The translations under genes and the position numbers were made by a program. The notes beneath the pieces are model-generated. The model did no database searches. It was not told the DNA's origin and was given only the letters and a program-made list of their open reading frames with translations. This document shows, piece by piece, positions 1 to 64,000 of a stretch of 64,000 bases of DNA; the stretch's first letter is position 1; the number at the start of each line of letters is the position of its first letter. The stretch is from a virus: UHGV virus genome UHGV-0382128; one strand, given 5' to 3'.

Positions 1-59
1 CCGCTACACTCAGGGAGAAGAAGAATGCTAAAGCGCAGATGAGACGCATGAGTTACTCC

Positions 60-470
60 TTAAATTTTAAGTTTATCCATAGCTACAACGATAGGTTTTT
101 CCGAAGTGTCTAATATCCCTACCATCGGTACACCATTTTTGATTTCGAAGAACGGTTTGTTATTGCCAGAGCACAAACGTTTGTCGTTGTATTCGAGACG
201 TTGTGCCTTCCACGTTTCGAGGTTGAGTACGGACATAGGGCTGTCGTAGCACCAGGCCCCACCCTGCTCAACGATGAACACGTATCTGCTACCTTTGTAT
301 TTAAACAGGCTCTTCGCCTGACAGTACAGACCGTCAATTTCTGTACAGTAGAAATCGTCGGTACTATTGACGTACTTAATTCCAGCTGGCAATTGTGTTA
401 TTTTTGCTGATACGTTAACAGAGAACAGAATAGCAATTGCAATGAGAAGAGTGTTGATGATAGTTTTCAT
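60..470 (-). CDS. small secreted protein (N-terminal signal peptide), unknown function
   Basis: ORF 136 aa; hydrophobic N-terminus MKTIINTLLIAIAILFSVNVSA; AGGAG RBS upstream of ATG; four Cys. Confidence 0.6.
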   Translation of the reverse strand: MKTIINTLLIAIAILFSVNVSAKITQLPAGIKYVNSTDDFYCTEIDGLYCQAKSLFKYKGSRYVFIVEQGGAWCYDSPMSVLNLETWKAQRLEYNDKRLCSGNNKPFFEIKNGVPMVGILDTSEKPIVVAMDKLKI

Positions 471-480
471 GATAAACTCC

Positions 481-966
481 TTAGTATTTAGATTGTTCTA
501 CGTACTTCTTAACCAGATAACCGAATTCAGCAACGCCGATTTCGCCGAACCAAACCAGATAACCGGGGTCGATGTTGTAGTAATAACCGACGAGTTTCTT
601 GGTGTGTGGGTTGTATAGCGTTACGATATATTCCCAGCCACAAGCGTTAGCTTTACAGCCACCACTTTCAATCCAGATTTTGTTGTTGATATTTACCGGA
701 TACATGTTACCGCCAGGGCCATCCATGTAACCTTTAGAGCCGAACATTCCATCCAGCCCCACCGGATCTAGTGTTTTATCAACAACACCTTTAAATGACT
801 TATCGGTATCGTACAAGTCGTTGATGTTTGGACACGCATTTGGCTGACCTTCCCGAGCGTTCCCATCGCAGGTAAGTAATTCGTCTACGGAGGCCGCATC
901 TACAGTAGGTGTGGCACCGATAAACAAGAAAACCAGAAAGAACATCAGTGTATGTAAACGTTTCAT
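481..966 (-). CDS. small secreted Cys-containing protein, unknown function
   Basis: ORF 161 aa; signal-peptide-like N-terminus MKRLHTLMFFLVFLFIGATPTVDA; AAGGAG RBS 8 nt upstream. Confidence 0.6.
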   Translation of the reverse strand: MKRLHTLMFFLVFLFIGATPTVDAASVDELLTCDGNAREGQPNACPNINDLYDTDKSFKGVVDKTLDPVGLDGMFGSKGYMDGPGGNMYPVNINNKIWIESGGCKANACGWEYIVTLYNPHTKKLVGYYYNIDPGYLVWFGEIGVAEFGYLVKKYVEQSKY

Positions 967-984
967 TGTGACTACTCCTTTAGA

Positions 985-1377
985 TTATTCAGCAGGACGA
1001 TTTAAAGTAACTCGGCCAATTAATTCGGAGTTATGAAAGAAGTCCACAGCGGTATAGTTACCAACTGATAACGGATGTATGCTAACCGACATGACTTTTG
1101 GTTGTTCACAGGCGATATCGGTCAAACGTTGGTAGACTTGTGCACGGGTGTCAGCAATGAGTAATCCTGTACATGTTTCACCACGTACTAAACGATAAAC
1201 TTGCAGTTTACCGAAACTGCGCATTAACGTAGGTGTCTCATCCGGGTTGATAATCGGTGAGTCAGGAGCGGGTTCGTAATGGTTGACATCCGAACCGCCG
1301 AAAGCGTAAGTGCCAGTAATGCCGATTGCACAGAAAACAATGATAGTATAAAGTATAGTTCTAATATTCATTTTCAC
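985..1377 (-). CDS. small secreted protein, unknown function
   Basis: ORF 130 aa; signal-peptide-like N-terminus (ILYTIIVFCAIGITGTYA). Confidence 0.55.
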   Translation of the reverse strand: MKMNIRTILYTIIVFCAIGITGTYAFGGSDVNHYEPAPDSPIINPDETPTLMRSFGKLQVYRLVRGETCTGLLIADTRAQVYQRLTDIACEQPKVMSVSIHPLSVGNYTAVDFFHNSELIGRVTLNRPAE

Positions 1378-1399
1378 GCACTCTAAAAAAGATTAATAC

Positions 1400-1861
1400 T
1401 TATTTGTTAGGACGGGTGTGTCCACAGTTCTGGAAGAAAGTTTCAGATAGACGTTCGCCTTCTACGGTAAAGTTAGCGGCGTCATTACCATTGATACTCA
1501 CGCTGAAATTTTTGGCATTACCGATAGCATTAACGAAAGCAACCCAAGCGAGTTCTGCTTTGTCACTACCATCCACGGTAGGGATGTTATAGGTTTTGCC
1601 GTTTACGACAATATCCATCGTGTTATCTTCAGCGTTAGTTGCACCTACAGGTTCCCCGTAATACCAAACCATGCGACCGTAAAATTTGCGATTCGCGGTT
1701 TCAGTGTCACAGTTGATAGACAGTCCGTTTCCGGTGGTGTCTTCGATTTCGTAAACTGCCTGACCAGGGTTCTGTATTTGTTCCCAGCTGTTGATAGCGG
1801 CGTGTGCAGTATTGAATCCGAAAGTTAAAATGGTTACTAAGAACGCGATAAAAGTTTTCAT
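1400..1861 (-). CDS. small secreted protein, unknown function (start adjusted from track ORF 1400..1954)
   Basis: Internal ATG at 1861 gives MKTFIAFLVTILTFGFNTAHA signal peptide and is preceded by GAAGGAG RBS; upstream extension in the track lacks an RBS. Confidence 0.55.
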   Translation of the reverse strand: MKTFIAFLVTILTFGFNTAHAAINSWEQIQNPGQAVYEIEDTTGNGLSINCDTETANRKFYGRMVWYYGEPVGATNAEDNTMDIVVNGKTYNIPTVDGSDKAELAWVAFVNAIGNAKNFSVSINGNDAANFTVEGERLSETFFQNCGHTRPNK

Positions 1862-1907
1862 TGAAATGCTCCTTCGGGTTATGGGAAAGTTCCCACAAAT
1901 CATGAAA

Positions 1908-2279
1908 TTAAATGAGAAAGTGGGCAACTCTTTTAATCTGTCTATAACTATCATCGATACCTCTTATTATTTCCAGACGTTCTTCTGAAGAAAGGCATTG
2001 GTTAATGTCTTTGTCAAGATTGAACAATGTCATGAGTTTTGCAATCGAAACTGCCAGGTTGTCCGATAGCTCGTTGTTTTTACGCCATTCTTCGTTACGG
2101 AAAATACAGATAAGGTCTTTCACCTGGTTTTCAGCGAGCGGTTTGGCTAACTGTGCGTCGCGCTGTTCGAGAAGGTATGCTTCGTTGGTAAGTAATTGTT
2201 TCAGGTCTTCTGGGTAAAGGGCAGCGCGAGTAACGATCAGTAATACAACAAACGGGTCTTTGAACAATTCGTTTTTCAT
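1908..2279 (-). CDS. hypothetical protein (start adjusted; track ORF 1908..2330 begins at a GTG inside the leader hairpin)
   Basis: ATG at 2279 preceded by TAGGAGAA RBS; the upstream 17 codons overlap the conserved 5' leader hairpin. Confidence 0.55.
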   Translation of the reverse strand: MKNELFKDPFVVLLIVTRAALYPEDLKQLLTNEAYLLEQRDAQLAKPLAENQVKDLICIFRNEEWRKNNELSDNLAVSIAKLMTLFNLDKDINQCLSSEERLEIIRGIDDSYRQIKRVAHFLI

Positions 2280-2308
2280 CTTTAGTTCTCCTAAAATGGT
2301 TTCGTTAA

Positions 2309-2349
2309 GTGAGAGTAACTGAACTCTCACCTAAGTAATATATATCTGA
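2309..2349 (-). promoter_or_regulatory. conserved promoter-like motif CAGATATATATTACTTAGGTGAGAG plus 5' leader hairpin (GTGAGAGT-loop-ACTCTCAC), copy 1
   Basis: One of six copies of the same element, all on the minus strand immediately upstream of minus-strand genes; preceded by a terminator hairpin and T-run. Confidence 0.55.
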
Positions 2350-2367
2350 AATTATTTTTAATGTTGA

Positions 2368-2403
2368 CGAACAAAAAATAAAAGGTGGGGGTAAACCCCC
2401 ACC
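2368..2403 (-). terminator. rho-independent terminator-like hairpin
   Basis: GGTGGGGGTAAACCCCCACC hairpin directly after the stop of gene 2408..2986, followed on the minus strand by TTTTATTTTTTGT. Confidence 0.6.
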
Positions 2404-2407
2404 GACG

Positions 2408-2986
2408 TTATACATCGAACCGATACTGCCGGGAGTTAATGAGGAACTCAGTATTCAGCTCAATCCATTCGAGTAAATCCCCCAACGGTAATCGGTTTGG
2501 GTTTTCTAACTCGATAGATGCAACCGGATAAGAGTTTACTAATTCCGTAATCGCCTCAATGCCCTCTTGCGTTCCATCGTCTTCTAAGGTGATTGTAAAC
2601 GGCATATCGGTACGTTCCGCATTAGGATTGTACAAACTGACTTTCGTTGCTTGCACAAACGCAGTCAGGTCGTCTCGCATAATGCGAATATCTGGCGCTA
2701 GAACTACCCAGAGATGTTGCCCTGGCTGGAGTTTACGTTTTGCGTAGTTTACGAAAGGACTTGCCGTCAAGTTATCTAAACCACAACAGATGTTACGTAA
2801 ACGAATTCCGCGCGGATCTTTGTAATCCACGTCGAAAATCCCCACAGGTTCATTCGCTGCCCGCTTTATCAGAAAGGCTAATACCGTGTCCGCTCTTTCT
2901 GGTAAGGAAAGCTCTATTCCCTCAAGCTCCCCATCGACGAGATTTTCTAACCAAACGTCTTTTCGCATTTCTATTAATCGGTACAC
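2408..2986 (-). CDS. hypothetical protein
   Basis: ORF 192 aa, tightly packed with neighbours. Confidence 0.5.
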   Translation of the reverse strand: MYRLIEMRKDVWLENLVDGELEGIELSLPERADTVLAFLIKRAANEPVGIFDVDYKDPRGIRLRNICCGLDNLTASPFVNYAKRKLQPGQHLWVVLAPDIRIMRDDLTAFVQATKVSLYNPNAERTDMPFTITLEDDGTQEGIEAITELVNSYPVASIELENPNRLPLGDLLEWIELNTEFLINSRQYRFDV

Positions 2987-2998
2987 GGTTCCACCTCA

Positions 2999-3772
2999 CT
3001 AATAATTAAGTTTTACATCGGCAATAAACAGCAACTGTTTACCGTGTTGCTGCACTTCTTTCCAACCTAGTTTCATAGCAGCGTCAACAACATCTATCAT
3101 GCTGTAACGAGACATCAACGCGGTTGATTTTGTTCCTGACATTAAGTAAAGCGGCTCGTTGGGGCAACGGTCGCGTGCATCAGGAAGTTCCCGAGAGACT
3201 GCTGAGCCTTCGGGTACGGTAACAACATGAATCACGGTAAATGGTCTTTTGTGGGTTAAATAAATACGAAACCCAACGTGTTCAGACTCATGAAAGACTT
3301 TCTTTACAACCACATCTTTTAGTGTCGTCTGAACATCAATCCCAGGTAATATCGTGGATTCGCGAGAAACAAAACAACGACTATTTTCAACCATGGAGAA
3401 ATAATTACGTATCGGTAAACTGGCGTTATGATCGCGCAGTTTTTTGCTCAGTAGATCGAAGTTCAGTTCTTTAACTTTCTCTAGCCATTCTTTGGCTTGT
3501 TGTATGTAATAACTACCAACGGTGCGATAAGTCAATACCTTACCTGTGCTTACTTTCCAAAGTTTAACGCTTAGTGAATTCGGCTTATAGCGACGATACT
3601 CACCCCGCGTATAGTTGATGCGCTCGTAACGCTCTACATCGTCAACGGGCGCAGATTCGATCGATTGTAATTGCAACGTACGATCTAATCTATCGGCGAA
3701 TAGTAGTGATGTTAGCGGACCTTCGATCAAATACGGTTCGGTTTTAAAGATATCATCTAGATGGATTTTCAT
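2999..3772 (-). CDS. hypothetical protein, member of a 4-gene paralog family with conserved C-terminal motif (GW..V.K.G.QLLF.AD)
   Basis: C-terminus AMKLGWKEVQQHGKQLLFIADVKLNY aligns with the C-termini of ORFs 3840..4991, 5023..5577 and 5604..6338. Confidence 0.6.
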   Translation of the reverse strand: MKIHLDDIFKTEPYLIEGPLTSLLFADRLDRTLQLQSIESAPVDDVERYERINYTRGEYRRYKPNSLSVKLWKVSTGKVLTYRTVGSYYIQQAKEWLEKVKELNFDLLSKKLRDHNASLPIRNYFSMVENSRCFVSRESTILPGIDVQTTLKDVVVKKVFHESEHVGFRIYLTHKRPFTVIHVVTVPEGSAVSRELPDARDRCPNEPLYLMSGTKSTALMSRYSMIDVVDAAMKLGWKEVQQHGKQLLFIADVKLNY

Positions 3773-3839
3773 TTCTATTTCCTTCTTAACAAAAGCCGCG
3801 ACTAAAGCGCGGCAGTTAGAGAAAGTCTATTTTTACTTA

Positions 3840-4991
3840 TTAGAGGTCAGCAACAAACAACAGCTGGCAGCCGTACTTTTGTACGTCCGCCCAACCGTAG
3901 TCTTTTCCGATTATAGGTAGATGTAAAAAATCCAGCTTCTCGTCTTTCGCTTTTAGTTTCGCCATTAACGTATTGGACTCCTCAGCACTGAGCAGTAATG
4001 CGGGCTCTTTTTCAGTACGTCCTTCTGCGGTTGGGAAGAAATTGTAATAGCTGCGAGTAGGTAAATCGACAGAAAAACTACGATTGCCTATTCTGGCGAT
4101 GAACGCAACTCCTTCACAGTTAGCATCTACACTACACGACCATCCCGCCTCCGTTAAAAGGTCTTTTAACAGACACCACACTTTAAGTTGGTTCTTAGAA
4201 ACTGTACGGTAAATAGCAAGATGTTCAGGAAGTAAATGTACGCCCATAACCACGTTTTCAGATTTCTCGTCAAGCAACTCTGGATGCTGTATCGGGAACA
4301 ATAATTCAGTGATACCCACGTTATCAATTTTGTTAACAAAATCAGTTAATTCATCTTTTAAGGTACACACGGATTTTTCTCCTTTGTCTTCAATAATCAG
4401 GTGGGGTTCGCCGCTAATTAAAATGTGGTAAACGAGATCGTCAGTAGAACGGTAAGTGAGCTTGATTGCTTTATCACTTAATATTTCGTAGCGGAAGAAA
4501 CTTTCGTACCAACTTGAGCCGAAATCGTTTTGTGTGAGTTCCTGCTCAACTTTGATGGTTTTTGCTTCAAAGCCGATTAACTCGCTTAATAACGCGAGTT
4601 CTTGTTTAGTTAAAATAGCTACACCGTGAAAGGGCACTTGTTCAAGCTGAAAACATAACTTAGTGACTTCACCATTTGGGAAGACCTTAAACATAATCTT
4701 CCGGTTGCTACTCTTTTCCCTAACAACGAGTTTACGGTAATTTAGTCCACAATTTGTGTAAGCCGCGAACTGGTAACCTTCAATTTCTTCATCGGAAGTA
4801 CAGACATCGACAGGCGCGATAATCTCATCGTATTCACTAAGTACACAGCAGCCCAATTTATAACCAAACAACGTATGTTGTAAAAAATAGTCGAGGGTTA
4901 AGCTTGGTAGTGGCCAAGCCCGATTATAGCATCTGTCCATCAGTTCTTTTAGGTACTTGGCATGTCTTGGTTTAGAAATAATATTTCGCAT
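3840..4991 (-). CDS. hypothetical protein, same C-terminal-motif paralog family
   Basis: C-terminus KDYGWADVQKYGCQLLFVADL. Confidence 0.6.
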   Translation of the reverse strand: MRNIISKPRHAKYLKELMDRCYNRAWPLPSLTLDYFLQHTLFGYKLGCCVLSEYDEIIAPVDVCTSDEEIEGYQFAAYTNCGLNYRKLVVREKSSNRKIMFKVFPNGEVTKLCFQLEQVPFHGVAILTKQELALLSELIGFEAKTIKVEQELTQNDFGSSWYESFFRYEILSDKAIKLTYRSTDDLVYHILISGEPHLIIEDKGEKSVCTLKDELTDFVNKIDNVGITELLFPIQHPELLDEKSENVVMGVHLLPEHLAIYRTVSKNQLKVWCLLKDLLTEAGWSCSVDANCEGVAFIARIGNRSFSVDLPTRSYYNFFPTAEGRTEKEPALLLSAEESNTLMAKLKAKDEKLDFLHLPIIGKDYGWADVQKYGCQLLFVADL

Positions 4992-5022
4992 TTTTACTCT
5001 CCTTTAGGGGTTTTTTCGTTAC

Positions 5023-5577
5023 TTAAGCAGGGCAAGCTAAGAACAACAACTGCTGACCGATTTTACGTACGGTATACCAACCGTGGGCTTTAGCGACCGC
5101 GATCAACGTTTCCCAGTCATCAACATCACATTGCTCGTTCCGAAGTTTTGTAAAGAGTGCTTCGGCTTCGTCTTGGTTTAATAACTTACCTGGATTATCA
5201 GGGGTGGTGCCAGAAGGGGTTGGAAAGAAATCGTATTGACGCGCTAAGAGAAAATCAACCAGATACTTGGTGTTCTCTTTATAAACCAGCGTGGAAGTCT
5301 TCCCTTCGTGGAAGAAGCTGCCTGTTTTCCAAACGCTATCTTTCAGTAAGCTCTGAAGGTAATCTGTAAAGCCCGTTCTAAATGGGATATGCGTTTTACG
5401 CGTGATGTTGCGACGCAGCGGGGTTTCCTCTACAGCTTGTACACTTACCCCTACTATCATCGCACCTGGCTGGATAATGGTATTGGTCAGTACGGTATAA
5501 GGACGGACAAAGAAATGTTCGCCTACGCCTTTTTCAAGGGTTTGGATAATTTCATTTTTCAGTTCAGTTTGAAACAT
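5023..5577 (-). CDS. hypothetical protein, same C-terminal-motif paralog family
   Basis: C-terminus KAHGWYTVRKIGQQLLFLACPA. Confidence 0.6.
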   Translation of the reverse strand: MFQTELKNEIIQTLEKGVGEHFFVRPYTVLTNTIIQPGAMIVGVSVQAVEETPLRRNITRKTHIPFRTGFTDYLQSLLKDSVWKTGSFFHEGKTSTLVYKENTKYLVDFLLARQYDFFPTPSGTTPDNPGKLLNQDEAEALFTKLRNEQCDVDDWETLIAVAKAHGWYTVRKIGQQLLFLACPA

Positions 5578-5603
5578 GGTATATTCTCCTTTTAGGTTTT
5601 TAC

Positions 5604-6338
5604 TTACGCGGTTTTAATTAGCAGCAGATAGCCCTTCGTAATCTCAGCACAACTCCACCCTTTTACGGCAGCGACACCACGAAGGTAATTTTCTGTGTGA
5701 TACTGTAAAAACGGATCGTCTGGATTAATCTCAACTAGGTGAGTGGCTTTAGAAATCGTTTCCGCCTCTGGGATTTGTTTTGTTAAGCCTGATGCAATCA
5801 GTTCAATAACGCGGTATCCCTCTAACCAAGAAACATAGATACGTAAACCGTATAACTTACCGTTATCTTTTAAGGGATAAAGACTGATGTCCCGGCCGAG
5901 CAACGTTAATTCTACATCAGTGGGAAGGTTTTCTACATGCTTGATTAACCCTACCCCATGTCTAAACAGTGGGAAGTAAGAGTATAGCGTCAGCATACTG
6001 CTTCCTCCAATAAACGTAACATCGGAAACGGTAGGCGTGCTGGCAATGAGGCGAACATGTTCCGCTACGACTTCAAGTTCGGCGTCACTGATCAATTTAT
6101 AGAATAAAATGACGCTGGTTTCGGTATTAAGAACAAAGAAGAACCGGTTGGCGTGACTGCTTATCGTGTATTCGTCAACCATGCTGTCGATAACGTCACT
6201 GTCTGGATAATCTTCGGGTTTAATTGTTTCAGCAGAGACTAACTTAGCAGGTTGGGATTGCCCTATTAGTTCATTAACCACCGTAGAAGAAAGTTCTAAA
6301 CTGGTGTTAGTAAAGATATCGTCTAATAATTCTCTCAT
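5604..6338 (-). CDS. hypothetical protein, divergent member of the C-terminal-motif family
   Basis: C-terminus AVKGWSCAEITKGYLLLIKTA. Confidence 0.5.
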   Translation of the reverse strand: MRELLDDIFTNTSLELSSTVVNELIGQSQPAKLVSAETIKPEDYPDSDVIDSMVDEYTISSHANRFFFVLNTETSVILFYKLISDAELEVVAEHVRLIASTPTVSDVTFIGGSSMLTLYSYFPLFRHGVGLIKHVENLPTDVELTLLGRDISLYPLKDNGKLYGLRIYVSWLEGYRVIELIASGLTKQIPEAETISKATHLVEINPDDPFLQYHTENYLRGVAAVKGWSCAEITKGYLLLIKTA

Positions 6339-6545
6339 GATTTACTCGCTAATCTCAATAAAGGGGAGTCTATTATTATGGATTGTAAAAGAGGTATAAG
6401 GAAGTCACTACGTTCCTCTGGGAAGAGTATGTCGGTATACTACGTATACCTCCGCTATTTATATCCGTATACATAATGCCCCCTACCCCCTACCGGTATC
6501 CCGAGTAGCAGAATAAAGGGGCAGACTGTAAAATTTTAGTACCTG

Positions 6546-6626
6546 TTATCGGAAGGTACTAAATGGAGTGTAGTCTTTAAGCCGTTTGAGCAGCTCATTG
6601 AGACTTTCTTTCTTTTTAGTAGACAT
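6546..6626 (-). CDS. possible small ORF (26 aa, MSTKKKESLNELLKRLKDYTPFSTFR)
   Basis: Hand-translated; GGGGAGA RBS 6 nt upstream of ATG; lies downstream of promoter-motif copy 2 and its leader hairpin; too short to appear in the ORF track. Confidence 0.3.
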   Translation of the reverse strand: MSTKKKESLNELLKRLKDYTPFSTFR

Positions 6627-6680
6627 GATCTGTCTCCCCAAATGGTTTAATCAATCCGTTTCGAATGAAACGTGTCCGTA

Positions 6681-6731
6681 GGGGCTGAACTGGCACTTCA
6701 GCCCCTATTCACTTAAGTAATATATATCTGA
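6681..6731 (-). promoter_or_regulatory. conserved promoter-like motif CAGATATATATTACTTAAGTGA plus leader hairpin (GGGGCTGAA-loop-TTCAGCCCC), copy 2
   Basis: Same AT-rich core as the other copies; perfect 9-bp inverted repeat immediately downstream on the minus strand. Confidence 0.5.
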
Positions 6732-6759
6732 AATCAATTCCGATCTAAGGAACGTCCCG

Positions 6760-7725
6760 ATGGAGAAATCCAGTGTTGATTTTTTCTCAATTGGTATCGT
6801 CGCGGAAGACAAACCCCGTGGTACAGATCGGGTAAAAGTGATACCAATTGAAACCAACTTTGCTAACCCTACCGTGGTGCAATCTGTTTCTTCAGCAACT
6901 GAAAAGACGCATGAAACATCTGGTGCAACAGATAACCTAACCATTAAGACGGGTAACACGATAACAGCAAAGTGGTGGAAGTTTAACTCCAACCGAATTA
7001 ATTCCCCTGACGTTAAACGAGAAGATTACGTTATCTTGTTACGTTTGGGGAAAACCGATATTTATTTTTGGATTGATCTGAACTTCGCTAACGTTAAGCG
7101 ATTAGAGGATGCGGTTTACGCGTGGTCTGCTGACCCTGAAAACCAGATGGCGGATGACCTGTCCAATGCGTATGTGTTGAATATCTCGACGATTGACAAA
7201 CATATCACGCTAAGAACAAGTATGGTGAACGGTGAGAAAGCGGCGTGGTTGTTTCAGTTTGATAATGCAAACGGTACGTGGCAGTGTGTTGACCATAAAG
7301 GAAACAAGTATTACATTAACTCGGTTGAAGATGATCTCGGGTTTGAGAATGCGATGCTTTCAAAAGTGAACATCAACAAAGAAGATGCGTTCATTTATTC
7401 AAAGCGTTCTATTAACCTGGAAACGAAAACAATTAATGAAAAATGCGAAGTTCGCAATACGGAAGCAGCGAAATCCGTTACGTTTAAAACGCAAACCTGG
7501 TTAACGGAAGCAGGGAGTTCGACAACATTTAAAACGCCGAACTTTAAACAAGAAGGGAATGAAGCGATGTTCACCGGTAATCTGGAAATCGCTAAGAACT
7601 TCAAATACGGTGGTACGGGCAAAGGCGTCGGTGTCTTTACGGTTAAAGATGCCGTTATTTCTGGTATTACCTTTAGCGTTCACATTCACCAAGGTAAACA
7701 TGGCCCGACATCACCTCCACAGTAA
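6760..7725 (+). CDS. hypothetical protein (possibly virion-associated)
   Basis: ORF 321 aa; AAGGA upstream; first plus-strand gene after the divergent point at about 6740. Confidence 0.55.
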   Translation: MEKSSVDFFSIGIVAEDKPRGTDRVKVIPIETNFANPTVVQSVSSATEKTHETSGATDNLTIKTGNTITAKWWKFNSNRINSPDVKREDYVILLRLGKTDIYFWIDLNFANVKRLEDAVYAWSADPENQMADDLSNAYVLNISTIDKHITLRTSMVNGEKAAWLFQFDNANGTWQCVDHKGNKYYINSVEDDLGFENAMLSKVNINKEDAFIYSKRSINLETKTINEKCEVRNTEAAKSVTFKTQTWLTEAGSSTTFKTPNFKQEGNEAMFTGNLEIAKNFKYGGTGKGVGVFTVKDAVISGITFSVHIHQGKHGPTSPPQ

Positions 7726-7931
7726 TTCCCCTTTTTCTTACGTTGTTTTTATATATTGTGACCTGACGTTGGTAAAACTTTTTATCAACACTTTTCTTAA
7801 ACCCATCGTTTAGTTAAGCAGGCCACTTTTTTCGCGCACTCTACTCCTCCCTACGGGGAGGAGCTATCTTATGCTTCGGTTGTAACACACGTCGGTCTTA
7901 GACCACTAACCTTTTGAAATGGAGAGCTGTT

Positions 7932-8141
7932 ATGTCTATTAAAGAGTTCTCTTCTGCTGAGCATATTCCAGAAGAGTTTAAGAAAATCGGTAACGTCAGC
8001 GCTTTCGGCGATACCGTTGATCATGTAACTGGTAAACTGGCTGCTGAAGCCGAAAAAATTGGTGGTGACGCATTCAAAGTTATCGGTATTTCCGGCAACA
8101 ACAAACTGCACGGTAACGCGATTGTCTACAAAAAAGACTAA
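7932..8141 (+). CDS. DUF1471 (YhcN/BhsA/YdgH-like) domain protein lacking a signal peptide (start adjusted from 7914)
   Basis: C-terminal KIGGDAFKVIGISGNNKLHGNAIVYKK resembles the YhcN/BhsA family signature; GGAGAG RBS before ATG at 7932; no hydrophobic N-terminus. Confidence 0.5.
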   Translation: MSIKEFSSAEHIPEEFKKIGNVSAFGDTVDHVTGKLAAEAEKIGGDAFKVIGISGNNKLHGNAIVYKKD

Positions 8142-8146
8142 GCGAA

Positions 8147-8200
8147 AAAAAAACGTGCTACTCCTACCCTCTAAGAGGGTAGGAGGTTACTTTATTTTTT
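8147..8200. terminator. bidirectional rho-independent terminator
   Basis: Hairpin CTCCTACCCTC-TAA-GAGGGTAGGAG flanked by an A-run (5') and a T-run (3'), between convergent genes 7932..8141 (+) and 8192..9454 (-). Confidence 0.7.
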
Positions 8201-9454
8201 TCGTGCTCTAAAGCGATGCATTTCTAAATACACTTTTTCCCAGGGACCGAATGGACCAACGATTGCTTGAGCATCGTTAATCTTCTTCTGATTATACCAC
8301 CGGGCTTCACGAAAGACGTAGTTTTGACTGTCGAATTCGGTAGTGTTAAATACCCACTCACCTTCCTCCCACGTAGGCCAATAACCTACCGTCTTTCCAA
8401 ATCGATTATTTAAGTACCCTAATGGTTTTTCAGAATCAGGATCGTTGGGGTCCTTGAGATAACAGCGTCCCCAAACGGCGTTATGCGAAACACCCACAAC
8501 TTCTTCTTCTAAATACGGATTATCTACCGTAAAGATAAAAGAGGATTCGTGGAGTAAAAGTGCTTTTAGTGTTTCAGGGTTACGAATACGTTGAACGTTG
8601 GTAGGCGATGATAAATCCCCTACACCGATGCTATCCCAGTCGTAATAACGGCGGGTTTCCAGAACGGTCCGTGCAAGATCAAAATTCGGTAAAGAAATCA
8701 TGATCGCACGGTCAGAGAAATAACCGTCCGGTGGCAACCAACGTAGCAATCCGCCTATGACGAAACCCACGGTTTTTCCCGTAATAGACTCAGGCAGCGA
8801 TATCATTAACGTGGAGTAATAGTCGCGCGTAGTGTCGAGCTTGTTTAGCGTAAGGTTGGCGATTGGGTAAGTTTTAACATTCCCTAGCTGACCAAAAACC
8901 ATACAGCCAATATCTGGTGTACATGCTCTCCGTACGATTTTACCGGCCCCAGGCAATCGCACACCTACGGTATCCGTCTGGTGTGGTACCCATTGGCCGT
9001 TAATGTTGTACAGTACACTATTACGGTATTTGTCTTTCCACTTGTCCTCACAAACGACGACAACGTCATCAGCATCGTCTAGGCTGAAATCTTGACTGTG
9101 GTGGTACCCTGGTGGACACAGATATGTTTCGACAGGTACATCGGCATTAATTGATTGGTAATGTGCCCAACTGAATTCCAGTTTCGGCAATCCAGCCTTT
9201 AGAGTGGGAATGACGTTTCCGGCCTTTTCGTTTAACCAATCTTGTAAAGTGTCTGTTCGGTTTTGTAGTTCGGCAAGATGGTATTGACTGACTAACGTAT
9301 AGTCTTTACCAAGTGCACTTAAACCGATCTCAAAGGTGTGGTAGTCTGAACACAACGTAGTTAAAGGTTGCGTGACATCGATGGCTCCCCAGGTACGGGA
9401 CTCTCGAGAGAAGCCAAAAGCGCTGTCGGGCCGCACTTGATAAGCAGTAGTCAC
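8192..9454 (-). CDS. hypothetical protein, 420 aa (possibly structural)
   Basis: Long ORF diverging from the fibre operon; no recognisable motif. Confidence 0.55.
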   Translation of the reverse strand: MTTAYQVRPDSAFGFSRESRTWGAIDVTQPLTTLCSDYHTFEIGLSALGKDYTLVSQYHLAELQNRTDTLQDWLNEKAGNVIPTLKAGLPKLEFSWAHYQSINADVPVETYLCPPGYHHSQDFSLDDADDVVVVCEDKWKDKYRNSVLYNINGQWVPHQTDTVGVRLPGAGKIVRRACTPDIGCMVFGQLGNVKTYPIANLTLNKLDTTRDYYSTLMISLPESITGKTVGFVIGGLLRWLPPDGYFSDRAIMISLPNFDLARTVLETRRYYDWDSIGVGDLSSPTNVQRIRNPETLKALLLHESSFIFTVDNPYLEEEVVGVSHNAVWGRCYLKDPNDPDSEKPLGYLNNRFGKTVGYWPTWEEGEWVFNTTEFDSQNYVFREARWYNQKKINDAQAIVGPFGPWEKVYLEMHRFRARKK

Positions 9455-9523
9455 AGCTCTTTTTCCTCTATAGATTCAAGTCATAGTATGAACTTCGACG
9501 CCCACGGACTATAGGAGTAGATA

Positions 9524-12500
9524 ATGGCTGTCGTCTTAGACCCACACTTCAAAAAACCGGGGAATAAAATAACCGGTGAAGCGGTCGCCGTCATTGGTAC
9601 GAAATACCGAATGTTGGTACCTGCCCACGCCCCTTTTTTCACCACATCCCTGGTGGTCAAGAGCGGCGGCAAAATACTGACCTTAGGCGACGATTACGTT
9701 ATTACACACTCGTACGAGACTGGTATGTTGCGCACAGCCTATCTCATTCACGGGATGATTTGGATTGTTAATGACAAATACAAATCGAACTTTACTGTAG
9801 ATTACCATGCTGTTGGTTGTGGTGAAGCAACCCAAGAGCAGATTACCGCAGAGCGCGAGCTTAATAAAGGTAAATACCCCTCCGCGTGTCAGTGGGACAC
9901 CGTTATCGGAGACGTTTACTTTCCACCGGTCGATATCCAGTTCGATTGGGAGAATTGGAAAGGTGAACTGGAGCTAATGCAGGCCATTGCTGGGGTAGGC
10001 GATTCGTTAGGGGAAGTCGTGAGTCGTCTTAACCCAATCGCACGCAATACACTGGATTTGGAATATCGTGCTAATAGCAAGGTTATCACTTCCGAGCAGT
10101 ATGCTGCGTACGATAATAAAGGCGGTTTCACCTACAACACAGCTCGCCACCGTTATAGCCTGAGTTATAAAGCGACAACCTTTAACAACTATTCCCTGTC
10201 GGTGAAACACAGAATTCCTGCTATTCTGCCAGACATGACAAAGTTGAATCCGAACGAACAGATCGATTGGATGCTCTGTTATGCCAACGGCGGTGCAAGT
10301 ATTCTACGGTTACAGCTAAAACAGCGCAAAATCTCACTGGTCTTAACTGTCGCTATTGGCAGTGGTTCAACAAACTACGATTATACTTTAATCAACGGTT
10401 TAACTGACGATGAGTTAAAAAACGATATCGATTTTAGTGTAACCCGACAACCCGGAAACGGCGTTTACGTAATCGTAGTAAAAACAAATAAACAGACCAT
10501 GGATTATACGTTCAACGTAGATACGCCGCCTGATGAGTTCTCGGCAGGGTATTCGAAAACGGATGTAGCCAAATGGTTGAAGTCTAAAACGAACATTAAC
10601 CTGAACTGGTATGCGGCTGAAAACGATTATGTTCAAATTCGTTCTTTACCCGGCGCGCCGGAGCCTGACGTCGATAACGATGTTTACCAGTTAATAGTTA
10701 AGTATCATCAGTTGGTTGAGCAGCTGTATCGTAATGCGCCTGCGCACGAACACATCACACGTAAGGACAACCCACACACAGATACGTGGGGTCCGATCCG
10801 TGCGTTAGAGTTGAACGGTATTGCGTCGGATGCAGCATTAGCTTACGGAAAAACGAAGCCGCAGTTAACGGATTATGTTAATGCTAAGTATCCAACACAA
10901 GCGACGCTGACAGCACAAAAGAAACTATTGCGCACGTCAGCTACGAAAACGGCTAACGGAACTATTGGAACGCTGCCCGGTTTTACTTCGTTCACGACGG
11001 AAGTTGACCCGGTGTCAATGTCGAAATACGTGAGTCCTCGTTTTAGCGAAAGCTACGTTAGTAATGGTCACAGGTATCACGGTGCGCTTCGTTACACAGG
11101 AACGAAGAGTGGATTCGCCACTTCTTTTAATGCGGTACCTGCTAACCTGCAAGATATTGACTTTATTGTTACCGGACGTAAAACAGCGTCTGGTAATGAA
11201 GCTGTCGGTACGGTTAGCCTACGTTTCTATCAGAAACCTGGTACTAACTCTGGAAAATTTATCCAGCTTACAGGTGAAATTTCTGCGGGTAAAGTCGGCG
11301 TTAAGTTGGAACTGAACGGTTTTTCGAATCCCACACCGGAAGTTCAGTATCTTTCCCAAGCTCCTAATCCAGCAATACCGGATGGGGATTTTACGCTGCG
11401 TTTTCAACTGAAACGCACAGGGAACGTGTTTGATGTCGTTATTACCATAAACGGCAAGACATACAGTGCACGTGTTAACTTCACTAACATGGACGCTGCA
11501 CTAGAAGCATTGGAGAATAGCCACCACTTTAAATCATTGATCAGTAATGTTGCTGACAACGTCACTATTAGCTCGGGGAATAAAGGTAACACGGTTACCA
11601 TTAAGAAAGCGCCCGACGTCGTTGACGGGACCCGTTTAGGTGCCCAGTTTGTCGTTGACCCGAAATCCATTAAGTTTATTGGACAAGGTTCAACCGAGGT
11701 TAATGTGGGGAATAACCCGGTAACGTTTCAAGCAGGTATTAACCAGCTTATATTGTATCCTGATGATCGTGGATTACAGTGGCGTGGTAAGAAACTCTTA
11801 GACCCCACTACCGTGGCTCCGTATCTGCCAGGCAATACCGCGGGCGGTACGGGATTATTCTACGGTACATCTACAACCACGGTAGAGCTTACCGGTAGCG
11901 GGATAAAAGCATCGCCGTTCGTAGCGACTTTTATTCTCCCTACCGCGACAGATACAACAGCCCTGGCAGCTTGGCAGTTGACTGATGAGTTTGGTACCGC
12001 TGAAAACCTTGCAGCAACGCCAGCACTGATTGAAAAACTCGATGCGGAGTTCACCGGTAAATTAGTTGCGGTTAAATCGTACATTAACGATATGCAACTT
12101 ACCAGCTCGGTCACTATCGACAAAATTACCTTTGGTTTAGGTAACGTTGCGAATACACCCGATGTCAATTTACCGATTTCTACAGCACAACGTGCGGAGT
12201 TAGATAAATACTCGCCTAAAGTTCACCAACACCCGTTTACCGCTTTTGGTACTGGGAACGCAACCACAGCGAAACGTGGTCTGATTAAATTTGGTCTGGA
12301 TGTGGATGATGCGACTTTAGCACTCGATGGGAGTGTGGTAATGGCGCAGACCTCCCAGATTGAAAAATTGGAAAATGCTGTCGGTGGCGTTGACTCGGGT
12401 GCTCGCGTTGACATTATTCGTTTCGGCAAGTCTGGTGACGACTTAATTAACGTTACGGTTAAAGACAAAATTCTGGCTATGCTCCCCGCTTCAACGTACT

Positions 12501-13846
12501 TTGTTGGTGGTGAGACGTATGACGTACCGTTAATGTCGGTTAACGTCACTGAACGTTTCCCGAATCCGAAAACGTTGATCTACGCAGGAATTTTTGTTGA
12601 TATTGTTGACAACAAAGCGAAGTATGTTATCCACGACAGCTACAATCAGGCTGAAACGGATACCATGACGCGCGTGGGAAGACTCGTTGTCAATGAGCTT
12701 TCCGAAGTGGACGTAGTGGAATTGCGTAACGTGACACGATTAGGCGAATTCCACGAGCTGAAAGACCACATCGCTAATGACAACGCACACATTCAACGTT
12801 CTGCTTCGCGTGCAGTATTGGGGTTAAGTGATTTAACAGTAGGTGCACCTTGCTGGGCTTCTGGACTCCAGGCAGTAGTGCGTGGTGAAGCAGATTGGCG
12901 TTATGTTGTTCGTGGACAGTATAAAGCCTTAGACGGGGTGAAATACGACCAGATCGCATCAAAGTGGATTTTCGATGCGAAAGGGGTAAGTGACAACGTT
13001 CACGGGTTTATTCACAACTTATTCCCGACTTTCAAAAACGCAGGAATGCGGGTAAGTTGGGAAACAGAAAGCAACGCAAAAACCGGAACAGTGTTAGAAA
13101 CTGTTTTAGGTTGTTGGAAGAACAACGACGGCGAGTTTATGCGGTTGTCATTACTTATCACTCGCGGTTATCGTTTAACTGACAGTAACGGTGAATATTG
13201 TTACGCAGGGTTCGGTTTGAACTTCGGTAGCGGGAAATCGGTAGTGGTAGGTTTCACACCAACGAAGCGTGTTACGCCTGCACCGTGGAGTTCATTACGA
13301 CCTGACGTAACGTTTACCCACACCCGTGGTGCAAACAACGCAATAACGTTTAATGCATCGCTGACTTTAGCTGGCACTGTGTATACTATCGTGGTGTTTT
13401 TATCCGCGACAGATAAATACGTAAGCTGTACGGCGGCAGGGGGAACTACGCAGAAAATCCCATTAGCCGACCGTTTAACCGGGTTCAATATCGAACCTAT
13501 CGTTAATGATCCGTATACCCCTATTTACTACGGTTTAGGGGGACTTTATGAGGATGAGGTTCGTGCCAACATCCGCTCTACAGCAGACAGCGCAACTGCG
13601 AACAAAGTCTACGGTACGTTGTTGGACTATGTTAGCAACTATTCCTCATTAAATCGAGTACGCGTCATGGAATTGTCCGGTGTCAGCTCAGACCCCGAAA
13701 CGCTTAATGCGTTAGTGGCAACTGAATTTAATAACAACCTGGCAGATTACGCTGCGTTACCGATACCTCCTTATCTTAACAAGGAGCGCGTAATGTCGTT
13801 TATCGACACCGACAATAAAGTGCAGGCGGTAATCATTCGCGATTAA
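9524..13846 (+). CDS. large virion fibre-like protein (1440 aa)
   Basis: First of four consecutive large proteins sharing an N-terminal P-F-[FY] ... G-x-DY-x-[LI] motif (here PAHAPFFTTSLVV...GDDYVI). Confidence 0.6.
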   Translation: MAVVLDPHFKKPGNKITGEAVAVIGTKYRMLVPAHAPFFTTSLVVKSGGKILTLGDDYVITHSYETGMLRTAYLIHGMIWIVNDKYKSNFTVDYHAVGCGEATQEQITAERELNKGKYPSACQWDTVIGDVYFPPVDIQFDWENWKGELELMQAIAGVGDSLGEVVSRLNPIARNTLDLEYRANSKVITSEQYAAYDNKGGFTYNTARHRYSLSYKATTFNNYSLSVKHRIPAILPDMTKLNPNEQIDWMLCYANGGASILRLQLKQRKISLVLTVAIGSGSTNYDYTLINGLTDDELKNDIDFSVTRQPGNGVYVIVVKTNKQTMDYTFNVDTPPDEFSAGYSKTDVAKWLKSKTNINLNWYAAENDYVQIRSLPGAPEPDVDNDVYQLIVKYHQLVEQLYRNAPAHEHITRKDNPHTDTWGPIRALELNGIASDAALAYGKTKPQLTDYVNAKYPTQATLTAQKKLLRTSATKTANGTIGTLPGFTSFTTEVDPVSMSKYVSPRFSESYVSNGHRYHGALRYTGTKSGFATSFNAVPANLQDIDFIVTGRKTASGNEAVGTVSLRFYQKPGTNSGKFIQLTGEISAGKVGVKLELNGFSNPTPEVQYLSQAPNPAIPDGDFTLRFQLKRTGNVFDVVITINGKTYSARVNFTNMDAALEALENSHHFKSLISNVADNVTISSGNKGNTVTIKKAPDVVDGTRLGAQFVVDPKSIKFIGQGSTEVNVGNNPVTFQAGINQLILYPDDRGLQWRGKKLLDPTTVAPYLPGNTAGGTGLFYGTSTTTVELTGSGIKASPFVATFILPTATDTTALAAWQLTDEFGTAENLAATPALIEKLDAEFTGKLVAVKSYINDMQLTSSVTIDKITFGLGNVANTPDVNLPISTAQRAELDKYSPKVHQHPFTAFGTGNATTAKRGLIKFGLDVDDATLALDGSVVMAQTSQIEKLENAVGGVDSGARVDIIRFGKSGDDLINVTVKDKILAMLPASTYFVGGETYDVPLMSVNVTERFPNPKTLIYAGIFVDIVDNKAKYVIHDSYNQAETDTMTRVGRLVVNELSEVDVVELRNVTRLGEFHELKDHIANDNAHIQRSASRAVLGLSDLTVGAPCWASGLQAVVRGEADWRYVVRGQYKALDGVKYDQIASKWIFDAKGVSDNVHGFIHNLFPTFKNAGMRVSWETESNAKTGTVLETVLGCWKNNDGEFMRLSLLITRGYRLTDSNGEYCYAGFGLNFGSGKSVVVGFTPTKRVTPAPWSSLRPDVTFTHTRGANNAITFNASLTLAGTVYTIVVFLSATDKYVSCTAAGGTTQKIPLADRLTGFNIEPIVNDPYTPIYYGLGGLYEDEVRANIRSTADSATANKVYGTLLDYVSNYSSLNRVRVMELSGVSSDPETLNALVATEFNNNLADYAALPIPPYLNKERVMSFIDTDNKVQAVIIRD

Positions 13847-13856
13847 GGAGAATTTT

Positions 13857-16800
13857 TTGATGAAAGCGTATCCTTACGATCCTCGGGGGACGAAAACCGA
13901 GAATCACTTCTTAGAGGAGCGTATCATCGGGTCAGAAAACAACAACGATCGGGTGGTGATTTTAGACCATCGCCCGTTCTTTGAAGATTTAGTCGTCAGA
14001 CAACCAGGTTCAACCACCCCACTGAGTCGTGGGGTGGACTACGAACTGCAATATCAGCTGACGGAACTGGATGACTCGGTAGCAGCCAACGTGTATTGTG
14101 GGGTACACCTTATCAACCCTTCCATCAAAGGCATCGTAACCTTTGAAGGACAAATGCTCGGCGGTACGTTCTACGACCCGTTTGTTGATATTCTCGATGA
14201 GCTGGTGAAATATTTGAATAACCCAGTCAGCGCTGACTGGCTGTTATTAGACGGTAGACCGTCGTTATATCCAGCGACGCCTGCGGCAACGTCTTGGGCG
14301 GATTTGCTAAACAAAAAATATTTAGCGTCGGCAGTCCACGATGTTGAATTGAAAACCGATGACGCTAACCAGTTAATTAAAGATAAATTAGCCGAAGTTA
14401 AAGCGTTAGTCGCCGCGCTGGGTAAAGAAATCGAGGCATTTAACTACCCGGCACACATCGCGGAAACCAACCCGCACCAAACTACTTCTGCACAGATTAG
14501 CGCACATCCTGTTAACTTGAAAACACCCGACACCTTTATGGCGTACGGGTTAAAGTTGAAAGCACTGACGGATGAACTGAAAGCGTTTCGTTTACCACAG
14601 TCAGTTATCGACACGTATATCTCTCACTGGATTTCTTCGGAAGTACGGGGTGTGTTTAACTGCACGGTGTCAGGAAACCGTGCACAGTTCCGCTCAAAAA
14701 ACGGTGAGTCAGAAATCATTTTTGCGAATGATGGCTTTACGTTAAAATCCAACGGTTCTGTAGTGTTAGCGGTAGGGCATCTGGAAGGAACGGGTGCAGG
14801 ACGTTACATTAACTGGCGTGCTGGTAAAAACACGTTACGCATCGAGTCAACGGGCGATGCTTTAGGGATGAACAAACTTACCCTAAACGGTAACCCGTTA
14901 CTGACCACCACAGCATTGATGGAATACCAACAGGACCCGGATGCTGGCGGGAGCGGTGGCGGTGACCCTGACGACTCAAAGGTGTACATCGAAGGCCGTA
15001 ATGGGATTAGCTTCACCGGTAAAGGCTCTCGGACCGATCCTATCGTGGGTACTATCGAACCGACGAAAGCGACAACCACCGAAAAAGGTGTTGTTAAGCT
15101 TAAAACTGGTAAAGGTACAGAAATCGTTGGGGTTGCAGCAACTCCGGCTTCGTTAGCGCCATATGCGACCGACCTATCGGGGTATGTGGCTAAAACGACC
15201 ATGATTAACGGTAAGCCGATGAATGACGGCTCCAGGACAATCACGAAAGCTGACCTGGGGTTAGGGCAAGCGGATAATACCGCAGATCTTGACAAACCGT
15301 TGTCAACCAAGTTAACTGAGGCGGTTAGCGGTCTAGCAGATGTGGGCCATCATCACGATTGGTCGGAGTTAGGTATTTATAAAGCCTCTCAATCTGTTTA
15401 CGGTATCGGTCGTTATGCAACTAACCAGAACGGTTTGGTTGAAAACCGTGCAGTGGTACCGAACATCCTAAAAGAGCTTTCGGCACGTTTAAGTGTGGTC
15501 GCTGCGGCAATTGCAAATGCGAAAGAAGGAACAGTCACGGATTTCGCTGCTGTAAAAGGCGCAGACTGGCGATTTAATAGCCAGGGTACGGCAATCTCCG
15601 TTCAGGATTTGAAATATTTCTATTTGCTGGACGGCACGAAAGGTGACAGCACCGTTACCGGTGCGATTGACCTGCAAACCACTCCGATGTTTAACTGGTT
15701 CTCACCGAACAACCAACTTGAGCTGACTTGGCCTACGGGTAAGGTGAGTAAAGGTACCGGGATTAGTTGGGATGGAATTGTTGATCCCCCAACAATGGGG
15801 TTTCAGTCAGTTCCGGTAGGTAAAAGCGCCACCCAGATGGGCGTTCAGTCCGTTGTATCGGTACTGGCTAAAACGCGCGTCAAAGCTCGTCAGAAAAGGC
15901 TGTTTGTTTATGCCGCTGGCGGTGGGACAATAACCGTTTATGTAAATGGTGTTGTAGCCGCTACTGGTGCGTCGCCATTGTTAATGAACTATGGAACGTC
16001 TCCAGATGTTGAAAACTACACAATTGCTGTTAAAGCAGAGTGTAGTGACACGGCTAAATCTGCAGCGGTACAGTTCGAAGTTTACGATGGTGACTACCCC
16101 GTTTATTTCAGTGGTCCTGAAACGCGTGTAGATCTTCTCCAGGAGTTTGTCACAACGCATGTAGGTATTCGTCATTATTTGTACGTTAACATGCTCACAG
16201 GCTCTCTGTATTCGCGTGCTGAACCAGTTCAAGGATTTGAGGTCGATCCAGAACGCGGATATATCGGTTATGTTGATATCGTTCCTGGTCAGTCTTACGC
16301 GAATAAAACCGTGGGATTTGAAACCACGTTTGATTTCGGGAAAAGTGCGGAAGTTAGCGAGCATAATAGTATTCGTAAGGCACACGGTCTCAACGCTGCG
16401 GACTGGTCACTGACGGATAACCCACGGTTGCCGTTATTAAACCGTGCTATTGCCGAACCAAGAGCGTGTATCTTTAGGAAACCGTTAGCAACCGCTACAG
16501 GGGATGTTTTCCATCTTGTCAGTCGTGGCCTTTATACCTACGCACACAACCAAAACGTGAAGTCGAGTCTTCAATACGTTGTGATACCTGAAGGTGCTAC
16601 GCCGTATTGTTGGTTTACACCATTTAACCCGAAAGAAAACAACGCACCGACATTCGAAGGCTCGTTTGCGTTCGATGTTGACGATGTTGGTGGAACGCAA
16701 GCCCTTGCTGCTGCGCCGGATTTGGTTCTATGCACGTCAACGCAAGGTAGCAGCGTTAAACGTCGCTATCTACGCATTGACCTAACTACCAAAGCCTGTA

Positions 16801-18041
16801 GGCTGGGGATTGGTTCCCGTTCAGATTCTGCCGTTACAGATATTCCGTTAGTGATGGAGGAGTCTGGGGAAACGGCGGTGGTCGCAACGTTTAAGGATGT
16901 GTTGTTCAACGGCGAGGAAACCAACCCCGCGGCACTCGACTTGATAGGTTGGGGTGCCAGCCGAGATAAAATTTCTGCAAACCATGCACCTCGTGGCATG
17001 ATTCGCTATCGTTACAACGTAAACACTCGGGTATTACGTTTAGCACTGTCGTTCTCACAGTTCGGAACGACAACAGTTAAACATCGACAGCTGGAGATTC
17101 AATTCCCGTTCGATTTAGTGGATTATTTCACTGGCGACGGTGTGGGATTGTCGTTTAAAGAACTGTCTGCGAAATGCCGTGTAACGATTAGTCATGCACT
17201 GATTGATCCGGCTACGAGTAACGTCGACATTGATAAGTACCATTACTTACGTTCGTTGTTCGAATCGTATCTGGATTCGTCCGTTGGGTATTTGGCTGAT
17301 ACCAAAGACGTTGATTTTAGTCAGTCTGTGATTGACCCTGCGACTTACGAGGTTAGTCAAAAATACCGCGTTACAGAAAGCATCGCGCTGCCAACCGGCC
17401 AGGGAAGTGTTGCTGTTTCCCATGACGGCCAGTTGCCTGCGCAGTTCTTTGACCGTAAGCTGTCTCGTGGTGCCTTGATGGCCAAGAAAGGTGAACTCAA
17501 CACTTCCTGGAATAATGAGTGGAGCACGACTAAAGCTGCTGCGAGTCGTTATCGCCATAAACTCATTCTACGCTTTGCACAAGGTGCTGATAAACAGCAG
17601 TATCGCGTTGCAAAAGTGGCCGGGACGGTGAAGTCTAACTGGCCGGGTAAAGTGATTATCGGTGATGCCGGGAAGGACCCGTATGTATCGGCTATTGATA
17701 GCGTATCTTTTGCGCTTTCGACCGCCTCTGATACAGGTAAAGCGATTACTCTTACGCCAAAGGACTTACGTGTAGGTCAGGACATTTATATTGTCTTAGA
17801 ACCACCCGGCAATAATCCAGAAGGTTATGAACTTAACTTCACTTGTTCGTTAGATGTCACTGACGAGAAAAGTGTCCGTCAAGATCAACTCAATGCACAG
17901 AGTTTCGAACTCCGTAGCGGCGAAAGTCAGTTCTTAATGGAGAAACGCAACCCGTACCACATCACGAGTAAAGCGTGGAAGTGGATTCTGGCTGTACTGA
18001 AACGAGAACTTAACGGGAAGCAGTTAGGGGATCGTACTTAG
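13857..18041 (+). CDS. tail fibre protein (1394 aa)
   Basis: Shared N-terminal motif (RPFFEDLVV...GVDYEL); contains a tail-fibre-repeat-like segment TEKGVVKLKTGKGTEIVGVAATPASLAPY. Confidence 0.65.
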   Translation: MMKAYPYDPRGTKTENHFLEERIIGSENNNDRVVILDHRPFFEDLVVRQPGSTTPLSRGVDYELQYQLTELDDSVAANVYCGVHLINPSIKGIVTFEGQMLGGTFYDPFVDILDELVKYLNNPVSADWLLLDGRPSLYPATPAATSWADLLNKKYLASAVHDVELKTDDANQLIKDKLAEVKALVAALGKEIEAFNYPAHIAETNPHQTTSAQISAHPVNLKTPDTFMAYGLKLKALTDELKAFRLPQSVIDTYISHWISSEVRGVFNCTVSGNRAQFRSKNGESEIIFANDGFTLKSNGSVVLAVGHLEGTGAGRYINWRAGKNTLRIESTGDALGMNKLTLNGNPLLTTTALMEYQQDPDAGGSGGGDPDDSKVYIEGRNGISFTGKGSRTDPIVGTIEPTKATTTEKGVVKLKTGKGTEIVGVAATPASLAPYATDLSGYVAKTTMINGKPMNDGSRTITKADLGLGQADNTADLDKPLSTKLTEAVSGLADVGHHHDWSELGIYKASQSVYGIGRYATNQNGLVENRAVVPNILKELSARLSVVAAAIANAKEGTVTDFAAVKGADWRFNSQGTAISVQDLKYFYLLDGTKGDSTVTGAIDLQTTPMFNWFSPNNQLELTWPTGKVSKGTGISWDGIVDPPTMGFQSVPVGKSATQMGVQSVVSVLAKTRVKARQKRLFVYAAGGGTITVYVNGVVAATGASPLLMNYGTSPDVENYTIAVKAECSDTAKSAAVQFEVYDGDYPVYFSGPETRVDLLQEFVTTHVGIRHYLYVNMLTGSLYSRAEPVQGFEVDPERGYIGYVDIVPGQSYANKTVGFETTFDFGKSAEVSEHNSIRKAHGLNAADWSLTDNPRLPLLNRAIAEPRACIFRKPLATATGDVFHLVSRGLYTYAHNQNVKSSLQYVVIPEGATPYCWFTPFNPKENNAPTFEGSFAFDVDDVGGTQALAAAPDLVLCTSTQGSSVKRRYLRIDLTTKACRLGIGSRSDSAVTDIPLVMEESGETAVVATFKDVLFNGEETNPAALDLIGWGASRDKISANHAPRGMIRYRYNVNTRVLRLALSFSQFGTTTVKHRQLEIQFPFDLVDYFTGDGVGLSFKELSAKCRVTISHALIDPATSNVDIDKYHYLRSLFESYLDSSVGYLADTKDVDFSQSVIDPATYEVSQKYRVTESIALPTGQGSVAVSHDGQLPAQFFDRKLSRGALMAKKGELNTSWNNEWSTTKAAASRYRHKLILRFAQGADKQQYRVAKVAGTVKSNWPGKVIIGDAGKDPYVSAIDSVSFALSTASDTGKAITLTPKDLRVGQDIYIVLEPPGNNPEGYELNFTCSLDVTDEKSVRQDQLNAQSFELRSGESQFLMEKRNPYHITSKAWKWILAVLKRELNGKQLGDRT

Positions 18042-18079
18042 GACAGACTGCCTGCGGGCAGTTGTGTGTCCGTAGGTAA

Positions 18080-18118
18080 CCCCTCCCTGTAATGGGGAGG
18101 GGTATCCATTTTATTTAA
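18080..18118 (+). terminator. terminator-like hairpin between fibre genes
   Basis: CCCCTCCC-TGTAAT-GGGGAGGGG followed by TATCCATTTTATTT. Confidence 0.45.
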
Positions 18119-18135
18119 AAGTAGGAGTCTTTACG

Positions 18136-21100
18136 ATGCCGAGAGAAGACGCGGCGCAGTTTAACGGTACGCTAAGCACAACGACGTACCCTAACCGATT
18201 TAACGTGGTCATTCCGCCTGAAGGACCTTTTTATCGTATCGGATTAAAACTCACAGTAGCCGACGATACCGCGCCTAACGGACGTCGTACTCTGATTGAG
18301 GGGTTGGACTACTATTTAGGCTATTACTTTAAAGAACTCGCAGAAGCTGAACAAGATCAGATTTATGGCGGGTTTATGTTGCTTACTGCAACAGAAATCG
18401 AATATGAGATTTTAGGGGTAGCACGTCAATACCGTGTACCGCAATCTGAAATCGGTAAGTTCTTAGTTCGTACTGACCTGAAAGACCCACGTAACGTGGA
18501 CTGGTCGGAGTTAATGGCGTACGCGCCGGTTATTCAACCAATCGACCCCCCTGCTAACTTAGAAGAAGCTATTCTGAGGGACGAGGTCGTTAAAGCGTTG
18601 AACGATATCCGCAAGAAAATCATTCAGCGTTCAACAGAGTTAGATGCGGCCTTCACCGAAGTCACTAACCTGATTTACGAGAACGGTAAAAAGATTTTCG
18701 ATGAAGAACTATACCAACACCACCTTAATCCTAACGCTCACCAGTATACGACCAATGACGTTGGGGCCCTTCCGGTTTTAGGACGTGCTGTTGACGCTAC
18801 AAAAGCGTTTGGGTTGACAATTGACCAACTGGCTACGCTGATGGGTTCGGCGGGCATTGAGCAATCAGACGTTGAACAGCTAATGGGTGAAGCCCTCGGT
18901 ACCGTTTACGGTCGTTGGGGCACCACGAACGGTAACGAACTAACGTTTAAAACACCGGGTGGACACATCATCAGCATCCGTGGTGATAAGTGGTTAATTA
19001 CCTCCCCGCAACCGTTAGTGATTAAAGCAGACCAAGACAACAACGAATCCGGTTTGGCGGTTGAGTTTAGTGCGGGACTGAATACGCTTTGGGTACACTC
19101 TGGGTCAGAACAGGATGTATTAGCACCGGTCTATAACTCTGTGTATCTCGTTACACCAGAAATGGTGAACATGTACCTGACGTCTGTAACGTTACTTGAA
19201 GCGAATGCCTATTTCAAACCGTCAGACACCGTAAAACCGTACGGTACAGCGAAGCAGTCTAACCCACTAACGTTGAACGCGAATATTCCCACAGCAACCG
19301 AGTCGGTTTATGGGGTGTTTTCGATTACGAATATCGCAACCTCTGTAGCGCTAGGCACTGCTATTTCCCAAAAGGCTGTGACCGAGTTAAAAAACCGGTT
19401 GGACTTGTACGTTGACGACGACTACACGGTTAACGGTAAAGGGTTTGTTAAGACAGGCGACAACATGGTGTTAACCTTAACGAAGGCCGATTTCGGTATC
19501 GATAAGATGAATAACACCGCACCCATCGCTAAACCGGTAACAAAAGCATTAGCGAACGTGCTGAAAAATAAAAGTTTGAAGGTTCACACGCACACTACCG
19601 CTGATTTGGATAATGTCCCGATTGGTAGCGCAACAGTGGACGGTATCTTACAGCTGTGGGATGCGATTGATACCACGAATGATAAAGCCGTCACATCACG
19701 CCAAGGGTGGCTGTTCGCAAAAGAGATTAAGAAGGTCTCTGATAAACTGAATACCCTCTTGCCCGCATGGACAACGGCCGGGAGCAAATATACCAACAAT
19801 TCGATATTGCCGATCTTGTCGATGGGTAATTACGAAGGTTATGGTAAAAACATGGATGCGCTCCAGATGGTTATAGGGGTACAACAAGGTAAGCTTTATG
19901 CTTTAATTAGCTCTAAATCCGCCCTTCCGGGAACTGAGGGTATTTATTACGCTGTTGCTGGGTTAAAAAACGACAAAAGTCTCGGTGAAATTTACAAAAC
20001 AACTTTCCGTTATAAGCCGAAAGGGTTAGAGACGAATTATCCGGGGGTGGAACTAAAAGAAATTACCGTTACTGGTACCGAAGCATTTATAGCGAAGGGC
20101 AGCGACGATAATTATTATTTAGTTAAACTGAACGGTTCAATGGATTACACCAAACATACCGATGTCAGGTTGGTAACTTTCTCAGAATTTGTTTCAGAAA
20201 CAACATGGGAATTTGTGCCGAATATGTTCATGGATCGTGTGGTCATAGCCGATAACGGCGTCTATGTTTTGCGTACGATGCTAATGGCCGATCTGAAAAA
20301 CAATACTCTGGTGGACTACATTAAGGATACCCCACAACCCATGTTCCGTGTTGGCTTATTGCGGCTTAATAAAACCGATCGGTTTGAACAGGTTGATTTA
20401 AGGTCTACACGAAAAATCGGTAAGTGTGCCGATTTGGTTGAACCTGGCGCGTTCGATGTAGATAATCCGAATACGAAGCGTCTTGCCTACTTCACTGCGG
20501 AAGGCAAAGCGTTGTGGACAGTGAACTTACAATTAACTAGAGGGTCGTCAAGATGGATAACGCCCGTTGTTAAGGACGGTCACTTGTTAACCGTCGGCGT
20601 GTCTGGTGTTTGTCTTGGTTTTTCTTCAACGAAAGGTACCACATTCGGGCCATGGAATGGTGCTTATCGTCTTGACCTATTAACCGGGGAGGTTGGGTTA
20701 GAGACAACTAACGTCTTCCCAATTAAAATCGATACTACAGGTTGTTACTTAAAAGACGGAACAAAAATAGAGCTGAAATGGAAATGGGCTACTCGAAGTT
20801 CTGGCTATATGGCCGACAATAGAATCTGTGTCGGTGATATGGTTTATTCTTGCTGCTGTTCGACAGAAAAACAACTTGCACCATCTCTCCATTACCAGAA
20901 ACTCCCAGAAGGAGTTAGTTATCTGGACTATGTTAAGTTGAGTGTGGGGTATGAGGGGCAATCTACGTTTGAAAATCGGATAAACCCTGTGGTGGGTTCG
21001 GTGTGGAAACCGTCTATGACCTTCCCATTGTTCTTCCCAGGAACAAACAAAGTATGGCTTAAACATCAAAAATCGGCTTATTTCATTGAAGCCGAATATG

Positions 21101-23322
21101 ATAAAAATACGACCTATGGTTATCCTGGATACGGTGGTTTTGGACCAACATCCCGCCGTGTTGAAAAAACAGCGAACGAATACGGCATATTGACAAATAT
21201 ACCGCTGGTTGTTACGCCAGAAATACCGAACGGCCTACTAGAAGGGGCTTATTTTATCGGTGCCGAAAGTAAACCGTGTACAGTTGTTTACGGTACCACT
21301 ACGGTGGGTAGTGATCGGTTGTCTATCGATGCGGCAGAATGGGCGAAGCTGACTAATATTGTTCAGTCCAGCCAGTTCTCCGGGGCATCTAACGGCAACG
21401 CCTATGAGCGGATTAGCGTAGCTAAGACCAAAAAGAACAACTACAGTTTGTCCTTTTGGGTGCTTGGTCAAACGATGTCTGGTGGTCCGCTTTGTATCGC
21501 GATAGTGAGTCTTATCTATAAAGACACTGACGGGGTAAATAAGTTTGCTTTTTACTTCTTTCAGGTAAAACCGACTATAACCAACGGGGTCATAAGGTTC
21601 GTTAGTTCGGAAGCGAGATTGATGACGTTTAGGGAAAAAGTGGCCAGTAACGCCATTAATCTCTCACCCACAGCTTTTAATGGTGAACTTAAACAACGCT
21701 CCGGTCAAGTTTTCCTTTATTCGCAAGACGGACAAAAGTTCAGATTCTCAATACATAACCTGGTTGGTGGGAATCTTGTAGGATCAGAGATTTCTTTTGC
21801 TTTTGGGATAAACTTGACTAAAAAAGGCGAATGGTTTACCGGCGAAATTCATCGGGCGTGGGGCTATACGTATACGCTGAATAATACATCTGAAGTCTAT
21901 ATACCCGATCTCTCGGGCATCGCGCTATTGACTTGTAACTCGGAAGATTTAAACGAGTTGTATCTCGGTGGCGAACAGTATAGAATCTCTGATTTGTTTA
22001 ACAAAAAATATACTGTTATCGATAAGATTATTATTGGCGGCGTACAAACACAGAGCGGTTGGAATTTCTATCTGACGGAGGAAACCGAGTTAAGTTTTGG
22101 AAATAAAAGATATACCGTTCCAAGATGGTCCGTTGATTTAAGCGATGAATTCCCGACTAATCATGCTAACCAGACGTTCTACGTTTATGCTGAAGTGGTC
22201 GGTTCTACTGCCCAATACCGCATCGGTTTAGAGCAGTTAGCTGATACCTCGTCGAGACTGTTTGTTGGGACTGTAACCACTGATTCGAACCGTATTACGG
22301 ATATCAGTATCGATAAAGTAAAACGGTTAGGTCGCGTAAAAGAGCTGGAAAATCATGCCTCGATTGTTGATCAACACGATGTGGCGCAGGCATTCGACAG
22401 GAAAACTGGCCCACTATTAACGCTGGTTAATAAACCCGTTAAAGTCGTTACAGCATCTGCGAGCAAGGGTGCTGGGTATGTCGATGGTCAGAAATGGAAT
22501 ACGTTGTCCGGGATTACAACACGTTCCAGGTTGCCGGTACAGGAAACCTATTCAGGTTATAAAAGTATCAGCAGGGTGGCGTATGAGAACTGCGCTGACC
22601 AGTTCTGGCAGAAAGCGGTTGCTGCGAACGTTGCAGCGGCTACTGCTTCTGAGAACAAACAAGCAGCAACCGCGAACATGAAGTGGTTGGGCGCGTATAC
22701 GAAACCGACTGTCGGTGCGAATGTGTGTCTGGTATTGAGTCTACGTGTTAAAGTGCCTGGTAATCCCGGCACCGCTAATCGTAAACTAAAAATCAGATTC
22801 GCGGCTCCGACAGGTATAACTGATGTTAGTTACGGGCTAAATCAGTCTGGCGGTTCGATGGCTGAACAGACAGTAACGCTAACTGCTAACAGTTATCTGG
22901 AAAAAGAACATGCCGGATTTAAGCCAGCCGAAGAAGTCCGTCTTCATGCTACGTTTTACATTCCAACAAATGAATACGATAGTTACCGTACGAAGTTCGG
23001 TGCTGTTCAGCTGATTGACGTTGAGACGAACACTGTCATTAAACAGACAGATATCGACACACCGTTTATCGTGTACACCGCCACAGAGCAAGCGGCACAA
23101 TCTGGTTTGGTCTATAAAGCGGTTAAGAGTCAGTTTCGTCAACTCCCGGCTCAACCTGTCGTCATTGTAACTGATGGACAGACAGGGACTACACCACCGG
23201 TGAAAACCGCGTATTCTGACGGCACGTTAACGGTCTATGTGGCAACCACGTACGATGCGGTTAACCCAGCACAAACTCGCGATATCGATAAACTCCAGTT
23301 CAATCTTATGTTTACATCTTAA
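18136..23322 (+). CDS. tail fibre protein (1728 aa)
   Basis: Shared N-terminal motif (PPEGPFYRIGL...GLDYYL); fibre-repeat-like segment TESVYGVFSITNIATSVALGTAISQKAV. Confidence 0.65.
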   Translation: MPREDAAQFNGTLSTTTYPNRFNVVIPPEGPFYRIGLKLTVADDTAPNGRRTLIEGLDYYLGYYFKELAEAEQDQIYGGFMLLTATEIEYEILGVARQYRVPQSEIGKFLVRTDLKDPRNVDWSELMAYAPVIQPIDPPANLEEAILRDEVVKALNDIRKKIIQRSTELDAAFTEVTNLIYENGKKIFDEELYQHHLNPNAHQYTTNDVGALPVLGRAVDATKAFGLTIDQLATLMGSAGIEQSDVEQLMGEALGTVYGRWGTTNGNELTFKTPGGHIISIRGDKWLITSPQPLVIKADQDNNESGLAVEFSAGLNTLWVHSGSEQDVLAPVYNSVYLVTPEMVNMYLTSVTLLEANAYFKPSDTVKPYGTAKQSNPLTLNANIPTATESVYGVFSITNIATSVALGTAISQKAVTELKNRLDLYVDDDYTVNGKGFVKTGDNMVLTLTKADFGIDKMNNTAPIAKPVTKALANVLKNKSLKVHTHTTADLDNVPIGSATVDGILQLWDAIDTTNDKAVTSRQGWLFAKEIKKVSDKLNTLLPAWTTAGSKYTNNSILPILSMGNYEGYGKNMDALQMVIGVQQGKLYALISSKSALPGTEGIYYAVAGLKNDKSLGEIYKTTFRYKPKGLETNYPGVELKEITVTGTEAFIAKGSDDNYYLVKLNGSMDYTKHTDVRLVTFSEFVSETTWEFVPNMFMDRVVIADNGVYVLRTMLMADLKNNTLVDYIKDTPQPMFRVGLLRLNKTDRFEQVDLRSTRKIGKCADLVEPGAFDVDNPNTKRLAYFTAEGKALWTVNLQLTRGSSRWITPVVKDGHLLTVGVSGVCLGFSSTKGTTFGPWNGAYRLDLLTGEVGLETTNVFPIKIDTTGCYLKDGTKIELKWKWATRSSGYMADNRICVGDMVYSCCCSTEKQLAPSLHYQKLPEGVSYLDYVKLSVGYEGQSTFENRINPVVGSVWKPSMTFPLFFPGTNKVWLKHQKSAYFIEAEYDKNTTYGYPGYGGFGPTSRRVEKTANEYGILTNIPLVVTPEIPNGLLEGAYFIGAESKPCTVVYGTTTVGSDRLSIDAAEWAKLTNIVQSSQFSGASNGNAYERISVAKTKKNNYSLSFWVLGQTMSGGPLCIAIVSLIYKDTDGVNKFAFYFFQVKPTITNGVIRFVSSEARLMTFREKVASNAINLSPTAFNGELKQRSGQVFLYSQDGQKFRFSIHNLVGGNLVGSEISFAFGINLTKKGEWFTGEIHRAWGYTYTLNNTSEVYIPDLSGIALLTCNSEDLNELYLGGEQYRISDLFNKKYTVIDKIIIGGVQTQSGWNFYLTEETELSFGNKRYTVPRWSVDLSDEFPTNHANQTFYVYAEVVGSTAQYRIGLEQLADTSSRLFVGTVTTDSNRITDISIDKVKRLGRVKELENHASIVDQHDVAQAFDRKTGPLLTLVNKPVKVVTASASKGAGYVDGQKWNTLSGITTRSRLPVQETYSGYKSISRVAYENCADQFWQKAVAANVAAATASENKQAATANMKWLGAYTKPTVGANVCLVLSLRVKVPGNPGTANRKLKIRFAAPTGITDVSYGLNQSGGSMAEQTVTLTANSYLEKEHAGFKPAEEVRLHATFYIPTNEYDSYRTKFGAVQLIDVETNTVIKQTDIDTPFIVYTATEQAAQSGLVYKAVKSQFRQLPAQPVVIVTDGQTGTTPPVKTAYSDGTLTVYVATTYDAVNPAQTRDIDKLQFNLMFTS

Positions 23323-23362
23323 CGCCACGAGACAAGGACGTCTCGGATTAAGGAGAGTGGCC

Positions 23363-24562
23363 ATGGCCTCCATTGTATACCAATACCCTTTAGATTTAAC
23401 GGGAACCCTAACCTCTAACGCCGTGGAGCGTCAGATTACGTTAGGTACAGGCAAAGTTAACCGTGCGTTTGCTTTCCCTGATGGTCCGTTTTATGCCGAT
23501 ACGTTCCGCTTGCGGGTTGCCAATCGACCTGGAGCGACATATGAGCGTGGAACGGACTATGAACTGATTTTTGCACACCCGGCTTATGAGAAATTGACGA
23601 AGAACCGGGAAGTGGTAATGGCGGTTGTTGTAACGAACACCGCGATTCCGACCGATATCACGGTATCGGCGCAAGTAGTTGGTGGTCCTCAGTCTGCAAA
23701 TGTGACCGCGATTGAGCAAGCGATTGCCGAGTTGAAACTCGATAATCGAACTGTTGGCTTTAAAGACTTGCGAAATGTGCCGGACACGTTTCCTTCAGCA
23801 CCAACGTATAAAGACGTCGGTGATATTTACGGCTTCGAATATATCATTACAGTGCTCGCTGGCATTAAAGATGCGATAACTGCGGGTGATGCTGTACAGC
23901 TTGAGAACATCAAAGCGATTCTCGATAGCCTGAAAAACGATTTCCTGGACGCGCTGAACGCGCACATTAACTCTACTGGTAATGTCCACCATCTGGATAT
24001 TCATCAGGTTAACGGGTTAACGGAAACGGAGATCCGCGCTTTAATTCGCAGTGTTCAGACAGCCATTGATGCAACGATTGCCGATATCAATGCATTGAAG
24101 AAAGCGGACGAAGCGTTAGGAAAACGTATTGATGCTGTTGTCAAATCTCTGGAAGCGTGGAACGACCAACTTAACGTCGTTGCACAAAACTATCAGAAAA
24201 TGGCACTGGCGCTGGCGAACCTAAACTCGTTAGTGTTACAGTTACAGAAAAATATCAACGATCTGAACACCAAACTCAACCAAGCGATTCAGCGCATTGC
24301 TGCGTTAGAACAGCGGGGTAATGAGACCGATCAGAAAATTGATAATCTGCAACAAAACTTGGATGCGCTTAAACAACAGGTTGCGAATAACACGAACGCA
24401 ATCAGTCAGGCGAATCAGAACCTACAAAACCATATTGCGGCAGATAACCCACACACAGGTTATCTCCACAAGAAATACGGTGGTGTGGTTCAGGCTTCAG
24501 TACACGTTAACGCTAACCTGACGTCCCGTGATGACGTTCAGGCAGAAGCAGGTACGAAATAA
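23363..24562 (+). CDS. coiled-coil fibre protein (about 399 aa; start adjusted from track ORF 23237)
   Basis: ATG at 23363 preceded by AAGGAGAG RBS; N-terminal FPDGPFYADTFRL...GTDYELIF motif shared with the three upstream proteins; long heptad-like C-terminal region. Confidence 0.6.
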   Translation: MASIVYQYPLDLTGTLTSNAVERQITLGTGKVNRAFAFPDGPFYADTFRLRVANRPGATYERGTDYELIFAHPAYEKLTKNREVVMAVVVTNTAIPTDITVSAQVVGGPQSANVTAIEQAIAELKLDNRTVGFKDLRNVPDTFPSAPTYKDVGDIYGFEYIITVLAGIKDAITAGDAVQLENIKAILDSLKNDFLDALNAHINSTGNVHHLDIHQVNGLTETEIRALIRSVQTAIDATIADINALKKADEALGKRIDAVVKSLEAWNDQLNVVAQNYQKMALALANLNSLVLQLQKNINDLNTKLNQAIQRIAALEQRGNETDQKIDNLQQNLDALKQQVANNTNAISQANQNLQNHIAADNPHTGYLHKKYGGVVQASVHVNANLTSRDDVQAEAGTK

Positions 24563-24629
24563 TTTAATTACAGGAGGAACTATGTTTATGGACGTAGTCC
24601 TCCATTCTTTTTTATTTTAAGGATACGTG

Positions 24630-25022
24630 ATGGCGATCAGTGTTAAAAATGTGCGTGACCGAATCACCAACGTAGAGAACCAAATGGCAACTGGCCCACG
24701 TGTTGATCCGCAAGTTGCGTCGAAAGCACATAATGCTGCTGATTCATTTTCAGGTTGGACACCCGGTCGATTAGATTGTGGAGGTAGCTGTAGCTGGACG
24801 TGCTCAAACGGTTGTACGCATGGTTGTACGAGTTGTTCAGGTACATGTACATCGGTGTGCGTAGGAAGCTGTTCCTCTGCGTGTGGTAATCAATGCAGTG
24901 GTTGTAGCGGAACGTGTTCTGGTGGTTGTTCAGGATGTAGCGGGACTTGTAGTGGGGGATGTGCTGGACGTTGTTCCTCGGGGTGTAGCGGTTCTTGTGC
25001 AGGTGGTTGTTCTAACCCATAA
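24630..25022 (+). CDS. Cys/Ser/Gly-rich precursor-like protein 1 (leader plus (C-x2-3)n core, about 22 Cys)
   Basis: Cys-free N-terminal about 50 aa then CGGSCSWTCSNGCTHGCTSCSGTC...; leader and junction (HY(D/N)C.G.CSW.CS) shared with two downstream paralogs; next gene is a radical SAM enzyme. Confidence 0.6.
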   Translation: MAISVKNVRDRITNVENQMATGPRVDPQVASKAHNAADSFSGWTPGRLDCGGSCSWTCSNGCTHGCTSCSGTCTSVCVGSCSSACGNQCSGCSGTCSGGCSGCSGTCSGGCAGRCSSGCSGSCAGGCSNP

Positions 25023-25041
25023 AAAATAAGGATCAATTCGA

Positions 25042-25956
25042 ATGGAAGAACTTACTAGACCGACGGTATCCGATAAGCTCTACAGTAATCCGAGAACGTT
25101 AAACGTGATTACAACATCCAAATGTAATCTGGACTGTAGCTTCTGCGGCGGAGCCTATTACATGCATAGAGAGGATACAACCGCAGAAGTACAAAAGGAA
25201 AGTATTATCGAGGCGCTGGAAAATAACCCGACTATCACAAATATCCAATGGTCAGGGGGCGAACCATTACTTGCCACGCGTAAAATTGATACCCTTATAG
25301 AAGAGATAAGGGAGAAGTATCCTCGTTGCGAACATTACCTGTATACCAATGGTTTAAAAATGCGTAAATCGCATCTACCGTTGTTAAAGGGTTTTGATAG
25401 TATCTTTTTTAGCATGGATGGATTCAAAGAATCAGAGCGTCCGTTCATGCGGATTATCGAAGAAAAACAATACGAGGTTTTGGAGACAATTTACGAATTG
25501 AAAAATATTCGTACTTGGGCGGTTTTGACGCGCGAGCGTATTGGGGATAAACGTTGGTACGAAGATATAATTGCGTTACATAACCACATTTACCATTATG
25601 GTTTTTGTGAGATGTCGCTGGTTTTGGACAAAAACATGCCAAAACCGTTATCTCCCGATCACGTTATGAACTTTATTTACGGGTATTTTAGAATTCAGGA
25701 GAATATAGAAAGACTGAATTCGTCCAATCGAAGCGAATGTGCGTTTACGCTAAATGCGTTATTTGATGAACCCTGTAACACATGTAGTCGTTGTTTTCGC
25801 ATTGAGTCTGACGGTGCCCAGAACCAAGTAAAGAACGTTGAAATCGTAACGCAACACGGCTGTAGTGACTTGGCCAGAAAGGTTGGATTAGATGCTTACG
25901 ACTATATACGTCGTGTGGTAGGGGCTAAGAATAGAGTCTCAGAAAAACTACGATAA
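25042..25956 (+). CDS. radical SAM enzyme (Cx3Cx2C; extra C-terminal Cys cluster), paralog 1
   Basis: TSKCNLDCSFCGG motif; GGEPLL glycine-rich motif; C-terminal Cys cluster (C..C.TC.RC...C) suggesting an auxiliary Fe-S domain. Confidence 0.75.
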   Translation: MEELTRPTVSDKLYSNPRTLNVITTSKCNLDCSFCGGAYYMHREDTTAEVQKESIIEALENNPTITNIQWSGGEPLLATRKIDTLIEEIREKYPRCEHYLYTNGLKMRKSHLPLLKGFDSIFFSMDGFKESERPFMRIIEEKQYEVLETIYELKNIRTWAVLTRERIGDKRWYEDIIALHNHIYHYGFCEMSLVLDKNMPKPLSPDHVMNFIYGYFRIQENIERLNSSNRSECAFTLNALFDEPCNTCSRCFRIESDGAQNQVKNVEIVTQHGCSDLARKVGLDAYDYIRRVVGAKNRVSEKLR

Positions 25957-26014
25957 TTTTACAGAAAGTGAATTATAATGTGTCCTAGGGGGCACTAAAC
26001 CAGTAGGTATTAAA

Positions 26015-26413
26015 ATGGCGATTGGTTTATCTTCTTTAAAGGCCCGGCTAGATAACATAGACTCTACTGCATTAAAAAATACAGGTGCGGTGCAGAACTA
26101 TATTCGTGGTAAAGCCACTAATAATAGCGATCTGTTTGGAGGACAGCCGAGAAATCACTATGACTGCGGAGGTAGCTGTAGCTGGACGTGCTCAAGTTGT
26201 TCGGGCGGCTGTACCGGCAACGCCTCCGGCGGCTGCGGTTCTTCCTGTTCAGCGAACTGTGTTTCAGGATGTAGTACAGGTTGCACAGGTTGTAGCAGTA
26301 CCTGCTCAGGAGGGTGCACAGGTAATTGCTCGGGCGGTTGTTCAAGTAGTTGCACCGGAACATGTTCAGGTTCATGTCGAGGCGGATGTCAGCAATCGTG
26401 TACTGGAAGATAA
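26015..26413 (+). CDS. Cys/Ser/Gly-rich precursor-like protein 2
   Basis: Leader MAIGLSSLKARLDNID..., junction HYDCGGSCSWTCSS, core rich in C-x3-C; 28-nt block identical to precursor 1 (24780-24807 = 26168-26195). Confidence 0.6.
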   Translation: MAIGLSSLKARLDNIDSTALKNTGAVQNYIRGKATNNSDLFGGQPRNHYDCGGSCSWTCSSCSGGCTGNASGGCGSSCSANCVSGCSTGCTGCSSTCSGGCTGNCSGGCSSSCTGTCSGSCRGGCQQSCTGR

Positions 26414-26416
26414 GAA

Positions 26417-27083
26417 ATGATAAGTCTTAAAAACATACGCGACAGATTAGTGACGGCGGAGGGATATATCACCACCGCTAATGCAAACAACTATATTGCA
26501 AACCAAGGAACGGTTTCCTCAACCAACAATCTCGCAGGATTACCTTTAAGTCATTATAATTGTAATGGCGGATGTAGTTGGTCGTGCAGCGGTAGCTGTA
26601 GTAAGGGGGCGGGGGGGGGTAAGTAAGCCCTCTAGCGGTGGTTCTACGCCAACCCCTTCAAGACCAACCTACGACAACAAAGCCGTTGTTTATGTTGAGT
26701 CTAAGCTACACGCTAAAGATACTGTTCGTATCAATTTCTCTACTGGGGCTGTCTTTATTCAATGCGTAACGTCAACCGGTAGAGAGAAACCGATAAGGGT
26801 CTTTAAATCGTTACTGTCTGGAAAGTCCTACGCCTACCCTCAAGTTGCAATGGGTAATGGTATCACTGTTAATTTTACAGACGCGGCTAGTTTTAAGATA
26901 GACTCTATCGGTAATGCATCTTCTGCTTCTATCTCATTAGAAGTATTAAGTAATTCCGGCGGAAGCATGGCGATTACGCAGCAACCGAGTAAATCAAACG
27001 GCTTTACTGCAGAATTTGAAGTTACCGGCAGGCAATGGCGTGGCGGGTTCTATACCTTGAACGTCAGATTGACCGTAAAATAA
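26417..27083 (+). CDS. Cys-rich precursor-like module 3 apparently fused to a C-terminal domain; reading frame interrupted at a G-tract (26605-26619)
   Basis: ORF 26417..26626 (leader plus short core ...HYNCNGGCSWSCSGSCSKGAGGGK*) and ORF 26565..27083 join into one frame if the G9 run is 8 or 11 long, continuing into a Pro/Ser/Thr linker (SKPSSGGSTPTPSRPT) and a domain of about 150 aa. Confidence 0.45.
26605..26619 (+). repeat. homopolymeric tract GGGGGCGGGGGGGGG inside coding sequence
   Basis: G5-C-G9 counted directly; coincides with the frame change between ORFs 26417..26626 and 26565..27083. Confidence 0.9.
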
Positions 27084-27095
27084 TTGGAGTAATCA

Positions 27096-27983
27096 ATGAA
27101 AAACGATTTGCATTTAGCCTATAAAACAATTTTCAACCACCCACTTCATATTTCTTCCCCCGATTCAATACGCGCTCATTTGGAAGATAAAGTTCGTTTG
27201 TTAACCCAGTTACCTGGCGAATGGCCCAAAGTGCGTGGTCGTTTTTTTACCGATCGCAATAACTATTCAGTAGAAAACACTTTTAAAATACGCGATCTGA
27301 CAGCAGAAAGCGTAGTGGTGTTTACCGGTGATTCAGATTTACGCGGTAAATTGGTTGACGGTAAATATTTCTTTAGTGACGGTATTCTGAATAATTCTGT
27401 AGATTTGGAATTGTTCTTTACGCCATTTAAAGAGTTGAATGCGAAGCCTGTAGCACGACGTTGGTGGTCTCCAGACTATCTTGGTTCATTCCCGTACTTT
27501 TATGCCCTGGTTCCTGTAGAAACAAAAAACTATGTTGATACTGAACCGTATATTGAAATAGAAGGTTACGAGGAACTTGGCATCAACTGTTTAGCAGATC
27601 TGATGGCGTACAGTTACAAATTTATGTGGGATCGTGAACGTTCAGTATGGGTTGCCCTTACAGATGAACATGAAATCACAAAACGTATTCGTAAACCATG
27701 GATGCAGCATTTAATTCAAACACGTATTGGTGAACATCCGTCATCGGAAGCAGATTTAGCGAAACTTGTTAGTTTCTTAATGACGAAAGTCACGTTAACT
27801 GATGAAGAAAAAGCGGCAGTGTCGGCGGTATTGGAACGTAACGTAACGTTAGCGGATCTAGAACGTTTAAACGTGCGTTATAAAGACCTTAATCGTATTA
27901 TTGAGGCTTACAATTCACCGTTTGTATTAAAACCTGGAGTTAACGCTTACGACGATCCTTTGTTATCCATTGGCTATATTTAA
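27096..27983 (+). CDS. hypothetical protein (295 aa) inside the radical-SAM cluster
   Basis: GGAG RBS; no recognisable motif; position between precursor 3 and rSAM paralog 2. Confidence 0.55.
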   Translation: MKNDLHLAYKTIFNHPLHISSPDSIRAHLEDKVRLLTQLPGEWPKVRGRFFTDRNNYSVENTFKIRDLTAESVVVFTGDSDLRGKLVDGKYFFSDGILNNSVDLELFFTPFKELNAKPVARRWWSPDYLGSFPYFYALVPVETKNYVDTEPYIEIEGYEELGINCLADLMAYSYKFMWDRERSVWVALTDEHEITKRIRKPWMQHLIQTRIGEHPSSEADLAKLVSFLMTKVTLTDEEKAAVSAVLERNVTLADLERLNVRYKDLNRIIEAYNSPFVLKPGVNAYDDPLLSIGYI

Positions 27984-27989
27984 AAATAG

Positions 27990-28928
27990 ATGGACTCACC
28001 TGCAATGACAACCGACGTAGAGCCAAGGTTATCGAATCGTTTATACAATAAACCCACCGTATTGTCCGTAGTTGCTACATCCAAATGTAATCTGGACTGT
28101 AGCTTCTGCGGCGGAGCCTATTACATGCATCGTGAAGATTCTCCGCGAGAGTTTCAACGTGAACGAATTTTGAAAGCGTTGGCGTCTAACCCAACCATTA
28201 CTGAAATTCAGTGGACTGGCGGTGAACCGCTACTGGCAACTCGAAAGATTGAGGCGTTTGTCGACGAATTAAAAACGATCCGTCCTGAACTCAAACACCA
28301 GATGTTCACGAACGGTTTAAAAATGCGTAAATCGCATCTACCGTTGTTAAAACAATTCGATGGTATATATGTTAGCATCGATGGGTTTAATCTTTCTGAA
28401 CGGCCTTTTAAGCGCTTTATTGATGATAATTGTCATGAAGCGTTAGAAGTAATTTACAGCTTGAATAATGTTAACACCTGGGCTGTTGTTACGAGGGAGA
28501 ATTTATCCAATAAAAGATGGCATGAAGATATCATTCAATTACATACTGCTATCTATCATTACGGTTTTCGTTCCATGTCCTTATTACTAGATAAAAACAT
28601 GCCAAAACCGTTATCTCCCGATCACGTTATGAACTTTATTTACGGGTATTTTAGAATTCAGGAGAATATAGAAAGATTAAACGTTCTAAATTCTAGAGAC
28701 TGCGGTTTTATTGTAAACAGATTCTTCGATCATGCTTGTAATGTCTGTAGCGAAAGTCTCAGGATAGACGCGGACGGGGAAGAAAACCAACTTAAAAATG
28801 TACCAATAACTACAAAAGCAGGGTGTAACCAACTAGCCTCCTCAATAGGTGTAGAAGCTTACGAGTACATTCGTCGTGTAGTGATGGCAGAGCGTAATAG
28901 AGGGGCGGAAAATGAGTCAAGAAAATAG
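27990..28928 (+). CDS. radical SAM enzyme, paralog 2
   Basis: TSKCNLDCSFCGG; three blocks of 100 percent nucleotide identity with rSAM paralog 1 (54, 38 and 84 nt). Confidence 0.75.
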   Translation: MDSPAMTTDVEPRLSNRLYNKPTVLSVVATSKCNLDCSFCGGAYYMHREDSPREFQRERILKALASNPTITEIQWTGGEPLLATRKIEAFVDELKTIRPELKHQMFTNGLKMRKSHLPLLKQFDGIYVSIDGFNLSERPFKRFIDDNCHEALEVIYSLNNVNTWAVVTRENLSNKRWHEDIIQLHTAIYHYGFRSMSLLLDKNMPKPLSPDHVMNFIYGYFRIQENIERLNVLNSRDCGFIVNRFFDHACNVCSESLRIDADGEENQLKNVPITTKAGCNQLASSIGVEAYEYIRRVVMAERNRGAENESRK

Positions 28929-30234
28929 TTATCCTAAACAACTGACTTATCAAATTGTTACAAATTTATCGTGTAACTTGGACTGTGAGTATTGTTACGA
29001 ACGTAAGTATCCCCGTAATAACAAAGCGGCGGATATTGTTGATTTTCTACACGCTTGTTTTGAACGAGATAAAGATCTGACAAACATCGAGGTCGTTATC
29101 GATATCATCGGTGGTGAGCCGTTTATGCAGCCTAAACTATTAAAGGCGGCATTTGAAACCGCAGAAGAGTTATGCGAAAAACATAATCGGCCGTTTATGT
29201 TTAGCATCTCTACTAACGGAACGTTGTTAGATAGACCTTTGAATAGAGAAATTATTGAACGTTGGAAAGACAGGCTTTCTATCGGCGTGTCTATTGATGG
29301 ATTGCCCGAATCGCACGATAAGTACCGGATTTTTACAACAACTCGTGAAGGATCTTACGAGGCCGCTGTGCGGGGCTATAACTACTTAAAAGAAGTCGGT
29401 ATTGCAGAACTTGGTGTAAAAGCGACCTTTACGTTGGAAACGTTACCGTTCTATGCTGCTGGAATGAAATCATTAATTGATATTACTGGCGGCGGAACTA
29501 TTTCTGGCAACGTAACCTTCGAAGACATTATGCCACGGAGCATGGCTACTTCAATCGCATTGCAGATGATGGACGTGGTAGATTATTGGGTTGAGAAGGG
29601 CTTACACACCAACCCACGTAACACTTTGTCGCACATCATTCCAGACGGGTTAGATTTTGATACTATCTGGGAACCAAACTGGCGTGATCAGTTATTGTAT
29701 AACGATACTGTACGTTTGAATCCAGAACGTTTACGCCCGTTCTGCGGTACGTTAACACACATGACATGCTTAGGATTTGATCGTAAGATCTTCGGTTGTA
29801 ACCGTTTCATGTCAACCGTAACATCACGTTCTGCCGTATTTGAATTAGTTGGGCGGGAATTTGTTAGCTTAGATGACGGGAAATTGCTGGAAGAGATTCA
29901 GACGCAATACACCAACTATCCTGAAACCTGTTTAGGTTGTCCAATGAAGCACGCTTGTGGTAGTTGTGCGGCTGCATCTTACGAGAATGGAGAAGGGACG
30001 CTAGAAGATCGCAAAGCTTATCACGCTGAACGCCGTCAATGTGGCTGGACAACTGCAAAGTTGATGGTTGCGGAATATTGGAAACAGAAAATGGGCACGA
30101 CGTCAGTGAAAGATTTTCATGACAATAGCATGTGTTATTGCCCTCGTTGCGTACGTGAACGTACCCAGAAAGAAAAACAATTGAGAGAAACCAAAGATGA
30201 AGCCAATTCTGATCCACAATATTACGAAGCGTAA
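28912..30234 (+). CDS. radical SAM enzyme with SPASM-like C-terminal Cys-rich domain (anSME-like architecture)
   Basis: N-terminal SCNLDCEYC (Cx3Cx2C); C-terminal CLGCPMKHACGSCAAASYENGEG and further Cys; start overlaps the stop of rSAM 2 by 17 nt. Confidence 0.75.
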   Translation: MSQENSYPKQLTYQIVTNLSCNLDCEYCYERKYPRNNKAADIVDFLHACFERDKDLTNIEVVIDIIGGEPFMQPKLLKAAFETAEELCEKHNRPFMFSISTNGTLLDRPLNREIIERWKDRLSIGVSIDGLPESHDKYRIFTTTREGSYEAAVRGYNYLKEVGIAELGVKATFTLETLPFYAAGMKSLIDITGGGTISGNVTFEDIMPRSMATSIALQMMDVVDYWVEKGLHTNPRNTLSHIIPDGLDFDTIWEPNWRDQLLYNDTVRLNPERLRPFCGTLTHMTCLGFDRKIFGCNRFMSTVTSRSAVFELVGREFVSLDDGKLLEEIQTQYTNYPETCLGCPMKHACGSCAAASYENGEGTLEDRKAYHAERRQCGWTTAKLMVAEYWKQKMGTTSVKDFHDNSMCYCPRCVRERTQKEKQLRETKDEANSDPQYYEA

Positions 30235-30769
30235 ATTCCGTTTTCTGGAAAAATTTTTAGAAACTACAAAATTGTTTGGTTGTTATGTGCAAATTAATGG
30301 TGAAGACTTCACTGACGATGTTAAACGATTATTAATTCGTCACGGAGTAACTGTAGTTATCCCAATGTATTGCACAGAACTCACCGATCTTTCAGTTACA
30401 GAAATTGAGAAACGGAATCCTGGGTTTGAACAACGTGTACTAGATTTTCCACGACATAAAATCGTGCTATTACGCAGGGCCTTGCAAGAACCAAGCGTCG
30501 AATCTATAACAGCATTAGGATTATCCTTTCCGGGCATCACGATTTACGCAATGCGGAATCCAGATTCTACTATCGATGGATTTTACGAGGAACGTGAAGC
30601 GTTCCATGATTTAATTTATCCTGAACTTACCGATGAAGAACGACAAGGATTACACATCGATTGGGATTCTGGTTTTGATAACAAATTTCGCCAAATCGAT
30701 TTTGAATTGTTAATTGAACTGGGTTTAGTTAAAGGGGAAGATGAATGTCTGTTATTGACGAAGGCTTAA
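30197..30769 (+). CDS. hypothetical protein (190 aa), translationally coupled to the rSAM genes
   Basis: Overlaps the previous gene by 38 nt. Confidence 0.5.
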   Translation: MKPILIHNITKRKFRFLEKFLETTKLFGCYVQINGEDFTDDVKRLLIRHGVTVVIPMYCTELTDLSVTEIEKRNPGFEQRVLDFPRHKIVLLRRALQEPSVESITALGLSFPGITIYAMRNPDSTIDGFYEEREAFHDLIYPELTDEERQGLHIDWDSGFDNKFRQIDFELLIELGLVKGEDECLLLTKA

Positions 30770-31419
30770 CGAAAGAGGAAATACGTCAACGTTATTTCTC
30801 ACGAGGGCTTCCAATCGATCGCCACGGTAATTACATGGAACGAATTGGCAACGAGGATCGTGGTCGTGCGGGTTTTTGTGCGCTTCTACACTACAAATTA
30901 ATCGATGGGTTGGAAGATAAGGCCGCAATCGAACAGATGCGTAGTTACGATATGTCGGAGATTGAGGCTAATTTCACTCTACAGAAAGCGAAAGAATTTA
31001 TCGCTGATGTTCTTGAGATTGATTTAGAAGAAATACGAAACAACGTTCGATCAACTGCACGTTATATCTATCAAGATGTTCAGAAAATCATGATAGAGAT
31101 GGAACGTCTTTATGAGGAACAGCGTTATGCACCCATTAAGTTAAATGGGTGTTATTTCCAAACAGACGACGCATCGCGACAGATGTTAAGTCAGTATATT
31201 CAGTCTGAAACCGCCCCGGAATATTGGTTGGATACGTCGAATGCACGAATAGAACCGTTCACGTTGGAACAATGCAAAGAACTGATGGCAGCGATTGTGA
31301 AACGTGATCAGAAATTGCATGGGCAGAAAACCGAGCAGAAAAAAGAGCTTCGGCTTTTAGCCGAGCGGCGTGATTATGATACCATCCGAGCGTACGCTTT
31401 GGAAATGGGGATAAAATAA
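30745..31419 (+). CDS. hypothetical protein (224 aa), last gene of the plus-strand cluster
   Basis: Overlaps the previous gene; followed by a strong terminator. Confidence 0.5.
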   Translation: MSVIDEGLTKEEIRQRYFSRGLPIDRHGNYMERIGNEDRGRAGFCALLHYKLIDGLEDKAAIEQMRSYDMSEIEANFTLQKAKEFIADVLEIDLEEIRNNVRSTARYIYQDVQKIMIEMERLYEEQRYAPIKLNGCYFQTDDASRQMLSQYIQSETAPEYWLDTSNARIEPFTLEQCKELMAAIVKRDQKLHGQKTEQKKELRLLAERRDYDTIRAYALEMGIK

Positions 31420-31468
31420 AAAAGTACCTACCTCCTTTACGGAGGTAGGTAAACTTATTATTTTTTTT
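31415..31468. terminator. bidirectional rho-independent terminator
   Basis: TACCTACCTCC-TTTAC-GGAGGTAGGTA hairpin flanked by A-run and T8 run, between convergent genes. Confidence 0.75.
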
Positions 31469-31490
31469 GTTATAGTAGTTGACTTAGCGA

Positions 31491-32021
31491 TTAAGCAGTA
31501 AAGCCGTCAAGTTCACCGTCGGTGGTGGCCAGGTCAATACGATTATCAACAACTTTCGGCGTAATTACGAAAGTTGCCATTACACCCGGTTTATAACGGA
31601 GGTTCTTTTCAGTAACGGTACACGTTACCGTACGCAGAGTGACGCTATCGTGTTCGTCTTTCTGGTCTTCGGTGGTGTACTCAACGTCACCAGGTGCGAT
31701 AGAGTCGTCAGGTTTTACTTTATTGATGTAAAACTGTAATCGGTCGCGTAGTTCGTTTTCTCCAGTCCAGAGAGCCAAATCGTCCGTTACCTCAATGCGT
31801 CCGACAACGCCAGGTTCCAGACGATCGTAATGCAGTTCGATTGCGCCTTTAAAATTTTCAGACTCTGTACGTGCGGTCATGGTAACTTTGGTATTTTTAT
31901 CGCCCTTTTCAAGAGCGACAGGTTGACCAAAAGTTACCTCTTTATCAGTGACCTGATGCGGTAGCTCTGTGTTAGCAGCATTATAAAGCGCAACTAACAT
32001 CATCTGGTTAGTAGCTGCCAT
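31491..32021 (-). CDS. small beta-rich protein, member of a 6-copy paralog family (putatively virion or fibre associated)
   Basis: Shares N-terminal pattern and C-terminal GELDGFTA with 32090..32620; weaker similarity to 35297, 35775, 46811 and 53418. Confidence 0.55.
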   Translation of the reverse strand: MAATNQMMLVALYNAANTELPHQVTDKEVTFGQPVALEKGDKNTKVTMTARTESENFKGAIELHYDRLEPGVVGRIEVTDDLALWTGENELRDRLQFYINKVKPDDSIAPGDVEYTTEDQKDEHDSVTLRTVTCTVTEKNLRYKPGVMATFVITPKVVDNRIDLATTDGELDGFTA

Positions 32022-32072
32022 TATCTTAAATCCTTAAAATGAAAGTTAAAGAAATATCGGGGGAGGTTACCA

Positions 32073-32082
32073 CCCCCCCCCC
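32073..32082 (+). repeat. C10 homopolymer (G10 on the coding minus strand), intergenic
   Basis: Counted directly; lies between the stop of 32090..32620 and the RBS of 31491..32021. Confidence 0.9.
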
Positions 32083-32089
32083 GAATCAA

Positions 32090-32620
32090 TTACTCTTTAG
32101 GCGCTGGTGCGGTGAAGCCATCCAGTTCACCTTCCAAACCGTTCAGTGCTACTTTCTCAATAGCCGGAGGAGTAACTTTATACGTTGCAACAGTACCTGG
32201 CAGGAACTTCAGGTGTCCAGCCACAACAGTTACTACGTAAATGGTTTTGCCTTCTTCTTCACGAGAAATAGTTTGCAGGTCGTTTTCACCGAATTCGTCA
32301 TCGGTGTACCCCTTCTCAACCATGGCTGCGTTAACTTTTGCCAGGATTTTCGTTGGTGAATCGAAATCGGTAGTAGGTGCAGTTACTTCAACTTCACCAA
32401 CGATGTCGCAGGAAAGACGAGTATAGTGGAATTCTTTCTCGCCTTTGAAGTTCTGGCTTTCTGCCTTGGCGGTCAGAGTAATTTTAGTGTTGCGGCCAGC
32501 TTCTCCGGTGAAGTCAGCGACAGCACTAAAGTCAACATCAGCTACGGTGAGAGCGGAGTTCAGAGAGCTGTTTTTAGTGTTAATAAGTTCGATAAGCTGC
32601 TGTTGAAAAGTTTTAGCCAT
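32090..32620 (-). CDS. small beta-rich protein, same paralog family
   Basis: 176 aa; C-terminal GELDGFTAPAPKE; pattern LIELINT...TKITLTAKAESQNFKG...HYTRL. Confidence 0.55.
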   Translation of the reverse strand: MAKTFQQQLIELINTKNSSLNSALTVADVDFSAVADFTGEAGRNTKITLTAKAESQNFKGEKEFHYTRLSCDIVGEVEVTAPTTDFDSPTKILAKVNAAMVEKGYTDDEFGENDLQTISREEEGKTIYVVTVVAGHLKFLPGTVATYKVTPPAIEKVALNGLEGELDGFTAPAPKE

Positions 32621-32752
32621 TGTTTTTTACCTCGTAAGTAGTATGGGTGGTTTGCATAGTATTGTTCGGATTATAGAAGCGGTGTTAATAGTTATGACAG
32701 GCGGCAGAAGGGTTGCTTGTAAAATTAATTAACTTTAACTTTTTTATAAAAG

Positions 32753-33244
32753 GTGAAAAGTATGATAAAACGTTTTCTTATTGTTATGGTTGGTGTTTTT
32801 TCATTGGCAGGATGTGCCTTACAACCGAATGGTGACGGCCAATTCTCGACTGTGCCGGTGGAGCCACATGATATGGTTATTTACACCTGTATGGGTGCAG
32901 AGCAAGATTTTGCAAATTACAAACCTGTCGTCAGCTCGACTAATATAATGTTAGGGTCAGTAACTGTACTCGATACTGGTGCTAACTGGGTAGCCACTTG
33001 GCCAAATGGTAAGATTGAGTCGCCGCAACTTTATAAAGATTTATTAGGTAAAGTTAATGGGAATATTGATCCTATCACAGGACAACGTTACTATCGTGTA
33101 AATGGTTTACTTTCAAAAACGCCAACGTTTGCGTATTCTACTTTAGAATATAAAACGGGTGATGGTAAAGGCATTACTTTCTTCCACTGTAAAGAAGGTG
33201 TAGCGTCTGACACTGGAACAATGCTCCATCCTGCGGAACAATAA
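32753..33244 (+). CDS. lipoprotein (163 aa)
   Basis: Signal peptide with lipobox LAGC (MKSMIKRFLIVMVGVFSLAGCALQ); isolated plus-strand gene with its own terminator. Confidence 0.6.
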   Translation: MKSMIKRFLIVMVGVFSLAGCALQPNGDGQFSTVPVEPHDMVIYTCMGAEQDFANYKPVVSSTNIMLGSVTVLDTGANWVATWPNGKIESPQLYKDLLGKVNGNIDPITGQRYYRVNGLLSKTPTFAYSTLEYKTGDGKGITFFHCKEGVASDTGTMLHPAEQ

Positions 33245-33250
33245 AAACTA

Positions 33251-33286
33251 CCCTACTCCTTATCGGGAGTAGGGTATATTCATTTT
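33251..33286 (+). terminator. rho-independent terminator
   Basis: CCCTACTCC-TTATCG-GGAGTAGGG hairpin followed by TATATTCATTTT. Confidence 0.6.
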
Positions 33287-33359
33287 AACCGCCAAATCGT
33301 GCGTAAAACGCATTCTGAGCGTCTTTATACAAAATAAGGTATAAACACCTTAGAAATAG

Positions 33360-33875
33360 TTAAATCTCGACTAAGGCGCTCCAATCGATTGGTTTTTGCT
33401 TAACAACTTTCACAGTACCGCGATTTGGTGACCAGAAAGTAATGTTAGGCTGGTTACGAACGTCAATGTGCAACCAACTGATGTCACATTCAATAAAGTG
33501 AATGAACGGAAACTCGTCAGGGTTAGCAGCGATATAGTCGTGAACCTGTTTTACGGTGCTATCCAACAACGTTGCATCAATGGCGTTACCGAATTTGTGT
33601 TGACTTCCTGAATCGGCGTAAAGCTGCAACGCACGTTGTTTATAACTACCACCCTTAGGCTTTTCTTGATTAATAAAGAAATCTAAGGTTCTTAGTCCAC
33701 GTTGTTGTGCGGCAGTTGAGTTAATCACCATTCTACCGAAACGGTTACGAATCTGTTGTAGGGAAATCATTAGCAACGGATTCATAAACCGAATTGCGGA
33801 ATCGCCGTATTTGGCAATATAGGACTGTGGTACTAACTCTCTGAGTTTAAAGTTACTCGGATTTGGATGAAACAT
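33360..33875 (-). CDS. peptidase M15-family-like cell-wall hydrolase (putative lysin)
   Basis: SQHKFGNAIDA (S.H..G.A.D) and WLHIDVR (H.D) motifs typical of the M15 zinc peptidase fold. Confidence 0.5.
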   Translation of the reverse strand: MFHPNPSNFKLRELVPQSYIAKYGDSAIRFMNPLLMISLQQIRNRFGRMVINSTAAQQRGLRTLDFFINQEKPKGGSYKQRALQLYADSGSQHKFGNAIDATLLDSTVKQVHDYIAANPDEFPFIHFIECDISWLHIDVRNQPNITFWSPNRGTVKVVKQKPIDWSALVEI

Positions 33876-34527
33876 CTTCCCTCCCAGACAGAAAAGCCCG
33901 TTTGATGTTCAGGTATTTGACATTAACGGGACAATCTGTGGTGATATCAATACGTTCGTGGTCAGGGATTGCAGGTTCCTTAAACTCGCGAACGAATAAA
34001 TAGTTTCGATTGTAATCTAACGTACGAAACGCGTTAGTGTTGTAGGATGGCTTTGCATTAGGATCTACGTAGGCATCCCAGCCGAAATCAACAACGGCCT
34101 TATAAAATGTTTGGCAGATATAAGGCGAGATTTCCAACGACTGCATAATACGCAGGAAAGTTAAGTCAGAAAACTCTTTATCGATAAAACGCGAAACGTT
34201 ACCACCCGGTGTCATGGGATAGCTACGCTCCGTGTTGCATTTTTGATAGAGTAAGTCGTGAATACAGGCCGCAGGTGCCCACGGTCCGTCAGGATGGAAA
34301 ATTCCCTGGAGGTGATCAGGAATTGACGCTAAATCGGTAACGAACCCTTTCGGTGCTGTTAACCACAGTTGTGTGTCAGGCAATACACCCGTTAAATAAA
34401 CCGCACGGTCTAAGTGTACGTGGTCGTGATAAATCTCGCGTAACGTAAACGGATAATGGTAATCCTCCGTTAATACAAACCACTTATTGTCTAAACGTTT
34501 ATATTGAAGCTTCTCCATTACCCACAC
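33853..34527 (-). CDS. DUF1353-like protein
   Basis: GFVTDLASIP ... AACIHDLLYQ resembles the F.TD..SIP / HD..Y signature recalled for DUF1353. Confidence 0.4.
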   Translation of the reverse strand: MWVMEKLQYKRLDNKWFVLTEDYHYPFTLREIYHDHVHLDRAVYLTGVLPDTQLWLTAPKGFVTDLASIPDHLQGIFHPDGPWAPAACIHDLLYQKCNTERSYPMTPGGNVSRFIDKEFSDLTFLRIMQSLEISPYICQTFYKAVVDFGWDAYVDPNAKPSYNTNAFRTLDYNRNYLFVREFKEPAIPDHERIDITTDCPVNVKYLNIKRAFLSGREDVSSKSE

Positions 34528-34533
34528 CTTCCC

Positions 34534-34638
34534 TTATAGAAACCAGAAAAATTCGTACCCACGCTTTTCGTCTTTACGTTTCCGTCCAGACGTTAACGCT
34601 TTCCACAATAGTGCTAAGAGTTTAGCAAACCAATTCAT
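34534..34638 (-). CDS. possible small ORF (34 aa, MNWFAKLLALLWKALTSGRKRKDEKRGYEFFWFL)
   Basis: Hand-translated; ATG overlaps the GH108 stop (AAATGA); hydrophobic then basic segment; not in the ORF track. Confidence 0.25.
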   Translation of the reverse strand: MNWFAKLLALLWKALTSGRKRKDEKRGYEFFWFL

Positions 34639-35225
34639 TTTACTAACCCCGCCTTCACTACATAATCCGGCATTTCCCTGTACACGCGTCCGTACCAGCC
34701 GTAAGCGAATTTTTCATTCTTCTTACGCTTTTCGGAGATTTCTGTGTAGTAGGTTACCTGGTGTGAGATTAACGCAAAGATTAAGATGCCTAATCCCTCG
34801 CCTTTACGGTAATTCAGATAAGCATTCAGAGCACCTAGTGTTTTAGGTCCCATACCACCGTCGGTGTCAATATCTGCGTAAAGTTTCCCTTCGTTATTTA
34901 AAACGTTGAGAATACGTTGTAATGATTTCACACAGTTAACACGACCAGAGTTAATACCAAAATCAAACATCCTGTCGGCGAGTATCGGCGAGATAGCGAA
35001 AATCTCATCGAGTTTAAGTTTCTTCCACCAACCACGATCGTAAATATCAAACGCTTGCGCACGGGTCAGATCTTTCATTCTTCCTTTGTACCCGTATTCG
35101 CGTGCAGTTGTCAGTGTTACCCCGTGACAGGTTTCCCCACCTTTATCGTCAGGGTCATTGACGTACCCACCCTCTAAATCTGTTTTCGAAGCAATAATGC
35201 CTTCTTTAGTCCAACGTTCGGCCAT
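34635..35225 (-). CDS. GH108-like muramidase with peptidoglycan-binding domain (putative endolysin)
   Basis: EGGYVNDPDDKGGETCHGVT matches the GH108 N-terminal signature; C-terminal GWYGR typical of the associated PG-binding domain; AGGAG RBS. Confidence 0.65.
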   Translation of the reverse strand: MAERWTKEGIIASKTDLEGGYVNDPDDKGGETCHGVTLTTAREYGYKGRMKDLTRAQAFDIYDRGWWKKLKLDEIFAISPILADRMFDFGINSGRVNCVKSLQRILNVLNNEGKLYADIDTDGGMGPKTLGALNAYLNYRKGEGLGILIFALISHQVTYYTEISEKRKKNEKFAYGWYGRVYREMPDYVVKAGLVK

Positions 35226-35246
35226 TTTGTTTAACTCCTCTTTTAC

Positions 35247-35282
35247 ACAAAAAAAGAAAAGAGGGTGGGATTACCCCACCCT
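35247..35282 (-). terminator. rho-independent terminator
   Basis: GGGTGGGATTACCCCACCC hairpin followed on the minus strand by a T-rich run. Confidence 0.65.
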
Positions 35283-35296
35283 GTAGTTATTTCTTC

Positions 35297-35761
35297 TTAG
35301 CGAGATGGCTTGGCTGGCGCTGCGGCGACAGACGGTTTACGCGCAACACGCACTGTAAAACCACCGACCCAGGTTAGACACTCGGGGCGGAAGAAAATAC
35401 CGTGCTCGATTGCACTGCCGTCTAGCGGTAACGCACCAACCTGCTCTACCCATACATCGTCTTCTGTAAGGGTTAAGCCATACTGCTCGTTAATTACAGG
35501 CAGCAAGTCCGCAGTCGTGGTTGCTGCCTCAACTAACAGTTTCGGCAATACGTTGTGGAAATACAAACCTGCATCAATGCGGTTATACTGGAACGTTTGC
35601 TTATTAACATAACCGAGATTCTTAACCGGCACAACCGTAATTTCGGTGTTGTACGTACCGGTACTTACGACGGGCTCACCCAATGTGACTTTGGCGGTGT
35701 CGAGCTCGGCGTCTGGGTTAGCCTTTTTAATAAGGTCGAAGATAGTTTCTTGACTGGTCAT
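35297..35761 (-). CDS. small beta-rich protein, paralog family member
   Basis: 154 aa; pattern IFDLIKKANP...VTLGEPV...TEITVVP..F.YNRI. Confidence 0.5.
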   Translation of the reverse strand: MTSQETIFDLIKKANPDAELDTAKVTLGEPVVSTGTYNTEITVVPVKNLGYVNKQTFQYNRIDAGLYFHNVLPKLLVEAATTTADLLPVINEQYGLTLTEDDVWVEQVGALPLDGSAIEHGIFFRPECLTWVGGFTVRVARKPSVAAAPAKPSR

Positions 35762-35774
35762 TACTGTAATCCTC

Positions 35775-36623
35775 TTAATCTAAGAATCCAGGTAAGACCG
35801 AATTAGTCTTGGCTAATTCAATCTTCGACTTCGGACGATCGGTTCCGTTAAAGTGAATTAACAGTTTACCGGTCAGGTTAGAACACATACCGCTTAGGGC
35901 GAGTACCAGCACACGCGTGTACTTCGCATTTGCGCCTTCGAAACCTGCGGTAGGGCCATCGTAGATAACCTTAGCACCGAACAAGTTATTAGCAGCGTTC
36001 TTAGGTACGCTTACCCATTTCTCATCAACAACGTTAGTCAGTTTAGTAGCTAACTCTACTAAGTCTACGGTGCCGTTGATGGTAATTGGATCAAGGTAAT
36101 CTTTTTCTGCGGTGAAGTCAATTGGGTAAGAATAAACCGCAGCGTTACCTTTCTTAGTGGACGGATACTCTACCAGGTTTTCTAATTGAGTAACAGGCAG
36201 CAATTTAGCCAGATCAATAGGATCGCGTAGCGTAAGCGTCACTTCGCCACACCACTCGTAAGATTTCTCGTTAGCGGTAAGTTGGTGGGTTTTACCTTCA
36301 ACTTTCGCATCAACGATATCCGATGGCAGAATATTTAAATCGTATTTTGCGTTGATTGCGTTAAGCAAATCTGAGGCGGTTACAACACCGTCGTTACCGA
36401 ATACCAACTCACCTGTTAGGTATTCGGGCAAATTACGACGATGGTAAGTCACCGTTAAAGTAGTAGACTCATCGCCTTTGAGTTTAGAAGTCAGAACCAC
36501 CTGGGTATCAACCCCAGTACCAGTAGGTTCGCCGATATCAACATCACTGAAGGTCAATGGCGGAACAATATTGTTTTCAGTGTTGATGAGTTTTAGCAGT
36601 TTCTGTTTTGACGTAAGAGACAT
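35775..36623 (-). CDS. paralog family member with C-terminal extension (282 aa)
   Basis: N-terminal LLKLINTENN...FSDVDIGEP...LTVTYHRR pattern. Confidence 0.5.
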   Translation of the reverse strand: MSLTSKQKLLKLINTENNIVPPLTFSDVDIGEPTGTGVDTQVVLTSKLKGDESTTLTVTYHRRNLPEYLTGELVFGNDGVVTASDLLNAINAKYDLNILPSDIVDAKVEGKTHQLTANEKSYEWCGEVTLTLRDPIDLAKLLPVTQLENLVEYPSTKKGNAAVYSYPIDFTAEKDYLDPITINGTVDLVELATKLTNVVDEKWVSVPKNAANNLFGAKVIYDGPTAGFEGANAKYTRVLVLALSGMCSNLTGKLLIHFNGTDRPKSKIELAKTNSVLPGFLD

Positions 36624-36724
36624 CGCGTTAACTCACAATAAGTAAAAAGGTTTAAGAGGTCGTTTTACATCCCTCAGCCAGCATAGGAATAGTCGAGTAG
36701 AAGGTAAGTAAAGTAGCGTCAAAA

Positions 36725-36782
36725 TAACAAAAAAGAAAAGGGAAAGAAAATTAATTCCGCTATAGACCGAAGTCTATAGCGG
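36725..36782 (-). terminator. rho-independent terminator (UUCG-loop hairpin)
   Basis: CCGCTATAGAC-TTCG-GTCTATAGCGG perfect 11-bp stem followed on the minus strand by a T-rich tract. Confidence 0.7.
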
Positions 36783-36789
36783 AGAGAGC

Positions 36790-37221
36790 TTAACGAACGT
36801 TGTGTGCTAAGTACATGAGCTGTCGTGTGTCTACTGCTCGAGCAGTTGGTGACAGTTGTTGCAGTATCGTACGTGTAGCATGATCGTTGTTAATACGAGT
36901 AATCCATTCATCAACCATATCTGGCACGCTGTCAGTGGTTAGTGGGTAATTAAGACTTTCTAAAACATACTCGGTAAATTCAAAAGCTAAATTTTGGTCA
37001 CGATGCATAGTGTCGCCTAGGTCACCGACCGGATATTCGTCTCGTGGTCTCTTACCTTGACAAACTATGAAACCGCAATGAGCTTCCACAACGGCTTTAA
37101 ACTGTGCTAGTTCGATTTTATCAAACTCAGCTATTGGTGTACAGAAAGTAACTAAAACGGCCAGAGCAACTGGATTATTGCGAACATAATCACGAAATTC
37201 ATCATTTAATACGAAAAACAT
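36790..37221 (-). CDS. hypothetical protein, paralog of 38468..38896
   Basis: Shared L..DLRDYIR..P...VL ... YP.GD.G..M motif. Confidence 0.55.
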   Translation of the reverse strand: MFFVLNDEFRDYVRNNPVALAVLVTFCTPIAEFDKIELAQFKAVVEAHCGFIVCQGKRPRDEYPVGDLGDTMHRDQNLAFEFTEYVLESLNYPLTTDSVPDMVDEWITRINNDHATRTILQQLSPTARAVDTRQLMYLAHNVR

Positions 37222-37239
37222 TTTAATACTCCTTTAGGT

Positions 37240-37272
37240 AAATACAATAATAGAGGGGTGGTAAACCACCCC
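37240..37272 (-). terminator. terminator-like hairpin (weak T-run)
   Basis: AGGGGTGGTTTACCACCCCT hairpin after the stop of 37291..38445. Confidence 0.4.
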
Positions 37273-37290
37273 TTGTACGAATTTAGTTAA

Positions 37291-38445
37291 TTAACGATGT
37301 TTCTGACAAGCAGGGCAAACGCAGACTACGCCAGAAGATATTTCTCTAAAGAGCGCGTCGATCGTGTGCTCATTATCCTTAAGAAAACGAACTGACCGCA
37401 AGTCACTCAGATGAGTTTTTAACTTTCCAATAATACCGGGTTCATAGTTGAGCATAATGGTAAGTGTATTGTTTGTGTAAGTCCACTGACGGACTTTCTC
37501 AGGAAACCAACGAGTGATATCACGCATAAACGTATCGGCATCTTCTTTTCCAATAGCAATGATTGTCAGAAGACGTAGCCGATCGTTAACAATATCGTCA
37601 ATGAGATCACGAATTTCATCTCCCAGAGAAAGGTCGTCTAACGGGAGTTTAATGGTGAGCTGTTCGCCCTCGAGTTTAGTTTCTACCCTGCTGGAGTAGA
37701 ATGCTGCCAAGGTATCATTAATATCTTTGGCTTCTGGGCCAGTATAATTAATGGCATCCTGTCTTTCGCCGCATTTACGGGAATTTTTCTTTATTAACTC
37801 ATCCATACGGGTGCGTAGCTGATTAATAACAACAGGGTCTTTATCAACAAGTACAGTTAGAGTGTCGCGAACATAATTAGACTGGTGAATTTTCTCCTTG
37901 TGTTCGTGAACAGCCCCACGCATGAATTCGTCCGCTTCACTTTTTCCGATACCTTGAAACGAAATAAGTAGAACGGCGCCGTTATCGATCAGCTCAGCGA
38001 TAGAACGTACTTCTTCCATGAAGTTACGATCGTCTTTCTTCAATCGAACGACGAGTTTGCTGTTATCCCAGTAAATACCTAAATCGCCGGGATAGAAGGT
38101 CTCTAACACCTTTTTAATTTGTTCAATATTTTCGCCTTCGTACCAGAGGACGTGAGGTTCGTCTTTCTGCTGTTCTTTGACTTTCGGTTGCTCTGTCTCG
38201 GCCGCTTTTGCCTTGGCGTTTGCGGCTACCGGGTTGAGCAACTCACCGATTTCCACCGCAATAGTGTCAGAAACGTACTCACTGCTGTCAGTCCAGTAGA
38301 ATACGATGCTTTCATCGTTGACCTGCTCTACACGGAAATGTACACCTTTATCCAGGAATATGCGATAAAGTTGATCAAGTAACTGTGCTTCAGGAACCGG
38401 ACGGATTTCAGTTTTAACGAGCGGAGTAATTTCGATATTAAACAT
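37291..38445 (-). CDS. hypothetical protein with internal duplicated domain (384 aa)
   Basis: Two similar segments (about aa 150-215 and 290-350); domain recurs in 42416..43258. Confidence 0.55.
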   Translation of the reverse strand: MFNIEITPLVKTEIRPVPEAQLLDQLYRIFLDKGVHFRVEQVNDESIVFYWTDSSEYVSDTIAVEIGELLNPVAANAKAKAAETEQPKVKEQQKDEPHVLWYEGENIEQIKKVLETFYPGDLGIYWDNSKLVVRLKKDDRNFMEEVRSIAELIDNGAVLLISFQGIGKSEADEFMRGAVHEHKEKIHQSNYVRDTLTVLVDKDPVVINQLRTRMDELIKKNSRKCGERQDAINYTGPEAKDINDTLAAFYSSRVETKLEGEQLTIKLPLDDLSLGDEIRDLIDDIVNDRLRLLTIIAIGKEDADTFMRDITRWFPEKVRQWTYTNNTLTIMLNYEPGIIGKLKTHLSDLRSVRFLKDNEHTIDALFREISSGVVCVCPACQKHR

Positions 38446-38467
38446 GTCATTTTTTCCTTTTGGTAAA

Positions 38468-38896
38468 TTAGCTGTAATTGTGCTTAAAGAACTCTAAAGC
38501 ACGCTGGTCGTTTGTAATCGCCGTTGTGGACATTCGTTTTAACGCCTGTCGGCAGTAAGCGTCGCTCAGAATACGTTGCTGCCAAGCGTTGACTATTTCC
38601 GTCACTGTTTCCCCTTCTACAGCAGTGTTAAGTTTATCGAGGCAGTGTCGCCCTAACAGAAATGCAACCGCATAATCTGTAAACATCTCGGTGCCGAAAT
38701 CCCCGTCGGGATAATCGCAACGTTTACGTACTGACGTTGCGGTAATGGAGTTATAAGCGGTTTTTATTATCTCGTGGAACTGTTCCACCGTTAAGATGTT
38801 AACGTCAGTACCTGAAAGCGTAAGCGAAGCCAGTACAGGAATACTGGCTGGGTACTGACGGATGTAATCACGCAAATCTGAATTGAGCGTTTTCAT
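38468..38896 (-). CDS. hypothetical protein, paralog of 36790..37221
   Basis: See 36790..37221. Confidence 0.55.
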   Translation of the reverse strand: MKTLNSDLRDYIRQYPASIPVLASLTLSGTDVNILTVEQFHEIIKTAYNSITATSVRKRCDYPDGDFGTEMFTDYAVAFLLGRHCLDKLNTAVEGETVTEIVNAWQQRILSDAYCRQALKRMSTTAITNDQRALEFFKHNYS

Positions 38897-39644
38897 TCAT
38901 GAACCCTTTTGTTTTTATCCAATATAAGCAATTTGCACCAACCTGAACTGGCTCGATCCTATCAAGTTCTTCCATCAGAGCCAGATAAGTTTGCCAAACG
39001 GTTTGACGTTCGAAGAAAAATGATGTTGTGCCATTAGACCTAAGACATGCACGTACTAAGTGCTCGGTTTGTGAAAACTGAATATTAACGTTGTTCAGGA
39101 CACGTTGAATAGTATCAGAATCGTAATGCGCGAAACGATCTTTGTGTACCAGAACCATCTCTATAGGCGTGGAATCGTCATTGACTGAAAAAGGTTCGTC
39201 AATGCGAATAAGGTTATTCCGGTGAGGTACTCCATCGTAACCGAGCGTATAGACATCCATACCTTCCCCCGGGTTACAGTCGAAATACTCCAGAATTTTA
39301 TCAGCGTTTTTCTCCGCCGAACGTTTAAAGTAAACAATATAAACGGTATGACTAATCTTCTCAACTTCGTATACTTTTTCGGAGAACGATCTGAAAATTG
39401 CCATGACGTTTAATCTTCCTTTGTCTTTAGCAACGTAACATGCAACTAAACACGTTGCTTCACCACGAAGAACATCGTCAATGAACTCTTTTGCTCGTTT
39501 TAATTCATCCTCGTTAAAACCACCGATAGTGAGCTCATTCCCATAAATCTGATAAGCAAGATGTGGAGTAACGTTTTTCAGGAAACTCGTAATGATGTGC
39601 GTGTATGCCCAAAGACTACTATTCTTAAACTCGATAGTTTTCAT
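38868..39644 (-). CDS. hypothetical protein (258 aa)
   Basis: ORF with overlapping stop/start arrangement. Confidence 0.5.
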   Translation of the reverse strand: MKTIEFKNSSLWAYTHIITSFLKNVTPHLAYQIYGNELTIGGFNEDELKRAKEFIDDVLRGEATCLVACYVAKDKGRLNVMAIFRSFSEKVYEVEKISHTVYIVYFKRSAEKNADKILEYFDCNPGEGMDVYTLGYDGVPHRNNLIRIDEPFSVNDDSTPIEMVLVHKDRFAHYDSDTIQRVLNNVNIQFSQTEHLVRACLRSNGTTSFFFERQTVWQTYLALMEELDRIEPVQVGANCLYWIKTKGFMNENAQFRFA

Positions 39645-39688
39645 TTTATTTTCCTTTTGGTTTTACAAGCTGAAGCGTTAATTTACGC

Positions 39689-40183
39689 TTAGAGGTGTTT
39701 TCCGATAACTTCCGAAACTAATTCGTAAAGGTCATCGTCACTGCACACGTCTACGCTAATTCCGATATCGATACTACGACTGCGGAACCCTACTTTGAGC
39801 GTTTTACCGAATTCGGTTTGTAGGGCTTTATAGAGTCTATTCTTATCTTCTTTAAAGAGAGGAACAGGTAGTCTAACAGTGAACTTGTAATGTTCTTTCG
39901 AAACAAGTTCGTTAGAATAATTAAAACGTTTAGCCACACGAGTTCCGATAATCTGTGTTATCAGCTTAAACATTTCTTCGTCGCTATACGGTGTTGCACC
40001 ATAACCGATATCAATAGAATTTCTACGGAATCCTGCGCAGAATAATGCACCGAATTGCTCACGGAATTCTTTGTGTAGAATATCTTTTTCTACGTCCCAC
40101 AGCCCGTAACCCAAGTCAATCGTGAATTTGTATTTTTCTTTGTCGACTAATTCGTTAGTGTAATCAAGTCTAGTGAAGTTCAT
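39689..40183 (-). CDS. hypothetical protein built from two tandem repeats of about 80 aa (start adjusted from 40234)
   Basis: Repeats NELVDKEKYKFTIDLGYGLW...SIDIGYGATPYSDEEMFKLITQIIG and NELVSKEHYKFTVRLPVPLF...SIDIGISVDVCSDDDLYELVSEVIG; ATG at 40183 preceded by TAGGAGAA. Confidence 0.55.
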   Translation of the reverse strand: MNFTRLDYTNELVDKEKYKFTIDLGYGLWDVEKDILHKEFREQFGALFCAGFRRNSIDIGYGATPYSDEEMFKLITQIIGTRVAKRFNYSNELVSKEHYKFTVRLPVPLFKEDKNRLYKALQTEFGKTLKVGFRSRSIDIGISVDVCSDDDLYELVSEVIGKHL

Positions 40184-40212
40184 GGTATATTCTCCTAAAA
40201 TGGTTTCGTTAA

Positions 40213-40253
40213 GTGAGAGTAACTGAACTCTCACCTAGGTAATATATATCTGA
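40213..40253 (-). promoter_or_regulatory. conserved promoter-like motif plus leader hairpin, copy 3 (leader nearly identical to copy 1)
   Basis: CAGATATATATTACCTAGGTGAGAGTTCAGTTACTCTCACTTAACGAAACCATTTTAGGAGAA. Confidence 0.55.
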
Positions 40254-40264
40254 AAATATTTTTA

Positions 40265-40546
40265 TTAAAAACCCGCAATAAAACTGCCTAGCGAGACACG
40301 CTGTAGGTATTTGGGCTTACGGGCCAGGTAACAGTTCTTAGGATTACCTATTGCCATCTGCGCAACTGCACGTTCTAAACGCGGTGCTTCTAAGATGGCA
40401 CGATAGTTCCCTTCGTAATGCATTAACCACGCACACTCTTCAACGAAACGTTTTGCTTCGCGATAATCTAACGTACGAATTAACTTCTTGCCCCGGTATT
40501 GTTTTACATCACCGTTTTGACAAAATACAATAGTTTCACGATTCAT
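40265..40546 (-). CDS. hypothetical small protein (start adjusted to ATG at 40546)
   Basis: GGGAGA RBS 6 nt upstream of the internal ATG; the track start at 40567 is GTG. Confidence 0.4.
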   Translation of the reverse strand: MNRETIVFCQNGDVKQYRGKKLIRTLDYREAKRFVEECAWLMHYEGNYRAILEAPRLERAVAQMAIGNPKNCYLARKPKYLQRVSLGSFIAGF

Positions 40547-40877
40547 TGATAATCTCCCAGAATTCACGTACTAAATTACTTTTATAGCCTTCAACCTCGG
40601 CACGACAACCTTTTGAGATTTTCTCAAGCAGTGCCAGGCCACCCTCTTTAGATAGCTTACCTTCGCAGATCAATTCAGATATTGCACAGAGCTTGTAATA
40701 AAGTTCCCATTGTTCGGAGATTGATTTCGACTGTACCTTGATCAGTTCATCTTGCGTAGCAATAAGTTTTTCACTGATCTCGCAGACATCGCATTTCTTA
40801 CGTTTAAAGAATTCTATTAGTTTAAAAACCACTGTCACCTCCTCTGGCAATCCAGGTCGCCACACGCACATGGGCAT
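40536..40877 (-). CDS. hypothetical small protein
   Basis: ORF 113 aa; overlaps the upstream ORF by 56 nt, so the start is uncertain. Confidence 0.4.
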   Translation of the reverse strand: MPMCVWRPGLPEEVTVVFKLIEFFKRKKCDVCEISEKLIATQDELIKVQSKSISEQWELYYKLCAISELICEGKLSKEGGLALLEKISKGCRAEVEGYKSNLVREFWEIINES

Positions 40878-41133
40878 CTTGAAAAGATGAGATTAATAAG
40901 ATCACACCACCTAACGTACGAGGTACGCGTAAGGCTTCGAAACGTCGGCAGTAAGAGCGTACACAATACTCGGAACCTAAGATAACGATTTCGCAGTATT
41001 CTGAACGAATAGGCAGTAGTTGAGAAACGAGTTTATCGCACGTTTCTTTGTTGTCTTCTAATAACCCGCCTCTGAGAATATAATTGACAATGTTCTCAGG
41101 TACCGATGTGTTCGCGATTTTATTTTCCATCAT
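40822..41133 (-). CDS. hypothetical small Cys-containing protein
   Basis: ORF 103 aa. Confidence 0.4.
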   Translation of the reverse strand: MMENKIANTSVPENIVNYILRGGLLEDNKETCDKLVSQLLPIRSEYCEIVILGSEYCVRSYCRRFEALRVPRTLGGVILLISSFQDAHVRVATWIARGGDSGF

Positions 41134-41531
41134 TAAACTCCTATTGTGATCTCCGTAATGTGCATTCTTCGCATCTCACGGGTCATTCTGTCCATTGCTC
41201 GTTGACACTCGAATAAATTGTCGTAGTATTTCTGGGCGGTAACATTGAATAAAACTCGACCATCTTTCAATTGTTTAGCAGCGACTCTTATAGTTTCCGA
41301 TTCAAACAACCGACCGCCACCCCTACCAACCTTAACCATAACGTCACGAATAGTAACGTTTATAAGTTCACCGTTAGGGGAAGTCACAACCTCCGTATAC
41401 CAGTCGCCTTCTTTAACGACATATTGTACCCTTTTACCGCACAGCCAGTTTTTAACTTTCTCGTTAACAAACAGTTGGACTTTTAATGACAAACGCCTTT
41501 TTAAGTAAACTAAACGTATCATGTAAATCAC
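41133..41531 (-). CDS. hypothetical protein
   Basis: ORF 132 aa. Confidence 0.45.
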   Translation of the reverse strand: MIYMIRLVYLKRRLSLKVQLFVNEKVKNWLCGKRVQYVVKEGDWYTEVVTSPNGELINVTIRDVMVKVGRGGGRLFESETIRVAAKQLKDGRVLFNVTAQKYYDNLFECQRAMDRMTREMRRMHITEITIGV

Positions 41532-41565
41532 CTTATCTCCCTCGGTGTTCCCGAGGGAGAGCTAA

Positions 41566-41847
41566 TCACAGTTTCTCTTCTATTGTATCTAATCGAACTA
41601 ACGCATCGTGACTGACTTTCCGTGCGTGTCCGATTGTCCCACCGAGGGCTTTTGTTGTTGGGTCTAAGGTATTCAGACGGTGATACTGATAATCGATATC
41701 ACGTATACAACGCGCCTGTTGTTTTACCATCCGAATTAATTGTCGTTTGGTTTGACGATTGTTACTAAGCTCCTGCCGTAATCGCGTGTTTTCTTTATAA
41801 AGCTCCTGTTGACGTGAGTTAATTAAACCCAACAACCAATCTAACAT
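41566..41847 (-). CDS. hypothetical coiled-coil protein
   Basis: ORF 93 aa, heptad-like polar/basic composition. Confidence 0.45.
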   Translation of the reverse strand: MLDWLLGLINSRQQELYKENTRLRQELSNNRQTKRQLIRMVKQQARCIRDIDYQYHRLNTLDPTTKALGGTIGHARKVSHDALVRLDTIEEKL

Positions 41848-41849
41848 TT

Positions 41850-42365
41850 TTACCCCCGGTGCAAGAAAATACGGTTAGTGTTTTCGAATTTCGGTTCTGT
41901 CCACTCCAGTTCCCAGTAAGCCTGGTTAATATCGCGAGACGTGAGTTTCAAATTCGAAACGCCGGGGATTTCGATCTGCTGCAGTAAATTAATAATCGTC
42001 ACCAGCTCTTTACGAGGACGGTTCCAGATAACTTCAAGATACTCTTTCAGACGCTCTGGGTAAGCAACGGGGCGAATATAAACTAGCCCAGTGGGATACT
42101 CAATTGCTGAGGGTGTTCTTGGCACTAACCAAACCCAGTCTTTTAATAGCGGCCCTGAGTGGTAGTTAGAGAGTTGAGTAAGCGCATTTGCGACCGAACA
42201 ACAACGGAAGTAGGTGATATCCCAATCGTGTTCATGGCAATTTCGCGCAACGATAACTTTTAAACGGTCAATAGGTTTACCGTCGATGGTCGTAACACCA
42301 GGTTGATTCGCCAGAATCTGACGTTCACGTTTAGTATAAAGATTCATGTTAATATTTACTGACAT
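41850..42365 (-). CDS. hypothetical protein
   Basis: ORF 171 aa. Confidence 0.5.
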   Translation of the reverse strand: MSVNINMNLYTKRERQILANQPGVTTIDGKPIDRLKVIVARNCHEHDWDITYFRCCSVANALTQLSNYHSGPLLKDWVWLVPRTPSAIEYPTGLVYIRPVAYPERLKEYLEVIWNRPRKELVTIINLLQQIEIPGVSNLKLTSRDINQAYWELEWTEPKFENTNRIFLHRG

Positions 42366-42391
42366 TTAATGCTCCTTTAGGTAAATGGTGT

Positions 42392-42401
42392 GGGGGGGGG
42401 G
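42392..42401 (+). repeat. G10 homopolymer (C10 on the coding minus strand), intergenic
   Basis: Counted directly; between the stop of 42416..43258 and the RBS of 41850..42365. Confidence 0.9.
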
Positions 42402-42415
42402 TAGTTAATGCTTCG

Positions 42416-43258
42416 TTATTTAAGATTCTGAATTTCTCTCATCTCGTTACAAAACTTATCAAACAACTGGGCGTATTTGTCAATGTGATTTTCGAACTCC
42501 CCAAAAAGGTGGCGTGAAAGGCGTTCGCTGACTTCCTTTTCGTATTTCTCGAGAAGTTGTTTAAAATATTCACTGTCTCTCTTAATTTTCTTCACATGGG
42601 ATTCCAAAACTTTAAGAATCCATGATTCGTTTCTGATCAAGAGATTCAAATTACCTTCAAGATATTTGCTTTGATAAATCATAAATTCGCGGCCTTCGAG
42701 TTCATCTTTCACGCGTCGGATAAACTCGCCAGCATTGGCTTCGCTAATATCTTCAACTGTAAATACCAGAACATTTTCTCCCTCTATGTCTTCCAATAGT
42801 TGATTTAAAAGAACACGATAGCTAGTATATTCATAGTTCACCCTAAGTACGTTGTTTTCAACCAGATAAGTGAATTTGTCGCTGTAAAAAAGGTATAATA
42901 TCGATCCAATTTTACCTGCTTGTTTGGGGGTAAGCGGAATCTCGTCTGTGAAGTAAGCGACGTCTTTTGCGGTGGGCTTGTCTTTTAGCCTACAAGTCAT
43001 TTGATCGGGTATTTCTTGCCCTTTAGGCATCTCAACAGGCCGTACCAAAATATCCATAACTGCACTAATGAGCTTGTTAGAGAAATCGACCTCGCCTTCT
43101 ACCCAGAAAATATTAAATGTTTCCGATTTAACTTTATAGTAAAAGGTGTACGTTTTTTGTAACTCAGCGATTTCCTTAATTTGTTCTTCAGTGGGGATAG
43201 GGGAGATCTTAAACCTGCTGATGACTTTTTCTTCTTCGGTGAGTTCGAACTGTAACAT
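42416..43258 (-). CDS. hypothetical protein sharing a repeated domain with 37291..38445
   Basis: Segment VFTVEDISEANAGEFIRRVKDELEGREFMIYQSKYLEGNLNLLIRNESW resembles the repeat in 37291..38445. Confidence 0.5.
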   Translation of the reverse strand: MLQFELTEEEKVISRFKISPIPTEEQIKEIAELQKTYTFYYKVKSETFNIFWVEGEVDFSNKLISAVMDILVRPVEMPKGQEIPDQMTCRLKDKPTAKDVAYFTDEIPLTPKQAGKIGSILYLFYSDKFTYLVENNVLRVNYEYTSYRVLLNQLLEDIEGENVLVFTVEDISEANAGEFIRRVKDELEGREFMIYQSKYLEGNLNLLIRNESWILKVLESHVKKIKRDSEYFKQLLEKYEKEVSERLSRHLFGEFENHIDKYAQLFDKFCNEMREIQNLK

Positions 43259-43269
43259 GTTATAGTTCC

Positions 43270-43713
43270 TTAAATCATACCTGGGAATTCGAAATCGATT
43301 TTATCTAAAAGTTTGTAGTCGTCTTTTAGTTGAAGCATTAGTGTATTCTTAAACAGTTCAAGTGAACCGATAAAGTAAGCCGTATAGCAGCTACCACGAA
43401 CAGAAGAGGAAAGACCCAAGTCTCTTAAACACTGTTTCAAGATTTCATGTTCTTCAGCGGTACCGAAAAGTTGGAAATTGATAACGGTAATATGTTTATT
43501 AATGATTGCCGATAACCATTCTTTAATTCTTCTCGTGGTTATACGTTCTTTGAAATCACTAGCTTCTGGCAACCAGGTAATGTGAACAAACGGTGCATCG
43601 TAATCCACGAGAACTTTCTGCTGCCAACGTACTTGCATCAAACCACGAATACGGTTTGCTAACGTTTCAGAATCACAAAGCAACATAATGCCATTAGTAG
43701 TATTTGGTTTCAT
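43270..43713 (-). CDS. hypothetical protein
   Basis: ORF 147 aa. Confidence 0.45.
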   Translation of the reverse strand: MKPNTTNGIMLLCDSETLANRIRGLMQVRWQQKVLVDYDAPFVHITWLPEASDFKERITTRRIKEWLSAIINKHITVINFQLFGTAEEHEILKQCLRDLGLSSSVRGSCYTAYFIGSLELFKNTLMLQLKDDYKLLDKIDFEFPGMI

Positions 43714-44561
43714 AATTGCCCTTCCTTCTTAATGTAATCTTCAACCAACTTATCAAACACGATTTTTATCTTCTCGCGTTCTTCTTCACCCAATTCACCA
43801 GAACAGGTCAGCCCATTTATCTTCCCGTACCGTAATTCCAACACATATTTCAACCGATGACGTAAGGCTTGTTCAAAATGTGTCGGGATATAGATCGGTT
43901 CGAAGTTGTGCAATAAAATAAAATCGTCTTCGGTGTGTTTAGGGGGTTCGAATTTTACTCTATCTAAGATAGTAAGCCAGCGTTGTCTGTCGACTAGCCG
44001 ATCGTCCCAATAAACAGGTTTTGTTTTAGAGGGGGTAAGTGTATTGTAGTTACTGGAATCGGAGATACGGAAATTTGCTGTGACGTAAGTCTTCGTGAGT
44101 AACGAGAGAAGACAGATCGTTCCTTCTTCAGAGTAGCTTAAACCCTCCTCGAGTACGTCTTTAGCTTTCTTGAAGTAGTCTTCAATATAGTCTTCAGCAA
44201 TTGGTTGAATCTCTACTTCTATAGCGCTAATTTGAGGTCCGTCTATCCGTAAAGGAAATTTTAGCTCAGCAATATACTGCCTATCCGATGTATAGGCGCG
44301 TGTAACAATAGGGTAAGTAACAGGCTTAGCCAAATGACGATATTCATCATCTCTAATGACTGAGTAACGTCCAAACCCACCTTTATTCGATTTTGAAAAA
44401 GCGTAAAGGTCTTTTAGATACTCTAGATACTGGCCATCTGTCATTTCATCGGTATTAAATTCACGAATATAAAGTCGTTCAACAAATCCCTTTGTTTGTT
44501 CGTAGTAATAACTGGGATCCCTATTTGCTAGAATGCGCGGGAGATAATACGGGTGTGACAT
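43710..44561 (-). CDS. hypothetical protein
   Basis: ORF 283 aa. Confidence 0.5.
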   Translation of the reverse strand: MSHPYYLPRILANRDPSYYYEQTKGFVERLYIREFNTDEMTDGQYLEYLKDLYAFSKSNKGGFGRYSVIRDDEYRHLAKPVTYPIVTRAYTSDRQYIAELKFPLRIDGPQISAIEVEIQPIAEDYIEDYFKKAKDVLEEGLSYSEEGTICLLSLLTKTYVTANFRISDSSNYNTLTPSKTKPVYWDDRLVDRQRWLTILDRVKFEPPKHTEDDFILLHNFEPIYIPTHFEQALRHRLKYVLELRYGKINGLTCSGELGEEEREKIKIVFDKLVEDYIKKEGQL

Positions 44562-44589
44562 CTAATCCTCCTTTTCGGCTATAACTAAT

Positions 44590-44636
44590 GGAGTGAACGT
44601 AAATTTCACTCTCTCTCCTAGGTAATATATATCTGA
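44590..44636 (-). promoter_or_regulatory. conserved promoter-like motif plus leader stem-loop, copy 4
   Basis: TTCTCAGATATATATTACCTAGGAGAGAGAGTGAA...; preceded by terminator hairpin 44649-44683. Confidence 0.5.
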
Positions 44637-44683
44637 GAAAAAATATAAAAACCGTAGGATGGACTTAGTCCATCCTACGGTTT
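44637..44683 (-). terminator. rho-independent terminator
   Basis: AAACCGTAGGATGGAC-TAAG-TCCATCCTACGGTTT hairpin then TTATATTTTTT on the minus strand, after the tailspike gene. Confidence 0.7.
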
Positions 44684-44686
44684 AAA

Positions 44687-46807
44687 TTAAATAACTACCC
44701 AGCTTTTACCATCGGAACCAATCTGCATTAGCGTAATACTTTCATTGGTATCAATGGGTTTGGCAAGACCTTCTGTCCCACTCTTTGGAGTGATGAGAAC
44801 GTTTGAATTTTCCGGTTTAACGGTGATCTTACCAGCCTTATTTGCCACGATCTGAATATTTCTGCCCACGCTATATTCTAGATCAGGAATAGTAAGTTGG
44901 CCGCCACGGTTGGTGGGTGGGAAATACACATAAGACGACACATCTTCCTCAGATAACACTATGCTACCAGAATCACGATTGACCGAGATCTCAAACTTAG
45001 AAATATCGATATCATAGGCAGTAACTTTCGTAATATCCGTCAGAACCAATTCGTTCAAATCGGTCTTAGCTGGACTGTTCGCCAGATCAAATGGAGTACC
45101 ATTCGTACCGTCCAGCACAGGTGTGACTGTGGTTTTATTGGCACCAGGATAAATGATTTCAAGCGTATGCCAGTTATTATCGTACGCACCAAAAGTTCCT
45201 AATTTCGCATTCTGCTTTTTATGATGCATCAGATTAAGATTCTTAGCGTCGGTCTGTAAGAAAAAAGACATTAGGTACGGGTTTGTATCAGCCACACTAG
45301 CGTCAGCAAGTGTAGTACCAGAAGGTAGGTCGGACGCGGAGATACGCCAATAAAGCCCTAAGCCGAAACGATTTTCTGCTAAATCACCTTTTAGTCTAAA
45401 AGTAACGGTCAGTCGTCCACCGTAACGTATCATGTCCGCAGCAGATGTCATTGACTTAGTTACATTCCAAGGTTTCATCGTTACAGCCTTTCTTAATTCG
45501 ACGAAATGCCCGTTTCCATCCTCAGAATCTTGCACGGTTACGTTACAATCAACGATATTGTTCCAACCCTGCCCTTTCAGGGAACCATCTCCACGACGTC
45601 CGTTATAACCCACAGACTCTACTAATGGGGTATAGCTTCTTACCACATTCATATTGTCTTTGAGCTCTTTAGTGTCGTTCTTCGTCAGGAGCATTGCACC
45701 ATTCGCTGTTCTTGATAATATCTCAGCAGCTATTCTCTCTGAGATAATACCGCGTCGTGCCCAAGAACTGAAATGGCTATTCCTTGTTTCAGACGTCCAG
45801 TTTTTATTACTACGGGTGGCAGCACCGTAGTAGGCAGCACCAGCGATATCAGGATCGTCAGTGGGATCATTAGTCGGTACACGTTGGCCATTATCGTCGT
45901 ACATGAATGGAACAAAAAAGATATTTTTTTGTTCATTGTTACGATAATTACCGTATATGGTTTCATATTGAACAGGATATTTTTCCTTCCAATAGTAGGT
46001 AGTGTCCCCGCAGATCCATGGTACTTCGGCGGTGTCGTACTCGGGCATCTGAGAGAGATGGTCAGAGAGATCAGTTCGGAAACGCTCTACCATTGCCATA
46101 AATAACGCTGGTTGTTGTGCGTAACCTACTTTAGTCAGATCATACTCCCCCTGCATCCACACTACAGCCAAGAGTTTATTTTTAGGATTAACGTCCAGAG
46201 CTTTTTTGGTCCGGCTAACTAAATCTTTATAAAGAGGTTTTTCCACCCCCCATACCGATGACGTCGCAGAGGCTCCTGTGGCTTCATCGAAGGTACCTTC
46301 TGCACCACCCGTGAAAGCAGAACCGCCGCGTGCGCAGGGTACTAGTAAGATACCAGCGTTGCTAGGAATATACGGGAGAAGACGCTTCGCGATGTGTAGA
46401 CCTTGACCCACACATCCGTATTCACCTTTGTCCAAATTGGCTTTGGGGTGCGAGAATACGGACATATCTTGCACGTCGTGCAGACAGTGATCCGCTGGAA
46501 TGACGTCGTTATACTTACAATCAGCCCCGTTAGGCGTTACCTTCGCACGGCGCGCCATCTGTTTAATTCGCGGATCGGGAGCGTCCAACGTCGCCGGTAG
46601 AGGCAACCCTTCACCATAACTCATCGCATTAGATTGCCCGGCTATAGGAATCACGAAGTAATACTCCGGCTCCGTCGTGCCCTGAAGTTTTGCAATATCA
46701 ATTTTATATTCTTTTTCTTCCTTAGAAAGAAGAACTAACGCACCTTTGAGATCGCCAGAGAAATTGTCGAGTTCATGGATACGTTTCTTTCCAATTGGCT
46801 GACTCAT
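44687..46807 (-). CDS. tailspike/fibre protein with SGNH (GDSL-type) esterase-like domain
   Basis: GQSNA motif at about residue 56; N-terminal KKRIHELDNFSGDLKGALVLLSKEEKEYK shared with the 1479-aa fibre (KKIRLHDLHPYTGDIGEGVLLFSKDEKDYK), suggesting a common attachment domain. Confidence 0.6.
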   Translation of the reverse strand: MSQPIGKKRIHELDNFSGDLKGALVLLSKEEKEYKIDIAKLQGTTEPEYYFVIPIAGQSNAMSYGEGLPLPATLDAPDPRIKQMARRAKVTPNGADCKYNDVIPADHCLHDVQDMSVFSHPKANLDKGEYGCVGQGLHIAKRLLPYIPSNAGILLVPCARGGSAFTGGAEGTFDEATGASATSSVWGVEKPLYKDLVSRTKKALDVNPKNKLLAVVWMQGEYDLTKVGYAQQPALFMAMVERFRTDLSDHLSQMPEYDTAEVPWICGDTTYYWKEKYPVQYETIYGNYRNNEQKNIFFVPFMYDDNGQRVPTNDPTDDPDIAGAAYYGAATRSNKNWTSETRNSHFSSWARRGIISERIAAEILSRTANGAMLLTKNDTKELKDNMNVVRSYTPLVESVGYNGRRGDGSLKGQGWNNIVDCNVTVQDSEDGNGHFVELRKAVTMKPWNVTKSMTSAADMIRYGGRLTVTFRLKGDLAENRFGLGLYWRISASDLPSGTTLADASVADTNPYLMSFFLQTDAKNLNLMHHKKQNAKLGTFGAYDNNWHTLEIIYPGANKTTVTPVLDGTNGTPFDLANSPAKTDLNELVLTDITKVTAYDIDISKFEISVNRDSGSIVLSEEDVSSYVYFPPTNRGGQLTIPDLEYSVGRNIQIVANKAGKITVKPENSNVLITPKSGTEGLAKPIDTNESITLMQIGSDGKSWVVI

Positions 46808-46810
46808 CTA

Positions 46811-47323
46811 CTACTCTCCAAAAGTTAAGATTTTATTGTCAAACGTCAACACGACAGAATCATCACCGATGCCACACGGTGTTTCATCTGGGCCGAAAAC
46901 CACCACGGAGAACTGTCCTTTATAAGCGATGGAATTCGGAGCGATGCTAAGCGTTACCGCGTCTTTACCTACCGTGAACGACTGGTCGGTTAAATCGTCG
47001 GTTTGTAAGTTAGCACCACAAACGGCATTGACGGATTCGATAAGATCGTGTGCATTAAACCCTTCACCTCTTACTTTTACCAGAATAGGTTGTTGGTTTA
47101 ACCACCGCTCTGCGGTTAAACGGTTGTAGTAGATTTGCAACGTTCTGTTTCCAGGACGTTTAATCTTTACAATGGCAGTGGAGTCACGATCCATTTCATC
47201 ACTGGTTTTTACGTCACTGACTTCAACCTCGTTCTCTTGCAAGTCAAGTTGGAGGTCATGGTTAACCAGTGAAATAACCATGTTAAGTGAAGTTAGTGAT
47301 AAATCTGGTGTGAATTTTTCCAC
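46811..47323 (-). CDS. small beta-rich protein, paralog family member (GTG start)
   Basis: Pattern LSLTSLNMVISLVNHD ... IYYNRL; paralog 53418..53978 sits in the equivalent position upstream of the other fibre. Confidence 0.5.
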   Translation of the reverse strand: MEKFTPDLSLTSLNMVISLVNHDLQLDLQENEVEVSDVKTSDEMDRDSTAIVKIKRPGNRTLQIYYNRLTAERWLNQQPILVKVRGEGFNAHDLIESVNAVCGANLQTDDLTDQSFTVGKDAVTLSIAPNSIAYKGQFSVVVFGPDETPCGIGDDSVVLTFDNKILTFGE

Positions 47324-47377
47324 GTATGTTTACCTCCTACGGTTGGGGGTCATAAAATATTGACTAAAAAACATTCA

Positions 47378-47387
47378 CCCCCCCCCC
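47378..47387 (+). repeat. C10 homopolymer (G10 on the coding minus strand), intergenic
   Basis: Counted directly; follows a 12-bp AT-rich stem-loop (47389-47420) after the stop of 47422..47865. Confidence 0.9.
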
Positions 47388-47421
47388 ACGATTATTTTCA
47401 ACCGCTTTCAGTTGAAAATAA

Positions 47422-47865
47422 TTAGCTAATTCTCAAATCACGCAGTGCGCCTGTCGATTTCATCACGTTTTGGAACGCGCCACTGATGTTATTAGTCCAG
47501 TAATAATGCTGTCCGTTAATAACCTGCTGATAGGCCAGCGCGCAGGTGTTACCACCTAAATTTACGGTAATGTTAGAGGCTCTGCCTCCTTGTAAGTAAA
47601 CCGCTAAAGTAGGCTTTGCGTTGGCAACTATCGTCGTTAACTGTAACTCAATACCTACTAAAGTTCCCACCCCGCAGTTACCCGCGTTTTGAATGGTTCC
47701 CTGATTTTTCTGGTTTAACGGCCAGCTTGGTCCTACCGCGCCCCATTTCTTACCTAAAGAATCGCTATATGCAGCGGTTGCAATTTTACAGCCCATAGAT
47801 CGTCCCACCATTTGACTCATCATAAAAGGTCTACCCAATCCTAATTTACTACCAGCAGCGCTCAT
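47422..47865 (-). CDS. receptor-binding-like protein, paralog of 48184..48729; true start probably upstream at 47930 but frame broken by a G10 tract
   Basis: Track ORF starts at an internal ATG; an upstream ATG (47930) with AGGAG RBS is followed by 10 G then TAA. With 8 or 11 G the frame reads MGGGVTGSWVGSSAKNETGEQW-MSAAGSKL..., matching the paralog N-terminus MGVASGWVGSSAKAVTGQEW-MSVAGNKL. Confidence 0.55.
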   Translation of the reverse strand: MSAAGSKLGLGRPFMMSQMVGRSMGCKIATAAYSDSLGKKWGAVGPSWPLNQKNQGTIQNAGNCGVGTLVGIELQLTTIVANAKPTLAVYLQGGRASNITVNLGGNTCALAYQQVINGQHYYWTNNISGAFQNVMKSTGALRDLRIS

Positions 47866-47918
47866 CCATTGTTCGCCCGTTTCGTTCTTGGCCGAAGAAC
47901 CGACCCACGAACCGGTTA

Positions 47919-47928
47919 CCCCCCCCCC
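47919..47928 (+). repeat. C10 homopolymer (G10 on the coding strand) directly after the start codon of the receptor-binding-like paralog
   Basis: Counted directly; length determines whether the N-terminal 22 codons are in frame. Confidence 0.9.
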
Positions 47929-47942
47929 ATCGCGATCTCCTG

Positions 47943-48173
47943 TTAAGATTTTCTACATGTTATTGAATCGAAAGCACCACGCCCAACCCAACGCCAATTA
48001 TAATGATGATCAGCTTTATAAAGTGTGTATCTGCCCTGCTTTTTTACGTCGAAAATATTGATCGTAGTCTCTTCATTACCCAGCTTAGCTGTGCCGTAAC
48101 ATACAGGTTCGGGTAGTTGTTGACATCCACTTACTGTAAGCAATGCGAAACCCAGTAAAACTTTTCTTAACAT
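47943..48173 (-). CDS. small lipoprotein (76 aa)
   Basis: MLRKVLLGFALLTVSGC lipobox-type signal; located between the two receptor-binding-like paralogs. Confidence 0.5.
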   Translation of the reverse strand: MLRKVLLGFALLTVSGCQQLPEPVCYGTAKLGNEETTINIFDVKKQGRYTLYKADHHYNWRWVGRGAFDSITCRKS

Positions 48174-48183
48174 CTTTCTGTCC

Positions 48184-48729
48184 TTAGACTACACTTATTG
48201 AAATTGTTGCGCCGTTCTGATTAAATAACCAGTTGGTTGCCGTCTTAGCCTCATAGCGCCGGACGCCGTTACTGTAAGAGTACGGTAGAAAAGTAATCTT
48301 CGTTCCGTTAAACGAAAGCGTAATATTCTGATTTGGTCCATTGGTTAGGGCCATGTAGATAATACCAGTATTTTGTACTTGGCTAAGATGTGTGACGCTA
48401 CAACCCAAGATCGAACCTGACACCGAACCGGCCGCATTTTGTGTTTGCACACGATTCGATACTGTAGAACCAGCACCCGTTGTTGTAGAGTTGTTCGAAT
48501 ACCCCCCATACGTATTTGTAATAGGAACCCACTGCGTGTTCGTAGCCTGCACCAAAACAACATAGGTTGATCGGCCTACAACGAGTTTAAGATCCTCTAC
48601 GCTACGCCCGACCATCTGCGACATGTTAAATGGCGTGCTCAGTTTAAGCTTATTACCTGCCACACTCATCCACTCCTGACCGGTTACTGCCTTTGCTGAG
48701 CTTCCAACCCAGCCGGATGCTACCCCCAT
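48184..48729 (-). CDS. receptor-binding-like protein (181 aa), intact paralog
   Basis: N-terminal MGVASGWVGSSAKAVTGQEWMSVAGNKLKLSTPFNMSQMVGRS conserved with 47422..47865; GGAGG RBS; immediately downstream of the 1479-aa fibre gene. Confidence 0.55.
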   Translation of the reverse strand: MGVASGWVGSSAKAVTGQEWMSVAGNKLKLSTPFNMSQMVGRSVEDLKLVVGRSTYVVLVQATNTQWVPITNTYGGYSNNSTTTGAGSTVSNRVQTQNAAGSVSGSILGCSVTHLSQVQNTGIIYMALTNGPNQNITLSFNGTKITFLPYSYSNGVRRYEAKTATNWLFNQNGATISISVV

Positions 48730-48743
48730 AAATCCTCCAAACT

Positions 48744-48771
48744 AAGATAGGGGGATTACTCCCCCTATCTT
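48744..48771 (-). promoter_or_regulatory. intercistronic stem-loop (perfect 12-bp stem) between fibre gene and downstream receptor-binding-like gene
   Basis: AAGATAGGGGGA-GTAA-TCCCCCTATCTT overlapping the fibre stop codon and just upstream of the RBS of 48184..48729. Confidence 0.45.
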
Positions 48772-51700
48772 TAATTCCCCTTGAGTTCTTTAAGCTCTCG
48801 GCGAAGAGACTTCATACCCTCTACTAACAGCGCAATAACGCCATTGTAATTTAGACGTAAACGTTTTTCGCCTGAAATGGCATCGTCGTCCTCGGACACA
48901 AGTTCAGGTAACGCTTCTAAAGCGTCCTGAGCAATTAGACCTACAGAAGTCTGCCAGCCGTCGTCAGGATGCTGAATTTCGTACAAATACCCTGTTAGTA
49001 ACTCTAACCGATCCAAAGCTTTATCCAGCTTCACCAGATTACGTTTGTTACGACGGTCAGAACGAATCTGTACGTCGTTAAACGAACCGTTACCGTTGCC
49101 AGTAACGTTATGTCCAAAGTTTACTTGACCGTTGGAATTATTAAAAGACAACGGACGTAATCCGTTCCAGGAACCCGCTGCGGCTTGTCCGGCATCGGTT
49201 ACTAAGAAATAGGTATTGGCACCATCGTTACGTAAAATAAAACCGTAGGTACCGTAAGCGATTCGAAAATCAGGGTATTTAGTGGCCAATTTACCGTTAA
49301 CGGTTAAATCGCCGCCTATAGTACCGCCCCCCGAAGGTAGTGCACCCACTTCCGCAGCAGTTGGCTTGTTTCTCGTATTGTAAGCACGACGCCAGCCTGG
49401 TGAGTATCCATCGCCGTTAAATACGTAGATAAACTCCGCATTAGTGAGTGCTCCGCCGACGCTCGTCGTTGTGGCGGTCGTTATACGGATCGTGTAGTTG
49501 TTTGTGCTGTTGCCGTTACTAATGACTTCTATAACGGCCCCAGCTAACGGAATGACACCACAACCCGTCTCGCTGTGAGGTATGGACGCACTGGCGGCAT
49601 AAGCCCACGCACAGCGAGCAACCCACGATCTTGTGGTAAATGCGCCGTTATTTTTCAATAACGTCACTAGCTGTGCTGTAGTTATTGCACCGCCATCAGC
49701 GCCAGTTTCTAACCAACCACTAGGTGATGCCGGACAACCTATTTCGGCTGGCCCTAACGATATATTTCTAGTGCCATCAAACGCAATACCATTGATGGTT
49801 CTTGCGGTTTGCAACTTTGTTGCCGTGGCTGCGTTTCCGGTGGTCGACTGATTCCCTGTTTGGTTTACTCCAGGTAAACTGATGTCTTTAGTACCATCAA
49901 AAGCCACGCCACCTATATTTCGCGCAGTCTGGAGCTTAGTCGCTGTCGCCGCATTCCCCGTAGTCGATTGGTTACCGGTTTGGTTTACGCCAGGAAGATT
50001 AACGTCTTTTGTCCCATCGAACACCACACCGCCGATCTTACGTGCGGTTTGTAACTTAGTAGCGGTCGCTGCATTACCTGTCGTATTCTGGTTGCCTTGC
50101 TGGTTAACGCCCGGTAAATTGATGTCACCTGTACCGTCAAAGCTAACGCCTCCGATCCTGCGAGCGGTTTTCAGTTTCGTCGCGGTAGCGGCGTTGCCGG
50201 TAGTATCCTGATTACCTGTGGCATTTACACCAGGAATGCTATCACGGGCAGTATAAACTTGTGCCCAATCTGACCACGGCGCATCAGCAGTATCACGTCG
50301 ACTACGAATATAAACGGGTGCGTGCGCACCGCTCGTCCCCGACCATCCGATTAACAGTTCTCCTTCGCCTAGCGCAGCAGAACCGCCCAAATGCAGTAAG
50401 TTACCATAAGCGGTTGGATAACCGTTATTGTAAACTTCGTACATCTGAATACCGGGTGTACCTTTGTTTGATCCAGTCAGTGCAGTAACACGTCCACGTC
50501 CTACCAACGTGTTGATATTGATGTCTCTAGACCCATCAAATTTCACACCGTTGATGTTTCGAGCCGTTTGTAATTTGGTTGCGGTTCCCGCGTTCCCAGA
50601 GGTGTTTTGATTACCCTGTTGGTTTACACCAGGGAGGCTAATGTCTCCGCTACCGTCGAAACTTACACCGCCGATTAAACGGGCTGTTTTCAGTTTCGTT
50701 GCCGTAGCAGCATTGCCTGTTAACTCACCTGATAACCCTTTTGCAAAGGTCTGTTTTTCTGCCCACGTATGCGCTGCATTCAATACGGGCATCTGGCGGC
50801 TAGTAATAGTACGTTTACCCTTTTCACCAGCGACGCGAACAGCAAAGAAGCGATAGTTAGCAGTAGACACTGTACCACGCCAGACCAACATACTCCGGCC
50901 AGTACCGGTGTCCTCCGACGCCCCTACAAGAATAGTGACCAAGTTACCGTCGATAACACCCCAATCCATTCCCGCAGGAATGTTTTTCATGGTATTCAAT
51001 GGTGTACTTATCATCTGGCCAGGAACGAAGTCGAAGGTTTGCCAGTCTAACGGATCGACCTTAGCAGCAACCCCACCGATCCCTAAAGTCAACGGGAGTG
51101 AATAGGATGTGAAAATTTCTCGCCATTCGCTCCAGGCGTTTCCTGTACGAATTCGTTGGAACTTGCGACCTTTCGAAGTTGCGCCTGTACCGTATGTGGT
51201 ATAATTTTGTTCAACACCTGAACCGTCTAAGCGTAAGGTAACTTCGCAAACACCTAGCAAGGTTGCGCCAGCAGAGTCTGTTAACGGACTGTCTGTAGCC
51301 TCACCGGTAACACTAAAGCGACCCGGTTTAGTTAAGTCGTTAAAGCTACCCTTATAGTAGGCACCGTCTACCTGATACCCAACCTGAATCCAATCTTCCC
51401 ACTGCGGATTAGACGAATCCCAAGTCGCAGTCAAACCACGGACATACATCGTACCACGTCGTGTGGTGTATCGTTGCAACCGTCCGTAAAGACCACCTTC
51501 CATGACTTCTAATACGCCTTGCGCATTACCGCCCTCTTCAGGATAATGTCTGTCGAACACCGCTAACGAACTGGACGAGTTACGCCAGTTACCCATGTGC
51601 TCAGCGCCGCCTAAGGAGTTCAGATCGATCGATGTAGATAACGGACGTACACCGGTAGTTACCATTCTCCACGGTGACCACGGGCCATTAGTTCCGTTCC

Positions 51701-53210
51701 ACGCACCTGACAACATACGGTTGTACACGTTACCATTACGACAGGTAAAACGTTGCGCACCGCTATAGTTACCCGCTTTATACACTTCTAGATAACCTAC
51801 CGCACCGTCTTCCGGGAAGTGTTTTGCTATTGATGCGTTTGTTGATGTCGACTTGGACCATGTTCCTGTGTAATTGGCATCTGGAGCAAATGTGTTAATA
51901 TCAGCATCTGCGGGCATTTCACCACGGAAACGCAGATAGGTATCAGGAGATAGACCAATATTGCGAGCAAAGGTTTCTTTATTGGGGATATCAGCACCGT
52001 TAGAGTTTTTCTGTAACGCAGCGTTCGCTTTATCTACAGTGGCTTTTAATCCCAAGAAATTGATGATATCCGCAGTTGTCCCTTTTGCTAACAAGGTTCT
52101 GGCGGTTTCTGTAAAGTCAGTTAACCCGACTTTATTAGTGCCAGTGAAATAAGGGAGCTTGTTTGCTGCGGTTGTGACTGCGGCAATAGCAGTAAGTAGT
52201 GGACTGATAGGTTGCTTCTGTGCAAGTTTCTCAGTAATCGTTGTTGCGAAGTTAGGGTCATTACCTAACGCCGTAGCTAATTCCGCTAAGGTATCTAACG
52301 TCTCAGGTGAAGAACCAACCAATTCCGCGATAGCAGCACGCACCCAGGCCGTTGTGGAGATGCTCGTGTCATTCGAGTCCTTTGGGGGCGTTGGTGATGT
52401 CGGGTTACCCGTAAAATTCGGCGAATGTTTATCGGCTTTTAACTGTAATTCGTCGTTCAGCTGTTTAACCGTGGACGGTGTGGCAGCCTCCGTCACGGAT
52501 TCGCTAGTCAGGGTATTGTTAAGTTTAACGATACCTTTACCGGTCGTACTAGCGTCAACTAAACCCTGTGCAGCGATTTTCTCCGCACGCAGAGCGGCTG
52601 ACTCCGAGCGTGTAGCTGCGCCTTCTGAGCTTTCTTTATCTTTCGTAACCTGCGCAGCAACCTTCTCCACCGCGCCCTTACTGGCCTCAATTGAAGCCGC
52701 AGTATTTGCGATACTGGTAGCGGTCTGTTGAACCTGTCCGGCCCGTTGCGTAACCGTTTCTGCTTTCTTAGTTACATCAGCCGCTACAGCTGTCACAGAT
52801 TGTTCGCTTGCGGCGACAGCTTGAGCCTTCTCATTTACTGATTGTGAAACAGTATCTACGGCAGTTTTTGCTGCTAAAACTTCAGCGTGTTTTTTGTTAA
52901 CCTCCGCAGTTTTAGTGGCGACGGTTCCCGCTTGCTCATTAACTGTGGAAGCTAAAGTGGTGGTCTGTTGCTTCGCTGTTTCTGCTAAATCTTTAGCTTT
53001 CGTAGCTTCTGTTGCGGACTGTTGTGATTTGGCCGCAGCCGTTTGTGCATCAGCAACCGCACTTCTGACGGTGTCAATGTCCGCAACGATCTCGCGGACG
53101 GGTAACTTATAATCTTTTTCGTCTTTCGAAAAAAGTAAAACGCCTTCACCGATATCCCCGGTGTACGGATGTAAGTCGTGTAAACGTATTTTCTTTACCG
53201 CTTTAGCCAT
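48771..53210 (-). CDS. long tail fibre protein (1479 aa) with tandem about 39-aa repeats and C-terminal intramolecular chaperone (peptidase S74-like) domain
   Basis: C-terminus SDRRNKRNLVKLDKALDRLELLTGYLYEIQHPDDGWQTSVGLIAQDALEALPELVS fits the S74 auto-cleaving chaperone signature; six repeats of GNQ.TTGNAATATKLQTAR.IGGV.FDGT.DI.LPGVNQ; fibre-repeat-like TTGKGIVKLNNTLTSESVTEAATPSTV. Confidence 0.8.
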   Translation of the reverse strand: MAKAVKKIRLHDLHPYTGDIGEGVLLFSKDEKDYKLPVREIVADIDTVRSAVADAQTAAAKSQQSATEATKAKDLAETAKQQTTTLASTVNEQAGTVATKTAEVNKKHAEVLAAKTAVDTVSQSVNEKAQAVAASEQSVTAVAADVTKKAETVTQRAGQVQQTATSIANTAASIEASKGAVEKVAAQVTKDKESSEGAATRSESAALRAEKIAAQGLVDASTTGKGIVKLNNTLTSESVTEAATPSTVKQLNDELQLKADKHSPNFTGNPTSPTPPKDSNDTSISTTAWVRAAIAELVGSSPETLDTLAELATALGNDPNFATTITEKLAQKQPISPLLTAIAAVTTAANKLPYFTGTNKVGLTDFTETARTLLAKGTTADIINFLGLKATVDKANAALQKNSNGADIPNKETFARNIGLSPDTYLRFRGEMPADADINTFAPDANYTGTWSKSTSTNASIAKHFPEDGAVGYLEVYKAGNYSGAQRFTCRNGNVYNRMLSGAWNGTNGPWSPWRMVTTGVRPLSTSIDLNSLGGAEHMGNWRNSSSSLAVFDRHYPEEGGNAQGVLEVMEGGLYGRLQRYTTRRGTMYVRGLTATWDSSNPQWEDWIQVGYQVDGAYYKGSFNDLTKPGRFSVTGEATDSPLTDSAGATLLGVCEVTLRLDGSGVEQNYTTYGTGATSKGRKFQRIRTGNAWSEWREIFTSYSLPLTLGIGGVAAKVDPLDWQTFDFVPGQMISTPLNTMKNIPAGMDWGVIDGNLVTILVGASEDTGTGRSMLVWRGTVSTANYRFFAVRVAGEKGKRTITSRQMPVLNAAHTWAEKQTFAKGLSGELTGNAATATKLKTARLIGGVSFDGSGDISLPGVNQQGNQNTSGNAGTATKLQTARNINGVKFDGSRDININTLVGRGRVTALTGSNKGTPGIQMYEVYNNGYPTAYGNLLHLGGSAALGEGELLIGWSGTSGAHAPVYIRSRRDTADAPWSDWAQVYTARDSIPGVNATGNQDTTGNAATATKLKTARRIGGVSFDGTGDINLPGVNQQGNQNTTGNAATATKLQTARKIGGVVFDGTKDVNLPGVNQTGNQSTTGNAATATKLQTARNIGGVAFDGTKDISLPGVNQTGNQSTTGNAATATKLQTARTINGIAFDGTRNISLGPAEIGCPASPSGWLETGADGGAITTAQLVTLLKNNGAFTTRSWVARCAWAYAASASIPHSETGCGVIPLAGAVIEVISNGNSTNNYTIRITTATTTSVGGALTNAEFIYVFNGDGYSPGWRRAYNTRNKPTAAEVGALPSGGGTIGGDLTVNGKLATKYPDFRIAYGTYGFILRNDGANTYFLVTDAGQAAAGSWNGLRPLSFNNSNGQVNFGHNVTGNGNGSFNDVQIRSDRRNKRNLVKLDKALDRLELLTGYLYEIQHPDDGWQTSVGLIAQDALEALPELVSEDDDAISGEKRLRLNYNGVIALLVEGMKSLRRELKELKGN
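49770..50720 (-). repeat. tandem coding repeats (about 117 nt units) inside the 1479-aa fibre gene
   Basis: Repeating nucleotide units readable on the plus strand (e.g. ...gccgtggctgcgtttccggtggtcgactgattccctgtttggtttac...) corresponding to the protein repeats; two runs separated by a non-repeat segment at about 50230-50500. Confidence 0.7.
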
Positions 53211-53417
53211 GATATTTAATTCTCTATCGGGAGCTAAAAGATCTGGGGAGGTACTTTACCCCCCGCCCAATATTTTTATAAGCGGATTATTATACTGGTT
53301 TTAATCCATCATCTTCTAACGTGAAAGTGATGCCCAACTCCGCGTTCTCATGATCTGGGTTTACTAAGTCTTGATAAACGTTTGCTTTGGCCTCCATTAC
53401 CAGAAAAACCGTCAAGT

Positions 53418-53978
53418 TCATGTAGCCGGGTTTTCTTCAGCGGAGTCTCCATCTGGAACCTCAAATGTAAGAACAGCATCGTCACCAATACAGAAGATTG
53501 CATCTTCTTCGTTTGCTAATGCCCGTTCAGTTGTATCAAATAACGTCACCATAAACGCATTCATCCACGCAGGAGAATCGTCAGCAACGTTGACAGCAAT
53601 AGGATCGTTACCTAAAGTGATATCTGAAGCACGTAAATCCTCGGGTTGTAAGTTCGTTCCGCAGAATTCATTTACAACACCTAAAATGTCGCGTACGTTG
53701 TCTTCGGTACCATCTAACGAAATCAAAATAGGTTCGGACGCTAACACTTTGTCCGCATCCAAACGGTCGTAATAAACAACTACAGAAGCACCATCAGGTT
53801 TCCTGATTTTTGTAATCTCTGTCAGTGTGTTACGACGCGAAGTGGTCGGGGATGGGTTTGCCGTAGTGTTGCTAATACGGATTTCGCTTAGAGACAACCG
53901 TGAACCGTTATCGTGGTTGATTAAAGCGACCACTAGTTCGGCTGAGGACAAACTTAAATCAGGTACGTAAGCAGTCAC
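53418..53978 (-). CDS. small beta-rich protein, paralog family member (GTG start at 53978 with GGGAGG RBS)
   Basis: MTAYVPDLSLSSAELVVALINHDNG parallels MEKFTPDLSLTSLNMVISLVNHDLQ of 46811..47323. Confidence 0.5.
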   Translation of the reverse strand: MTAYVPDLSLSSAELVVALINHDNGSRLSLSEIRISNTTANPSPTTSRRNTLTEITKIRKPDGASVVVYYDRLDADKVLASEPILISLDGTEDNVRDILGVVNEFCGTNLQPEDLRASDITLGNDPIAVNVADDSPAWMNAFMVTLFDTTERALANEEDAIFCIGDDAVLTFEVPDGDSAEENPAT

Positions 53979-53992
53979 TAAAACCTCCCAGA

Positions 53993-54040
53993 TCAAAAAA
54001 AATAAAAACACCTACCGCCCCATAGAATCGGGCGGTAGGC
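53993..54040 (-). terminator. rho-independent terminator
   Basis: CCTACCGCCC-loop-GGGCGGTAGG 10-bp stem followed by T-rich run on the minus strand. Confidence 0.65.
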
Positions 54041-54065
54041 GGTCATTTTACAGCTAAATATCAAA

Positions 54066-54476
54066 TCAGACCGTTAGTTCTCCACATAACTCAACGTCGA
54101 TACCGAACGTCATTCCCACTTCTTGAAGTTTGTTCGCCAGTAGGTGACGATGACAAAACTTACCTGCGGGACAATAGCACATCAAAACCAAATCTTCGTG
54201 TCTAAGCAACGAGACCAACGTTTCGGCATCGGCATCTAACAGTCGTTCGAGTTTGTACAAATACTTTATCGTGTATTCACGCTCAGCGGCAGCGTCTTGG
54301 GCAGAATTTTTATACGCCATTAGGAAATCCCAGTCGGGGGCGAGTTCCTTTCGCCCTGACTTCACAGTGATATCCACTGCGTGAAATCCTTTCTGCTTAG
54401 CTAATCGCCACTTAGCGAGTTGTAGCGTCCAGATTCGCATTAGGAACGAGTCTGCGATTCGGCCATCAGTGCACAA
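54066..54476 (-). CDS. hypothetical protein with C-terminal Cys/His motif (DUF4326-like)
   Basis: LVLMCYCPAGKFCHRHLLANKL resembles the C.C....CH signature recalled for DUF4326; start uncertain. Confidence 0.35.
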   Translation of the reverse strand: MCTDGRIADSFLMRIWTLQLAKWRLAKQKGFHAVDITVKSGRKELAPDWDFLMAYKNSAQDAAAEREYTIKYLYKLERLLDADAETLVSLLRHEDLVLMCYCPAGKFCHRHLLANKLQEVGMTFGIDVELCGELTV

Positions 54477-54637
54477 CTTTTTACAGCCTGTGCATGAAGC
54501 TCTGTACCTGGTGTGTAATCCTTTATACAGTCCTGATACAGTTCGCGCTTTGTTTCTAAAACACGATTATCGTACTCAGCACTTGCTAGTGCTCCTGCGA
54601 TAAGGATAAAAACTAGAATCGGTAACCAAATTTTCAT
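54440..54637 (-). CDS. small membrane or secreted protein
   Basis: MKIWLPILVFILIAGALASA hydrophobic N-terminus; paralogous to 54634..54846 (ELY.DC ... C motif). Confidence 0.45.
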   Translation of the reverse strand: MKIWLPILVFILIAGALASAEYDNRVLETKRELYQDCIKDYTPGTELHAQAVKSCALMAESQTRS

Positions 54638-54846
54638 CCTCCACCTCTCATTCGTTTAGCGTAATCCGTACACGCCATTACCAATTCAGCGTAGCGTGGA
54701 TTATCTACCGTAGTACCTGCCATACATTCACGATAAAGAGATTCTTTACGTGATTCGTCGGAAGTCTTAACGTAGAACATCAACATTGTTACAATCAGCG
54801 CAGTTGAAACAATTGCCGAGATGATATATCCGTCATTTATTTTCAT
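54634..54846 (-). CDS. small membrane protein, paralog of 54440..54637
   Basis: Transmembrane-like IISAIVSTALIVTMLMFYV; ATGA overlap with downstream gene. Confidence 0.45.
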   Translation of the reverse strand: MKINDGYIISAIVSTALIVTMLMFYVKTSDESRKESLYRECMAGTTVDNPRYAELVMACTDYAKRMRGGG

Positions 54847-55363
54847 CTATAAAACACCATGGTTCTGGATAAAACTCTGTAAGTAAATCAACGTAAAAAC
54901 TATGTAAATTTGTTAGCCTTATAACACGCCCTAACAAATCATTCTCAGTACGGTGATAAATCACTACAGAAGTTTCTGATACCCGTTTAACATGTATATG
55001 GCCCACGTCTTTAATGCATCGATAGAATCGTCCGAAATCAACTGTACCGACCGCATCAGATGAATCCGCAACCGAGAACTGTATGCGTGGGGTTTCATTG
55101 CCCGCCATCGATAAAAATTTCTCTGCGGTTATTGCATAAACCTGCCCTGAAAAAGATAGGTGGGGAATTACCTGTTTACGTAAAGCACTACTTGAAATCT
55201 TAGCAAAGACCTGAGTTTCCTTTAGGCGCATTATTTCGCCCAATCTCTTCAAGTCTTTGTTATAGTTCAGAAAAGCAACCACCTTTTCATCGTGCGTAAT
55301 AGGCGGCCATTCGACCGCCTTTGCCCGACGTTGCTTAAACCAACTCGCAAGTCGCGCTATCAC
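54833..55363 (-). CDS. hypothetical protein
   Basis: ORF 176 aa. Confidence 0.45.
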   Translation of the reverse strand: MIARLASWFKQRRAKAVEWPPITHDEKVVAFLNYNKDLKRLGEIMRLKETQVFAKISSSALRKQVIPHLSFSGQVYAITAEKFLSMAGNETPRIQFSVADSSDAVGTVDFGRFYRCIKDVGHIHVKRVSETSVVIYHRTENDLLGRVIRLTNLHSFYVDLLTEFYPEPWCFIDENK

Positions 55364-55365
55364 GT

Positions 55366-56058
55366 TTAGTAATCCTCTTCCTGATTGACTACCGATTGGA
55401 TACGCGTTGCGACTTCGCTAGTGTCCAGGTCAGTTTCGTCGACCTTATCCACAAGTTTCTGTACTTTACGTACATGGGATTCGGTAACATCAAAACGACC
55501 ACGATCGGCTAACAGCAACGTTACCATATCCTTACGTGTAACCATCAGTTCTTCTTCAGGTAAGTGTAGGGATTTGTCTAACAGCCCAGAATGCATGAAG
55601 TTTTCCAGTAAGCGTTCTTCTCCCTGGTCAAAATCATAACGTTCATTAGGTGCAGCAACAAAAGCATAACCGAAGTAGTTTTCTTCTGTCTCACGTAGCG
55701 ATTTAATGATTTTGTCACCGTGTTGGCAGAAATCACTTAACGTGTAGTCGTCAAGTGTTGCCACGATGGTTTCTGCCTGTACACCATTATCCGTTTCGTA
55801 GAGATGCGCAACCCAAAGTTTCCAGTTACGCGGTTCGTCAAACAAACCACCGATTAACATATCAGTCGCCGCCATGCGCATACGCGGTGACGTTGTAAAC
55901 TGGAAACCACGGCCCGCGTACGGACCGATAGGACGAATAGAGCTACCGACGAAGGTAATGCGGTTTAACGCATTTTCAGCAATGGTATGCGCGGTACGGT
56001 TAGCAGCCGCTTTCGGGTTATACTTTTTGTTACGAGGTTTCTTTTGTTTAGTAGCCAT
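55366..56058 (-). CDS. hypothetical protein with basic N-terminus
   Basis: ORF 230 aa; MATKQKKPRNKKYNPKAAANR. Confidence 0.45.
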   Translation of the reverse strand: MATKQKKPRNKKYNPKAAANRTAHTIAENALNRITFVGSSIRPIGPYAGRGFQFTTSPRMRMAATDMLIGGLFDEPRNWKLWVAHLYETDNGVQAETIVATLDDYTLSDFCQHGDKIIKSLRETEENYFGYAFVAAPNERYDFDQGEERLLENFMHSGLLDKSLHLPEEELMVTRKDMVTLLLADRGRFDVTESHVRKVQKLVDKVDETDLDTSEVATRIQSVVNQEEDY

Positions 56059-56540
56059 TATTTATTCTCAACTAATACTGTGCGAAATGCTTTATAAAGA
56101 GCCTGTCGTGCCTCAATTAATACTGGACGATTAATCAAGCACATGTATCCGATTTTCCAAGACCAGTAAGACGTGTCGTCGGTGTTTAGCCCGTAATCAG
56201 GTTCAAGATATACCAAATCCGTGTATGCATCTGGTATATAAAGACGACACAAACTAAGATTCCAAAAATTAGGTAAATCCGACTTTGCAAGTTCGGACAT
56301 AACCTGCATTGGAAGCTGGCTTCCGATACCATCTGTTGCAAAAACAATATGCAAGTTTCCTGGCGATTTAGAATACATACCGTGCCCTTCACAACTCCAC
56401 ATTGTCGCCAGATGCGGATGGTCGTTGACTAGTTTACAGGTTTCACGAACACCTTTTTCAATATAGCCGTTTTTAACTGCAAACTGAGCACGGTCTTTAA
56501 ATGACGCCAATCTTTCTGCGTCAACAGAAAATTGAATCAT
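56058..56540 (-). CDS. hypothetical protein
   Basis: ORF 160 aa. Confidence 0.45.
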   Translation of the reverse strand: MIQFSVDAERLASFKDRAQFAVKNGYIEKGVRETCKLVNDHPHLATMWSCEGHGMYSKSPGNLHIVFATDGIGSQLPMQVMSELAKSDLPNFWNLSLCRLYIPDAYTDLVYLEPDYGLNTDDTSYWSWKIGYMCLINRPVLIEARQALYKAFRTVLVENK

Positions 56541-57001
56541 ATCGGATTCTTCCCTAAAATTATCTCGCGCATTTCCAGGTAGGTGTCAAACGGCACCACA
56601 GTGTCTTTATAACGTAGCGTTACGTAGGTTACGAAGTGTTGTGGTGCCAGGAAAGCACGTTTTGGCGACCCGTCGTGGTTGTAATACTGTTTCGGACGAT
56701 AGTTGTTGAAAATGTCTTCCCGTGGGAATAATGATTTCTGAATAACCACTTCCCAACGGTGTGGCGTTTCCAAGAGTCCAATACGGATCAGCATAGCATC
56801 TACCCACCGGCTCATGTTTTCGGTTAATACGAAACTGACGTGGTGGTGCTGTACCTCTGCTAACGCGACTTCGGGTTCTTTATCCAGTCGCATTAATACC
56901 GCAAACAGAGGACGATAGTCAGAATCGTACAGGTCACGGAAAGCGGTTTTCTCACGCTGCTTAAACAACTCAACAATTTCTTTAGATTCAAAACATTTCA
57001 T
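56537..57001 (-). CDS. hypothetical protein
   Basis: ORF 154 aa. Confidence 0.45.
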   Translation of the reverse strand: MKCFESKEIVELFKQREKTAFRDLYDSDYRPLFAVLMRLDKEPEVALAEVQHHHVSFVLTENMSRWVDAMLIRIGLLETPHRWEVVIQKSLFPREDIFNNYRPKQYYNHDGSPKRAFLAPQHFVTYVTLRYKDTVVPFDTYLEMREIILGKNPI

Positions 57002-57046
57002 TTTCTTTTCTCCTAATCATTAGAATAGCCGCAGTTGTAAAAAAGA

Positions 57047-57568
57047 CTAAGGATTAAAAGGTAGCGGCTTGCAACCCCGCTTTTTCAACTCCTCTACTAG
57101 CTCAGGTAATGTACACCAACGTTTAAATTTGTTGTTGGCTTTAAAGTGACTAAGAATTTCCTCTACACGTTCAATCGACCACTTCCCTTTACCCACGTTA
57201 TCTAAATCTTTACGTAGCGAGAGCGTCTCAATGGTAAACGCTAATTCAGAACTGTCCGAGTGCTCGTACAGCAGTCTTACCGGTGTGGCTTGATGTAGCG
57301 TAACGCGCCAACCTGACTCCTTAGTCCAGTAGACATCTTTAATTCGGCCACTGGCGTCAATTACGGAACTGATATAAGTCCAATCGGTATCCAATTTGTT
57401 CTTTTCGGCGGTTAATGCATCTTCTAATCGTAAAGAGTTAGGGGACGGAATCCACCAACCGTACTTACCGTAATAATCGTCTATTACAGTAATACCTTCG
57501 TAATACAAATATTGTGTTTTTGTGTTAACAAATAATTCATCGCCAATTAAAACCGCATTTATCTTCAT
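57047..57568 (-). CDS. hypothetical protein
   Basis: ORF 173 aa. Confidence 0.45.
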   Translation of the reverse strand: MKINAVLIGDELFVNTKTQYLYYEGITVIDDYYGKYGWWIPSPNSLRLEDALTAEKNKLDTDWTYISSVIDASGRIKDVYWTKESGWRVTLHQATPVRLLYEHSDSSELAFTIETLSLRKDLDNVGKGKWSIERVEEILSHFKANNKFKRWCTLPELVEELKKRGCKPLPFNP

Positions 57569-58056
57569 CGTAAACCCTTCCTGTAAAACAAGTCGTAAGT
57601 GGTCGAGCTAGACGGATCAATAGAACCTACCAATGGCATAATTTTCTTTTCTGATATTCCAGTTGCCCAAGCAGCCCGCGCAAATCCCCCACCAGAACCC
57701 GTTGCCCAAACCGCATTTTTATTTATTACAAACGTTTTAAACTTATCTGCCGCCAATGTCAGCCAATGTGTTTCTCTAGCCGTAAAAATGACGATTTGAT
57801 CGAATATTCGCTCTTTTTCGAAAAGATCTGCAAGCAAGGGCTCAACTTTCTGACGTTTATCCTCGTCTAAATATTCTTCTATAGCAGCGGTAATCGATAT
57901 TTTCCAAAATTCGGTGTCCAGTACACGTTCTCCCGTGTAGAAAACAAACTTGTTTTTGTGTTTGTGCAGTTTGGGCAATTCTTTAACCGTGCCGCCATAA
58001 TCCACAAGTCGGTCAGCTAAAATGTAATCCTTTGTTACTAATACCGTTGTCATCAC
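57565..58056 (-). CDS. hypothetical protein
   Basis: ORF 163 aa; contains ATGSGGGFARAAW glycine-rich segment. Confidence 0.45.
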   Translation of the reverse strand: MMTTVLVTKDYILADRLVDYGGTVKELPKLHKHKNKFVFYTGERVLDTEFWKISITAAIEEYLDEDKRQKVEPLLADLFEKERIFDQIVIFTARETHWLTLAADKFKTFVINKNAVWATGSGGGFARAAWATGISEKKIMPLVGSIDPSSSTTYDLFYRKGLR

Positions 58057-58063
58057 ACACCTC

Positions 58064-58104
58064 GAAGAAAAATAAAAAGTACCCTCTCTCCGTTAGGAGA
58101 GAGG
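58064..58104 (-). terminator. rho-independent terminator
   Basis: CCCTCTCTCC-GTTA-GGAGAGAGGG hairpin followed by T-rich run on the minus strand. Confidence 0.65.
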
Positions 58105-58112
58105 GGCACTGC

Positions 58113-58382
58113 TTAAATCTTACGACTGCTACCGTAGCATCCACGACCAGCTGTCGTCTTCGCAGCACTGACGGGTGCTAACGCAACCATCGTACCATCG
58201 GCCTTAACAATGTGTAAGTTACCTGCACGAGTCAGACCTTTAAAGGTAATCTTCACACCCTTGCGTAAACTCTTCACATCGAAACCGTCGAGTTTGAGTG
58301 TTTTGATTTTCTCAGGTTTACCTTCTTCGTAATAAGAAAGTACATTACCTGCACGTTTTTCAACAATATAGATCTTAGCCAT
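58113..58382 (-). CDS. hypothetical small basic protein
   Basis: ORF 89 aa; preceded by divergent promoter-motif copy 6 and leader hairpin. Confidence 0.45.
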   Translation of the reverse strand: MAKIYIVEKRAGNVLSYYEEGKPEKIKTLKLDGFDVKSLRKGVKITFKGLTRAGNLHIVKADGTMVALAPVSAAKTTAGRGCYGSSRKI

Positions 58383-58405
58383 TTTAGATTACTCCATTTA
58401 GTTAA

Positions 58406-58440
58406 GTGAGAATTCTCACATAGATGAAATATATCTTAAA
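58406..58440 (-). promoter_or_regulatory. divergent copy of the promoter-like motif plus leader hairpin (GTGAGAATTCTCAC), copy 6
   Basis: AAGATATATTTCATCTATGTGAGAATTCTCAC; weaker match to the consensus. Confidence 0.35.
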
Positions 58441-58455
58441 TTTTTTAGACAGCCA

Positions 58456-58764
58456 TTAACATAGCGCAATATTAACAGACTTACCAGGCAGCGGGAAATG
58501 CTGAAGTTCTATCGATAGAAGTTTCCTGTCAATAGTCAGTATTTCATCAACGTTGGGTGTAAGGCGGAACACAGTGCGCGGTAACGTGAAAGGCACGTTC
58601 GTTGAGCAGTTTTTTAACAGTAACTGATCATGAGGATAGTCAATTTCTACCACCCTCCCAATTACCCAACGTTCGTGAACCTCACCACCTAGCGGTGCAG
58701 TTAGTGTCCGTTGCAAGCGCTGTAAATTCGTTTCGTCGGTATTAGTGTGGTTTTGGTTCGACAT
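58456..58764 (-). CDS. hypothetical protein (start adjusted to internal ATG)
   Basis: Track ORF 58456..58875 overlaps 58742..59059 extensively; internal start reduces the overlap to 23 nt. Confidence 0.35.
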   Translation of the reverse strand: MSNQNHTNTDETNLQRLQRTLTAPLGGEVHERWVIGRVVEIDYPHDQLLLKNCSTNVPFTLPRTVFRLTPNVDEILTIDRKLLSIELQHFPLPGKSVNIALC

Positions 58765-59059
58765 AGATTTCCCCAAACACGTATGCGGTTCCGGCTTCAT
58801 TTGTCGGTTTAGCAACACACCATTTCCATTCTTTAGTTTCAGGGATTTGCCAGGATAACAAAAGAGAACCCTCACAGATTTCAGAGGTATCGACCTCAGG
58901 GTGGAACAACATGAATTCGTTTTCGTTGTCGTCTACTACGACGAATTGACCTTCTTCTACCCTTTCGAACTTAGCAACACCTACTACAGTTGCTGGTTCC
59001 CCAACGGTAAATACCATTTCTTGTTTTGGTAAATCACGGTGAATCGCACTTAACCACAT
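58742..59059 (-). CDS. hypothetical protein
   Basis: ORF 105 aa. Confidence 0.4.
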   Translation of the reverse strand: MWLSAIHRDLPKQEMVFTVGEPATVVGVAKFERVEEGQFVVVDDNENEFMLFHPEVDTSEICEGSLLLSWQIPETKEWKWCVAKPTNEAGTAYVFGEIYVEPKPH

Positions 59060-59156
59060 TTAAGCTGTTCCTCAATTAATTTGTTTACGTGTGCATAATT
59101 AGACGCGGAAGCGTAAAAATAAATTCTCCCTCCCTCCAAACGGAGAGAGGGGAAGT

Positions 59157-59663
59157 TTACAGTACGTTTTCTTCGCGATCGTCTACTAACACAGAAGTAA
59201 TCACATAACGCGCTAAGCGATTACGTGCTTCTTCCGTTTCTTCTTCAGAAGGTAGCTGTTCGCCCGCAGGCGCACACAACGTTAGCCCAGACTCACGAAG
59301 CTGTTCGGCATAGTCTTCTACGGCTGTGTCGAACGTACCACGAATACCTGCTACCGCATCCATAATTTCGTCGTTCGGAATAATGGATTCTTTTAGCACA
59401 GCGTGGGCATCTGTAGGCTCCACCATTTGCAGGTTCTGTTCTACCAGCAATGCCTGTTTCGCTAAGCTGTCTGTGATAAAGCAAGACAGAATCTTTTCGA
59501 AATCGTCTAACGAGAATTCTGTGTCTTCAGATGCCCCGGTAATCAATTGCCCGTAGCGATTAAAGAATTCTTTACAACGTGTTTCGTAGTCAGCTTCTAA
59601 GTCGCGAACACCGAGATCAAAATCGTGCTGCTCCAGCTGATTAAAATCCAGAGTCTCTTTCAT
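59157..59663 (-). CDS. hypothetical acidic protein
   Basis: ORF 168 aa, Glu/Asp-rich. Confidence 0.45.
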   Translation of the reverse strand: MKETLDFNQLEQHDFDLGVRDLEADYETRCKEFFNRYGQLITGASEDTEFSLDDFEKILSCFITDSLAKQALLVEQNLQMVEPTDAHAVLKESIIPNDEIMDAVAGIRGTFDTAVEDYAEQLRESGLTLCAPAGEQLPSEEETEEARNRLARYVITSVLVDDREENVL

Positions 59664-59701
59664 CTCTAAGTCTCCAGTTAAGAGGTCATATTACCTGCTG
59701 G

Positions 59702-59929
59702 CTAGAGTACCAACGTTAACCCGGTATGGGTTTGTGCTGAACCAACACCATCACGCGCTTTTGCTTTGGCGATAAGTTTGTCAATCACACGTTGATGACT
59801 GCGAGTAATATCTTTACCTGGATAACCGATAATCAGCACGTTCTCAGCATTAATAACCGCCGAGAACTCGTTATCACCTGCAACATAAGCAATCTTTTTG
59901 TCTTTGGTTACAATACGTTTGATTTCCAT
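59702..59929 (-). CDS. hypothetical small protein
   Basis: ORF 75 aa. Confidence 0.4.
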   Translation of the reverse strand: MEIKRIVTKDKKIAYVAGDNEFSAVINAENVLIIGYPGKDITRSHQRVIDKLIAKAKARDGVGSAQTHTGLTLVL

Positions 59930-59938
59930 TCAATGTCC

Positions 59939-60712
59939 TTAAAAGATAAAATGACCAGTTAATGCTTCTGCTTCAACACCAGGCATCGATGGAGGTGCTG
60001 AATATGGAAAAGTAAGACGCACGGTTGCGTCCTTTAAATACGCAATACGGTAGTACGTGGTCAAGAGCGCATTCCCGTAAGTACAATCGTTATAGAAGAA
60101 ACCTTCGGTGGCAAACGTCTTTTCGTTGATTTTCGAATAGACTAAGATACCTTCAACTTTACCATCTTTACGGCAGCACAAACCTTCTGCTGCACCAATC
60201 GCTAACAATTCCAGGCAGCGCGTATCCAAGCTGACATTAACCACCTTAGTGATCGTAAACGTTTCTTCTAACGTTAGAGATTCAATATCATCTACATCAG
60301 GCAAATCGGTGCGAACTTCAGGTTTTTCAGTAAACGTCAGCTCATAATCGATGAACGACGGCTGCATACGCAAGAACGCCATTAACTGATCGCGACGTTT
60401 TAGGTCATTGGCAGGGTATGTGACATCAAACACCTCTACATTTAACAAACGTTTGAGTTGTGCGAAATTAATTTTCTTCTTCGCAAACACAACGATTGCC
60501 GACATGTAGAAAATCTTACCATCGGCGCGACCGGAGAAGACACATTGCAGCTGATTCGTGTTCGAAAGAATGATAAAGGTCGGATCTTCAGATTCGCGAA
60601 TGATGTCTTTTTCTATCAACCCTTTTCGTAGACGGGTTAGCGAAACTATTCTACCACCCACACCAATTGCTAAATGGTCATTACGATAATCGTCAATATC
60701 CACTATACGCAT
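59939..60712 (-). CDS. hypothetical protein
   Basis: ORF 257 aa; start overlaps the Dam stop (TAATG). Confidence 0.5.
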   Translation of the reverse strand: MRIVDIDDYRNDHLAIGVGGRIVSLTRLRKGLIEKDIIRESEDPTFIILSNTNQLQCVFSGRADGKIFYMSAIVVFAKKKINFAQLKRLLNVEVFDVTYPANDLKRRDQLMAFLRMQPSFIDYELTFTEKPEVRTDLPDVDDIESLTLEETFTITKVVNVSLDTRCLELLAIGAAEGLCCRKDGKVEGILVYSKINEKTFATEGFFYNDCTYGNALLTTYYRIAYLKDATVRLTFPYSAPPSMPGVEAEALTGHFIF

Positions 60713-61527
60713 TAGAGCACTCCCAGTAATTCAGTCACCGTTTTCCGAGTAGCGCCAGACGCACCCATATAGCGACCAACCTCAATACTGCGCCACTCAA
60801 AACCGTAATAAATTTCTCGGGTGAGTAGGGTGTCTGCATTTGACAACACGACACTGTTGCCACGTTCCACCTGTTGCTGTAGTAACTTGGCCAATTCACG
60901 ATGATCCGTTTGTGAGAATTCTTTACGGTGGTATTGCGCATGTTTCGCAGTATCCGATAACGGAATATACGGAGGATCAGCATAAATCACAGCATCCTCA
61001 GGTGTCCGTGCTAATACAGAACGAAAGTCCTCACAAACAATTTCCAGATAATCAACTTCCGCACAACGTTTAGCCCAGTCACGAATTTCTTCTAATGGAT
61101 AATAAACCCCATTCGGGTAACGTCCAAACGGAACATTGAACCCACCGCTACTGTTATAGCGACACATACCGTTATAACCGTGACGCATTAAGTATAAAAA
61201 CATCGCAGCACGCTCAACTTCTGACATCGATTTACCGCTATTAAACAGCTCACGACGCTCCATATACTTTACAGTAGTATTACCGTCTAAGAACAACGGC
61301 TGCGACGCAGCGATCAGTTCTTCAGGCTGTTCACGCGCAACACAAAGTAAGCGTATCAAATCAGGGTTAGAATCCGATAAAATATACCGGCTGTAATTCG
61401 TATTTAGGAAAACAGACCCTGCACCCACAAACGGTTCTACAAAGGTTGTACGTTTAGGCAAGACCTTTTGTAATTCCCCTAAAACACGTGTTTTCCCACC
61501 CATCCACTTAATAATTGGTTTCCGCAT
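60712..61527 (-). CDS. dam: DNA adenine methyltransferase (Dam family, GATC-type N6-adenine MTase)
   Basis: KWMGGK, VEPFVGAGSVFLNTNYSRYILSDSNPDLI and DPPY motifs closely match E. coli Dam as recalled. Confidence 0.85.
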   Translation of the reverse strand: MRKPIIKWMGGKTRVLGELQKVLPKRTTFVEPFVGAGSVFLNTNYSRYILSDSNPDLIRLLCVAREQPEELIAASQPLFLDGNTTVKYMERRELFNSGKSMSEVERAAMFLYLMRHGYNGMCRYNSSGGFNVPFGRYPNGVYYPLEEIRDWAKRCAEVDYLEIVCEDFRSVLARTPEDAVIYADPPYIPLSDTAKHAQYHRKEFSQTDHRELAKLLQQQVERGNSVVLSNADTLLTREIYYGFEWRSIEVGRYMGASGATRKTVTELLGVL

Positions 61528-62506
61528 TATATCCGCCTTGTAACGATGATACTTCGTCGCCTAACACCAGCTCGACACGATTTTTCCGACGCTCCCAACT
61601 GACGACGTCATCGTCGCGCACTAAAACAAATTCGTACTCGTAGGACCGAAATTTAAATAATTCGACGACCAGGTGTCTAAATGCAGGGTTGTTATTGAAA
61701 CACCCTATCTCCAATGGTGCCGCTGTTGTCGATGCAATCTGCAGAGCACGGTATAACAAAGTCCGTCCGATACCACGCCCCCGATGTGTTTCACTTACCG
61801 CAATGGCTTTTAATTCACACTCGTTAAGATTACGCAATTTAACTTGCACCACGCCCACAACATCGTTGCCGTCCATCCAAACGTAGGTGTGGTGGTTGAC
61901 GTGACGTACTAACTCCACCAACGTTTCGACTTGTGGCATGATTTGTCGTGAGCGGCCCACAGGGTCAGCGTTGATGTTTTCAACTACGCTCGCGCCTAAA
62001 AGCAACATAAGCTGTTCTCGTTGTGCAGCGGTTAACTCTTTATAAAAATCACCAGAGATGTTCTTCACGTTCGTTGGTAGAGCGATATCCAATAACGAGC
62101 GTGTACCTAAACGGTATGTGGTGTGGGTGTGTCTAAATCCTAAGTCATTAAGCTCAGAGATTTCTTCTACACCACTGGCGATTCGATTAAGATACGTAAA
62201 ACCGGTGTAGTCGAGTACCAGTAGTAGGTTCAGTTTGTTCAAACAACCTGGTACAATTTCATGCATATACAAGCAGTGTAACGTTGGATCGCCGTAAATG
62301 TGTTTTGTGATGATAAACCCTTGAATTGTTTTTCCTTTTTGTAAAGAGAACGTATTCAGTTCACTATTGCACAACGCCTCACGAATCACCGCACCGTTAG
62401 GGCCCGATAAACAAGCCTGAAGTTGAGGGTTGCGAATATCTCTACGTGCTAACCGACCTACTGTTAAATCCGTGGCGGTACGTTCTATAGTCTTCCTAAA
62501 AGCCAT
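61508..62506 (-). CDS. two-domain protein with C-terminal GNAT-type acetyltransferase motif
   Basis: ELKAIAVSETHRGRGIGRTLL matches the GNAT acetyl-CoA-binding motif; N-terminal about 200 aa unknown; overlaps Dam by 20 nt. Confidence 0.55.
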   Translation of the reverse strand: MAFRKTIERTATDLTVGRLARRDIRNPQLQACLSGPNGAVIREALCNSELNTFSLQKGKTIQGFIITKHIYGDPTLHCLYMHEIVPGCLNKLNLLLVLDYTGFTYLNRIASGVEEISELNDLGFRHTHTTYRLGTRSLLDIALPTNVKNISGDFYKELTAAQREQLMLLLGASVVENINADPVGRSRQIMPQVETLVELVRHVNHHTYVWMDGNDVVGVVQVKLRNLNECELKAIAVSETHRGRGIGRTLLYRALQIASTTAAPLEIGCFNNNPAFRHLVVELFKFRSYEYEFVLVRDDDVVSWERRKNRVELVLGDEVSSLQGGYNAETNY

Positions 62507-62600
62507 GTTAATTACTCCTTAAAAGGTCGTCTCAAAACAATACGCTAAAGCTGTAAAAACAAAAAAGAAAGGGGAACCGAAGTTCCCCAATTATTGAACA

Positions 62601-63257
62601 TCATGCAAAAGGGGCGGAGCTTGTGAAAGCAAGATTGGGTGTCATGCCAGCTTTCCCTAATTTTTCATACAGGTAATTGAAAAATCTGAGATGGACCTCG
62701 TAGTGGCCAGTCGCTACTCGCTGGCCGTAAACTTCTACCAAGTCAGGCGAAAACTTAATATGGCAGTTTTGTCTAGAGAACAAAGGTTGTTGCACCCCAC
62801 CCTTAATTAAGATGCGATACTTTTTACCATCGTCTGTTACGGCGTGAAGAATATTTGTATTGAAATGGAAATAGATAGAAGGGTTAAAACTCAACCAGTC
62901 GGCAGCATTGACTAGTAGGTCAGCTAACTTAACACCGATTTTGTCAAGTTCAGGCCCTTCAAACTTATGCATTAACCGCAGGAGAATTTCAGTAATAACC
63001 GTACCTGTAAGTAACTTGTCTCTATTAAGGCCAGGCGCAACCGCCAAAATGTCGCCATTATAAGTGCAGACAAGTGTGAATAAGTTGAAAGGCTGGTCTT
63101 GATAAAAATCGAAAACCAGGTCAGTATACGGATTAAAAGTTAAGAATTTCACCCCAATTATTTCATTAACGCAGGGTAAAAGTTCAACCTTCGCAGCCGG
63201 TTGAACTTCGTTGGCTTTAGTCTCGTTCTTTACAGTTTCTTTAGTTTTCGGTGCCAT
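62601..63257 (-). CDS. hypothetical protein
   Basis: ORF 218 aa. Confidence 0.5.
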   Translation of the reverse strand: MAPKTKETVKNETKANEVQPAAKVELLPCVNEIIGVKFLTFNPYTDLVFDFYQDQPFNLFTLVCTYNGDILAVAPGLNRDKLLTGTVITEILLRLMHKFEGPELDKIGVKLADLLVNAADWLSFNPSIYFHFNTNILHAVTDDGKKYRILIKGGVQQPLFSRQNCHIKFSPDLVEVYGQRVATGHYEVHLRFFNYLYEKLGKAGMTPNLAFTSSAPFA

Positions 63258-63278
63258 GATATTACTCCTTCAGGTTGA

Positions 63279-63638
63279 TTAGTGTGTTACAGTGTTAGTG
63301 ATAAAACGCACATTCTTCTTGGTACGTTTAATGGACGTGTTTGCAACGTAGTCCAATGCGGACTCTACGTGAACGGTTACTGAGCAACGACCCTTAACGG
63401 AATTAAAACTAATCTGATATTTCAGACGAATCGCATCAGCAACTTTCATCATAATCGGCAAGCTTAAACGTTCTACGCGTTCGTTCTTAATAGATGAGAT
63501 AACGGGTTGTGAAACTTTCGCAAGCTGGGCAAGCTCACGCTGGGTAATGTCTTTCGTGGTCAAATGACAAACTACGTAAGACAAATGAAGCCCAAATTTA
63601 CGTTTTGCCAGAACGATGGAATTGTGATTGTAAGCCAC
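63279..63638 (-). CDS. helix-turn-helix DNA-binding protein (putative transcriptional regulator), GTG start
   Basis: ITQRELAQLAKVSQPVISSIKN resembles an XRE-type HTH; AAGGAG RBS; follows promoter-motif copy 5. Confidence 0.5.
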   Translation of the reverse strand: MAYNHNSIVLAKRKFGLHLSYVVCHLTTKDITQRELAQLAKVSQPVISSIKNERVERLSLPIMMKVADAIRLKYQISFNSVKGRCSVTVHVESALDYVANTSIKRTKKNVRFITNTVTH

Positions 63639-63674
63639 GGTAATACTCCTTTAGGTTAACAAGTCGGTGTAAAG

Positions 63675-63712
63675 AGTTAATTGTAACTCTCACCTAAGTA
63701 ATATATATCTGA
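63675..63712 (-). promoter_or_regulatory. conserved promoter-like motif plus leader, copy 5
   Basis: TTCTCAGATATATATTACTTAGGTGAGAGTTACAATTAACTC; preceded by terminator 63727-63752 and T-run. Confidence 0.55.
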
Positions 63713-63752
63713 GAAAAAATAAAATATAGGTACCACCGTTGGGTGGTACCTA
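63711..63752 (-). terminator. rho-independent terminator
   Basis: TAGGTACCACC-loop-GGTGGTACCTA hairpin followed by TATATTTTATTTTTT on the minus strand. Confidence 0.65.
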
Positions 63753-63757
63753 AGCGG

Positions 63758-64000
63758 TTAGTTTGCTAAAATGTGCGTAACAATCTCTGCGGCTTTCAAA
63801 CGGTAATCGTCATTCTGCGTTACCGGTAATAACGTGTGAAGACAACCGCCTTCTGTTAAGATGTGGTGCGCGAATCGATAATGGTCGCGTAAGCCATCCC
63901 AACATTGGTTGTCTTTTAGATACTTAACTGTAAGTACCTCATCATCCCAATTCTTACCTTGTTCTTCTACACGTTTCTTAAATCGCGCTAACGCTGTTGG
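63758..64000 (-). CDS. 3' end of a minus-strand gene extending beyond the window (partial CDS)
   Basis: Hand-translated open frame ...KYLKDNQCWDGLRDHYRFAHHILTEGGCLHTLLPVTQNDDYRLKAAEIVTHILAN* ending at TAA 63758-63760, followed by a terminator. Confidence 0.45.
   Translation of the reverse strand, partial: PTALARFKKRVEEQGKNWDDEVLTVKYLKDNQCWDGLRDHYRFAHHILTEGGCLHTLLPVTQNDDYRLKAAEIVTHILAN

What the first reader, a model, noticed from the sequence alone, without database searches (positions are those of the whole stretch)
60..1861. Cluster of four consecutive small signal-peptide proteins
Four adjacent genes (130-161 aa) each encode a cleavable-looking signal peptide and several Cys, all with strong RBS. 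Secreted or periplasmic phage proteins are often involved in superinfection exclusion or host envelope modification.
Basis: partly seen in the sequence, partly recalled or inferred. Interest (0 to 1): 0.45.

Follow-up and report, generated by a model that had tools for sequence, protein, structure and literature searches.

The report
Jumbo-phage operon of exported periplasmic proteins
A giant phage carries an apparently early-expressed operon of at least five small exported proteins; one has the fold of the bacterial lysozyme inhibitor Ivy, and it and its neighbour also occur as a gene pair in about a third of E. coli genomes, so the operon probably guards the cell wall against other phages.

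Summary
Four tightly packed minus-strand genes (60-470, 481-966, 985-1371, 1400-1861) each start with a Sec-type signal peptide and carry an even number of conserved Cys in the mature part. A fifth such gene starts at base 49 and runs off the window. Three of the four, not all, have strong RBSs.

The window is a distant SPN3US/phiEaH2-like jumbo phage. The cluster is syntenic with SPN3US gp180-gp183, which are absent from the published 86-protein virion list. In each phage checked it lies downstream of a conserved AT-rich motif of the kind described for jumbo-phage early promoters.

The four proteins belong to four families:
- **ORF4:** homologue of E. coli YfjT.
- **ORF1:** SPN3US gp182 family. 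Fold unresolved.
- **ORF3:** SPN3US gp180 family. Fold not examined.

ORF2+ORF1 is also an adjacent gene pair in 1861 of 5426 complete E. coli genomes. A preprint reports that knocking down an E. coli Ivy-like "CKANTC" protein raises T7 plating.

Best reading, which is inferred: early periplasmic proteins that protect the envelope, with ORF2 inhibiting peptidoglycan-cleaving enzymes of incoming phages. Interest is moderate.

The parts
2384..2403 (-). Intrinsic-terminator-like hairpin (GGTGGGGG-TTTA-CCCCCACC followed by a T run). It ends the upstream gene (2408-2986) and marks the upstream edge of the operon.
2330..2348 (-). Conserved AT-rich motif CAGATATATATTACTTAGG, a putative early promoter for the virion RNA polymerase. 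It is followed by a leader that can form a hairpin (GTGAGAG...CTCTCAC).
   Evidence: There are five copies in the window, against 0.03 expected. All are on the minus strand and in intergenic positions. The same motif lies directly upstream of SPN3US gp180 and of the first cluster gene in contig L008. It also lies upstream of the cluster in phiEaH2, pEa_SNUABM_29 and Proteus phage 7. It fits the review's description of jumbo-phage early promoters (PMC7598289). No transcript data exist for this phage.
1908..2279 (-). First gene after the motif: 123 aa, no convincing signal peptide, function unknown (phrog_27024; weak T4 y05I-like hit).
1400..1861 (-). ORF4, 153 aa, signal peptide cleaved at AHA|A. 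Member of the YfjT family, known from the E. coli CP4-57 island as an uncharacterised periplasmic protein. Two conserved Cys (C51, C146).
   Evidence: BLASTP against E. coli K-12 YfjT: E = 7e-15, 25% identity over 133 aa. Its 82%-identical homologue in L008 carries the precomputed Pfam family PF27224 YfjT. Alignment.
985..1371 (-). ORF3, 128 aa (alternative GTG start at 1377), signal peptide or possibly signal anchor ending TYA|F, weak RBS. SPN3US gp180 family (phrog_9424). Two conserved Cys in the mature part. Not a lipoprotein.
   Evidence: 50% identity to SPN3US gp180, and found in 53 phage records. phrog_9424 at 4.9e-41. The Cys inside the hydrophobic core is absent from homologues P0070 and pEa_SNUABM_29.
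481..966 (-). ORF2, 161 aa, signal peptide cleaved at VDA|A. Ivy-fold periplasmic protein with a disulfide-closed loop C104-K-A-N-A-C109 between two strands, and an extra N-terminal helical part with C33/C45.
   Evidence: - AF2 model: pLDDT 79.9, pTM 0.73.
- BLASTP places CKANAC on Ivy's CKPHDC, E = 3e-5.
- NCBIfam Ivy model NF007443: E = 0.0018, far below its cut-off.
- Invariant residues C104, K105, C109, G110, W111.
60..470 (-). ORF1, 136 aa, signal peptide cleaved at VSA|K. SPN3US gp182 family (phrog_8968), with paralogues gp181 and gp183. Four invariant Cys. Predicted all-beta, fold unresolved. It forms a two-gene module with ORF2 that is also found in E. coli chromosomes.
   Evidence: - phrog_8968 at 1.1e-30.
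- hhalign to the gp181 family 92% probability, to gp183 62%.
- Only 31 hits among 1.84 billion representative proteins.
- 82% identical to the gene next to the ORF2 homologue in E. coli O103:H2.
1..49 (-). Start of a fifth signal-peptide gene (MRLICALAFFFSLSVA...), of the SPN3US gp183 type, cut off by the window edge. Its RBS GGAG lies at 56-59.
   Evidence: Translation. It matches the N-terminus of the 129-aa protein of L008 (MRFICALAFFFSLSVTAST...), which is 48% identical to SPN3US gp183.

Best explanation
**Shown or strongly supported.** The region is one tightly packed operon of a SPN3US-like jumbo phage. It encodes at least five small proteins exported by Sec signal peptides to the periplasm, where their paired cysteines would form disulfides. 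They are not virion components. They belong to four unrelated families:
- ORF2: Ivy fold.
- ORF4: YfjT family.
- ORF1, together with the truncated fifth gene: the SPN3US gp181-183 family.
- ORF3: the gp180 family.

The locus is a variable cassette. Relatives carry 0, 1 or 2 YfjT copies. They carry either a gp181-type gene or the Ivy-like gene in the same slot. ORF2+ORF1 is a two-gene module shared with chromosomal islands in about one third of E. coli genomes.

**Inferred.** The operon is transcribed early, from the conserved AT-rich motif at 2330-2348, by the injected virion RNA polymerase. Its products then fill the periplasm and protect the infected cell's envelope.

ORF2 would bind peptidoglycan-cleaving glycosidases with its protruding disulfide loop, as Ivy does. 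The likely targets are the tail or ejection lysins of incoming phages, and perhaps host lytic transglycosylases. That would block superinfection and lysis from without, which is what T4 Spackle does with a different fold.

ORF1, ORF3 and ORF4 would be further periplasmic binders or inhibitors aimed at other envelope or phage targets. ORF1 probably works together with ORF2.
For: **Export.** Signal peptides and even numbers of conserved Cys in all four proteins.

**Operon structure.** Gaps of 10-28 nt, and the only terminator-like site lies upstream of the motif.

**Conservation.** The cluster is syntenic in five or more related phages.

**Not structural.** gp180-183 are absent from the SPN3US virion proteome (PMC5694885).

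**Promoter.**
- Five copies of the motif against 0.03 expected, all co-oriented with the genes and intergenic.
- The motif sits directly upstream of the cluster in SPN3US and L008.
- It fits the published description of jumbo-phage early promoters (PMC7598289; PMC8244752).

**Ivy link.**
- The loop aligns with Ivy's inhibitory CKPHDC loop.
- Ivy-type proteins inhibit C-type lysozyme and, at least weakly, lytic transglycosylases (PMC10139938).

**Precedent.** T4 Spackle is an early, signal-peptide-bearing, disulfide-containing periplasmic protein. It inhibits the tail lysozyme gp5 and causes superinfection exclusion (PMC7677548).

**Anti-phage hint.** Knock-down of E. coli O121 Hypo_04657, an Ivy-like protein with loop CKANTC, raised T7 plating (bioRxiv 10.1101/2024.04.20.590424). 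E. coli members of ORF2's family carry exactly CKANTC.

**Module.**
- ORF2 and ORF1 homologues are adjacent in E. coli O103:H2, where ORF1 is 82% identical.
- They are adjacent in 1861 of 5426 complete genomes, and the DNA homology ends at the borders of the two genes.
- In the genomes examined the genes lie in a CP4-57-like island. Their neighbours are patatin, DUF932, antirestriction, RadC and CbtA/CbeA genes.
Against: - No experiment on this phage or on SPN3US addresses localisation, timing or exclusion.
- ORF2 lacks the P-H-D residues of Ivy's inhibitory loop, including the His that enters the lysozyme active site. It also falls below the Pfam and NCBIfam Ivy thresholds, so its target may not be a lysozyme at all.
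- E. coli Ivy is only a weak inhibitor of lytic transglycosylases in vitro and in vivo (PMC10139938).
- I did not confirm that Hypo_04657 is an ORF2 homologue. CRISPRi on it would also silence the downstream ORF1 homologue. The source is a preprint.
- 'Early' rests on a sequence motif alone.
- ORF1, ORF3 and ORF4 have no functional lead. The ORF1 model is of low confidence.
- No signal-peptide predictor was run. ORF3 could be membrane-anchored.
Confidence: 0.45

Rival explanations
1. Control of the host cell wall rather than exclusion of other phages. On this view the proteins restrain the host's own lytic transglycosylases and autolysins, or dampen envelope-stress signalling (Rcs/Cpx). That would keep the swollen, long-lived infected cell intact until programmed lysis.
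For: - Restraint of lytic transglycosylases is the physiological role proposed for Ivy and MliC, and both are induced by peptidoglycan damage (PMC10139938).
- ORF2 has the Ivy fold.
- Early periplasmic expression is equally compatible with this reading.
Against: - E. coli Ivy is a weak inhibitor of lytic transglycosylases and does not rescue their overexpression.
- A housekeeping role fits poorly with the cassette-like turnover of the locus. It also fits poorly with the module's residence in E. coli islands among anti-restriction and toxin-antitoxin genes.
- The T7 plating phenotype points to phage-phage or host-phage conflict.
Confidence: 0.2
2. Lysis-timing module. On this view the periplasmic proteins sense superinfection or hold back the endolysin/holin pathway, as the periplasmic antiholin RI does in T4 lysis inhibition. 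ORF2 would act as a brake on the phage's own SLT-type endolysin.
For: - The proteins are small, periplasmic and non-virion.
- Relatives encode an SLT-domain protein about 7 kb downstream of the cluster (L008 17385-18083).
- An Ivy fold could plausibly inhibit an SLT enzyme.
- The comparison with T4 RI rests on my own knowledge, not on a tool result.
Against: - There is no holin, spanin or endolysin gene in or next to the cluster.
- None of the four has a SAR-like or antiholin-like organisation.
- The E. coli island copies exist without any phage lysis genes.
Confidence: 0.1
3. Passenger genes. On this view the cluster is a hotspot where secreted-protein genes picked up from enterobacterial islands accumulate. 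They would contribute little to lytic growth. Any benefit would come only in a carrier or episomal state, or would accrue to the bacterial host.
For: - Gene content varies between close relatives.
- ORF2, ORF1 and ORF4 have E. coli island homologues.
- A related 222-kb phage genome is deposited as a 'plasmid' of a clinical E. coli.
Against: - The gp180, gp182 and gp183 types are kept in order, behind the same promoter motif, across Salmonella, Erwinia, Proteus and E. coli phages of two genera. That argues for selection in the phage.
- Family-invariant Cys and loop residues indicate purifying selection.
Confidence: 0.15
4. Structural or lysis-machinery proteins, that is virion components, spanins or receptor-blocking lipoproteins of the T5 Llp or Cor type.
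For: The proteins are small and have hydrophobic N-termini. SPN3US gp180 happens to have a lipobox-like LAAC.
Against: - gp180-183 are not in the SPN3US virion proteome.
- The Cys in ORF3's hydrophobic core is preceded by F, which is not lipobox-compatible. It is missing altogether in homologues.
- There is no C-terminal membrane helix, coiled coil or proline-rich o-spanin character.
Confidence: 0.03

Closest known systems
Ivy, inhibitor of vertebrate lysozyme (E. coli YkfE, PDB 1XS0; P. aeruginosa Ivyp1, PDB 1UUZ; Pfam PF08816)
   Same: ORF2 shares several features with Ivy:
- The overall fold: a five-stranded sheet with flanking helices, with 108-110 residues superposed at 2.6 A.
- The periplasmic signal peptide.
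- A disulfide-closed C-x4-C loop in the same position, starting C-K and followed by G.
   Different: - The loop reads CKANAC, not CKPHDC, so the inserting His is missing.
- There is an extra N-terminal helical segment with a second disulfide (C33/C45).
- Sequence identity is about 14-23%, and scores fall below the curated Pfam and NCBIfam thresholds.
- It is encoded by a jumbo phage and by E. coli islands, not by the core ivy locus.
E. coli O121 Hypo_04657, an Ivy-like 'CKANTC' protein (bioRxiv 10.1101/2024.04.20.590424)
   Same: - It is described as Ivy-like, with loop CKANTC in place of CKPHDC.
- E. coli members of ORF2's family (P0011, P0012, P0015; 51-62% identical to ORF2) carry exactly this loop.
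- Knock-down increased T7 plating.
   Different: - It is chromosomal, not phage-borne.
- It is annotated as a longer protein of about 225 aa. The extra N-terminal segment resembles the start of the neighbouring 180-aa gene.
- Identity with ORF2's family is inferred from the loop motif. I did not check the sequence itself.
T4 Spackle (gp61.3)
   Same: It is an early phage gene product with a cleaved signal peptide. It is small, periplasmic and disulfide-bonded, and is not a virion protein. It inhibits a phage tail lysozyme and so excludes superinfecting phage (PMC7677548). This is the model for how ORF2 may work.
   Different: It has an all-alpha helical bundle and binds beside the active-site cleft rather than inserting a loop. 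There is no sequence or fold relationship to any of the four proteins.
E. coli K-12 CP4-57 island pair YfjS (lipoprotein, PF20494) and YfjT (PF27224)
   Same: - ORF4 is a YfjT homologue (E = 7e-15). The signal peptide, the W, the I-N-C motif and the C-terminal Cys are all conserved.
- Both loci are small cassettes of exported proteins in mobile DNA.
   Different: - YfjT itself is uncharacterised.
- No phage protein reaches the YfjS/YafY Pfam model. There is only a weak motif resemblance to the gp183 type (hhalign E = 0.009, 4% probability).
SPN3US gp180-gp183 and their orthologues in phiEaH2, pEa_SNUABM_29 and Proteus phage 7
   Same: - Same position, between the gp176-179 genes and the gp184-186 (SbcC-like) genes.
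- Same promoter motif and same orientation.
- ORF3 corresponds to gp180 (50% identity), ORF1 to gp182 (28%), and the truncated fifth gene to gp183.
   Different: - In the window's lineage the gp181 slot holds the unrelated Ivy-like ORF2.
- One or two YfjT genes are added upstream.
- All of these genes are annotated only as hypothetical proteins.

Membership tests
Ivy family (Pfam PF08816 / NCBIfam NF007443) | Ivy three-dimensional fold | tested here: met
Ivy family (Pfam PF08816 / NCBIfam NF007443) | Sequence score above the curated family threshold | tested here: not met
   - ORF2 has no Pfam Ivy hit at E <= 0.1.
- NF007443 scores 18.2 bits against a cut-off of 180.
- The E. coli homologue scores 16.8 bits against the Pfam cut-off of 21.
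Ivy family (Pfam PF08816 / NCBIfam NF007443) | Conserved inhibitory loop CKPHDC closed by a disulfide, with the His entering the lysozyme active site | tested here: not met
   The C-x4-C frame and the Lys are kept (C104-K-A-N-A-C109, invariant C/K/C/G/W), but P-H-D is replaced. The motif as a family hallmark is from PMC3660660 and the preprint. The role of the His is from my own knowledge.
Ivy family (Pfam PF08816 / NCBIfam NF007443) | Periplasmic location through a cleaved signal peptide | tested here: inconclusive
   A rule-based scan predicts a signal peptide cleaved at VDA|A, with no further membrane helix. No dedicated predictor or experiment was available.
Ivy family (Pfam PF08816 / NCBIfam NF007443) | Inhibition of C-type lysozyme or of lytic transglycosylase | not testable with these tools
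   This needs purified protein and enzyme assays.
YfjT family (Pfam PF27224) | Significant sequence similarity to E. coli YfjT over the whole mature protein | tested here: met
   - ORF4 against K-12 YfjT: E = 7e-15, 25% identity over 133 aa.
- Residues conserved in all four aligned sequences include W26, I49, N50, C51 and C146.
- The 82%-identical L008 homologue carries PF27224 in the precomputed table.
- The local Pfam copy lacks PF27224, so the model itself could not be run.
Phage superinfection-exclusion proteins of the T4 Spackle type (functional class) | Early expression | tested here: inconclusive
   Only a conserved early-promoter-like motif upstream supports this. There are no transcript data.
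Phage superinfection-exclusion proteins of the T4 Spackle type (functional class) | Exported and not part of the virion | tested here: met
   Signal peptides are predicted. The SPN3US homologues are absent from the virion proteome.
Phage superinfection-exclusion proteins of the T4 Spackle type (functional class) | Homology or shared fold with Spackle | tested here: not met
   Spackle is an alpha-helical bundle. ORF2 is alpha/beta with the Ivy fold, and ORF1 is predicted all-beta.
Phage superinfection-exclusion proteins of the T4 Spackle type (functional class) | Blocks infection by a second phage | not testable with these tools
   The only indirect hint is the preprint's knock-down of a likely E. 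coli homologue, which raised T7 plating.
Lipoproteins (spanins; T5 Llp / Cor-type exclusion lipoproteins) | Conserved lipobox [LVI][ASTVI][GAS]C at the end of the signal peptide | tested here: not met
   - ORF1, ORF2 and ORF4 have no Cys in the signal peptide.
- ORF3 has I-V-F-C, with F at position -1.
- That Cys is absent from homologues P0070 and pEa_SNUABM_29.
SPN3US gp180-183 cluster (PHROGs 9424 and 8968) | Sequence membership and synteny | tested here: met
   - ORF3 matches phrog_9424 at 4.9e-41 and ORF1 matches phrog_8968 at 1.1e-30.
- Gene order and flanking genes match SPN3US.
- ORF2 and ORF4 are not members.

The most novel reading that the evidence does not exclude
ORF2+ORF1 is a mobile two-gene periplasmic anti-phage module. 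It would consist of an Ivy-fold inhibitor with a re-targeted loop and an all-beta partner protein. It would stop incoming phages at the cell-wall penetration step by neutralising their peptidoglycan-cleaving entry enzymes. Jumbo phages would use it for superinfection exclusion. About a third of E. coli genomes would use it, from CP4-type islands, as an envelope-level defence system that has not been catalogued. The other exported proteins of the operon (the YfjT, gp180 and gp183 types) would be further members of a shared pool of periplasmic counter-measures exchanged between giant phages and genomic islands.
Probability: 0.25. Interest if true: 0.75.

Novelty: new variant of a known kind. Interest (0 to 1): 0.55.

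Why it matters
**Jumbo-phage biology.** Nothing is known about how nucleus-forming SPN3US-like jumbo phages deal with the host envelope during their long infection, or whether they exclude competitors. This operon is a concrete candidate that can be cloned, and it is conserved across two genera.

**Ivy-like proteins in phages.**
- ORF2 found nothing in a 50,697-genome phage collection.
- E. coli Ivy found one record in that collection.
- The ORF2 model found nothing in the viral structure library.

So an Ivy-fold protein with a rewired loop extends the proteinaceous lysozyme-inhibitor idea to phage-phage conflict.

**E. coli.** The ORF2+ORF1 pair sits unannotated in 1861 of 5426 complete E. 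coli genomes. Assigning it a function would annotate a very common pair of hypothetical genes. It could also add a periplasmic layer to the known anti-phage repertoire, and it would give the uncharacterised YfjT family a context.

Tried and rejected
**Family and sequence searches with little or no result**
- Pfam, NCBIfam and PADLOC scans of the four proteins gave nothing above threshold. The only lead was a sub-threshold Ivy hit.
- PDB sequence searches gave nothing significant for any of the four. ORF2, ORF3 and the ORF1 profile produced only chance matches.
- The YfjT profile weakly resembles antibody V domains (E >= 0.04). I treat this as chance.

**ORF1 fold**

**One superfamily?**
- I suspected from a shared 'G..C.G.hhhh' motif that ORF1, ORF3, gp181-183, YfjS and ORF2 might all be diverged Ivy-like paralogues.
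- hhalign on signal-peptide-trimmed profiles links only ORF1 with gp181 (92%) and gp183 (62%).
- It does not link ORF1 or ORF3 to ORF2 or Ivy, and gives only E of about 0.01 to YfjS.
- I therefore dropped this idea.

**Other hypotheses rejected**
- Lipoprotein or spanin: there is no conserved lipobox.
- Spanin pair elsewhere in the window: the lipoprotein at 47943-48173 has no i-spanin-like neighbour.
- Virion protein: rejected from the SPN3US proteome table.

**Checks that were uninformative or unavailable**
- Searches of the SPN3US papers for gp180-183 found no discussion of them.
- GC content does not reveal the direction of transfer between phage and E. coli.
- Genes behind the other four copies of the promoter motif are mostly of unknown function, so they cannot confirm 'early'.
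- The original Ivy family paper (PMC1847508) is not in the library.
Full report
**1. What is there**

The left end of the window carries four consecutive minus-strand genes:
- ORF1, 60-470, 136 aa.
- ORF2, 481-966, 161 aa.
- ORF3, 985-1371, 128 aa (a GTG at 1377 would give 130 aa).
- ORF4, 1400-1861, 153 aa.

The gaps between them are 10, 18 and 28 nt. The region contains no terminator-like site apart from one hairpin at 2384-2403, upstream of the whole unit.

ORF1, ORF2 and ORF4 are preceded by AAGGAG-type ribosome-binding sites. ORF3 is not.

Each protein begins with one or two basic residues and an uncharged hydrophobic stretch of about 13-17 residues. A small-x-small motif follows: VSA|K, VDA|A, TYA|F and AHA|A. 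No later segment is hydrophobic enough for a membrane helix. No SignalP-type tool was available, so this rests on my own rule-based scan and on the same pattern in all homologues.

Each mature protein has an even number of family-conserved cysteines: four, four, two and two. That is typical of disulfide-bonded periplasmic proteins.

A fifth gene with the same kind of N-terminus (MRLICALAFFFSLSVA...) starts at base 49 and runs off the window. A run of four or more signal-peptide genes among about 75 genes has P = 0.004 to 0.037, depending on how many other genes are counted as positive.

**2. Genomic setting**

At the DNA level the window matches deposited phages only in one short intergenic element. 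At the protein level it is a distant relative of the SPN3US / phiEaH2 group of jumbo phages.

The cluster is syntenic with SPN3US gp180-gp183. All four of those also have signal-peptide-like N-termini:
- ORF3 corresponds to gp180 (50% identity).
- ORF1 corresponds to gp182 (28%).
- The truncated fifth gene corresponds to gp183.

The same four-gene run is present in phiEaH2, pEa_SNUABM_29 and Proteus phage 7.

Closer relatives show that the locus turns over:
- A 64-kb metagenomic contig has six exported proteins in a row: YfjT, YfjT, gp180 type, Ivy-like, gp182 type, gp183 type.
- A 222-kb record deposited as a 'plasmid' of a clinical E. coli has five, with one YfjT-like gene.
- Only the window has a 123-aa non-exported gene in front of its single YfjT-like gene.

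**3. Transcription**

The short element shared with SPN3US and phiEaH2 is a motif, CAGATATATATTACYTAGG, preceded by a T/A-rich stretch. The window has five copies against 0.03 expected. All are on the minus strand, in intergenic positions and co-oriented with the downstream genes.

One copy (2330-2348) heads the operon. The same motif lies immediately upstream of gp180 in SPN3US and of the first cluster gene in the metagenomic contig. It also lies upstream of the cluster in the other relatives.

A review states that each RNA-polymerase-encoding jumbo phage has such a conserved motif upstream of early operons. The motif is described as about 10 nt long, AT-rich and centred near -10, and wherever tested it was the early promoter used by the virion RNA polymerase (PMC7598289; see also PMC8244752). 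I therefore infer early expression. There are no transcript data for this group.

**4. The four proteins are four families**

After trimming signal peptides, profile comparison links ORF1 only to the gp181 type (92% probability) and the gp183 type (62%). It does not link ORF1, ORF2, ORF3 and ORF4 to each other.

*ORF2.*
- It has no hit in 50,697 phage genomes.
- It has 51-65% identical homologues in E. coli chromosomes.
- A sub-threshold NCBIfam hit to the Ivy lysozyme inhibitor (E = 0.0018) led to a direct comparison. BLASTP aligns ESGGCKANACGWEYIVTLYN with Ivy's MSACKPHDCGSQRIAVMWS (E = 3e-5).
- The C104-x4-C109 loop sits between two strands, as Ivy's inhibitory loop does. C, K, C, G and W are invariant in the family.
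- The P-H-D of CKPHDC is replaced, and curated family thresholds are not reached.
- ORF2 is thus an Ivy-fold protein but not a canonical Ivy.

*ORF4.* It is a homologue of E. coli YfjT from the CP4-57 island (E = 7e-15; alignment). YfjT is uncharacterised.

*ORF1.* Its family is tiny, with 31 hits among 1.84 billion representative proteins. Its model is all-beta but of low confidence, and matches nothing specific.

*ORF3.* It has relatives only among these phages. Homologues lacking the Cys in the hydrophobic core show that it is not a lipoprotein.

**5. Link to E. coli islands**

In E. coli O103:H2 the ORF2 homologue is followed immediately by a 136-aa gene that is 82% identical to ORF1.

A sensitive DNA search with window 1-1000 finds matches in 2399 of 5426 complete E. 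coli genomes. In 1861 of them the match covers both genes. Identity is about 74%, and all but three of the 2512 matching places are chromosomal. In the listed chromosomal matches the homology stops at the borders of the two genes, window 29-977.

In the genomes examined, the ORF2 homologue sits, with or without the ORF1 homologue, in a CP4-57-like island. Its neighbours are dynamin-like GTPase, YjcZ, patatin, DUF932, antirestriction, RadC and CbtA/CbeA genes. In K-12's CP4-57 the same neighbourhood holds YfjS and YfjT.

Three of the four phage proteins thus belong to families shared with these islands. GC content does not show the direction of transfer.

**6. Functional evidence from the literature**

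- Ivy and MliC are periplasmic inhibitors of C-type lysozyme. They also inhibit lytic transglycosylases, though weakly in E. coli (PMC10139938).
- T4 Spackle is an early, signal-peptide-bearing, disulfide-containing periplasmic protein. It inhibits the tail lysozyme gp5 and so excludes superinfecting phage (PMC7677548).
- A preprint reports that CRISPRi knock-down of E. coli O121 Hypo_04657 raises T7 plating. That protein is Ivy-like, with loop 'CKANTC' instead of 'CKPHDC' (10.1101/2024.04.20.590424).
- E. coli members of ORF2's family have exactly CKANTC. I infer that it is the same family but could not check the sequence. Knock-down would also silence the downstream ORF1 homologue.
- The SPN3US virion proteome of 86 proteins lacks gp180-gp183 (PMC5694885 Suppl. 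Table 1).

**7. Interpretation**

*Well supported.* This is an operon of exported, non-virion periplasmic proteins, conserved but modular in this phage group. One member has the Ivy fold and one belongs to the YfjT family.

*Inferred (confidence about 0.45).* Early expression fills the periplasm with proteins that protect the envelope. ORF2 would use its disulfide loop to neutralise peptidoglycan-cleaving enzymes of incoming phages, giving superinfection exclusion or protection from lysis from without. ORF1 would be its partner.

*Rivals.*
- Control of host autolysins or envelope stress signalling (0.2).
- Passenger genes useful mainly in a carrier state or to the host (0.15).
- Lysis timing (0.1).
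- Structural, spanin or lipoprotein roles (0.03, essentially excluded).

**8. Novelty**

- Phage-encoded Ivy-like proteins are almost absent from the collections searched. ORF2 finds nothing in the phage genomes or in the viral structure library, and E. coli Ivy finds one phage.
- The cluster is annotated only as hypothetical proteins. I found no paper that discusses it.
- The principle, a periplasmic proteinaceous inhibitor and early exported exclusion proteins, is known. I therefore rate this a new variant of a known kind.
- Interest is moderate. It is raised by the very wide and unannotated occurrence of the ORF2+ORF1 module in E. coli.

Noticed in passing
window 2330-2348, 6712-6730, 40234-40252, 44617-44635, 63693-63711 (all minus strand): There are five copies of a nearly identical motif of about 26 nt, TCAGATATATATTACYTAGGTGAGAG, each in an intergenic gap and co-oriented with the downstream genes. 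It is probably the early (virion RNA polymerase) promoter of this phage group. In at least two copies the transcribed leader can form a hairpin (GTGAGAG...CTCTCAC).
   Followed up: partly
window 1-49 (minus strand): A fifth signal-peptide gene of the SPN3US gp183 type begins here and is cut off by the window edge, so the cluster is larger than the finding states.
   Followed up: yes
window 47943-48173 (minus strand): A 76-aa protein has a canonical lipobox (LLTVSG|C) and further Cys. This small lipoprotein is reminiscent, from memory, of receptor-blocking exclusion lipoproteins such as T5 Llp. Its 181-aa neighbour (48184-48729) has no membrane helix, so the two are not a spanin pair.
   Followed up: partly
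window 32753-33244 (plus strand) and 54440-54637 (minus strand): Two more exported proteins lie outside the cluster. One is a 160-163-aa lipoprotein with lipobox SLAG|C. The other is a 65-aa protein with a signal peptide ending ASA|E.
   Followed up: no
window 7932-8141 (plus strand): A 69-aa YdgH/BhsA/McbA-like (DUF1471) protein has no signal peptide, although this domain is normally periplasmic in enterobacteria. Its SPN3US counterpart gp172 is the smallest protein detected in the virion (PMC5694885).
   Followed up: partly
L017 = NZ_CP173450.1 (E. coli strain 98232, 'plasmid p98232-contig_4', 221,873 bp): A RefSeq 'plasmid' of a urinary E. coli isolate carries the same exported-protein cluster at about 74% DNA identity, and its size matches this phage group. 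It is probably a related jumbo-phage genome, which hints at E. coli as host and at a carrier or episomal state.
   Followed up: partly
L016 3806-4483 (E. coli O103:H2) and proteins P0007, P0009, P0011, P0012: Many E. coli copies of the ORF2 homologue are annotated as proteins of about 225 aa. Their first 65 residues or so resemble the start of the neighbouring 180-aa exported protein, and an internal Met plus signal peptide follows. This is either a deletion-generated fusion or a mis-called start.
   Followed up: partly
window 2999-3772 and 3840-4991 (minus strand): Two adjacent genes of 257 and 383 aa share a C-terminal domain (both end ...GKQLLFIADV / GCQLLFVADL) and hit the same PHROGs (26772, 33648, 24489). 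They form a local paralogue family of unknown function.
   Followed up: no
window 28912-30234 (plus strand), 44687-46807 and 48771-53210 (minus strand): The window also encodes a radical-SAM protein, a 706-aa protein with a SASA carbohydrate-esterase domain plus DUF6645, and a 1479-aa tail fibre with a T4 gp34-like trimerisation domain and an intramolecular chaperone domain.
   Followed up: no
MK524177.1 (Escherichia phage PHB10) 14591-14950: This is the only record among 50,697 phage genomes with a tblastn match to canonical E. coli Ivy (38% identity, E = 8e-23). It is annotated as a hypothetical protein.
   Followed up: no

What the first reader, a model, noticed from the sequence alone, without database searches (positions are those of the whole stretch)
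2279..40253. Two unrelated genes share an almost identical promoter plus 5' UTR (about 70 nt)
The segments upstream of 1908..2279 and 39689..40183 are nearly identical from the promoter motif through the hairpin GTGAGAGTTCAGTTACTCTCAC and spacer TTAACGAAACCATTTTAGGAGAA to the start codon, although the downstream proteins differ. This suggests a portable regulatory cassette (promoter, structured leader, RBS), perhaps with a shared post-transcriptional control. It also causes the ORF track to over-extend both genes from a GTG inside the hairpin.
Basis: seen in the sequence. Interest (0 to 1): 0.45.

Follow-up and report, generated by a model that had tools for sequence, protein, structure and literature searches.

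The report
Duplicated jumbo-phage early promoter–leader cassette
Two unrelated small genes of a giant (phiKZ/SPN3US-like) phage carry the same 75-base early promoter plus hairpin leader, because this repeated control module was copied from one gene to the other by recombination; it is a real but fairly ordinary feature of how such phages organise and shuffle their early genes.

Summary
On the minus strand, 2286-2360 and 40190-40264 form a 75-nt repeat, 73/75 identical. It ends 6 nt before the start codons of two unrelated genes (123 aa and 164 aa).

The promoter part is one of five window copies of TYTCAGATATATATTAC-YTARG. This matches the early promoters read by the virion RNA polymerase of phiKZ-like jumbo phages. 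It is the only DNA the two 4-kb flanking segments tested share with SPN3US-like Salmonella and Erwinia phages.

In about 45 promoters of this clade, the start region GGTGAG is followed by a hairpin whose stem covaries, then a stereotyped spacer and AAGGAG. So the hairpin is a class feature of early leaders, not special to these two genes.

Related uncultivated genomes show that the full leader belongs natively to the 164-aa gene. The 123-aa gene with this leader sits behind a pre-existing promoter and is absent at that site in three relatives. In the two genomes that have both copies, the hairpin loop matches within each genome but differs between them, which indicates gene conversion.

Best reading: a repeated early promoter-leader module that doubles as a recombination substrate, analogous to T4 PeSLs. 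The hairpin is probably a 5'-terminal mRNA stabiliser; this is inferred, and there are no transcript data.

The parts
2286..2360 (-). Repeat copy A: early promoter + leader up to and including the Shine-Dalgarno region (75 nt)
   Evidence: D4; 73/75 identical to copy B
40190..40264 (-). Repeat copy B: the same 75-nt promoter + leader. This is the native context (164-aa gene), conserved in orthologous position in 5 IMG/VR and 7 metagenome contigs.
2335..2351 (-). Early-promoter core TTTCAGATATATATTAC (copy A)
   Evidence: 5 copies vs 0.17 expected; matches the phiKZ TATATTAC / 201phi2-1 / N1M2 / AR9 early consensus
40239..40255 (-). Early-promoter core TTTCAGATATATATTAC (copy B)
6717..6733 (-). 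Third copy of the early promoter. It has a different leader (11-bp GC hairpin) and drives a 26-aa small ORF (6546-6626).
44622..44638 (-). Fourth copy of the early promoter (TCTCAG...), with its own hairpin leader, upstream of the 283-aa gene 43710-44561
63698..63714 (-). Fifth copy of the early promoter, with hairpin AGAGTTAcaatTAACTCT, upstream of an HTH protein gene (63279-63638)
2328..2328 (-). Predicted transcription start (G, 7th nt after TAC), copy A. Inferred by homology only.
   Evidence: AR9 AAATATATATTAT-(6N)-G+1, and phiKZ/phiR1-37 TSS 6 nt downstream of the box; G at the 7th nt in 7/7 phiKZ promoters sampled and in every clade promoter printed
40232..40232 (-). Predicted transcription start, copy B (inferred)
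   Evidence: as for copy A
2309..2330 (-). Leader hairpin GTGAGAGT-tcagtt-ACTCTCAC, copy A. Complementarity extends to 2305-2334 (12 bp with one G.U).
40213..40234 (-). Leader hairpin, copy B (identical)
2286..2308 (-). Spacer TTAACGAAACCATTTT + Shine-Dalgarno AGGAG (2288-2292), copy A. Not strongly paired in either mRNA.
40190..40212 (-). Spacer + Shine-Dalgarno (40192-40196), copy B
1908..2279 (-). 123-aa early gene (phrog_27024 family; SPN3US gp249-like), true start ATG 2279
39689..40183 (-). 164-aa early gene (two about 80-aa internal repeats; no Pfam/PHROG/phage-database homologue), true start ATG 40183
1875..2321 (-). Segment (leader from the hairpin loop onward + 123-aa gene + 3' spacer) that is absent at this site in three related genomes. 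In those genomes the same promoter drives the next gene (1400-1861) directly.
   Evidence: L127, L072, L140
2384..2403 (-). Intrinsic terminator of the upstream operon, immediately before promoter copy A

Best explanation
The window comes from a jumbo phage distantly related to Salmonella phage SPN3US and the Erwinia 'Machina/Huxley'-type phages, which are phiKZ-like phages with their own RNA polymerases. The repeated 75 nt is one module of that phage's early-gene control system.

The module has four parts:
1. An early promoter, TTTCAGATATATATTAC. It is of the type read by the virion-packaged multisubunit RNA polymerase. Transcription is predicted to start at the conserved G seven bases after TAC.
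2. A conserved initial transcribed sequence, GGTGAGAG.
3. A hairpin that pairs this 5' end.
4. An A/U-rich spacer plus a strong Shine-Dalgarno sequence that stays unpaired.

All five promoters in the window, and about 45 in related genomes, have this architecture. The hairpin stems differ in sequence but covary.

The two copies flagged are near-identical along their whole length because of recombination. The leader is native to the 164-aa gene. In the lineage of this phage, a paralogue of a small early gene family (123 aa) was placed behind a pre-existing promoter together with this leader. The junctions lie in the conserved promoter/5' leader and at the Shine-Dalgarno region. Later gene conversion between the two copies, 38 kb apart, has kept them identical.

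What is shown: the repeat, the promoter family, the generic covarying hairpin, the insertion polymorphism, and the within-genome matching of the loops.

What is inferred: use of the promoter by the virion polymerase, the start site, and the function of the hairpin. I take the hairpin to be a 5'-terminal stem-loop that protects early mRNAs from 5'-end-dependent decay (RppH/RNase E) while leaving the ribosome-binding site free.
For: Promoter identity:
- The motif occurs 5 times, all on the minus strand at operon starts, vs 0.17 expected (D3).
- It matches the published consensus: phiKZ TATATTAC, 201phi2-1 ...TTTRARR.BTATATTACDWHDGTG, N1M2/OBP TTTCARRYAKATATTATYWAAGTG, and AR9 AAATATATATTAT-(6N)-G+1.
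- No convincing sigma-70 match.
- The only megablast hits of two 4-kb window segments to 50,697 phage genomes are this promoter/leader, in SPN3US-like and Erwinia jumbo phages. The 123-aa protein is only 27-36% identical to its homologues there.

Generic hairpin:
- In 46 promoters, RNAfold gives mean z=-2.2 against shuffles that keep the 5' 7 nt fixed, and 80% have z<-1.
- The complement of a leader's own arm is present in 24/43 cases, versus 22/301 for the arms of other leaders (odds ratio 16, p=3e-13).
- Stem variants GAGAGT/GAGATT/GAGCGT/GAGCAT/GAGGAT each have a matching 3' arm, and G.U pairs are frequent.
- The SPN3US gp249 leader has a compensated stem.
- Leader architecture is stereotyped, with a median of 59 nt from TAC to the start codon.

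Recombination origin:
- L127, L072 and L140 lack window 1875-2321 and use the same promoter for the next gene.
- 'Native' paralogues of the 123-aa gene (L157-L160, SPN3US) carry a different leader.
- The 164-type leader is found only before 164-aa orthologues and the inserted paralogue.
- In the window both loops are TTCAGTTA. In contig 3300029126_000001 both are TACAAAAG, although that contig is 92% identical and collinear to window 3-5279, which contains copy A.

Folding: the hairpin is independent of the downstream sequence, and the SD is not stably sequestered in either mRNA.
Against: - There are no transcript data for this phage or, as far as the searched literature shows, for any SPN3US-like phage. 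The start site and early timing rest on homology.
- No RNA-polymerase subunit gene was identified among the 27 window ORFs scanned (not every ORF was checked).
- phiKZ early leaders (7 sampled) show no consistent hairpin. So the hairpin is not intrinsic to virion-polymerase transcription, and its role may be clade- or host-specific.
- In 22 of 49 leaders, including this cassette, complementarity extends 4-6 nt upstream of the predicted +1. That is unexpected if those bases are not transcribed.
- Concerted evolution rests on only two genomes that carry both copies.
- The covariation counts include orthologous leaders from related genomes and are not phylogenetically independent.
Confidence: 0.7

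Rival explanations
1. The two genes form a small regulon. A phage or host RNA-binding protein or sRNA recognises the specific hairpin loop and/or spacer. The within-genome matching of the loops reflects co-evolution with that factor rather than gene conversion.
For: Only these two leaders share the loop and spacer. Loop alleles match within each of the two genomes that have both copies. The leader is strongly conserved before the 164-aa gene in 12 genomes.
Against: Two loop alleles that differ at 6 of 9 apical positions both persist before the same orthologous gene, so loop sequence is not tightly constrained. The copy before the 123-aa gene in contig 3300029126_000001 carries a stem mismatch and an indel, as expected for drift after conversion. 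No complementary sequence occurs elsewhere in the window. The hairpin is a generic feature of all early leaders.
Confidence: 0.12
2. The hairpin acts at the level of transcription rather than mRNA stability. Three sub-options: it is a promoter-proximal element needed by the phage polymerase for promoter escape; it is an attenuator or pause site (hairpin + U tract); or it acts as a DNA inverted repeat at the start site.
For: The 5' arm is the conserved initial transcribed sequence GGTGAGAG. Many leaders have UUUA/UUUUA right after the stem. Complementarity often reaches upstream of the predicted +1. Premature termination in 5' UTRs is reported for phiKZ.
Against: In this cassette the stem is followed by CACUUAACG, which is not a U tract, and the terminator scan of the region reports only the upstream terminator at 2384-2403. 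Frequent G.U pairs make the structure strand-specific, so it would not form a symmetric DNA cruciform. phiKZ promoters of the same type lack the hairpin, so the polymerase family does not require it.
Confidence: 0.15
3. The repeat is only a neutral scar of a recent segmental duplication. The leader has no function beyond carrying a promoter and an RBS.
For: The identity is that of a recent copy (73/75). The event is rare: only 2 of about 13 related genomes have a second copy.
Against: The hairpin stem is kept by compensatory changes across many unrelated early leaders. The leader is conserved before the 164-aa gene while flanking DNA diverges to 75-86% identity. The copy boundaries coincide with functional elements (promoter, SD).
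Confidence: 0.1
4. The motif is an ordinary host sigma-70 promoter.
For: It is AT-rich with a TATATT hexamer. A weak 9/12 sigma-70-like match exists at 40268-40241.
Against: There is no sigma-70 match at copy A, and the match at copy B is within chance expectation. More than 20 invariant positions are conserved across phage genera that otherwise share no DNA, which is unlike sigma-70 promoters. The motif matches the phiKZ-type early consensus, including G at the 7th nt.
Confidence: 0.03

Closest known systems
Early (virion RNA polymerase) promoters of phiKZ-like jumbo phages (phiKZ, 201phi2-1, OBP/N1M2, AR9, phiR1-37)
   Same: AT-rich core TATATTAC. An upstream TTTCAR element. A conserved G at the 7th nt after the box, which is the mapped +1 in AR9, phiKZ and phiR1-37. 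Tens of near-identical copies in front of small early operons, often just after a terminator.
   Different: In this enterobacterial clade the conservation continues into the transcript (YTAGGTGAGAG) and is followed by a covarying hairpin. Seven phiKZ promoters examined here show no consistent hairpin. No start-site mapping exists for this clade in the literature searched.
PeSLs (promoter-early stem-loops) of T4-type phages (Arbiol et al. 2010, PMC2839356; Comeau et al. 2014, PMC4122927)
   Same: A small composite regulatory cassette is repeated in front of small, non-essential early genes. Recombination between copies produces insertions, deletions and replacements of genes between close relatives. 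That is the pattern seen here.
   Different: A PeSL is a terminator stem-loop followed by a sigma-70-like promoter in T4-like phages. Here the promoter is of the phage-polymerase type in a phiKZ-like phage, and the conserved stem-loop lies downstream in the 5' UTR. No mini-circle evidence is available.
5'-terminal stabilising stem-loops of bacterial and phage mRNAs (e.g. the ompA 5' UTR; recalled from my own knowledge of Emory, Bouvet & Belasco 1992, not re-read here)
   Same: A stable hairpin at or within a few nt of the 5' end, with the ribosome-binding site left single-stranded.
   Different: The function is untested here. The element is a repeated class feature tied to one promoter type.
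phiKZ promoters upstream of PHIKZ006 and PHIKZ010.1
   Same: Two early promoters (record positions 2665 and 4516) share a near-identical promoter plus about 37-nt leader in front of different genes. So shared promoter-leader modules recur in this phage group.
   Different: An AT-rich leader without a comparable hairpin. A different phage genus and host.

Membership tests
phiKZ-type virion-RNAP early promoter | Highly conserved AT-rich box (TATATTAC/TATATTAT) with an upstream T-rich/TTTCAR element | tested here: met
   TTTCAGATATATATTAC x5, compared with the published consensus
phiKZ-type virion-RNAP early promoter | Conserved G start site 6N downstream of the box | tested here: inconclusive
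   G is present at the 7th nt in every clade promoter printed, and in 7/7 phiKZ promoters. The actual 5' end is not mapped, and hairpin complementarity often extends upstream of it.
phiKZ-type virion-RNAP early promoter | Many copies per genome, at the heads of operons of small early genes | tested here: met
   5 copies in 64 kb, all heading minus-strand operons of small unknown-function or HTH genes. Up to six exact-core copies were recovered per related genome (6 for SPN3US).
phiKZ-type virion-RNAP early promoter | The phage encodes and packages a multisubunit RNA polymerase; transcription is early and rifampicin-insensitive | not testable with these tools
   No RNAP subunit was found among the 27 window ORFs scanned. 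The relative SPN3US is documented as phiKZ-like, with virion RNAP subunits.
T4-type PeSL cassette | Stem-loop terminator immediately followed by a sigma-70-like early promoter | tested here: not met
   A terminator precedes copy A but none was detected before copy B. The promoter is not sigma-70-like.
T4-type PeSL cassette | Copies flank small variable genes and mark indel/replacement junctions between close relatives | tested here: met
   Window 1875-2321 is present or absent among relatives, with junctions in the promoter/5' leader and at the SD.
5'-terminal mRNA-stabilising stem-loop | Stable hairpin with no more than a few unpaired nt at the 5' end | tested here: inconclusive
   For this cassette the complementarity covers positions 1-12 (copy A) or 2-12 (copy B) after TAC. 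So a start at positions 2-7 (1-7 in copy A) gives a paired 5' end. The TSS is not mapped.
5'-terminal mRNA-stabilising stem-loop | The hairpin increases mRNA half-life in an RNase E/RppH-dependent way | not testable with these tools
   Needs half-life measurements.
Intrinsic terminator / attenuator | GC-rich stem followed by a U tract | tested here: not met
   The stem is followed by CACTTAACG. The terminator scan reports only the upstream terminator.
Any Rfam family | Score at or above the family's gathering threshold | tested here: not met
   0 hits in the whole window at gathering thresholds. Relaxed hits of 15-21 bits are far below gathering scores of 50-120.
N4-type virion-RNAP hairpin promoter | DNA hairpin upstream of the start site, serving as the recognition element of a single-subunit polymerase | tested here: not met
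   The hairpin lies downstream of the conserved box and overlaps or follows the start site. Loops are 3-15 nt and G.U pairs are common. The definition of the feature is from my own knowledge and the abstract listed.

The most novel reading that the evidence does not exclude
The conserved start sequence plus 5' hairpin is a clade-wide 'self' tag on virion-polymerase transcripts of SPN3US-like phages. A trans-acting factor reads it, for example for selective protection while host mRNA is destroyed, for release from the early infection vesicle, or for preferential translation. On this reading, the within-genome matching of the two loops reflects recognition by such a factor rather than neutral gene conversion.
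Probability: 0.12. Interest if true: 0.7.

Novelty: new variant of a known kind. Interest (0 to 1): 0.42.

Why it matters
The finding has four practical consequences.

1. It gives a concrete, testable definition of the early promoter and 5' leader for the enterobacterial branch of phiKZ-like jumbo phages. I found no transcription-start mapping for this branch in the searchable literature.

2. It shows that the promoter plus the first transcribed bases is the most conserved DNA in these genomes. That makes it useful for annotation, and it corrects two over-extended ORFs here.

3. It shows that dispersed promoter-leader repeats act as recombination and gene-conversion substrates that move small early genes. 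This parallels PeSL-mediated shuffling in T4-like phages, but with a different promoter system.

4. The generic, covarying 5' hairpin is a candidate cis-acting stabiliser. It could be exploited in expression cassettes or in engineering of jumbo phages.

None of this overturns current understanding.

Tried and rejected
- **Rfam.** Nothing at gathering thresholds. Only sub-threshold chance hits appear around the leader.
- **Sigma-70 promoter.** Rejected.
- **Coding extension from the GTG in the hairpin.** Rejected. Orthologous leaders differ by 1-2-nt indels, and the predicted start site lies inside that GTG.
- **First IMG/VR scan with the promoter core alone** (AGATATATATTACNTA). It was replaced by a longer pattern.
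- **tblastn of the 164-aa protein against phage genomes.** No match. Pfam and PHROG gave nothing for it either.
- **Is the hairpin a general phiKZ-group feature?** Not in phiKZ itself; 7 promoters show mixed z-scores.
- **Search for more genomes carrying both leader copies**. None beyond the window and contig 3300029126_000001, so the concerted-evolution argument stays at n=2.
- **Antisense or other partner of the spacer in the window.** None.
- **Degradosome inhibitor Dip in SPN3US-like phages.** Homologues of phiKZ Dip (PHIKZ037) are detectable only in Pseudomonas phages. This is weakly consistent with a different, cis-encoded protection strategy, but it is not evidence for one.
- **Terminator/attenuator reading for this cassette.** No U tract follows the stem.
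Full report
**1. The observation**

Both flagged segments lie on the minus strand. The pairwise alignment and an independent repeat search (family D4, spacing 37,904 nt) recover the repeat.

The near-perfect block is 75 nt, 2286-2360 vs 40190-40264: TAAAAATA[A/T]TTTCAGATATATATTAC[T/C]TAGGTGAGAGTTCAGTTACTCTCACTTAACGAAACCATTTTAGGAGAA. Both mismatches lie in or beside the promoter.

Identity ends 6 nt before each ATG (ctaaagATG vs tataccATG). The hairpin and the spacer each occur exactly twice in the window, with none expected in shuffles.

The downstream proteins are 123 aa (1908-2279) and 164 aa (39689-40183). They are unrelated.

The ORF lister does start both genes at the GTG inside the hairpin. 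Indels in orthologous leaders show that this extension is not coding.

**2. The promoter**

The motif TYTCAGATATATATTAC occurs five times, always on the minus strand, at 2335-2351, 6717-6733, 40239-40255, 44622-44638 and 63698-63714. Shuffles predict 0.17 copies (D3).

It matches the early-promoter consensus published for phiKZ-like jumbo phages:
- phiKZ TATATTAC
- 201phi2-1 ...TTTRARR.BTATATTACDWHDGTG
- N1M2/OBP TTTCARRYAKATATTATYWAAGTG (PMC7058600)
- AR9 AAATATATATTAT-(6N)-G+1; that paper also states that phiKZ and phiR1-37 start 6 nt downstream of the box (PMC5312081)

These promoters are attributed to the virion-packaged multisubunit RNA polymerase (PMC7598289; PMC13282480). I sampled the first 50 kb of phiKZ. 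All seven TATATTAC promoters have G at the 7th nt after TAC, as do all promoters of the present clade. By homology the start sites would be 2328 and 40232. This is an inference.

A sigma-70 reading is not supported.

**3. The phage**

Two 4-kb window segments have no megablast match in 50,697 phage genomes except 36-62-nt hits that are exactly this promoter/leader. Those hits are in about 240-kb Salmonella (SPN3US-like), Erwinia (Huxley, Machina, Asesino...), Escherichia, Proteus and Cronobacter jumbo phages.

The 123-aa protein has only 27-36% identical homologues there, such as SPN3US gp249. Large plus-strand ORFs are jumbo-phage virion proteins.

Closer relatives are uncultivated 220-246-kb IMG/VR contigs, 75-98% identical in patches. 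The window is a mosaic of them:
- 3-5279 is closest to contig 3300029126_000001 (92%).
- 35.6-49.6 kb is closest to 3300045988_113438 (81-98% in blocks, about 96% around the 164-aa gene).

**4. The hairpin is a class feature**

I extracted every distinct promoter instance from the window and the fetched loci. After TAC comes YTAGGTGAG, then a hairpin with a variable loop, then a spacer rich in TTAAC / (A)TCGAC(C/T)AT, then AAGGAG and the start codon. The median distance from TAC to the start codon is 59 nt.

Evidence that the hairpin is real:
- Folding energies of the first 38 nt are well below shuffles that keep the conserved 5' bases: mean z=-2.2, with 80% below -1.
- Stem variants (GAGAGT, GAGATT, GAGCGT, GAGCAT, GAGGAT) each carry the matching 3' arm. 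The complement of a leader's own arm is found in 24/43 cases, versus 22/301 for arms of other leaders. These counts are not phylogenetically independent.
- SPN3US gp249, the homologue of the 123-aa gene, has terminator, promoter, and a compensated hairpin GAGCGTT...AACGCT.
- G.U pairs are common, so the structure is specific to the transcribed sense, that is, RNA.

For the cassette itself the hairpin is strong (-13.9 kcal/mol, z=-5.8). It is independent of what follows, and the Shine-Dalgarno sequence is not stably sequestered in either mRNA.

In phiKZ the same promoter type is not followed by a consistent hairpin. So the hairpin is specific to this enterobacterial clade and is not a requirement of the polymerase family.

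**5. Why these two leaders are identical**

- **Native owner.** The full leader (stem GTGAGAG/CTCTCAC, spacer TTAAC.AAACCATTTTAGGAG) precedes orthologues of the 164-aa gene in five IMG/VR genomes and seven metagenome contigs. It occurs nowhere else except before the 123-aa gene in the window and in contig 3300029126_000001.
- **Other members of the 123-aa family.** L157-L160 and SPN3US gp249 carry a different leader: gagcgttgtagaattacacgct + cgacttgttaacctaaaggagtatta.
- **Presence/absence.** In three relatives (L127, L072, L140) the same terminator and promoter as at 2351 drive the next gene (window 1400-1861) directly, through their own hairpin leader. Window 1875-2321 is absent. The junctions fall after ttaggtgagagtt and at the SD of the next gene.
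- **Matching loops.** In the two genomes that have both copies, the hairpin apex matches within the genome and differs between genomes. The window has TTCAGTTA twice. 3300029126_000001 has TACAAAAG twice, even though that contig is 92% identical and collinear to window 3-5279, which contains copy A. Both alleles are common before the 164-aa gene.

This indicates that the 164-aa leader converted the other copy at least once. Leaders are mosaic more generally. The 26-nt spacer of the window's 63698 leader equals the spacer of the 'native' 123-aa-family leader in relatives. In phiKZ, two promoters share one leader before different genes.

**6. Mechanism and rivals**

Best-supported picture: a repeated early promoter-leader module whose conserved ends (promoter/start region and SD) serve as homology for recombination. 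This gives gene insertion and replacement, and concerted evolution of copies.

For the hairpin I favour a 5'-terminal stabiliser. In this cassette complementarity spans positions 1-12 after TAC in copy A and 2-12 in copy B. So the 5' end is paired for a start at positions 2-7, or 1-7 in copy A.

Recognisable homologues of the phiKZ degradosome inhibitor Dip are confined to Pseudomonas phages. That is compatible with a cis-encoded alternative but does not prove it.

Rivals:
It is weakened by the coexistence of two very different loop alleles, and by a decayed stem in one copy.
- A transcription-level role (promoter escape or attenuation). It cannot be excluded.
- A neutral duplication scar. It is contradicted by stem covariation.
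- A host sigma-70 promoter. It is rejected.

**7. Unexplained**

In 22 of 49 leaders the inverted repeat extends 4-6 nt upstream of the start site predicted by homology, but it never reaches the TATATTAC box. In 11 leaders it begins exactly at that G.

Either the start site in this clade lies further upstream in some promoters, or the extension matters in read-through transcripts or in DNA. Only 5'-end mapping can decide.

**8. Comparison and novelty**

- The promoter is a member of a known kind (phiKZ-type early promoters).
- The shuffling behaviour works like T4 PeSLs (PMC2839356, PMC4122927). It fails the PeSL definition, which requires a sigma-70 promoter preceded by a terminator stem-loop in T4-like phages.
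- The generic covarying 5' hairpin of early leaders in SPN3US-like phages was not mentioned in the papers I could search. That library lacks most subscription journals.

I therefore rate it a new variant of a known kind, of moderate interest.

Noticed in passing
window 44687-46807 (-): The 706-aa protein has a SASA esterase domain + DUF6645 (phrog_143). It is about 52% identical to the NanS-p 9-O-acetyl-sialic-acid esterases of Stx-converting E. coli prophages. That is an unexpected cargo for a jumbo phage, and it hints at an enteric host.
   Followed up: partly
window 24774-24807, 26162-26195, 26336-26369; ORFs 24627-25022 and 26015-26413; radical-SAM gene 28912-30234: A 34-nt repeat that translates as a Cys-rich motif (DCGGSCSWTCS) occurs in two paralogous about 131-aa ORFs. 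They lie a few kb from a radical-SAM protein (phrog_1802) inside the virion-gene block. The relation between them is unknown.
   Followed up: no
window 6338-6733 (-): The early promoter at 6717-6733 is followed by an 11-bp GC-rich hairpin, a second hairpin and a 26-aa small ORF (6546-6626, MSTKKKESLNELLKRLKDYTPFSTFR). About 200 nt without an ORF of 60 aa or more then precede the 244-aa gene at 6338. This could be a small protein and/or a non-coding RNA.
   Followed up: partly
window 49758-50720 (within tail-fibre gene 48771-53210): 120-nt periodic direct repeats (66-71% identity) inside the 1479-aa tail-fibre-like gene.
   Followed up: no
window 25331-25630 vs 28294-28593: A 300-nt direct repeat at 67% identity links ORFs 25042-25956 and 27990-28928, which are probably paralogues.
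   Followed up: no
window 39689-40183 (-): The 164-aa protein is an internal tandem duplication of an about 80-aa unit (Y.NELV.KE.YKFT ... GFR.RSIDIG ... IG). It has no homologue in Pfam, PHROGs or the phage genome collection.
   Followed up: partly
L161 (phiKZ NC_004629) 2665 and 4516: Two phiKZ early promoters share a near-identical promoter plus about 37-nt leader in front of different genes (PHIKZ006 and PHIKZ010.1). This is the same phenomenon in the type phage.
   Followed up: partly
window 63641-63714 (-) vs L157-L160 about 2920-2997: The leader of the HTH-protein gene (63279-63638) shares its 26-nt spacer CGACTTGTTAACCTAAAGGAGTATTA with the leader of the 123-aa-family genes in related genomes, but with a different hairpin. 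Early leaders are mosaics of modules.
   Followed up: partly
window 3-5279 vs 35618-49611: The window is a mosaic relative to uncultivated relatives. The left end is closest to IMG/VR contig 3300029126_000001 (92%). The 35.6-49.6-kb region is closest to 3300045988_113438 (81-98% in blocks, about 96% around the 164-aa gene). This indicates inter-phage recombination.
   Followed up: partly
L157-L160, about 3355 onward: In relatives the 'native' 123-aa-family gene is immediately followed by a paralogue (MKWSKELI..C.DPF..W). SPN3US gp249 and gp250 are adjacent genes of similar length (399 and 390 bp). This appears to be a small tandem early-gene family of unknown function.
   Followed up: no

What the first reader, a model, noticed from the sequence alone, without database searches (positions are those of the whole stretch)
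2309..63712. Conserved 24-nt AT-rich promoter-like motif followed by a leader hairpin, six copies, all upstream of minus-strand genes
Copies at 2309-2349, 6681-6731, 40213-40253, 44590-44636, 63675-63712 and a divergent one at 58406-58440 share CAGATATATATTAC(T/C)TAGGTGAGAG on the minus strand, typically right after a terminator hairpin and T-run, and followed by a stable stem-loop before the RBS. No consistent sigma70 -35 element is present upstream, so it may be recognised by a phage-encoded or phage-modified RNA polymerase. The TATATTAC core resembles the AT-rich early-promoter element I recall for phiKZ-like phages, and TTAGGTGA resembles part of the SP6 promoter; both resemblances are from memory and unverified.
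Basis: partly seen in the sequence, partly recalled or inferred. Interest (0 to 1): 0.6.

Follow-up and report, generated by a model that had tools for sequence, protein, structure and literature searches.

The report
Jumbo-phage early promoters with leader hairpin
The six repeats are very probably the early-gene promoters that a giant (SPN3US/phiKZ-type) phage's own injected RNA polymerase reads, each followed by a hairpin at the start of the transcript; this kind of promoter is already known, so the find is real but mostly ordinary.

Summary
A 29-nt matrix (TTTCAGATATATATTACYTAGGTGAGAGT) finds exactly six sites in the window. All are on the minus strand, in non-coding gaps, 37-86 nt before a start codon. 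None lies on the plus strand or in coding sequence.

The window comes from an uncultured ~225-kb jumbo phage, syntenic with Salmonella phage SPN3US at 64-72% nucleotide identity in genes. The promoter motifs are 92-100% identical. The six sites map one-to-one, in order, onto the six SPN3US sites in the syntenic span.

The architecture (A-rich block, TTTCAG, ATATATTAC, N4, GTGA) matches published predicted early-promoter consensus sequences of phiKZ, 201phi2-1, OBP and N1M2, at the same spacing. These are attributed to the virion-packaged multisubunit RNA polymerase. Close relatives of the window phage encode that polymerase. The phiKZ recollection is therefore verified; the SP6 resemblance is an irrelevant 8-mer.

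The added value is the hairpin. It begins about where transcription should start, covaries among sites, and is more stable on the sense strand. I infer a 5'-terminal RNA stem-loop, probably stabilising the mRNA. Seven phiKZ promoters show no such regular hairpin.

Nothing here is experimentally mapped. Verdict: a new member of a known kind, of modest interest.

The parts
2323..2351 (-). P1 promoter 29-mer TTTCAGATATATATTACTTAGGTGAGAGT. An A-rich block ACATTAAAAATAA lies just upstream at 2352-2364.
   Evidence: 47.0 bits.
2309..2330 (-). P1 leader hairpin GTGAGAGT-tcagtt-ACTCTCAC, starting at the inferred transcription start. The Shine-Dalgarno AGGAGA and the ATG at 2279 follow.
   Evidence: -12.2 kcal/mol, z -4.6.
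2376..2403 (-). Intrinsic-terminator-like hairpin plus T-run that closes the upstream operon, just before P1.
6705..6733 (-). P2 promoter 29-mer TTTCAGATATATATTACTTAAGTGAATAG. It lies in a divergent intergenic gap next to the plus-strand baseplate-like gene 6760-7725.
   Evidence: 38 bits.
6679..6707 (-). P2 leader hairpin with an 11-bp GC-rich stem, TAGGGGCTGAA-gtgccag-TTCAGCCCCTA. A second small hairpin, a 26-aa ORF (6546-6626) and a further ~200 nt of non-coding sequence follow before gene 5604-6338.
40227..40255 (-). P3 promoter 29-mer.
   Evidence: 46.8 bits.
40213..40234 (-). P3 leader hairpin, identical to that of P1. The whole ~60-nt promoter, leader and SD cassette is shared with P1 in front of an unrelated gene whose ATG is at 40183.
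44610..44638 (-). P4 promoter 29-mer TCTCAGATATATATTACCTAGGAGAGAGA.
   Evidence: 43.4 bits.
44591..44611 (-). P4 leader hairpin GAGTGAA-atttacg-TTCACTC. Its GAAATTTACG loop motif recurs in leaders of related phages.
44641..44683 (-). Strong 16-bp terminator hairpin plus T-run that ends the preceding 706-aa gene, directly abutting P4.
58412..58440 (-). P6 divergent promoter TTTAAGATATATTTCATCTATGTGAGAAT. It is the positional ortholog of the equally divergent SPN3US site at 100811.
   Evidence: 22.8 bits.
58406..58419 (-). P6 leader hairpin GTGAG-aatt-CTCAC. The 89-aa gene 58113-58382 follows and is closed by the terminator at 58105-58082.
63686..63714 (-). P5 promoter 29-mer, upstream of the HTH protein gene 63279-63638. 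That gene is the ortholog of SPN3US ACQ60_gp165, which has the same motif upstream.
63669..63693 (-). P5 leader hairpin, with core AGAGTTA-caat-TAACTCT.
63715..63752 (-). Terminator hairpin plus T-run immediately upstream of P5.

Best explanation
The six sites are early promoters of an SPN3US-like nucleus-forming jumbo phage. [quoted passage not shown]

The promoter is a continuous element of about 40 bp. It has an A-rich block near -30 (aTTAAAAA), TTTCAG near -20, ATATATTAC near -10, four less-constrained bases, then GTGA. Initiation is inferred to occur inside GTGA.

Each promoter opens a short operon of small, fast-evolving early genes, and half of them sit directly behind the terminator of the previous unit.

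The first 14-29 transcribed bases form a stem-loop 0-6 nt from the inferred 5' end. I take this to be a 5'-terminal RNA hairpin. It would protect early mRNAs from 5'-end-dependent decay (RppH and the RNase E 5' sensor), by analogy with established E. coli cases. The Shine-Dalgarno sequence is left free 15-40 nt downstream.

Shown here:
- the motif, its strand and intergenic specificity;
- cross-genus conservation and positional orthology;
- architectural identity with published phiKZ-group early promoters;
- the vRNAP gene in close relatives;
- hairpin enrichment, covariation and sense-strand bias.

Inferred, not shown: use by vRNAP, early timing, the exact start site, and the stabilising role of the hairpin. 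I give the promoter identity about 0.85 and the mRNA-stabiliser role about 0.5.
For: Specificity:
- Six of six sites are on the minus strand, intergenic and co-oriented with the downstream genes.
- SPN3US has 15 sites, all intergenic, on the gene strand and immediately upstream of genes (against the annotation).

Conservation:
- Against INPHARED phages, the only nucleotide-level hit of window 1-8000 is the motif plus leader.
- Against SPN3US, genes are 64-72% identical but the motifs are 92-100% identical.
- The exact 19-mer occurs in IMG/VR at 40 places in 14 contigs. Thirteen are jumbo-phage contigs of 107-246 kb and one is a 7.4-kb fragment.
- The six window sites correspond in order to the six SPN3US sites within the syntenic 93.9-165.7 kb. 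Downstream genes are orthologous for P5, P6 and P1, and weakly for P2.

Family match:
- PMC7058600 Table 2 gives the N1M2, OBP, 201phi2-1 and phiKZ consensus sequences.
- The phiKZ genome itself shows TTTAAACAG-TATATTAC-TAAnTTGA at 7 of 7 intergenic sites.
[quoted passage not shown] It assigns these promoters to vRNAP.
- An A-rich block lying outside the scoring matrix is conserved, including one invariant A.

Polymerase:
- SPN3US vRNAP subunits gp42/218/240/241/244 are virion-packaged and essential.
- A homolog of gp241, 76-77% identical, is present in the contigs closest to the window.
- One SPN3US site (15610) heads an operon that contains a gene annotated as an RNAP beta subunit and not among the five vRNAP genes. 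This is what is expected for early-expressed nvRNAP.

Downstream genes are small ORFans plus one HTH protein.

Hairpin:
- 32 of 57 unique sites have a perfect stem of at least 5 bp starting at motif positions 21-25. About 3.2 are expected after shuffling (maximum 9), and 5% at random genomic positions.
- For stems of at least 7 bp the count is 21 against 0.3 expected.
- At least 12 different complementary arm pairs occur, for example AGAGTTA/TAACTCT, AGATTA/TAATCT, AGCGTTA/TAACGCT, AGCATTGA/TCAATGCT and AGATGAG/CTCATCT.
- The sense strand folds 2.3 kcal/mol better than the antisense strand, against 0.44 +/- 0.27 in composition-matched shuffles. There are 77 G-U pairs in sense folds and 24 in antisense folds.
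Against: - No 5' end, timing or polymerase dependence has been measured for this phage or, as far as I could find, for any SPN3US-like phage.
- The start-site position is transferred from phiKZ and 201phi2-1 descriptions. ONT-cappable-seq there has +/-2 nt uncertainty.
- The vRNAP gene is not inside the window. It is shown only in 80-98% identical relatives.
- In P2 and P4 the hairpin starts 5-6 nt downstream of the inferred start, which would leave a short single-stranded 5' end.
- Seven phiKZ early promoters show no regular hairpin, so the hairpin is not required for vRNAP promoters in general.
- The 57 instances are not phylogenetically independent.
- RNAalifold on a MAFFT alignment found no consensus pairs, because loop lengths differ.
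Confidence: 0.8

Rival explanations
1. The motif is a host sigma-70 early promoter, as in T4. TATATT would be the -10 box and the A-rich block an UP-like element, read by the bacterial RNA polymerase.
For: TATATT is a 5/6 match to TATAAT and would place the start at the same GTGA. One site (P3) gets a weak 9/12 sigma-70 pattern match.
Against: No -35-like hexamer is conserved at 16-18 nt spacing; five of six sites have no match at all, and matches in the window are at or below the shuffle expectation. The would-be spacer (TTTCAGATA) and the discriminator/+1 region are nearly invariant, which sigma-70 promoters do not require. The same element occurs in Pseudomonas, Klebsiella, Erwinia and Salmonella jumbo phages. 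In phiKZ, infection is independent of host RNAP.
Confidence: 0.06
2. The motif is a promoter of the second, non-virion phage polymerase (middle or late class) rather than of the injected vRNAP.
For: Timing has not been measured. In 201phi2-1 some promoter classes were unexpected for their genes.
Against: Published phiKZ middle promoters have only a weak AT-rich element at -24, and late promoters have only TATG at the start. Neither resembles this motif. The motif is absent from the 22-kb plus-strand block of virion structural genes (9.5-31.4 kb) and from the tail-fibre gene upstream region. It matches the early consensus at full length.
Confidence: 0.05
3. The inverted repeat acts in DNA, not RNA. 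It would be either a promoter hairpin extruded from supercoiled DNA (as for the phage N4 virion polymerase) or an operator for a repressor such as the HTH protein encoded after P5.
For: N4 vRNAP is a precedent for hairpin promoters. An HTH gene sits behind a strong copy in both this phage and SPN3US.
Against: The arms differ in sequence between sites while staying complementary, which argues against one sequence-specific operator. Loops vary from 3 to 9 nt and the stem lies downstream of the -10-like box, unlike N4 promoters. Folding is significantly better on the sense strand, with three times more G-U pairs. That is expected for RNA, not for a symmetric DNA cruciform or protein site.
Confidence: 0.06
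4. The leader hairpin is a transcriptional attenuator or pause site. It would give short 5'-UTR-derived RNAs or allow antitermination control, rather than stabilise the message.
For: In many Erwinia-phage and SPN3US copies the 3' arm runs into TTTT, for example AATCTTTTA and TCTAGTTTTTT. Premature termination in 5' UTRs giving small RNAs was reported for 201phi2-1.
Against: In the window only P5 has a T-run after the stem. P1, P3, P4, P6 and the very stable P2 hairpin do not. Stems are short and AU-rich compared with the real terminators nearby.
Confidence: 0.15
5. Besides being promoters, the terminator-promoter-leader units act as recombination cassettes that shuffle early genes, like PeSL elements of T4-type phages. 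This is an added role, not exclusive of the best explanation.
For: P1 and P3 share an identical ~60-nt promoter-leader-SD cassette before unrelated genes. Homology with relative L009 breaks at the downstream edge of the P1 motif, where the window has ~0.5 kb (the P1 leader and gene 1908-2279) against ~0.09 kb in L009. In L028 the first gene after P4 is missing. The homolog of the first P1 gene in SPN3US sits behind a motif copy at a non-syntenic place. PeSL precedent: PMC2839356 and PMC4122927.
Against: Only a handful of breakpoints were inspected and no statistics were run. Early regions are variable in any case. Three of six sites lack the terminator half.
Confidence: 0.3

Closest known systems
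Early (vRNAP) promoters of phiKZ-like jumbo phages: phiKZ TATATTAC; 201phi2-1 TTTRARR_BTATATTACDWHDGTG; OBP and N1M2 TTTCARRYAKATATTATYWAAGTGWA
   Same: Same blocks at the same spacing (TTT-N6-(T/G)ATATTA(C/T)-N4-(G/T)TGA, with an A-rich stretch upstream). Intergenic, co-oriented, at the head of operons of small hypothetical genes. The genome group encodes a virion-packaged split beta/beta' RNAP.
   Different: The enterobacterial SPN3US-clade version is longer and almost invariant (ATATATATTACYTAGGTGAGAG), and it is followed by a covarying hairpin at the transcript start. No such regular hairpin is seen at seven phiKZ promoters. There are no transcript data for this clade.
5'-terminal stabilising stem-loops of bacterial and phage mRNAs (E. 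coli ompA leader; T7 late-transcript 5' hairpins). This comparison rests on established knowledge, not on a tool result.
   Same: A short hairpin within a few nucleotides of the 5' end, an unstructured SD further downstream, and a sequence free to vary provided pairing is kept.
   Different: The function has not been tested here, the polymerase and promoter are unrelated, and two of six window hairpins start 5-6 nt from the inferred end.
PeSL (promoter-early stem-loop) cassettes of T4-type phages (PMC2839356, PMC4122927)
   Same: A composite terminator stem-loop plus early promoter, repeated between variable small early genes, with gene indels and replacements ending at the cassette.
   Different: T4 PeSLs carry sigma-70 early promoters. 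Here the promoter is of the phiKZ vRNAP type, the extra hairpin is downstream of the promoter, and only half the copies have the terminator.
SP6/T7-type single-subunit RNAP promoters
   Same: Only the octamer TTAGGTGA, and the general idea of a long phage-specific promoter.
   Different: No match to the rest of the SP6 promoter. The polymerase in this clade is multisubunit.

Membership tests
phiKZ-group (Chimalliviridae-type) vRNAP early promoter | Conserved AT-rich core of about 8-10 nt (TATATTAC / KATATTAY) | tested here: met
   ATATATTAC is identical in five sites and ATATTTCAT in the sixth. The published consensus sequences are, and phiKZ genome copies.
phiKZ-group (Chimalliviridae-type) vRNAP early promoter | Flanking blocks at fixed spacing: TTT(C/A)A 9 nt before the core, A/T-rich -30 region, (G/T)TG(A) 4 nt after the core | tested here: met
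   The window consensus aTTAAAAAnnaTTTCAGATA-TATATTAC-YTAG-GTGA aligns without gaps to the N1M2, OBP and 201phi2-1 consensus sequences and to phiKZ sites.
phiKZ-group (Chimalliviridae-type) vRNAP early promoter | Intergenic, co-oriented with the downstream genes, at the head of operons of small hypothetical genes, and absent from structural-gene blocks | tested here: met
   Six of six in the window and 15 of 15 in SPN3US.
phiKZ-group (Chimalliviridae-type) vRNAP early promoter | The phage encodes a virion-packaged multisubunit RNAP | tested here: met
   The gene is not in the window itself. A homolog of SPN3US vRNAP gp241 (76-77% identity) is found in the four IMG/VR contigs that are 80-98% identical to the window. 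Packaging has been shown for SPN3US.
phiKZ-group (Chimalliviridae-type) vRNAP early promoter | 5'-triphosphate transcript ends about 10 nt downstream of the core, appearing early, resistant to rifampicin and independent of protein synthesis | not testable with these tools
   No transcript data for this phage or its clade were found in the literature library.
SP6/T7-like single-subunit RNAP promoter | About 18-23 nt conserved from -17 to +6 (SP6: ATTTAGGTGACACTATAG), with a T7-like RNAP gene | tested here: not met
   No match within 3 mismatches. The sequence after TTAGGTGA is the variable hairpin. Relatives encode split beta/beta' subunits.
Bacterial sigma-70 promoter | -35 TTGACA-like and -10 TATAAT-like hexamers 16-18 nt apart | tested here: not met
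   Only P3 has a 9/12 match. Counts in the window do not exceed shuffles. No conserved -35 appears in the logo.
Phage N4 vRNAP hairpin promoter | DNA hairpin (5-7 bp stem, 3-nt loop) upstream of the start site as the recognition element | tested here: not met
   The hairpin lies downstream of the conserved box. Loops are 3-9 nt, and the sense-strand bias indicates RNA.
PeSL-type mobile regulatory cassette | Terminator stem-loop fused to an early promoter, repeated at the borders of variable gene modules, with recombination breakpoints inside the cassette | tested here: inconclusive
   A terminator is present at three of six sites. There is a duplicated cassette (P1 = P3) and two indel borders at cassettes in relatives. 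No systematic test was done.

The most novel reading that the evidence does not exclude
In the SPN3US clade, the covarying hairpin at the very 5' end of every vRNAP transcript, together with the invariant GUGAGAG start, may be more than a decay block. It could be a clade-specific functional tag of early mRNAs. Possible roles are promoter escape by the sigma-less injected polymerase, exit of early mRNA from the early-infection vesicle, or preferential loading on ribosomes remodelled by the phage. A sub-class with a conserved GAAATTTACG loop could bind a dedicated phage protein.
Probability: 0.12. Interest if true: 0.6.

Novelty: new member of a known kind. Interest (0 to 1): 0.3.

Why it matters
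The result gives a ready-made early-operon map for an uncultured ~225-kb jumbo phage that recurs in many metagenome assemblies.

It also shows that the vRNAP promoter is the most conserved DNA in these genomes. It is 92-100% identical where genes are 64-72% identical, and recognisably the same from Pseudomonas to Salmonella phages. That constrains how the still structurally uncharacterised virion polymerase reads DNA.

The +1 hairpin, with covariation and strand bias, is a concrete and cheaply testable hypothesis about how early jumbo-phage mRNAs are protected or handled. It would be useful when designing expression cassettes for engineering these phages.

None of this overturns current understanding.

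Tried and rejected
- RNAalifold on a MAFFT alignment of 25 leaders gave no consensus pairs, because loops of 3-9 nt put the 3' arms out of register. I replaced it with an anchored stem search with shuffle and random-position controls.
- Counting mismatch types inside stems (4 G-T against 0 A-C) was too sparse to use. It was replaced by sense versus antisense folding with a composition control.
- Rfam at gathering threshold and ARAGORN found nothing in the window.
- A second IMG/VR scan with the 16-mer CAGATAGATATTATCT was unspecific: most of its 68 loci are single hits in small contigs. I do not use it as evidence.
- The short 13-mer core search was not above chance on its own (6 found, 2.8 expected). 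Only the long motif is significant.
- The primary papers (Ceyssens 2014, Lavysh 2016, Cornelissen 2012) and the TSS supplement tables are not held. The start-site offset therefore rests on text statements.
- An exact-protein look-up of the 1394-aa virion protein failed, probably because of the start codon choice. The radical-SAM protein worked.
- The SP6 lead was rejected. Sigma-70 was rejected.

Full report
**1. The observation**

All four are on the minus strand, and none is expected by chance.

I read all six places. I then built a 29-nt matrix from the five strong copies (TTTCAGATATATATTACYTAGGTGAGAGT). It scores 38-47 bits at 2323-2351, 6705-6733, 40227-40255, 44610-44638 and 63686-63714. 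It scores 22.8 bits at the divergent 58412-58440.
- Nothing else in the window exceeds 8 bits on either strand.
- The best hit in 20 shuffles was 14.2 bits.
- The short 13-nt core alone is not above chance. The significance lies in the long motif.

A crude gene model puts 93% of the window in ORFs, and all six sites lie in the remaining gaps. Each is followed, 37-86 nt after the inferred start, by a start codon with a Shine-Dalgarno sequence.

Corrections to the finding:
- The consensus is 25 nt rather than 24, and conservation extends to about 40 nt.
- A terminator plus T-run directly precedes three of the six sites, not most of them.
- The absence of a sigma-70 -35 element is confirmed. One weak 9/12 match occurs at P3, and window counts are at or below shuffle expectation.

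**2. What genome this is**

The large plus-strand proteins are virion structural proteins. The 1394-aa one is 42-50% identical to proteins of SPN3US-like Salmonella and Erwinia jumbo phages and to nothing closer in the deposited phage collection.

By blastn the window is syntenic, in inverted orientation, with SPN3US 93.9-165.7 kb, at 64-72% identity in genes.

IMG/VR holds uncultured relatives 80-98% identical in DNA, on contigs of 220-225 kb. An identical radical-SAM protein is found on ~225.5-kb metagenome scaffolds in many samples. The window therefore comes from an uncultured, apparently common, ~225-kb SPN3US-like jumbo phage.

**3. Conservation of the motif**

Against 50,697 phage records, the only nucleotide-level hit of window 1-8000 is the motif plus its leader (2322-2381), in SPN3US-like Salmonella and Erwinia phages.

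The exact 19-mer CAGATATATATTACYTAGG occurs at 40 places in 14 IMG/VR contigs. Thirteen are 107-246 kb jumbo-phage contigs, including SPN3US, phiEaH2, ChrisDB, Caitlin and Huxley; one is a 7.4-kb fragment.

A full scan of SPN3US finds 15 sites. All are on the gene strand, intergenic and immediately upstream of annotated genes. There was also one weak reverse hit that merely overlaps a true site.

Within the syntenic span SPN3US has exactly six sites: 94235, 100811, 109889, 113982, 161915 and 165683. The window has six in the same order.
- The weak window copy P6 corresponds to the weak SPN3US copy at 100811.
- The first genes after P5 and P6 are orthologs of the first genes after the matching SPN3US sites.
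- The third P1 gene is the ortholog of the first gene after the matching SPN3US site.
- For P2, the third gene shares a weak 65-aa match with the C-terminal part of the first gene after 161915.

Motifs are 92-100% identical where coding DNA is 64-72% identical.

**4. Identity with a known class**

A review of jumbo-phage polymerases makes three points:
- A conserved motif can be found upstream of presumed early operons in every RNAP-encoding jumbo phage.
- Where tested, that motif is the early promoter.
- It is an AT-rich, roughly 10-nt element centred near -10, and must be recognised by the virion RNAP.

PMC7058600 Table 2 lists the consensus sequences:
- phiKZ: TATATTAC
- 201phi2-1: TTTRARR_BTATATTACDWHDGTG
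- OBP: ...TTTYARRYAKATATTATYWWADTG
- N1M2: ...AWWWWWTTTCARRYAKATATTATYWAAGTGWA

The window element (aTTAAAAAnnaTTTCAGATATATATTACYTAGGTGAGAG) aligns to these without gaps. I checked phiKZ directly. In its first 50 kb TATATTAC occurs seven times, always on the coding strand, always intergenic and just upstream of a gene, in the context TTTAAACAG-TATATTAC-TAAnTTGA.

The weaker copies in SPN3US and Erwinia phages (AGATAGATATTATCTnAGTGA) look like the OBP/N1M2 form.

The SP6 resemblance is an 8-mer coincidence. No site matches the SP6 promoter within three mismatches, and this clade uses a multisubunit enzyme.

**5. The polymerase**

SPN3US packages an essential five-subunit vRNAP, gp42/218/240/241/244 (PMC5694885). 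The RefSeq locus tags map as 266 minus the original number. This reproduces all five annotations and the thymidylate kinase.

A search with gp241 finds 76-77% identical homologs in exactly those IMG/VR contigs that are closest to the window.

One SPN3US site (15610) heads an operon containing a gene annotated as an RNAP beta subunit that is not one of the five vRNAP genes. This is expected if nvRNAP is an early product.

In the window, the genes downstream of the sites are small ORFans plus one HTH protein. No site lies in the 22-kb structural block or before the tail-fibre gene.

**6. Where transcription should start**

The literature places the AT-rich box about 10 bp upstream of the TSS, describes conserved -10, -20 and -30 regions, and notes a T-rich motif upstream of -19. 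Transferring this to the window:
- ATATATTAC sits near -14 to -6.
- TTTCAG sits near -22 to -17.
- The A-rich block sits near -33 to -25.
- The start falls inside GTGA, at motif positions 21-24.

This is an inference, with at least +/-2 nt uncertainty.

**7. The hairpin**

All six window leaders fold into a stem-loop, with a 32-nt MFE of -5.9 to -16.1 kcal/mol and z of -2.1 to -4.6. It begins at position 21 in P1, P3, P5 and P6, and 5-6 nt further on in P2 and P4.

Across 57 unique sites from the window, SPN3US and the IMG/VR loci:
- 32 have a perfect stem of at least 5 bp starting at positions 21-25. About 3.2 are expected after shuffling the downstream sequence (maximum 9 in 200 trials), and 5% at random genomic positions.
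- For stems of at least 7 bp the figures are 21 against 0.3.

The arms differ between sites while staying complementary. Examples are AGAGTTA/TAACTCT, AGATTA/TAATCT, AGCGTTA/TAACGCT, AGCATTGA/TCAATGCT, AGATGAG/CTCATCT, ACTAGA/TCTAGT and GAGTGAA/TTCACTC. This is structure conservation, not sequence conservation.

The sense strand folds 2.3 kcal/mol better than the antisense strand (Wilcoxon p = 8e-8; 77 against 24 G-U pairs). Composition-matched shuffles give 0.44 +/- 0.27. That points to a structure in the transcript rather than a DNA cruciform or a symmetric protein site.

Caveats: the sites are not phylogenetically independent, and RNAalifold on a MAFFT alignment failed because of variable loops. 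Seven phiKZ early promoters show no regular hairpin. The feature therefore seems particular to the SPN3US clade, or at least much stronger there.

**8. Mechanism**

Most likely, the injected vRNAP binds the roughly 40-bp duplex element and starts at GTGA. The nascent RNA then immediately forms a 5'-terminal stem-loop.

It is established for E. coli that 5' stem-loops with very few unpaired 5' nucleotides block RppH and the 5'-end sensor of RNase E, and so prolong mRNA life. By that analogy the hairpin probably stabilises early messages. The SD remains accessible in the predicted folds.

Alternatives for the hairpin:
- An attenuator or pause site. Many Erwinia and SPN3US copies run into a T-tract, but most window copies do not.
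- A role in promoter escape or mRNA handling.

Rivals for the promoter (host sigma-70, nvRNAP) and for a DNA-level role are weak, for the reasons given in the rival list.

**9. A possible second role**

P1 and P3 share an identical ~60-nt promoter-leader-SD cassette in front of unrelated genes.
- In relative L009, homology to the window breaks at the downstream edge of the P1 motif. There the window carries ~0.5 kb (the P1 leader and first gene) where L009 has ~0.09 kb, so that gene is absent from L009.
- In L028 the first P4 gene is missing.
- The homolog of the first P1 gene in SPN3US sits behind another motif copy at a non-syntenic site.

This resembles the PeSL cassettes that mediate modular shuffling in T4-type phages. 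I inspected only a few cases.

**10. Verdict**

The element belongs to an already described class, the phiKZ-group vRNAP early promoters, here in an uncultured SPN3US-like phage.

The incremental points are:
- the near-invariance of the enterobacterial version;
- the positional orthology of promoters across genera;
- a covarying, sense-biased hairpin at the transcript start.

Interest is modest (0.3). Novelty: new member of a known kind.

Noticed in passing
window 26611-26619 (+), 32073-32082 (-), 42392-42401 (+), 47378-47387 (-), 47919-47928 (-): There are five homopolymer G (or C) runs of 9-10 nt, four of them in intergenic gaps or 5' leaders of minus-strand genes. They contain fourteen overlapping 8-mers, against 0.5 expected. 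Possible readings are slippage-prone tracts, terminator stems or another signal; the function is unknown.
   Followed up: no
window 44598-44607; SPN3US (L040) 9920-9929 = genome 109920; L011 2554-2563; similar loops in L010, L018, L028 and L039: A sub-class of leader hairpins carries a conserved loop or inner-stem sequence GAAATTTACG while the outer arms differ. The window copy (P4) and the SPN3US copy both follow a tail-protein gene. It could be a protein-binding RNA motif.
   Followed up: partly
window 2280-2351 and 40184-40255: P1 and P3 share an identical ~60-nt promoter, hairpin and SD cassette before unrelated genes. In relatives L009 and L028 the first gene after a cassette is absent, and homology to L009 breaks at the downstream edge of the P1 motif. 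This suggests cassette-mediated gene shuffling as in T4 PeSLs.
   Followed up: partly
window 6339-6705: P2 has an unusually long leader. It contains a very stable 11-bp GC-rich hairpin, a second small hairpin, a 26-aa ORF (6546-6626, MSTKKKESLNELLKRLKDYTPFSTFR) with a good SD, and then ~200 nt without an ORF before gene 5604-6338. It could be a leader peptide or a small RNA.
   Followed up: no
window 48771-53210 (-): The 1479-aa tail-fibre protein is mosaic. Segments are 49-73% identical to fibres of phage P1, T-even phages (T6, PST) and other coliphages. This suggests an enterobacterial host and horizontal exchange of receptor-binding modules.
   Followed up: no
window 27990-30234 (+); loci L056-L059: A pair of adjacent radical-SAM genes is conserved with SPN3US gp102/gp103. 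An identical 440-aa protein is recorded in 116 blocks of the assembly collection, including ~225.5-kb scaffolds from several metagenome samples, so this uncultured phage is widespread.
   Followed up: partly
window 58082-58105 and 59126-59151 (-): Two near-identical terminator hairpins (CCCTCTCTCC...GGAGAGAGGG and CCCTCTCTCC...GGAGGGAGGG) lie about 1 kb apart, flanking the P6 unit. They form a repeated terminator type distinct from those upstream of P1, P4 and P5.
   Followed up: no
phiKZ L055 45568-45650: Among seven phiKZ early promoters, only the one before the nuclear-shell gene PHIKZ054 has a markedly stable leader structure (-8.8 kcal/mol, z -4.4).
   Followed up: no
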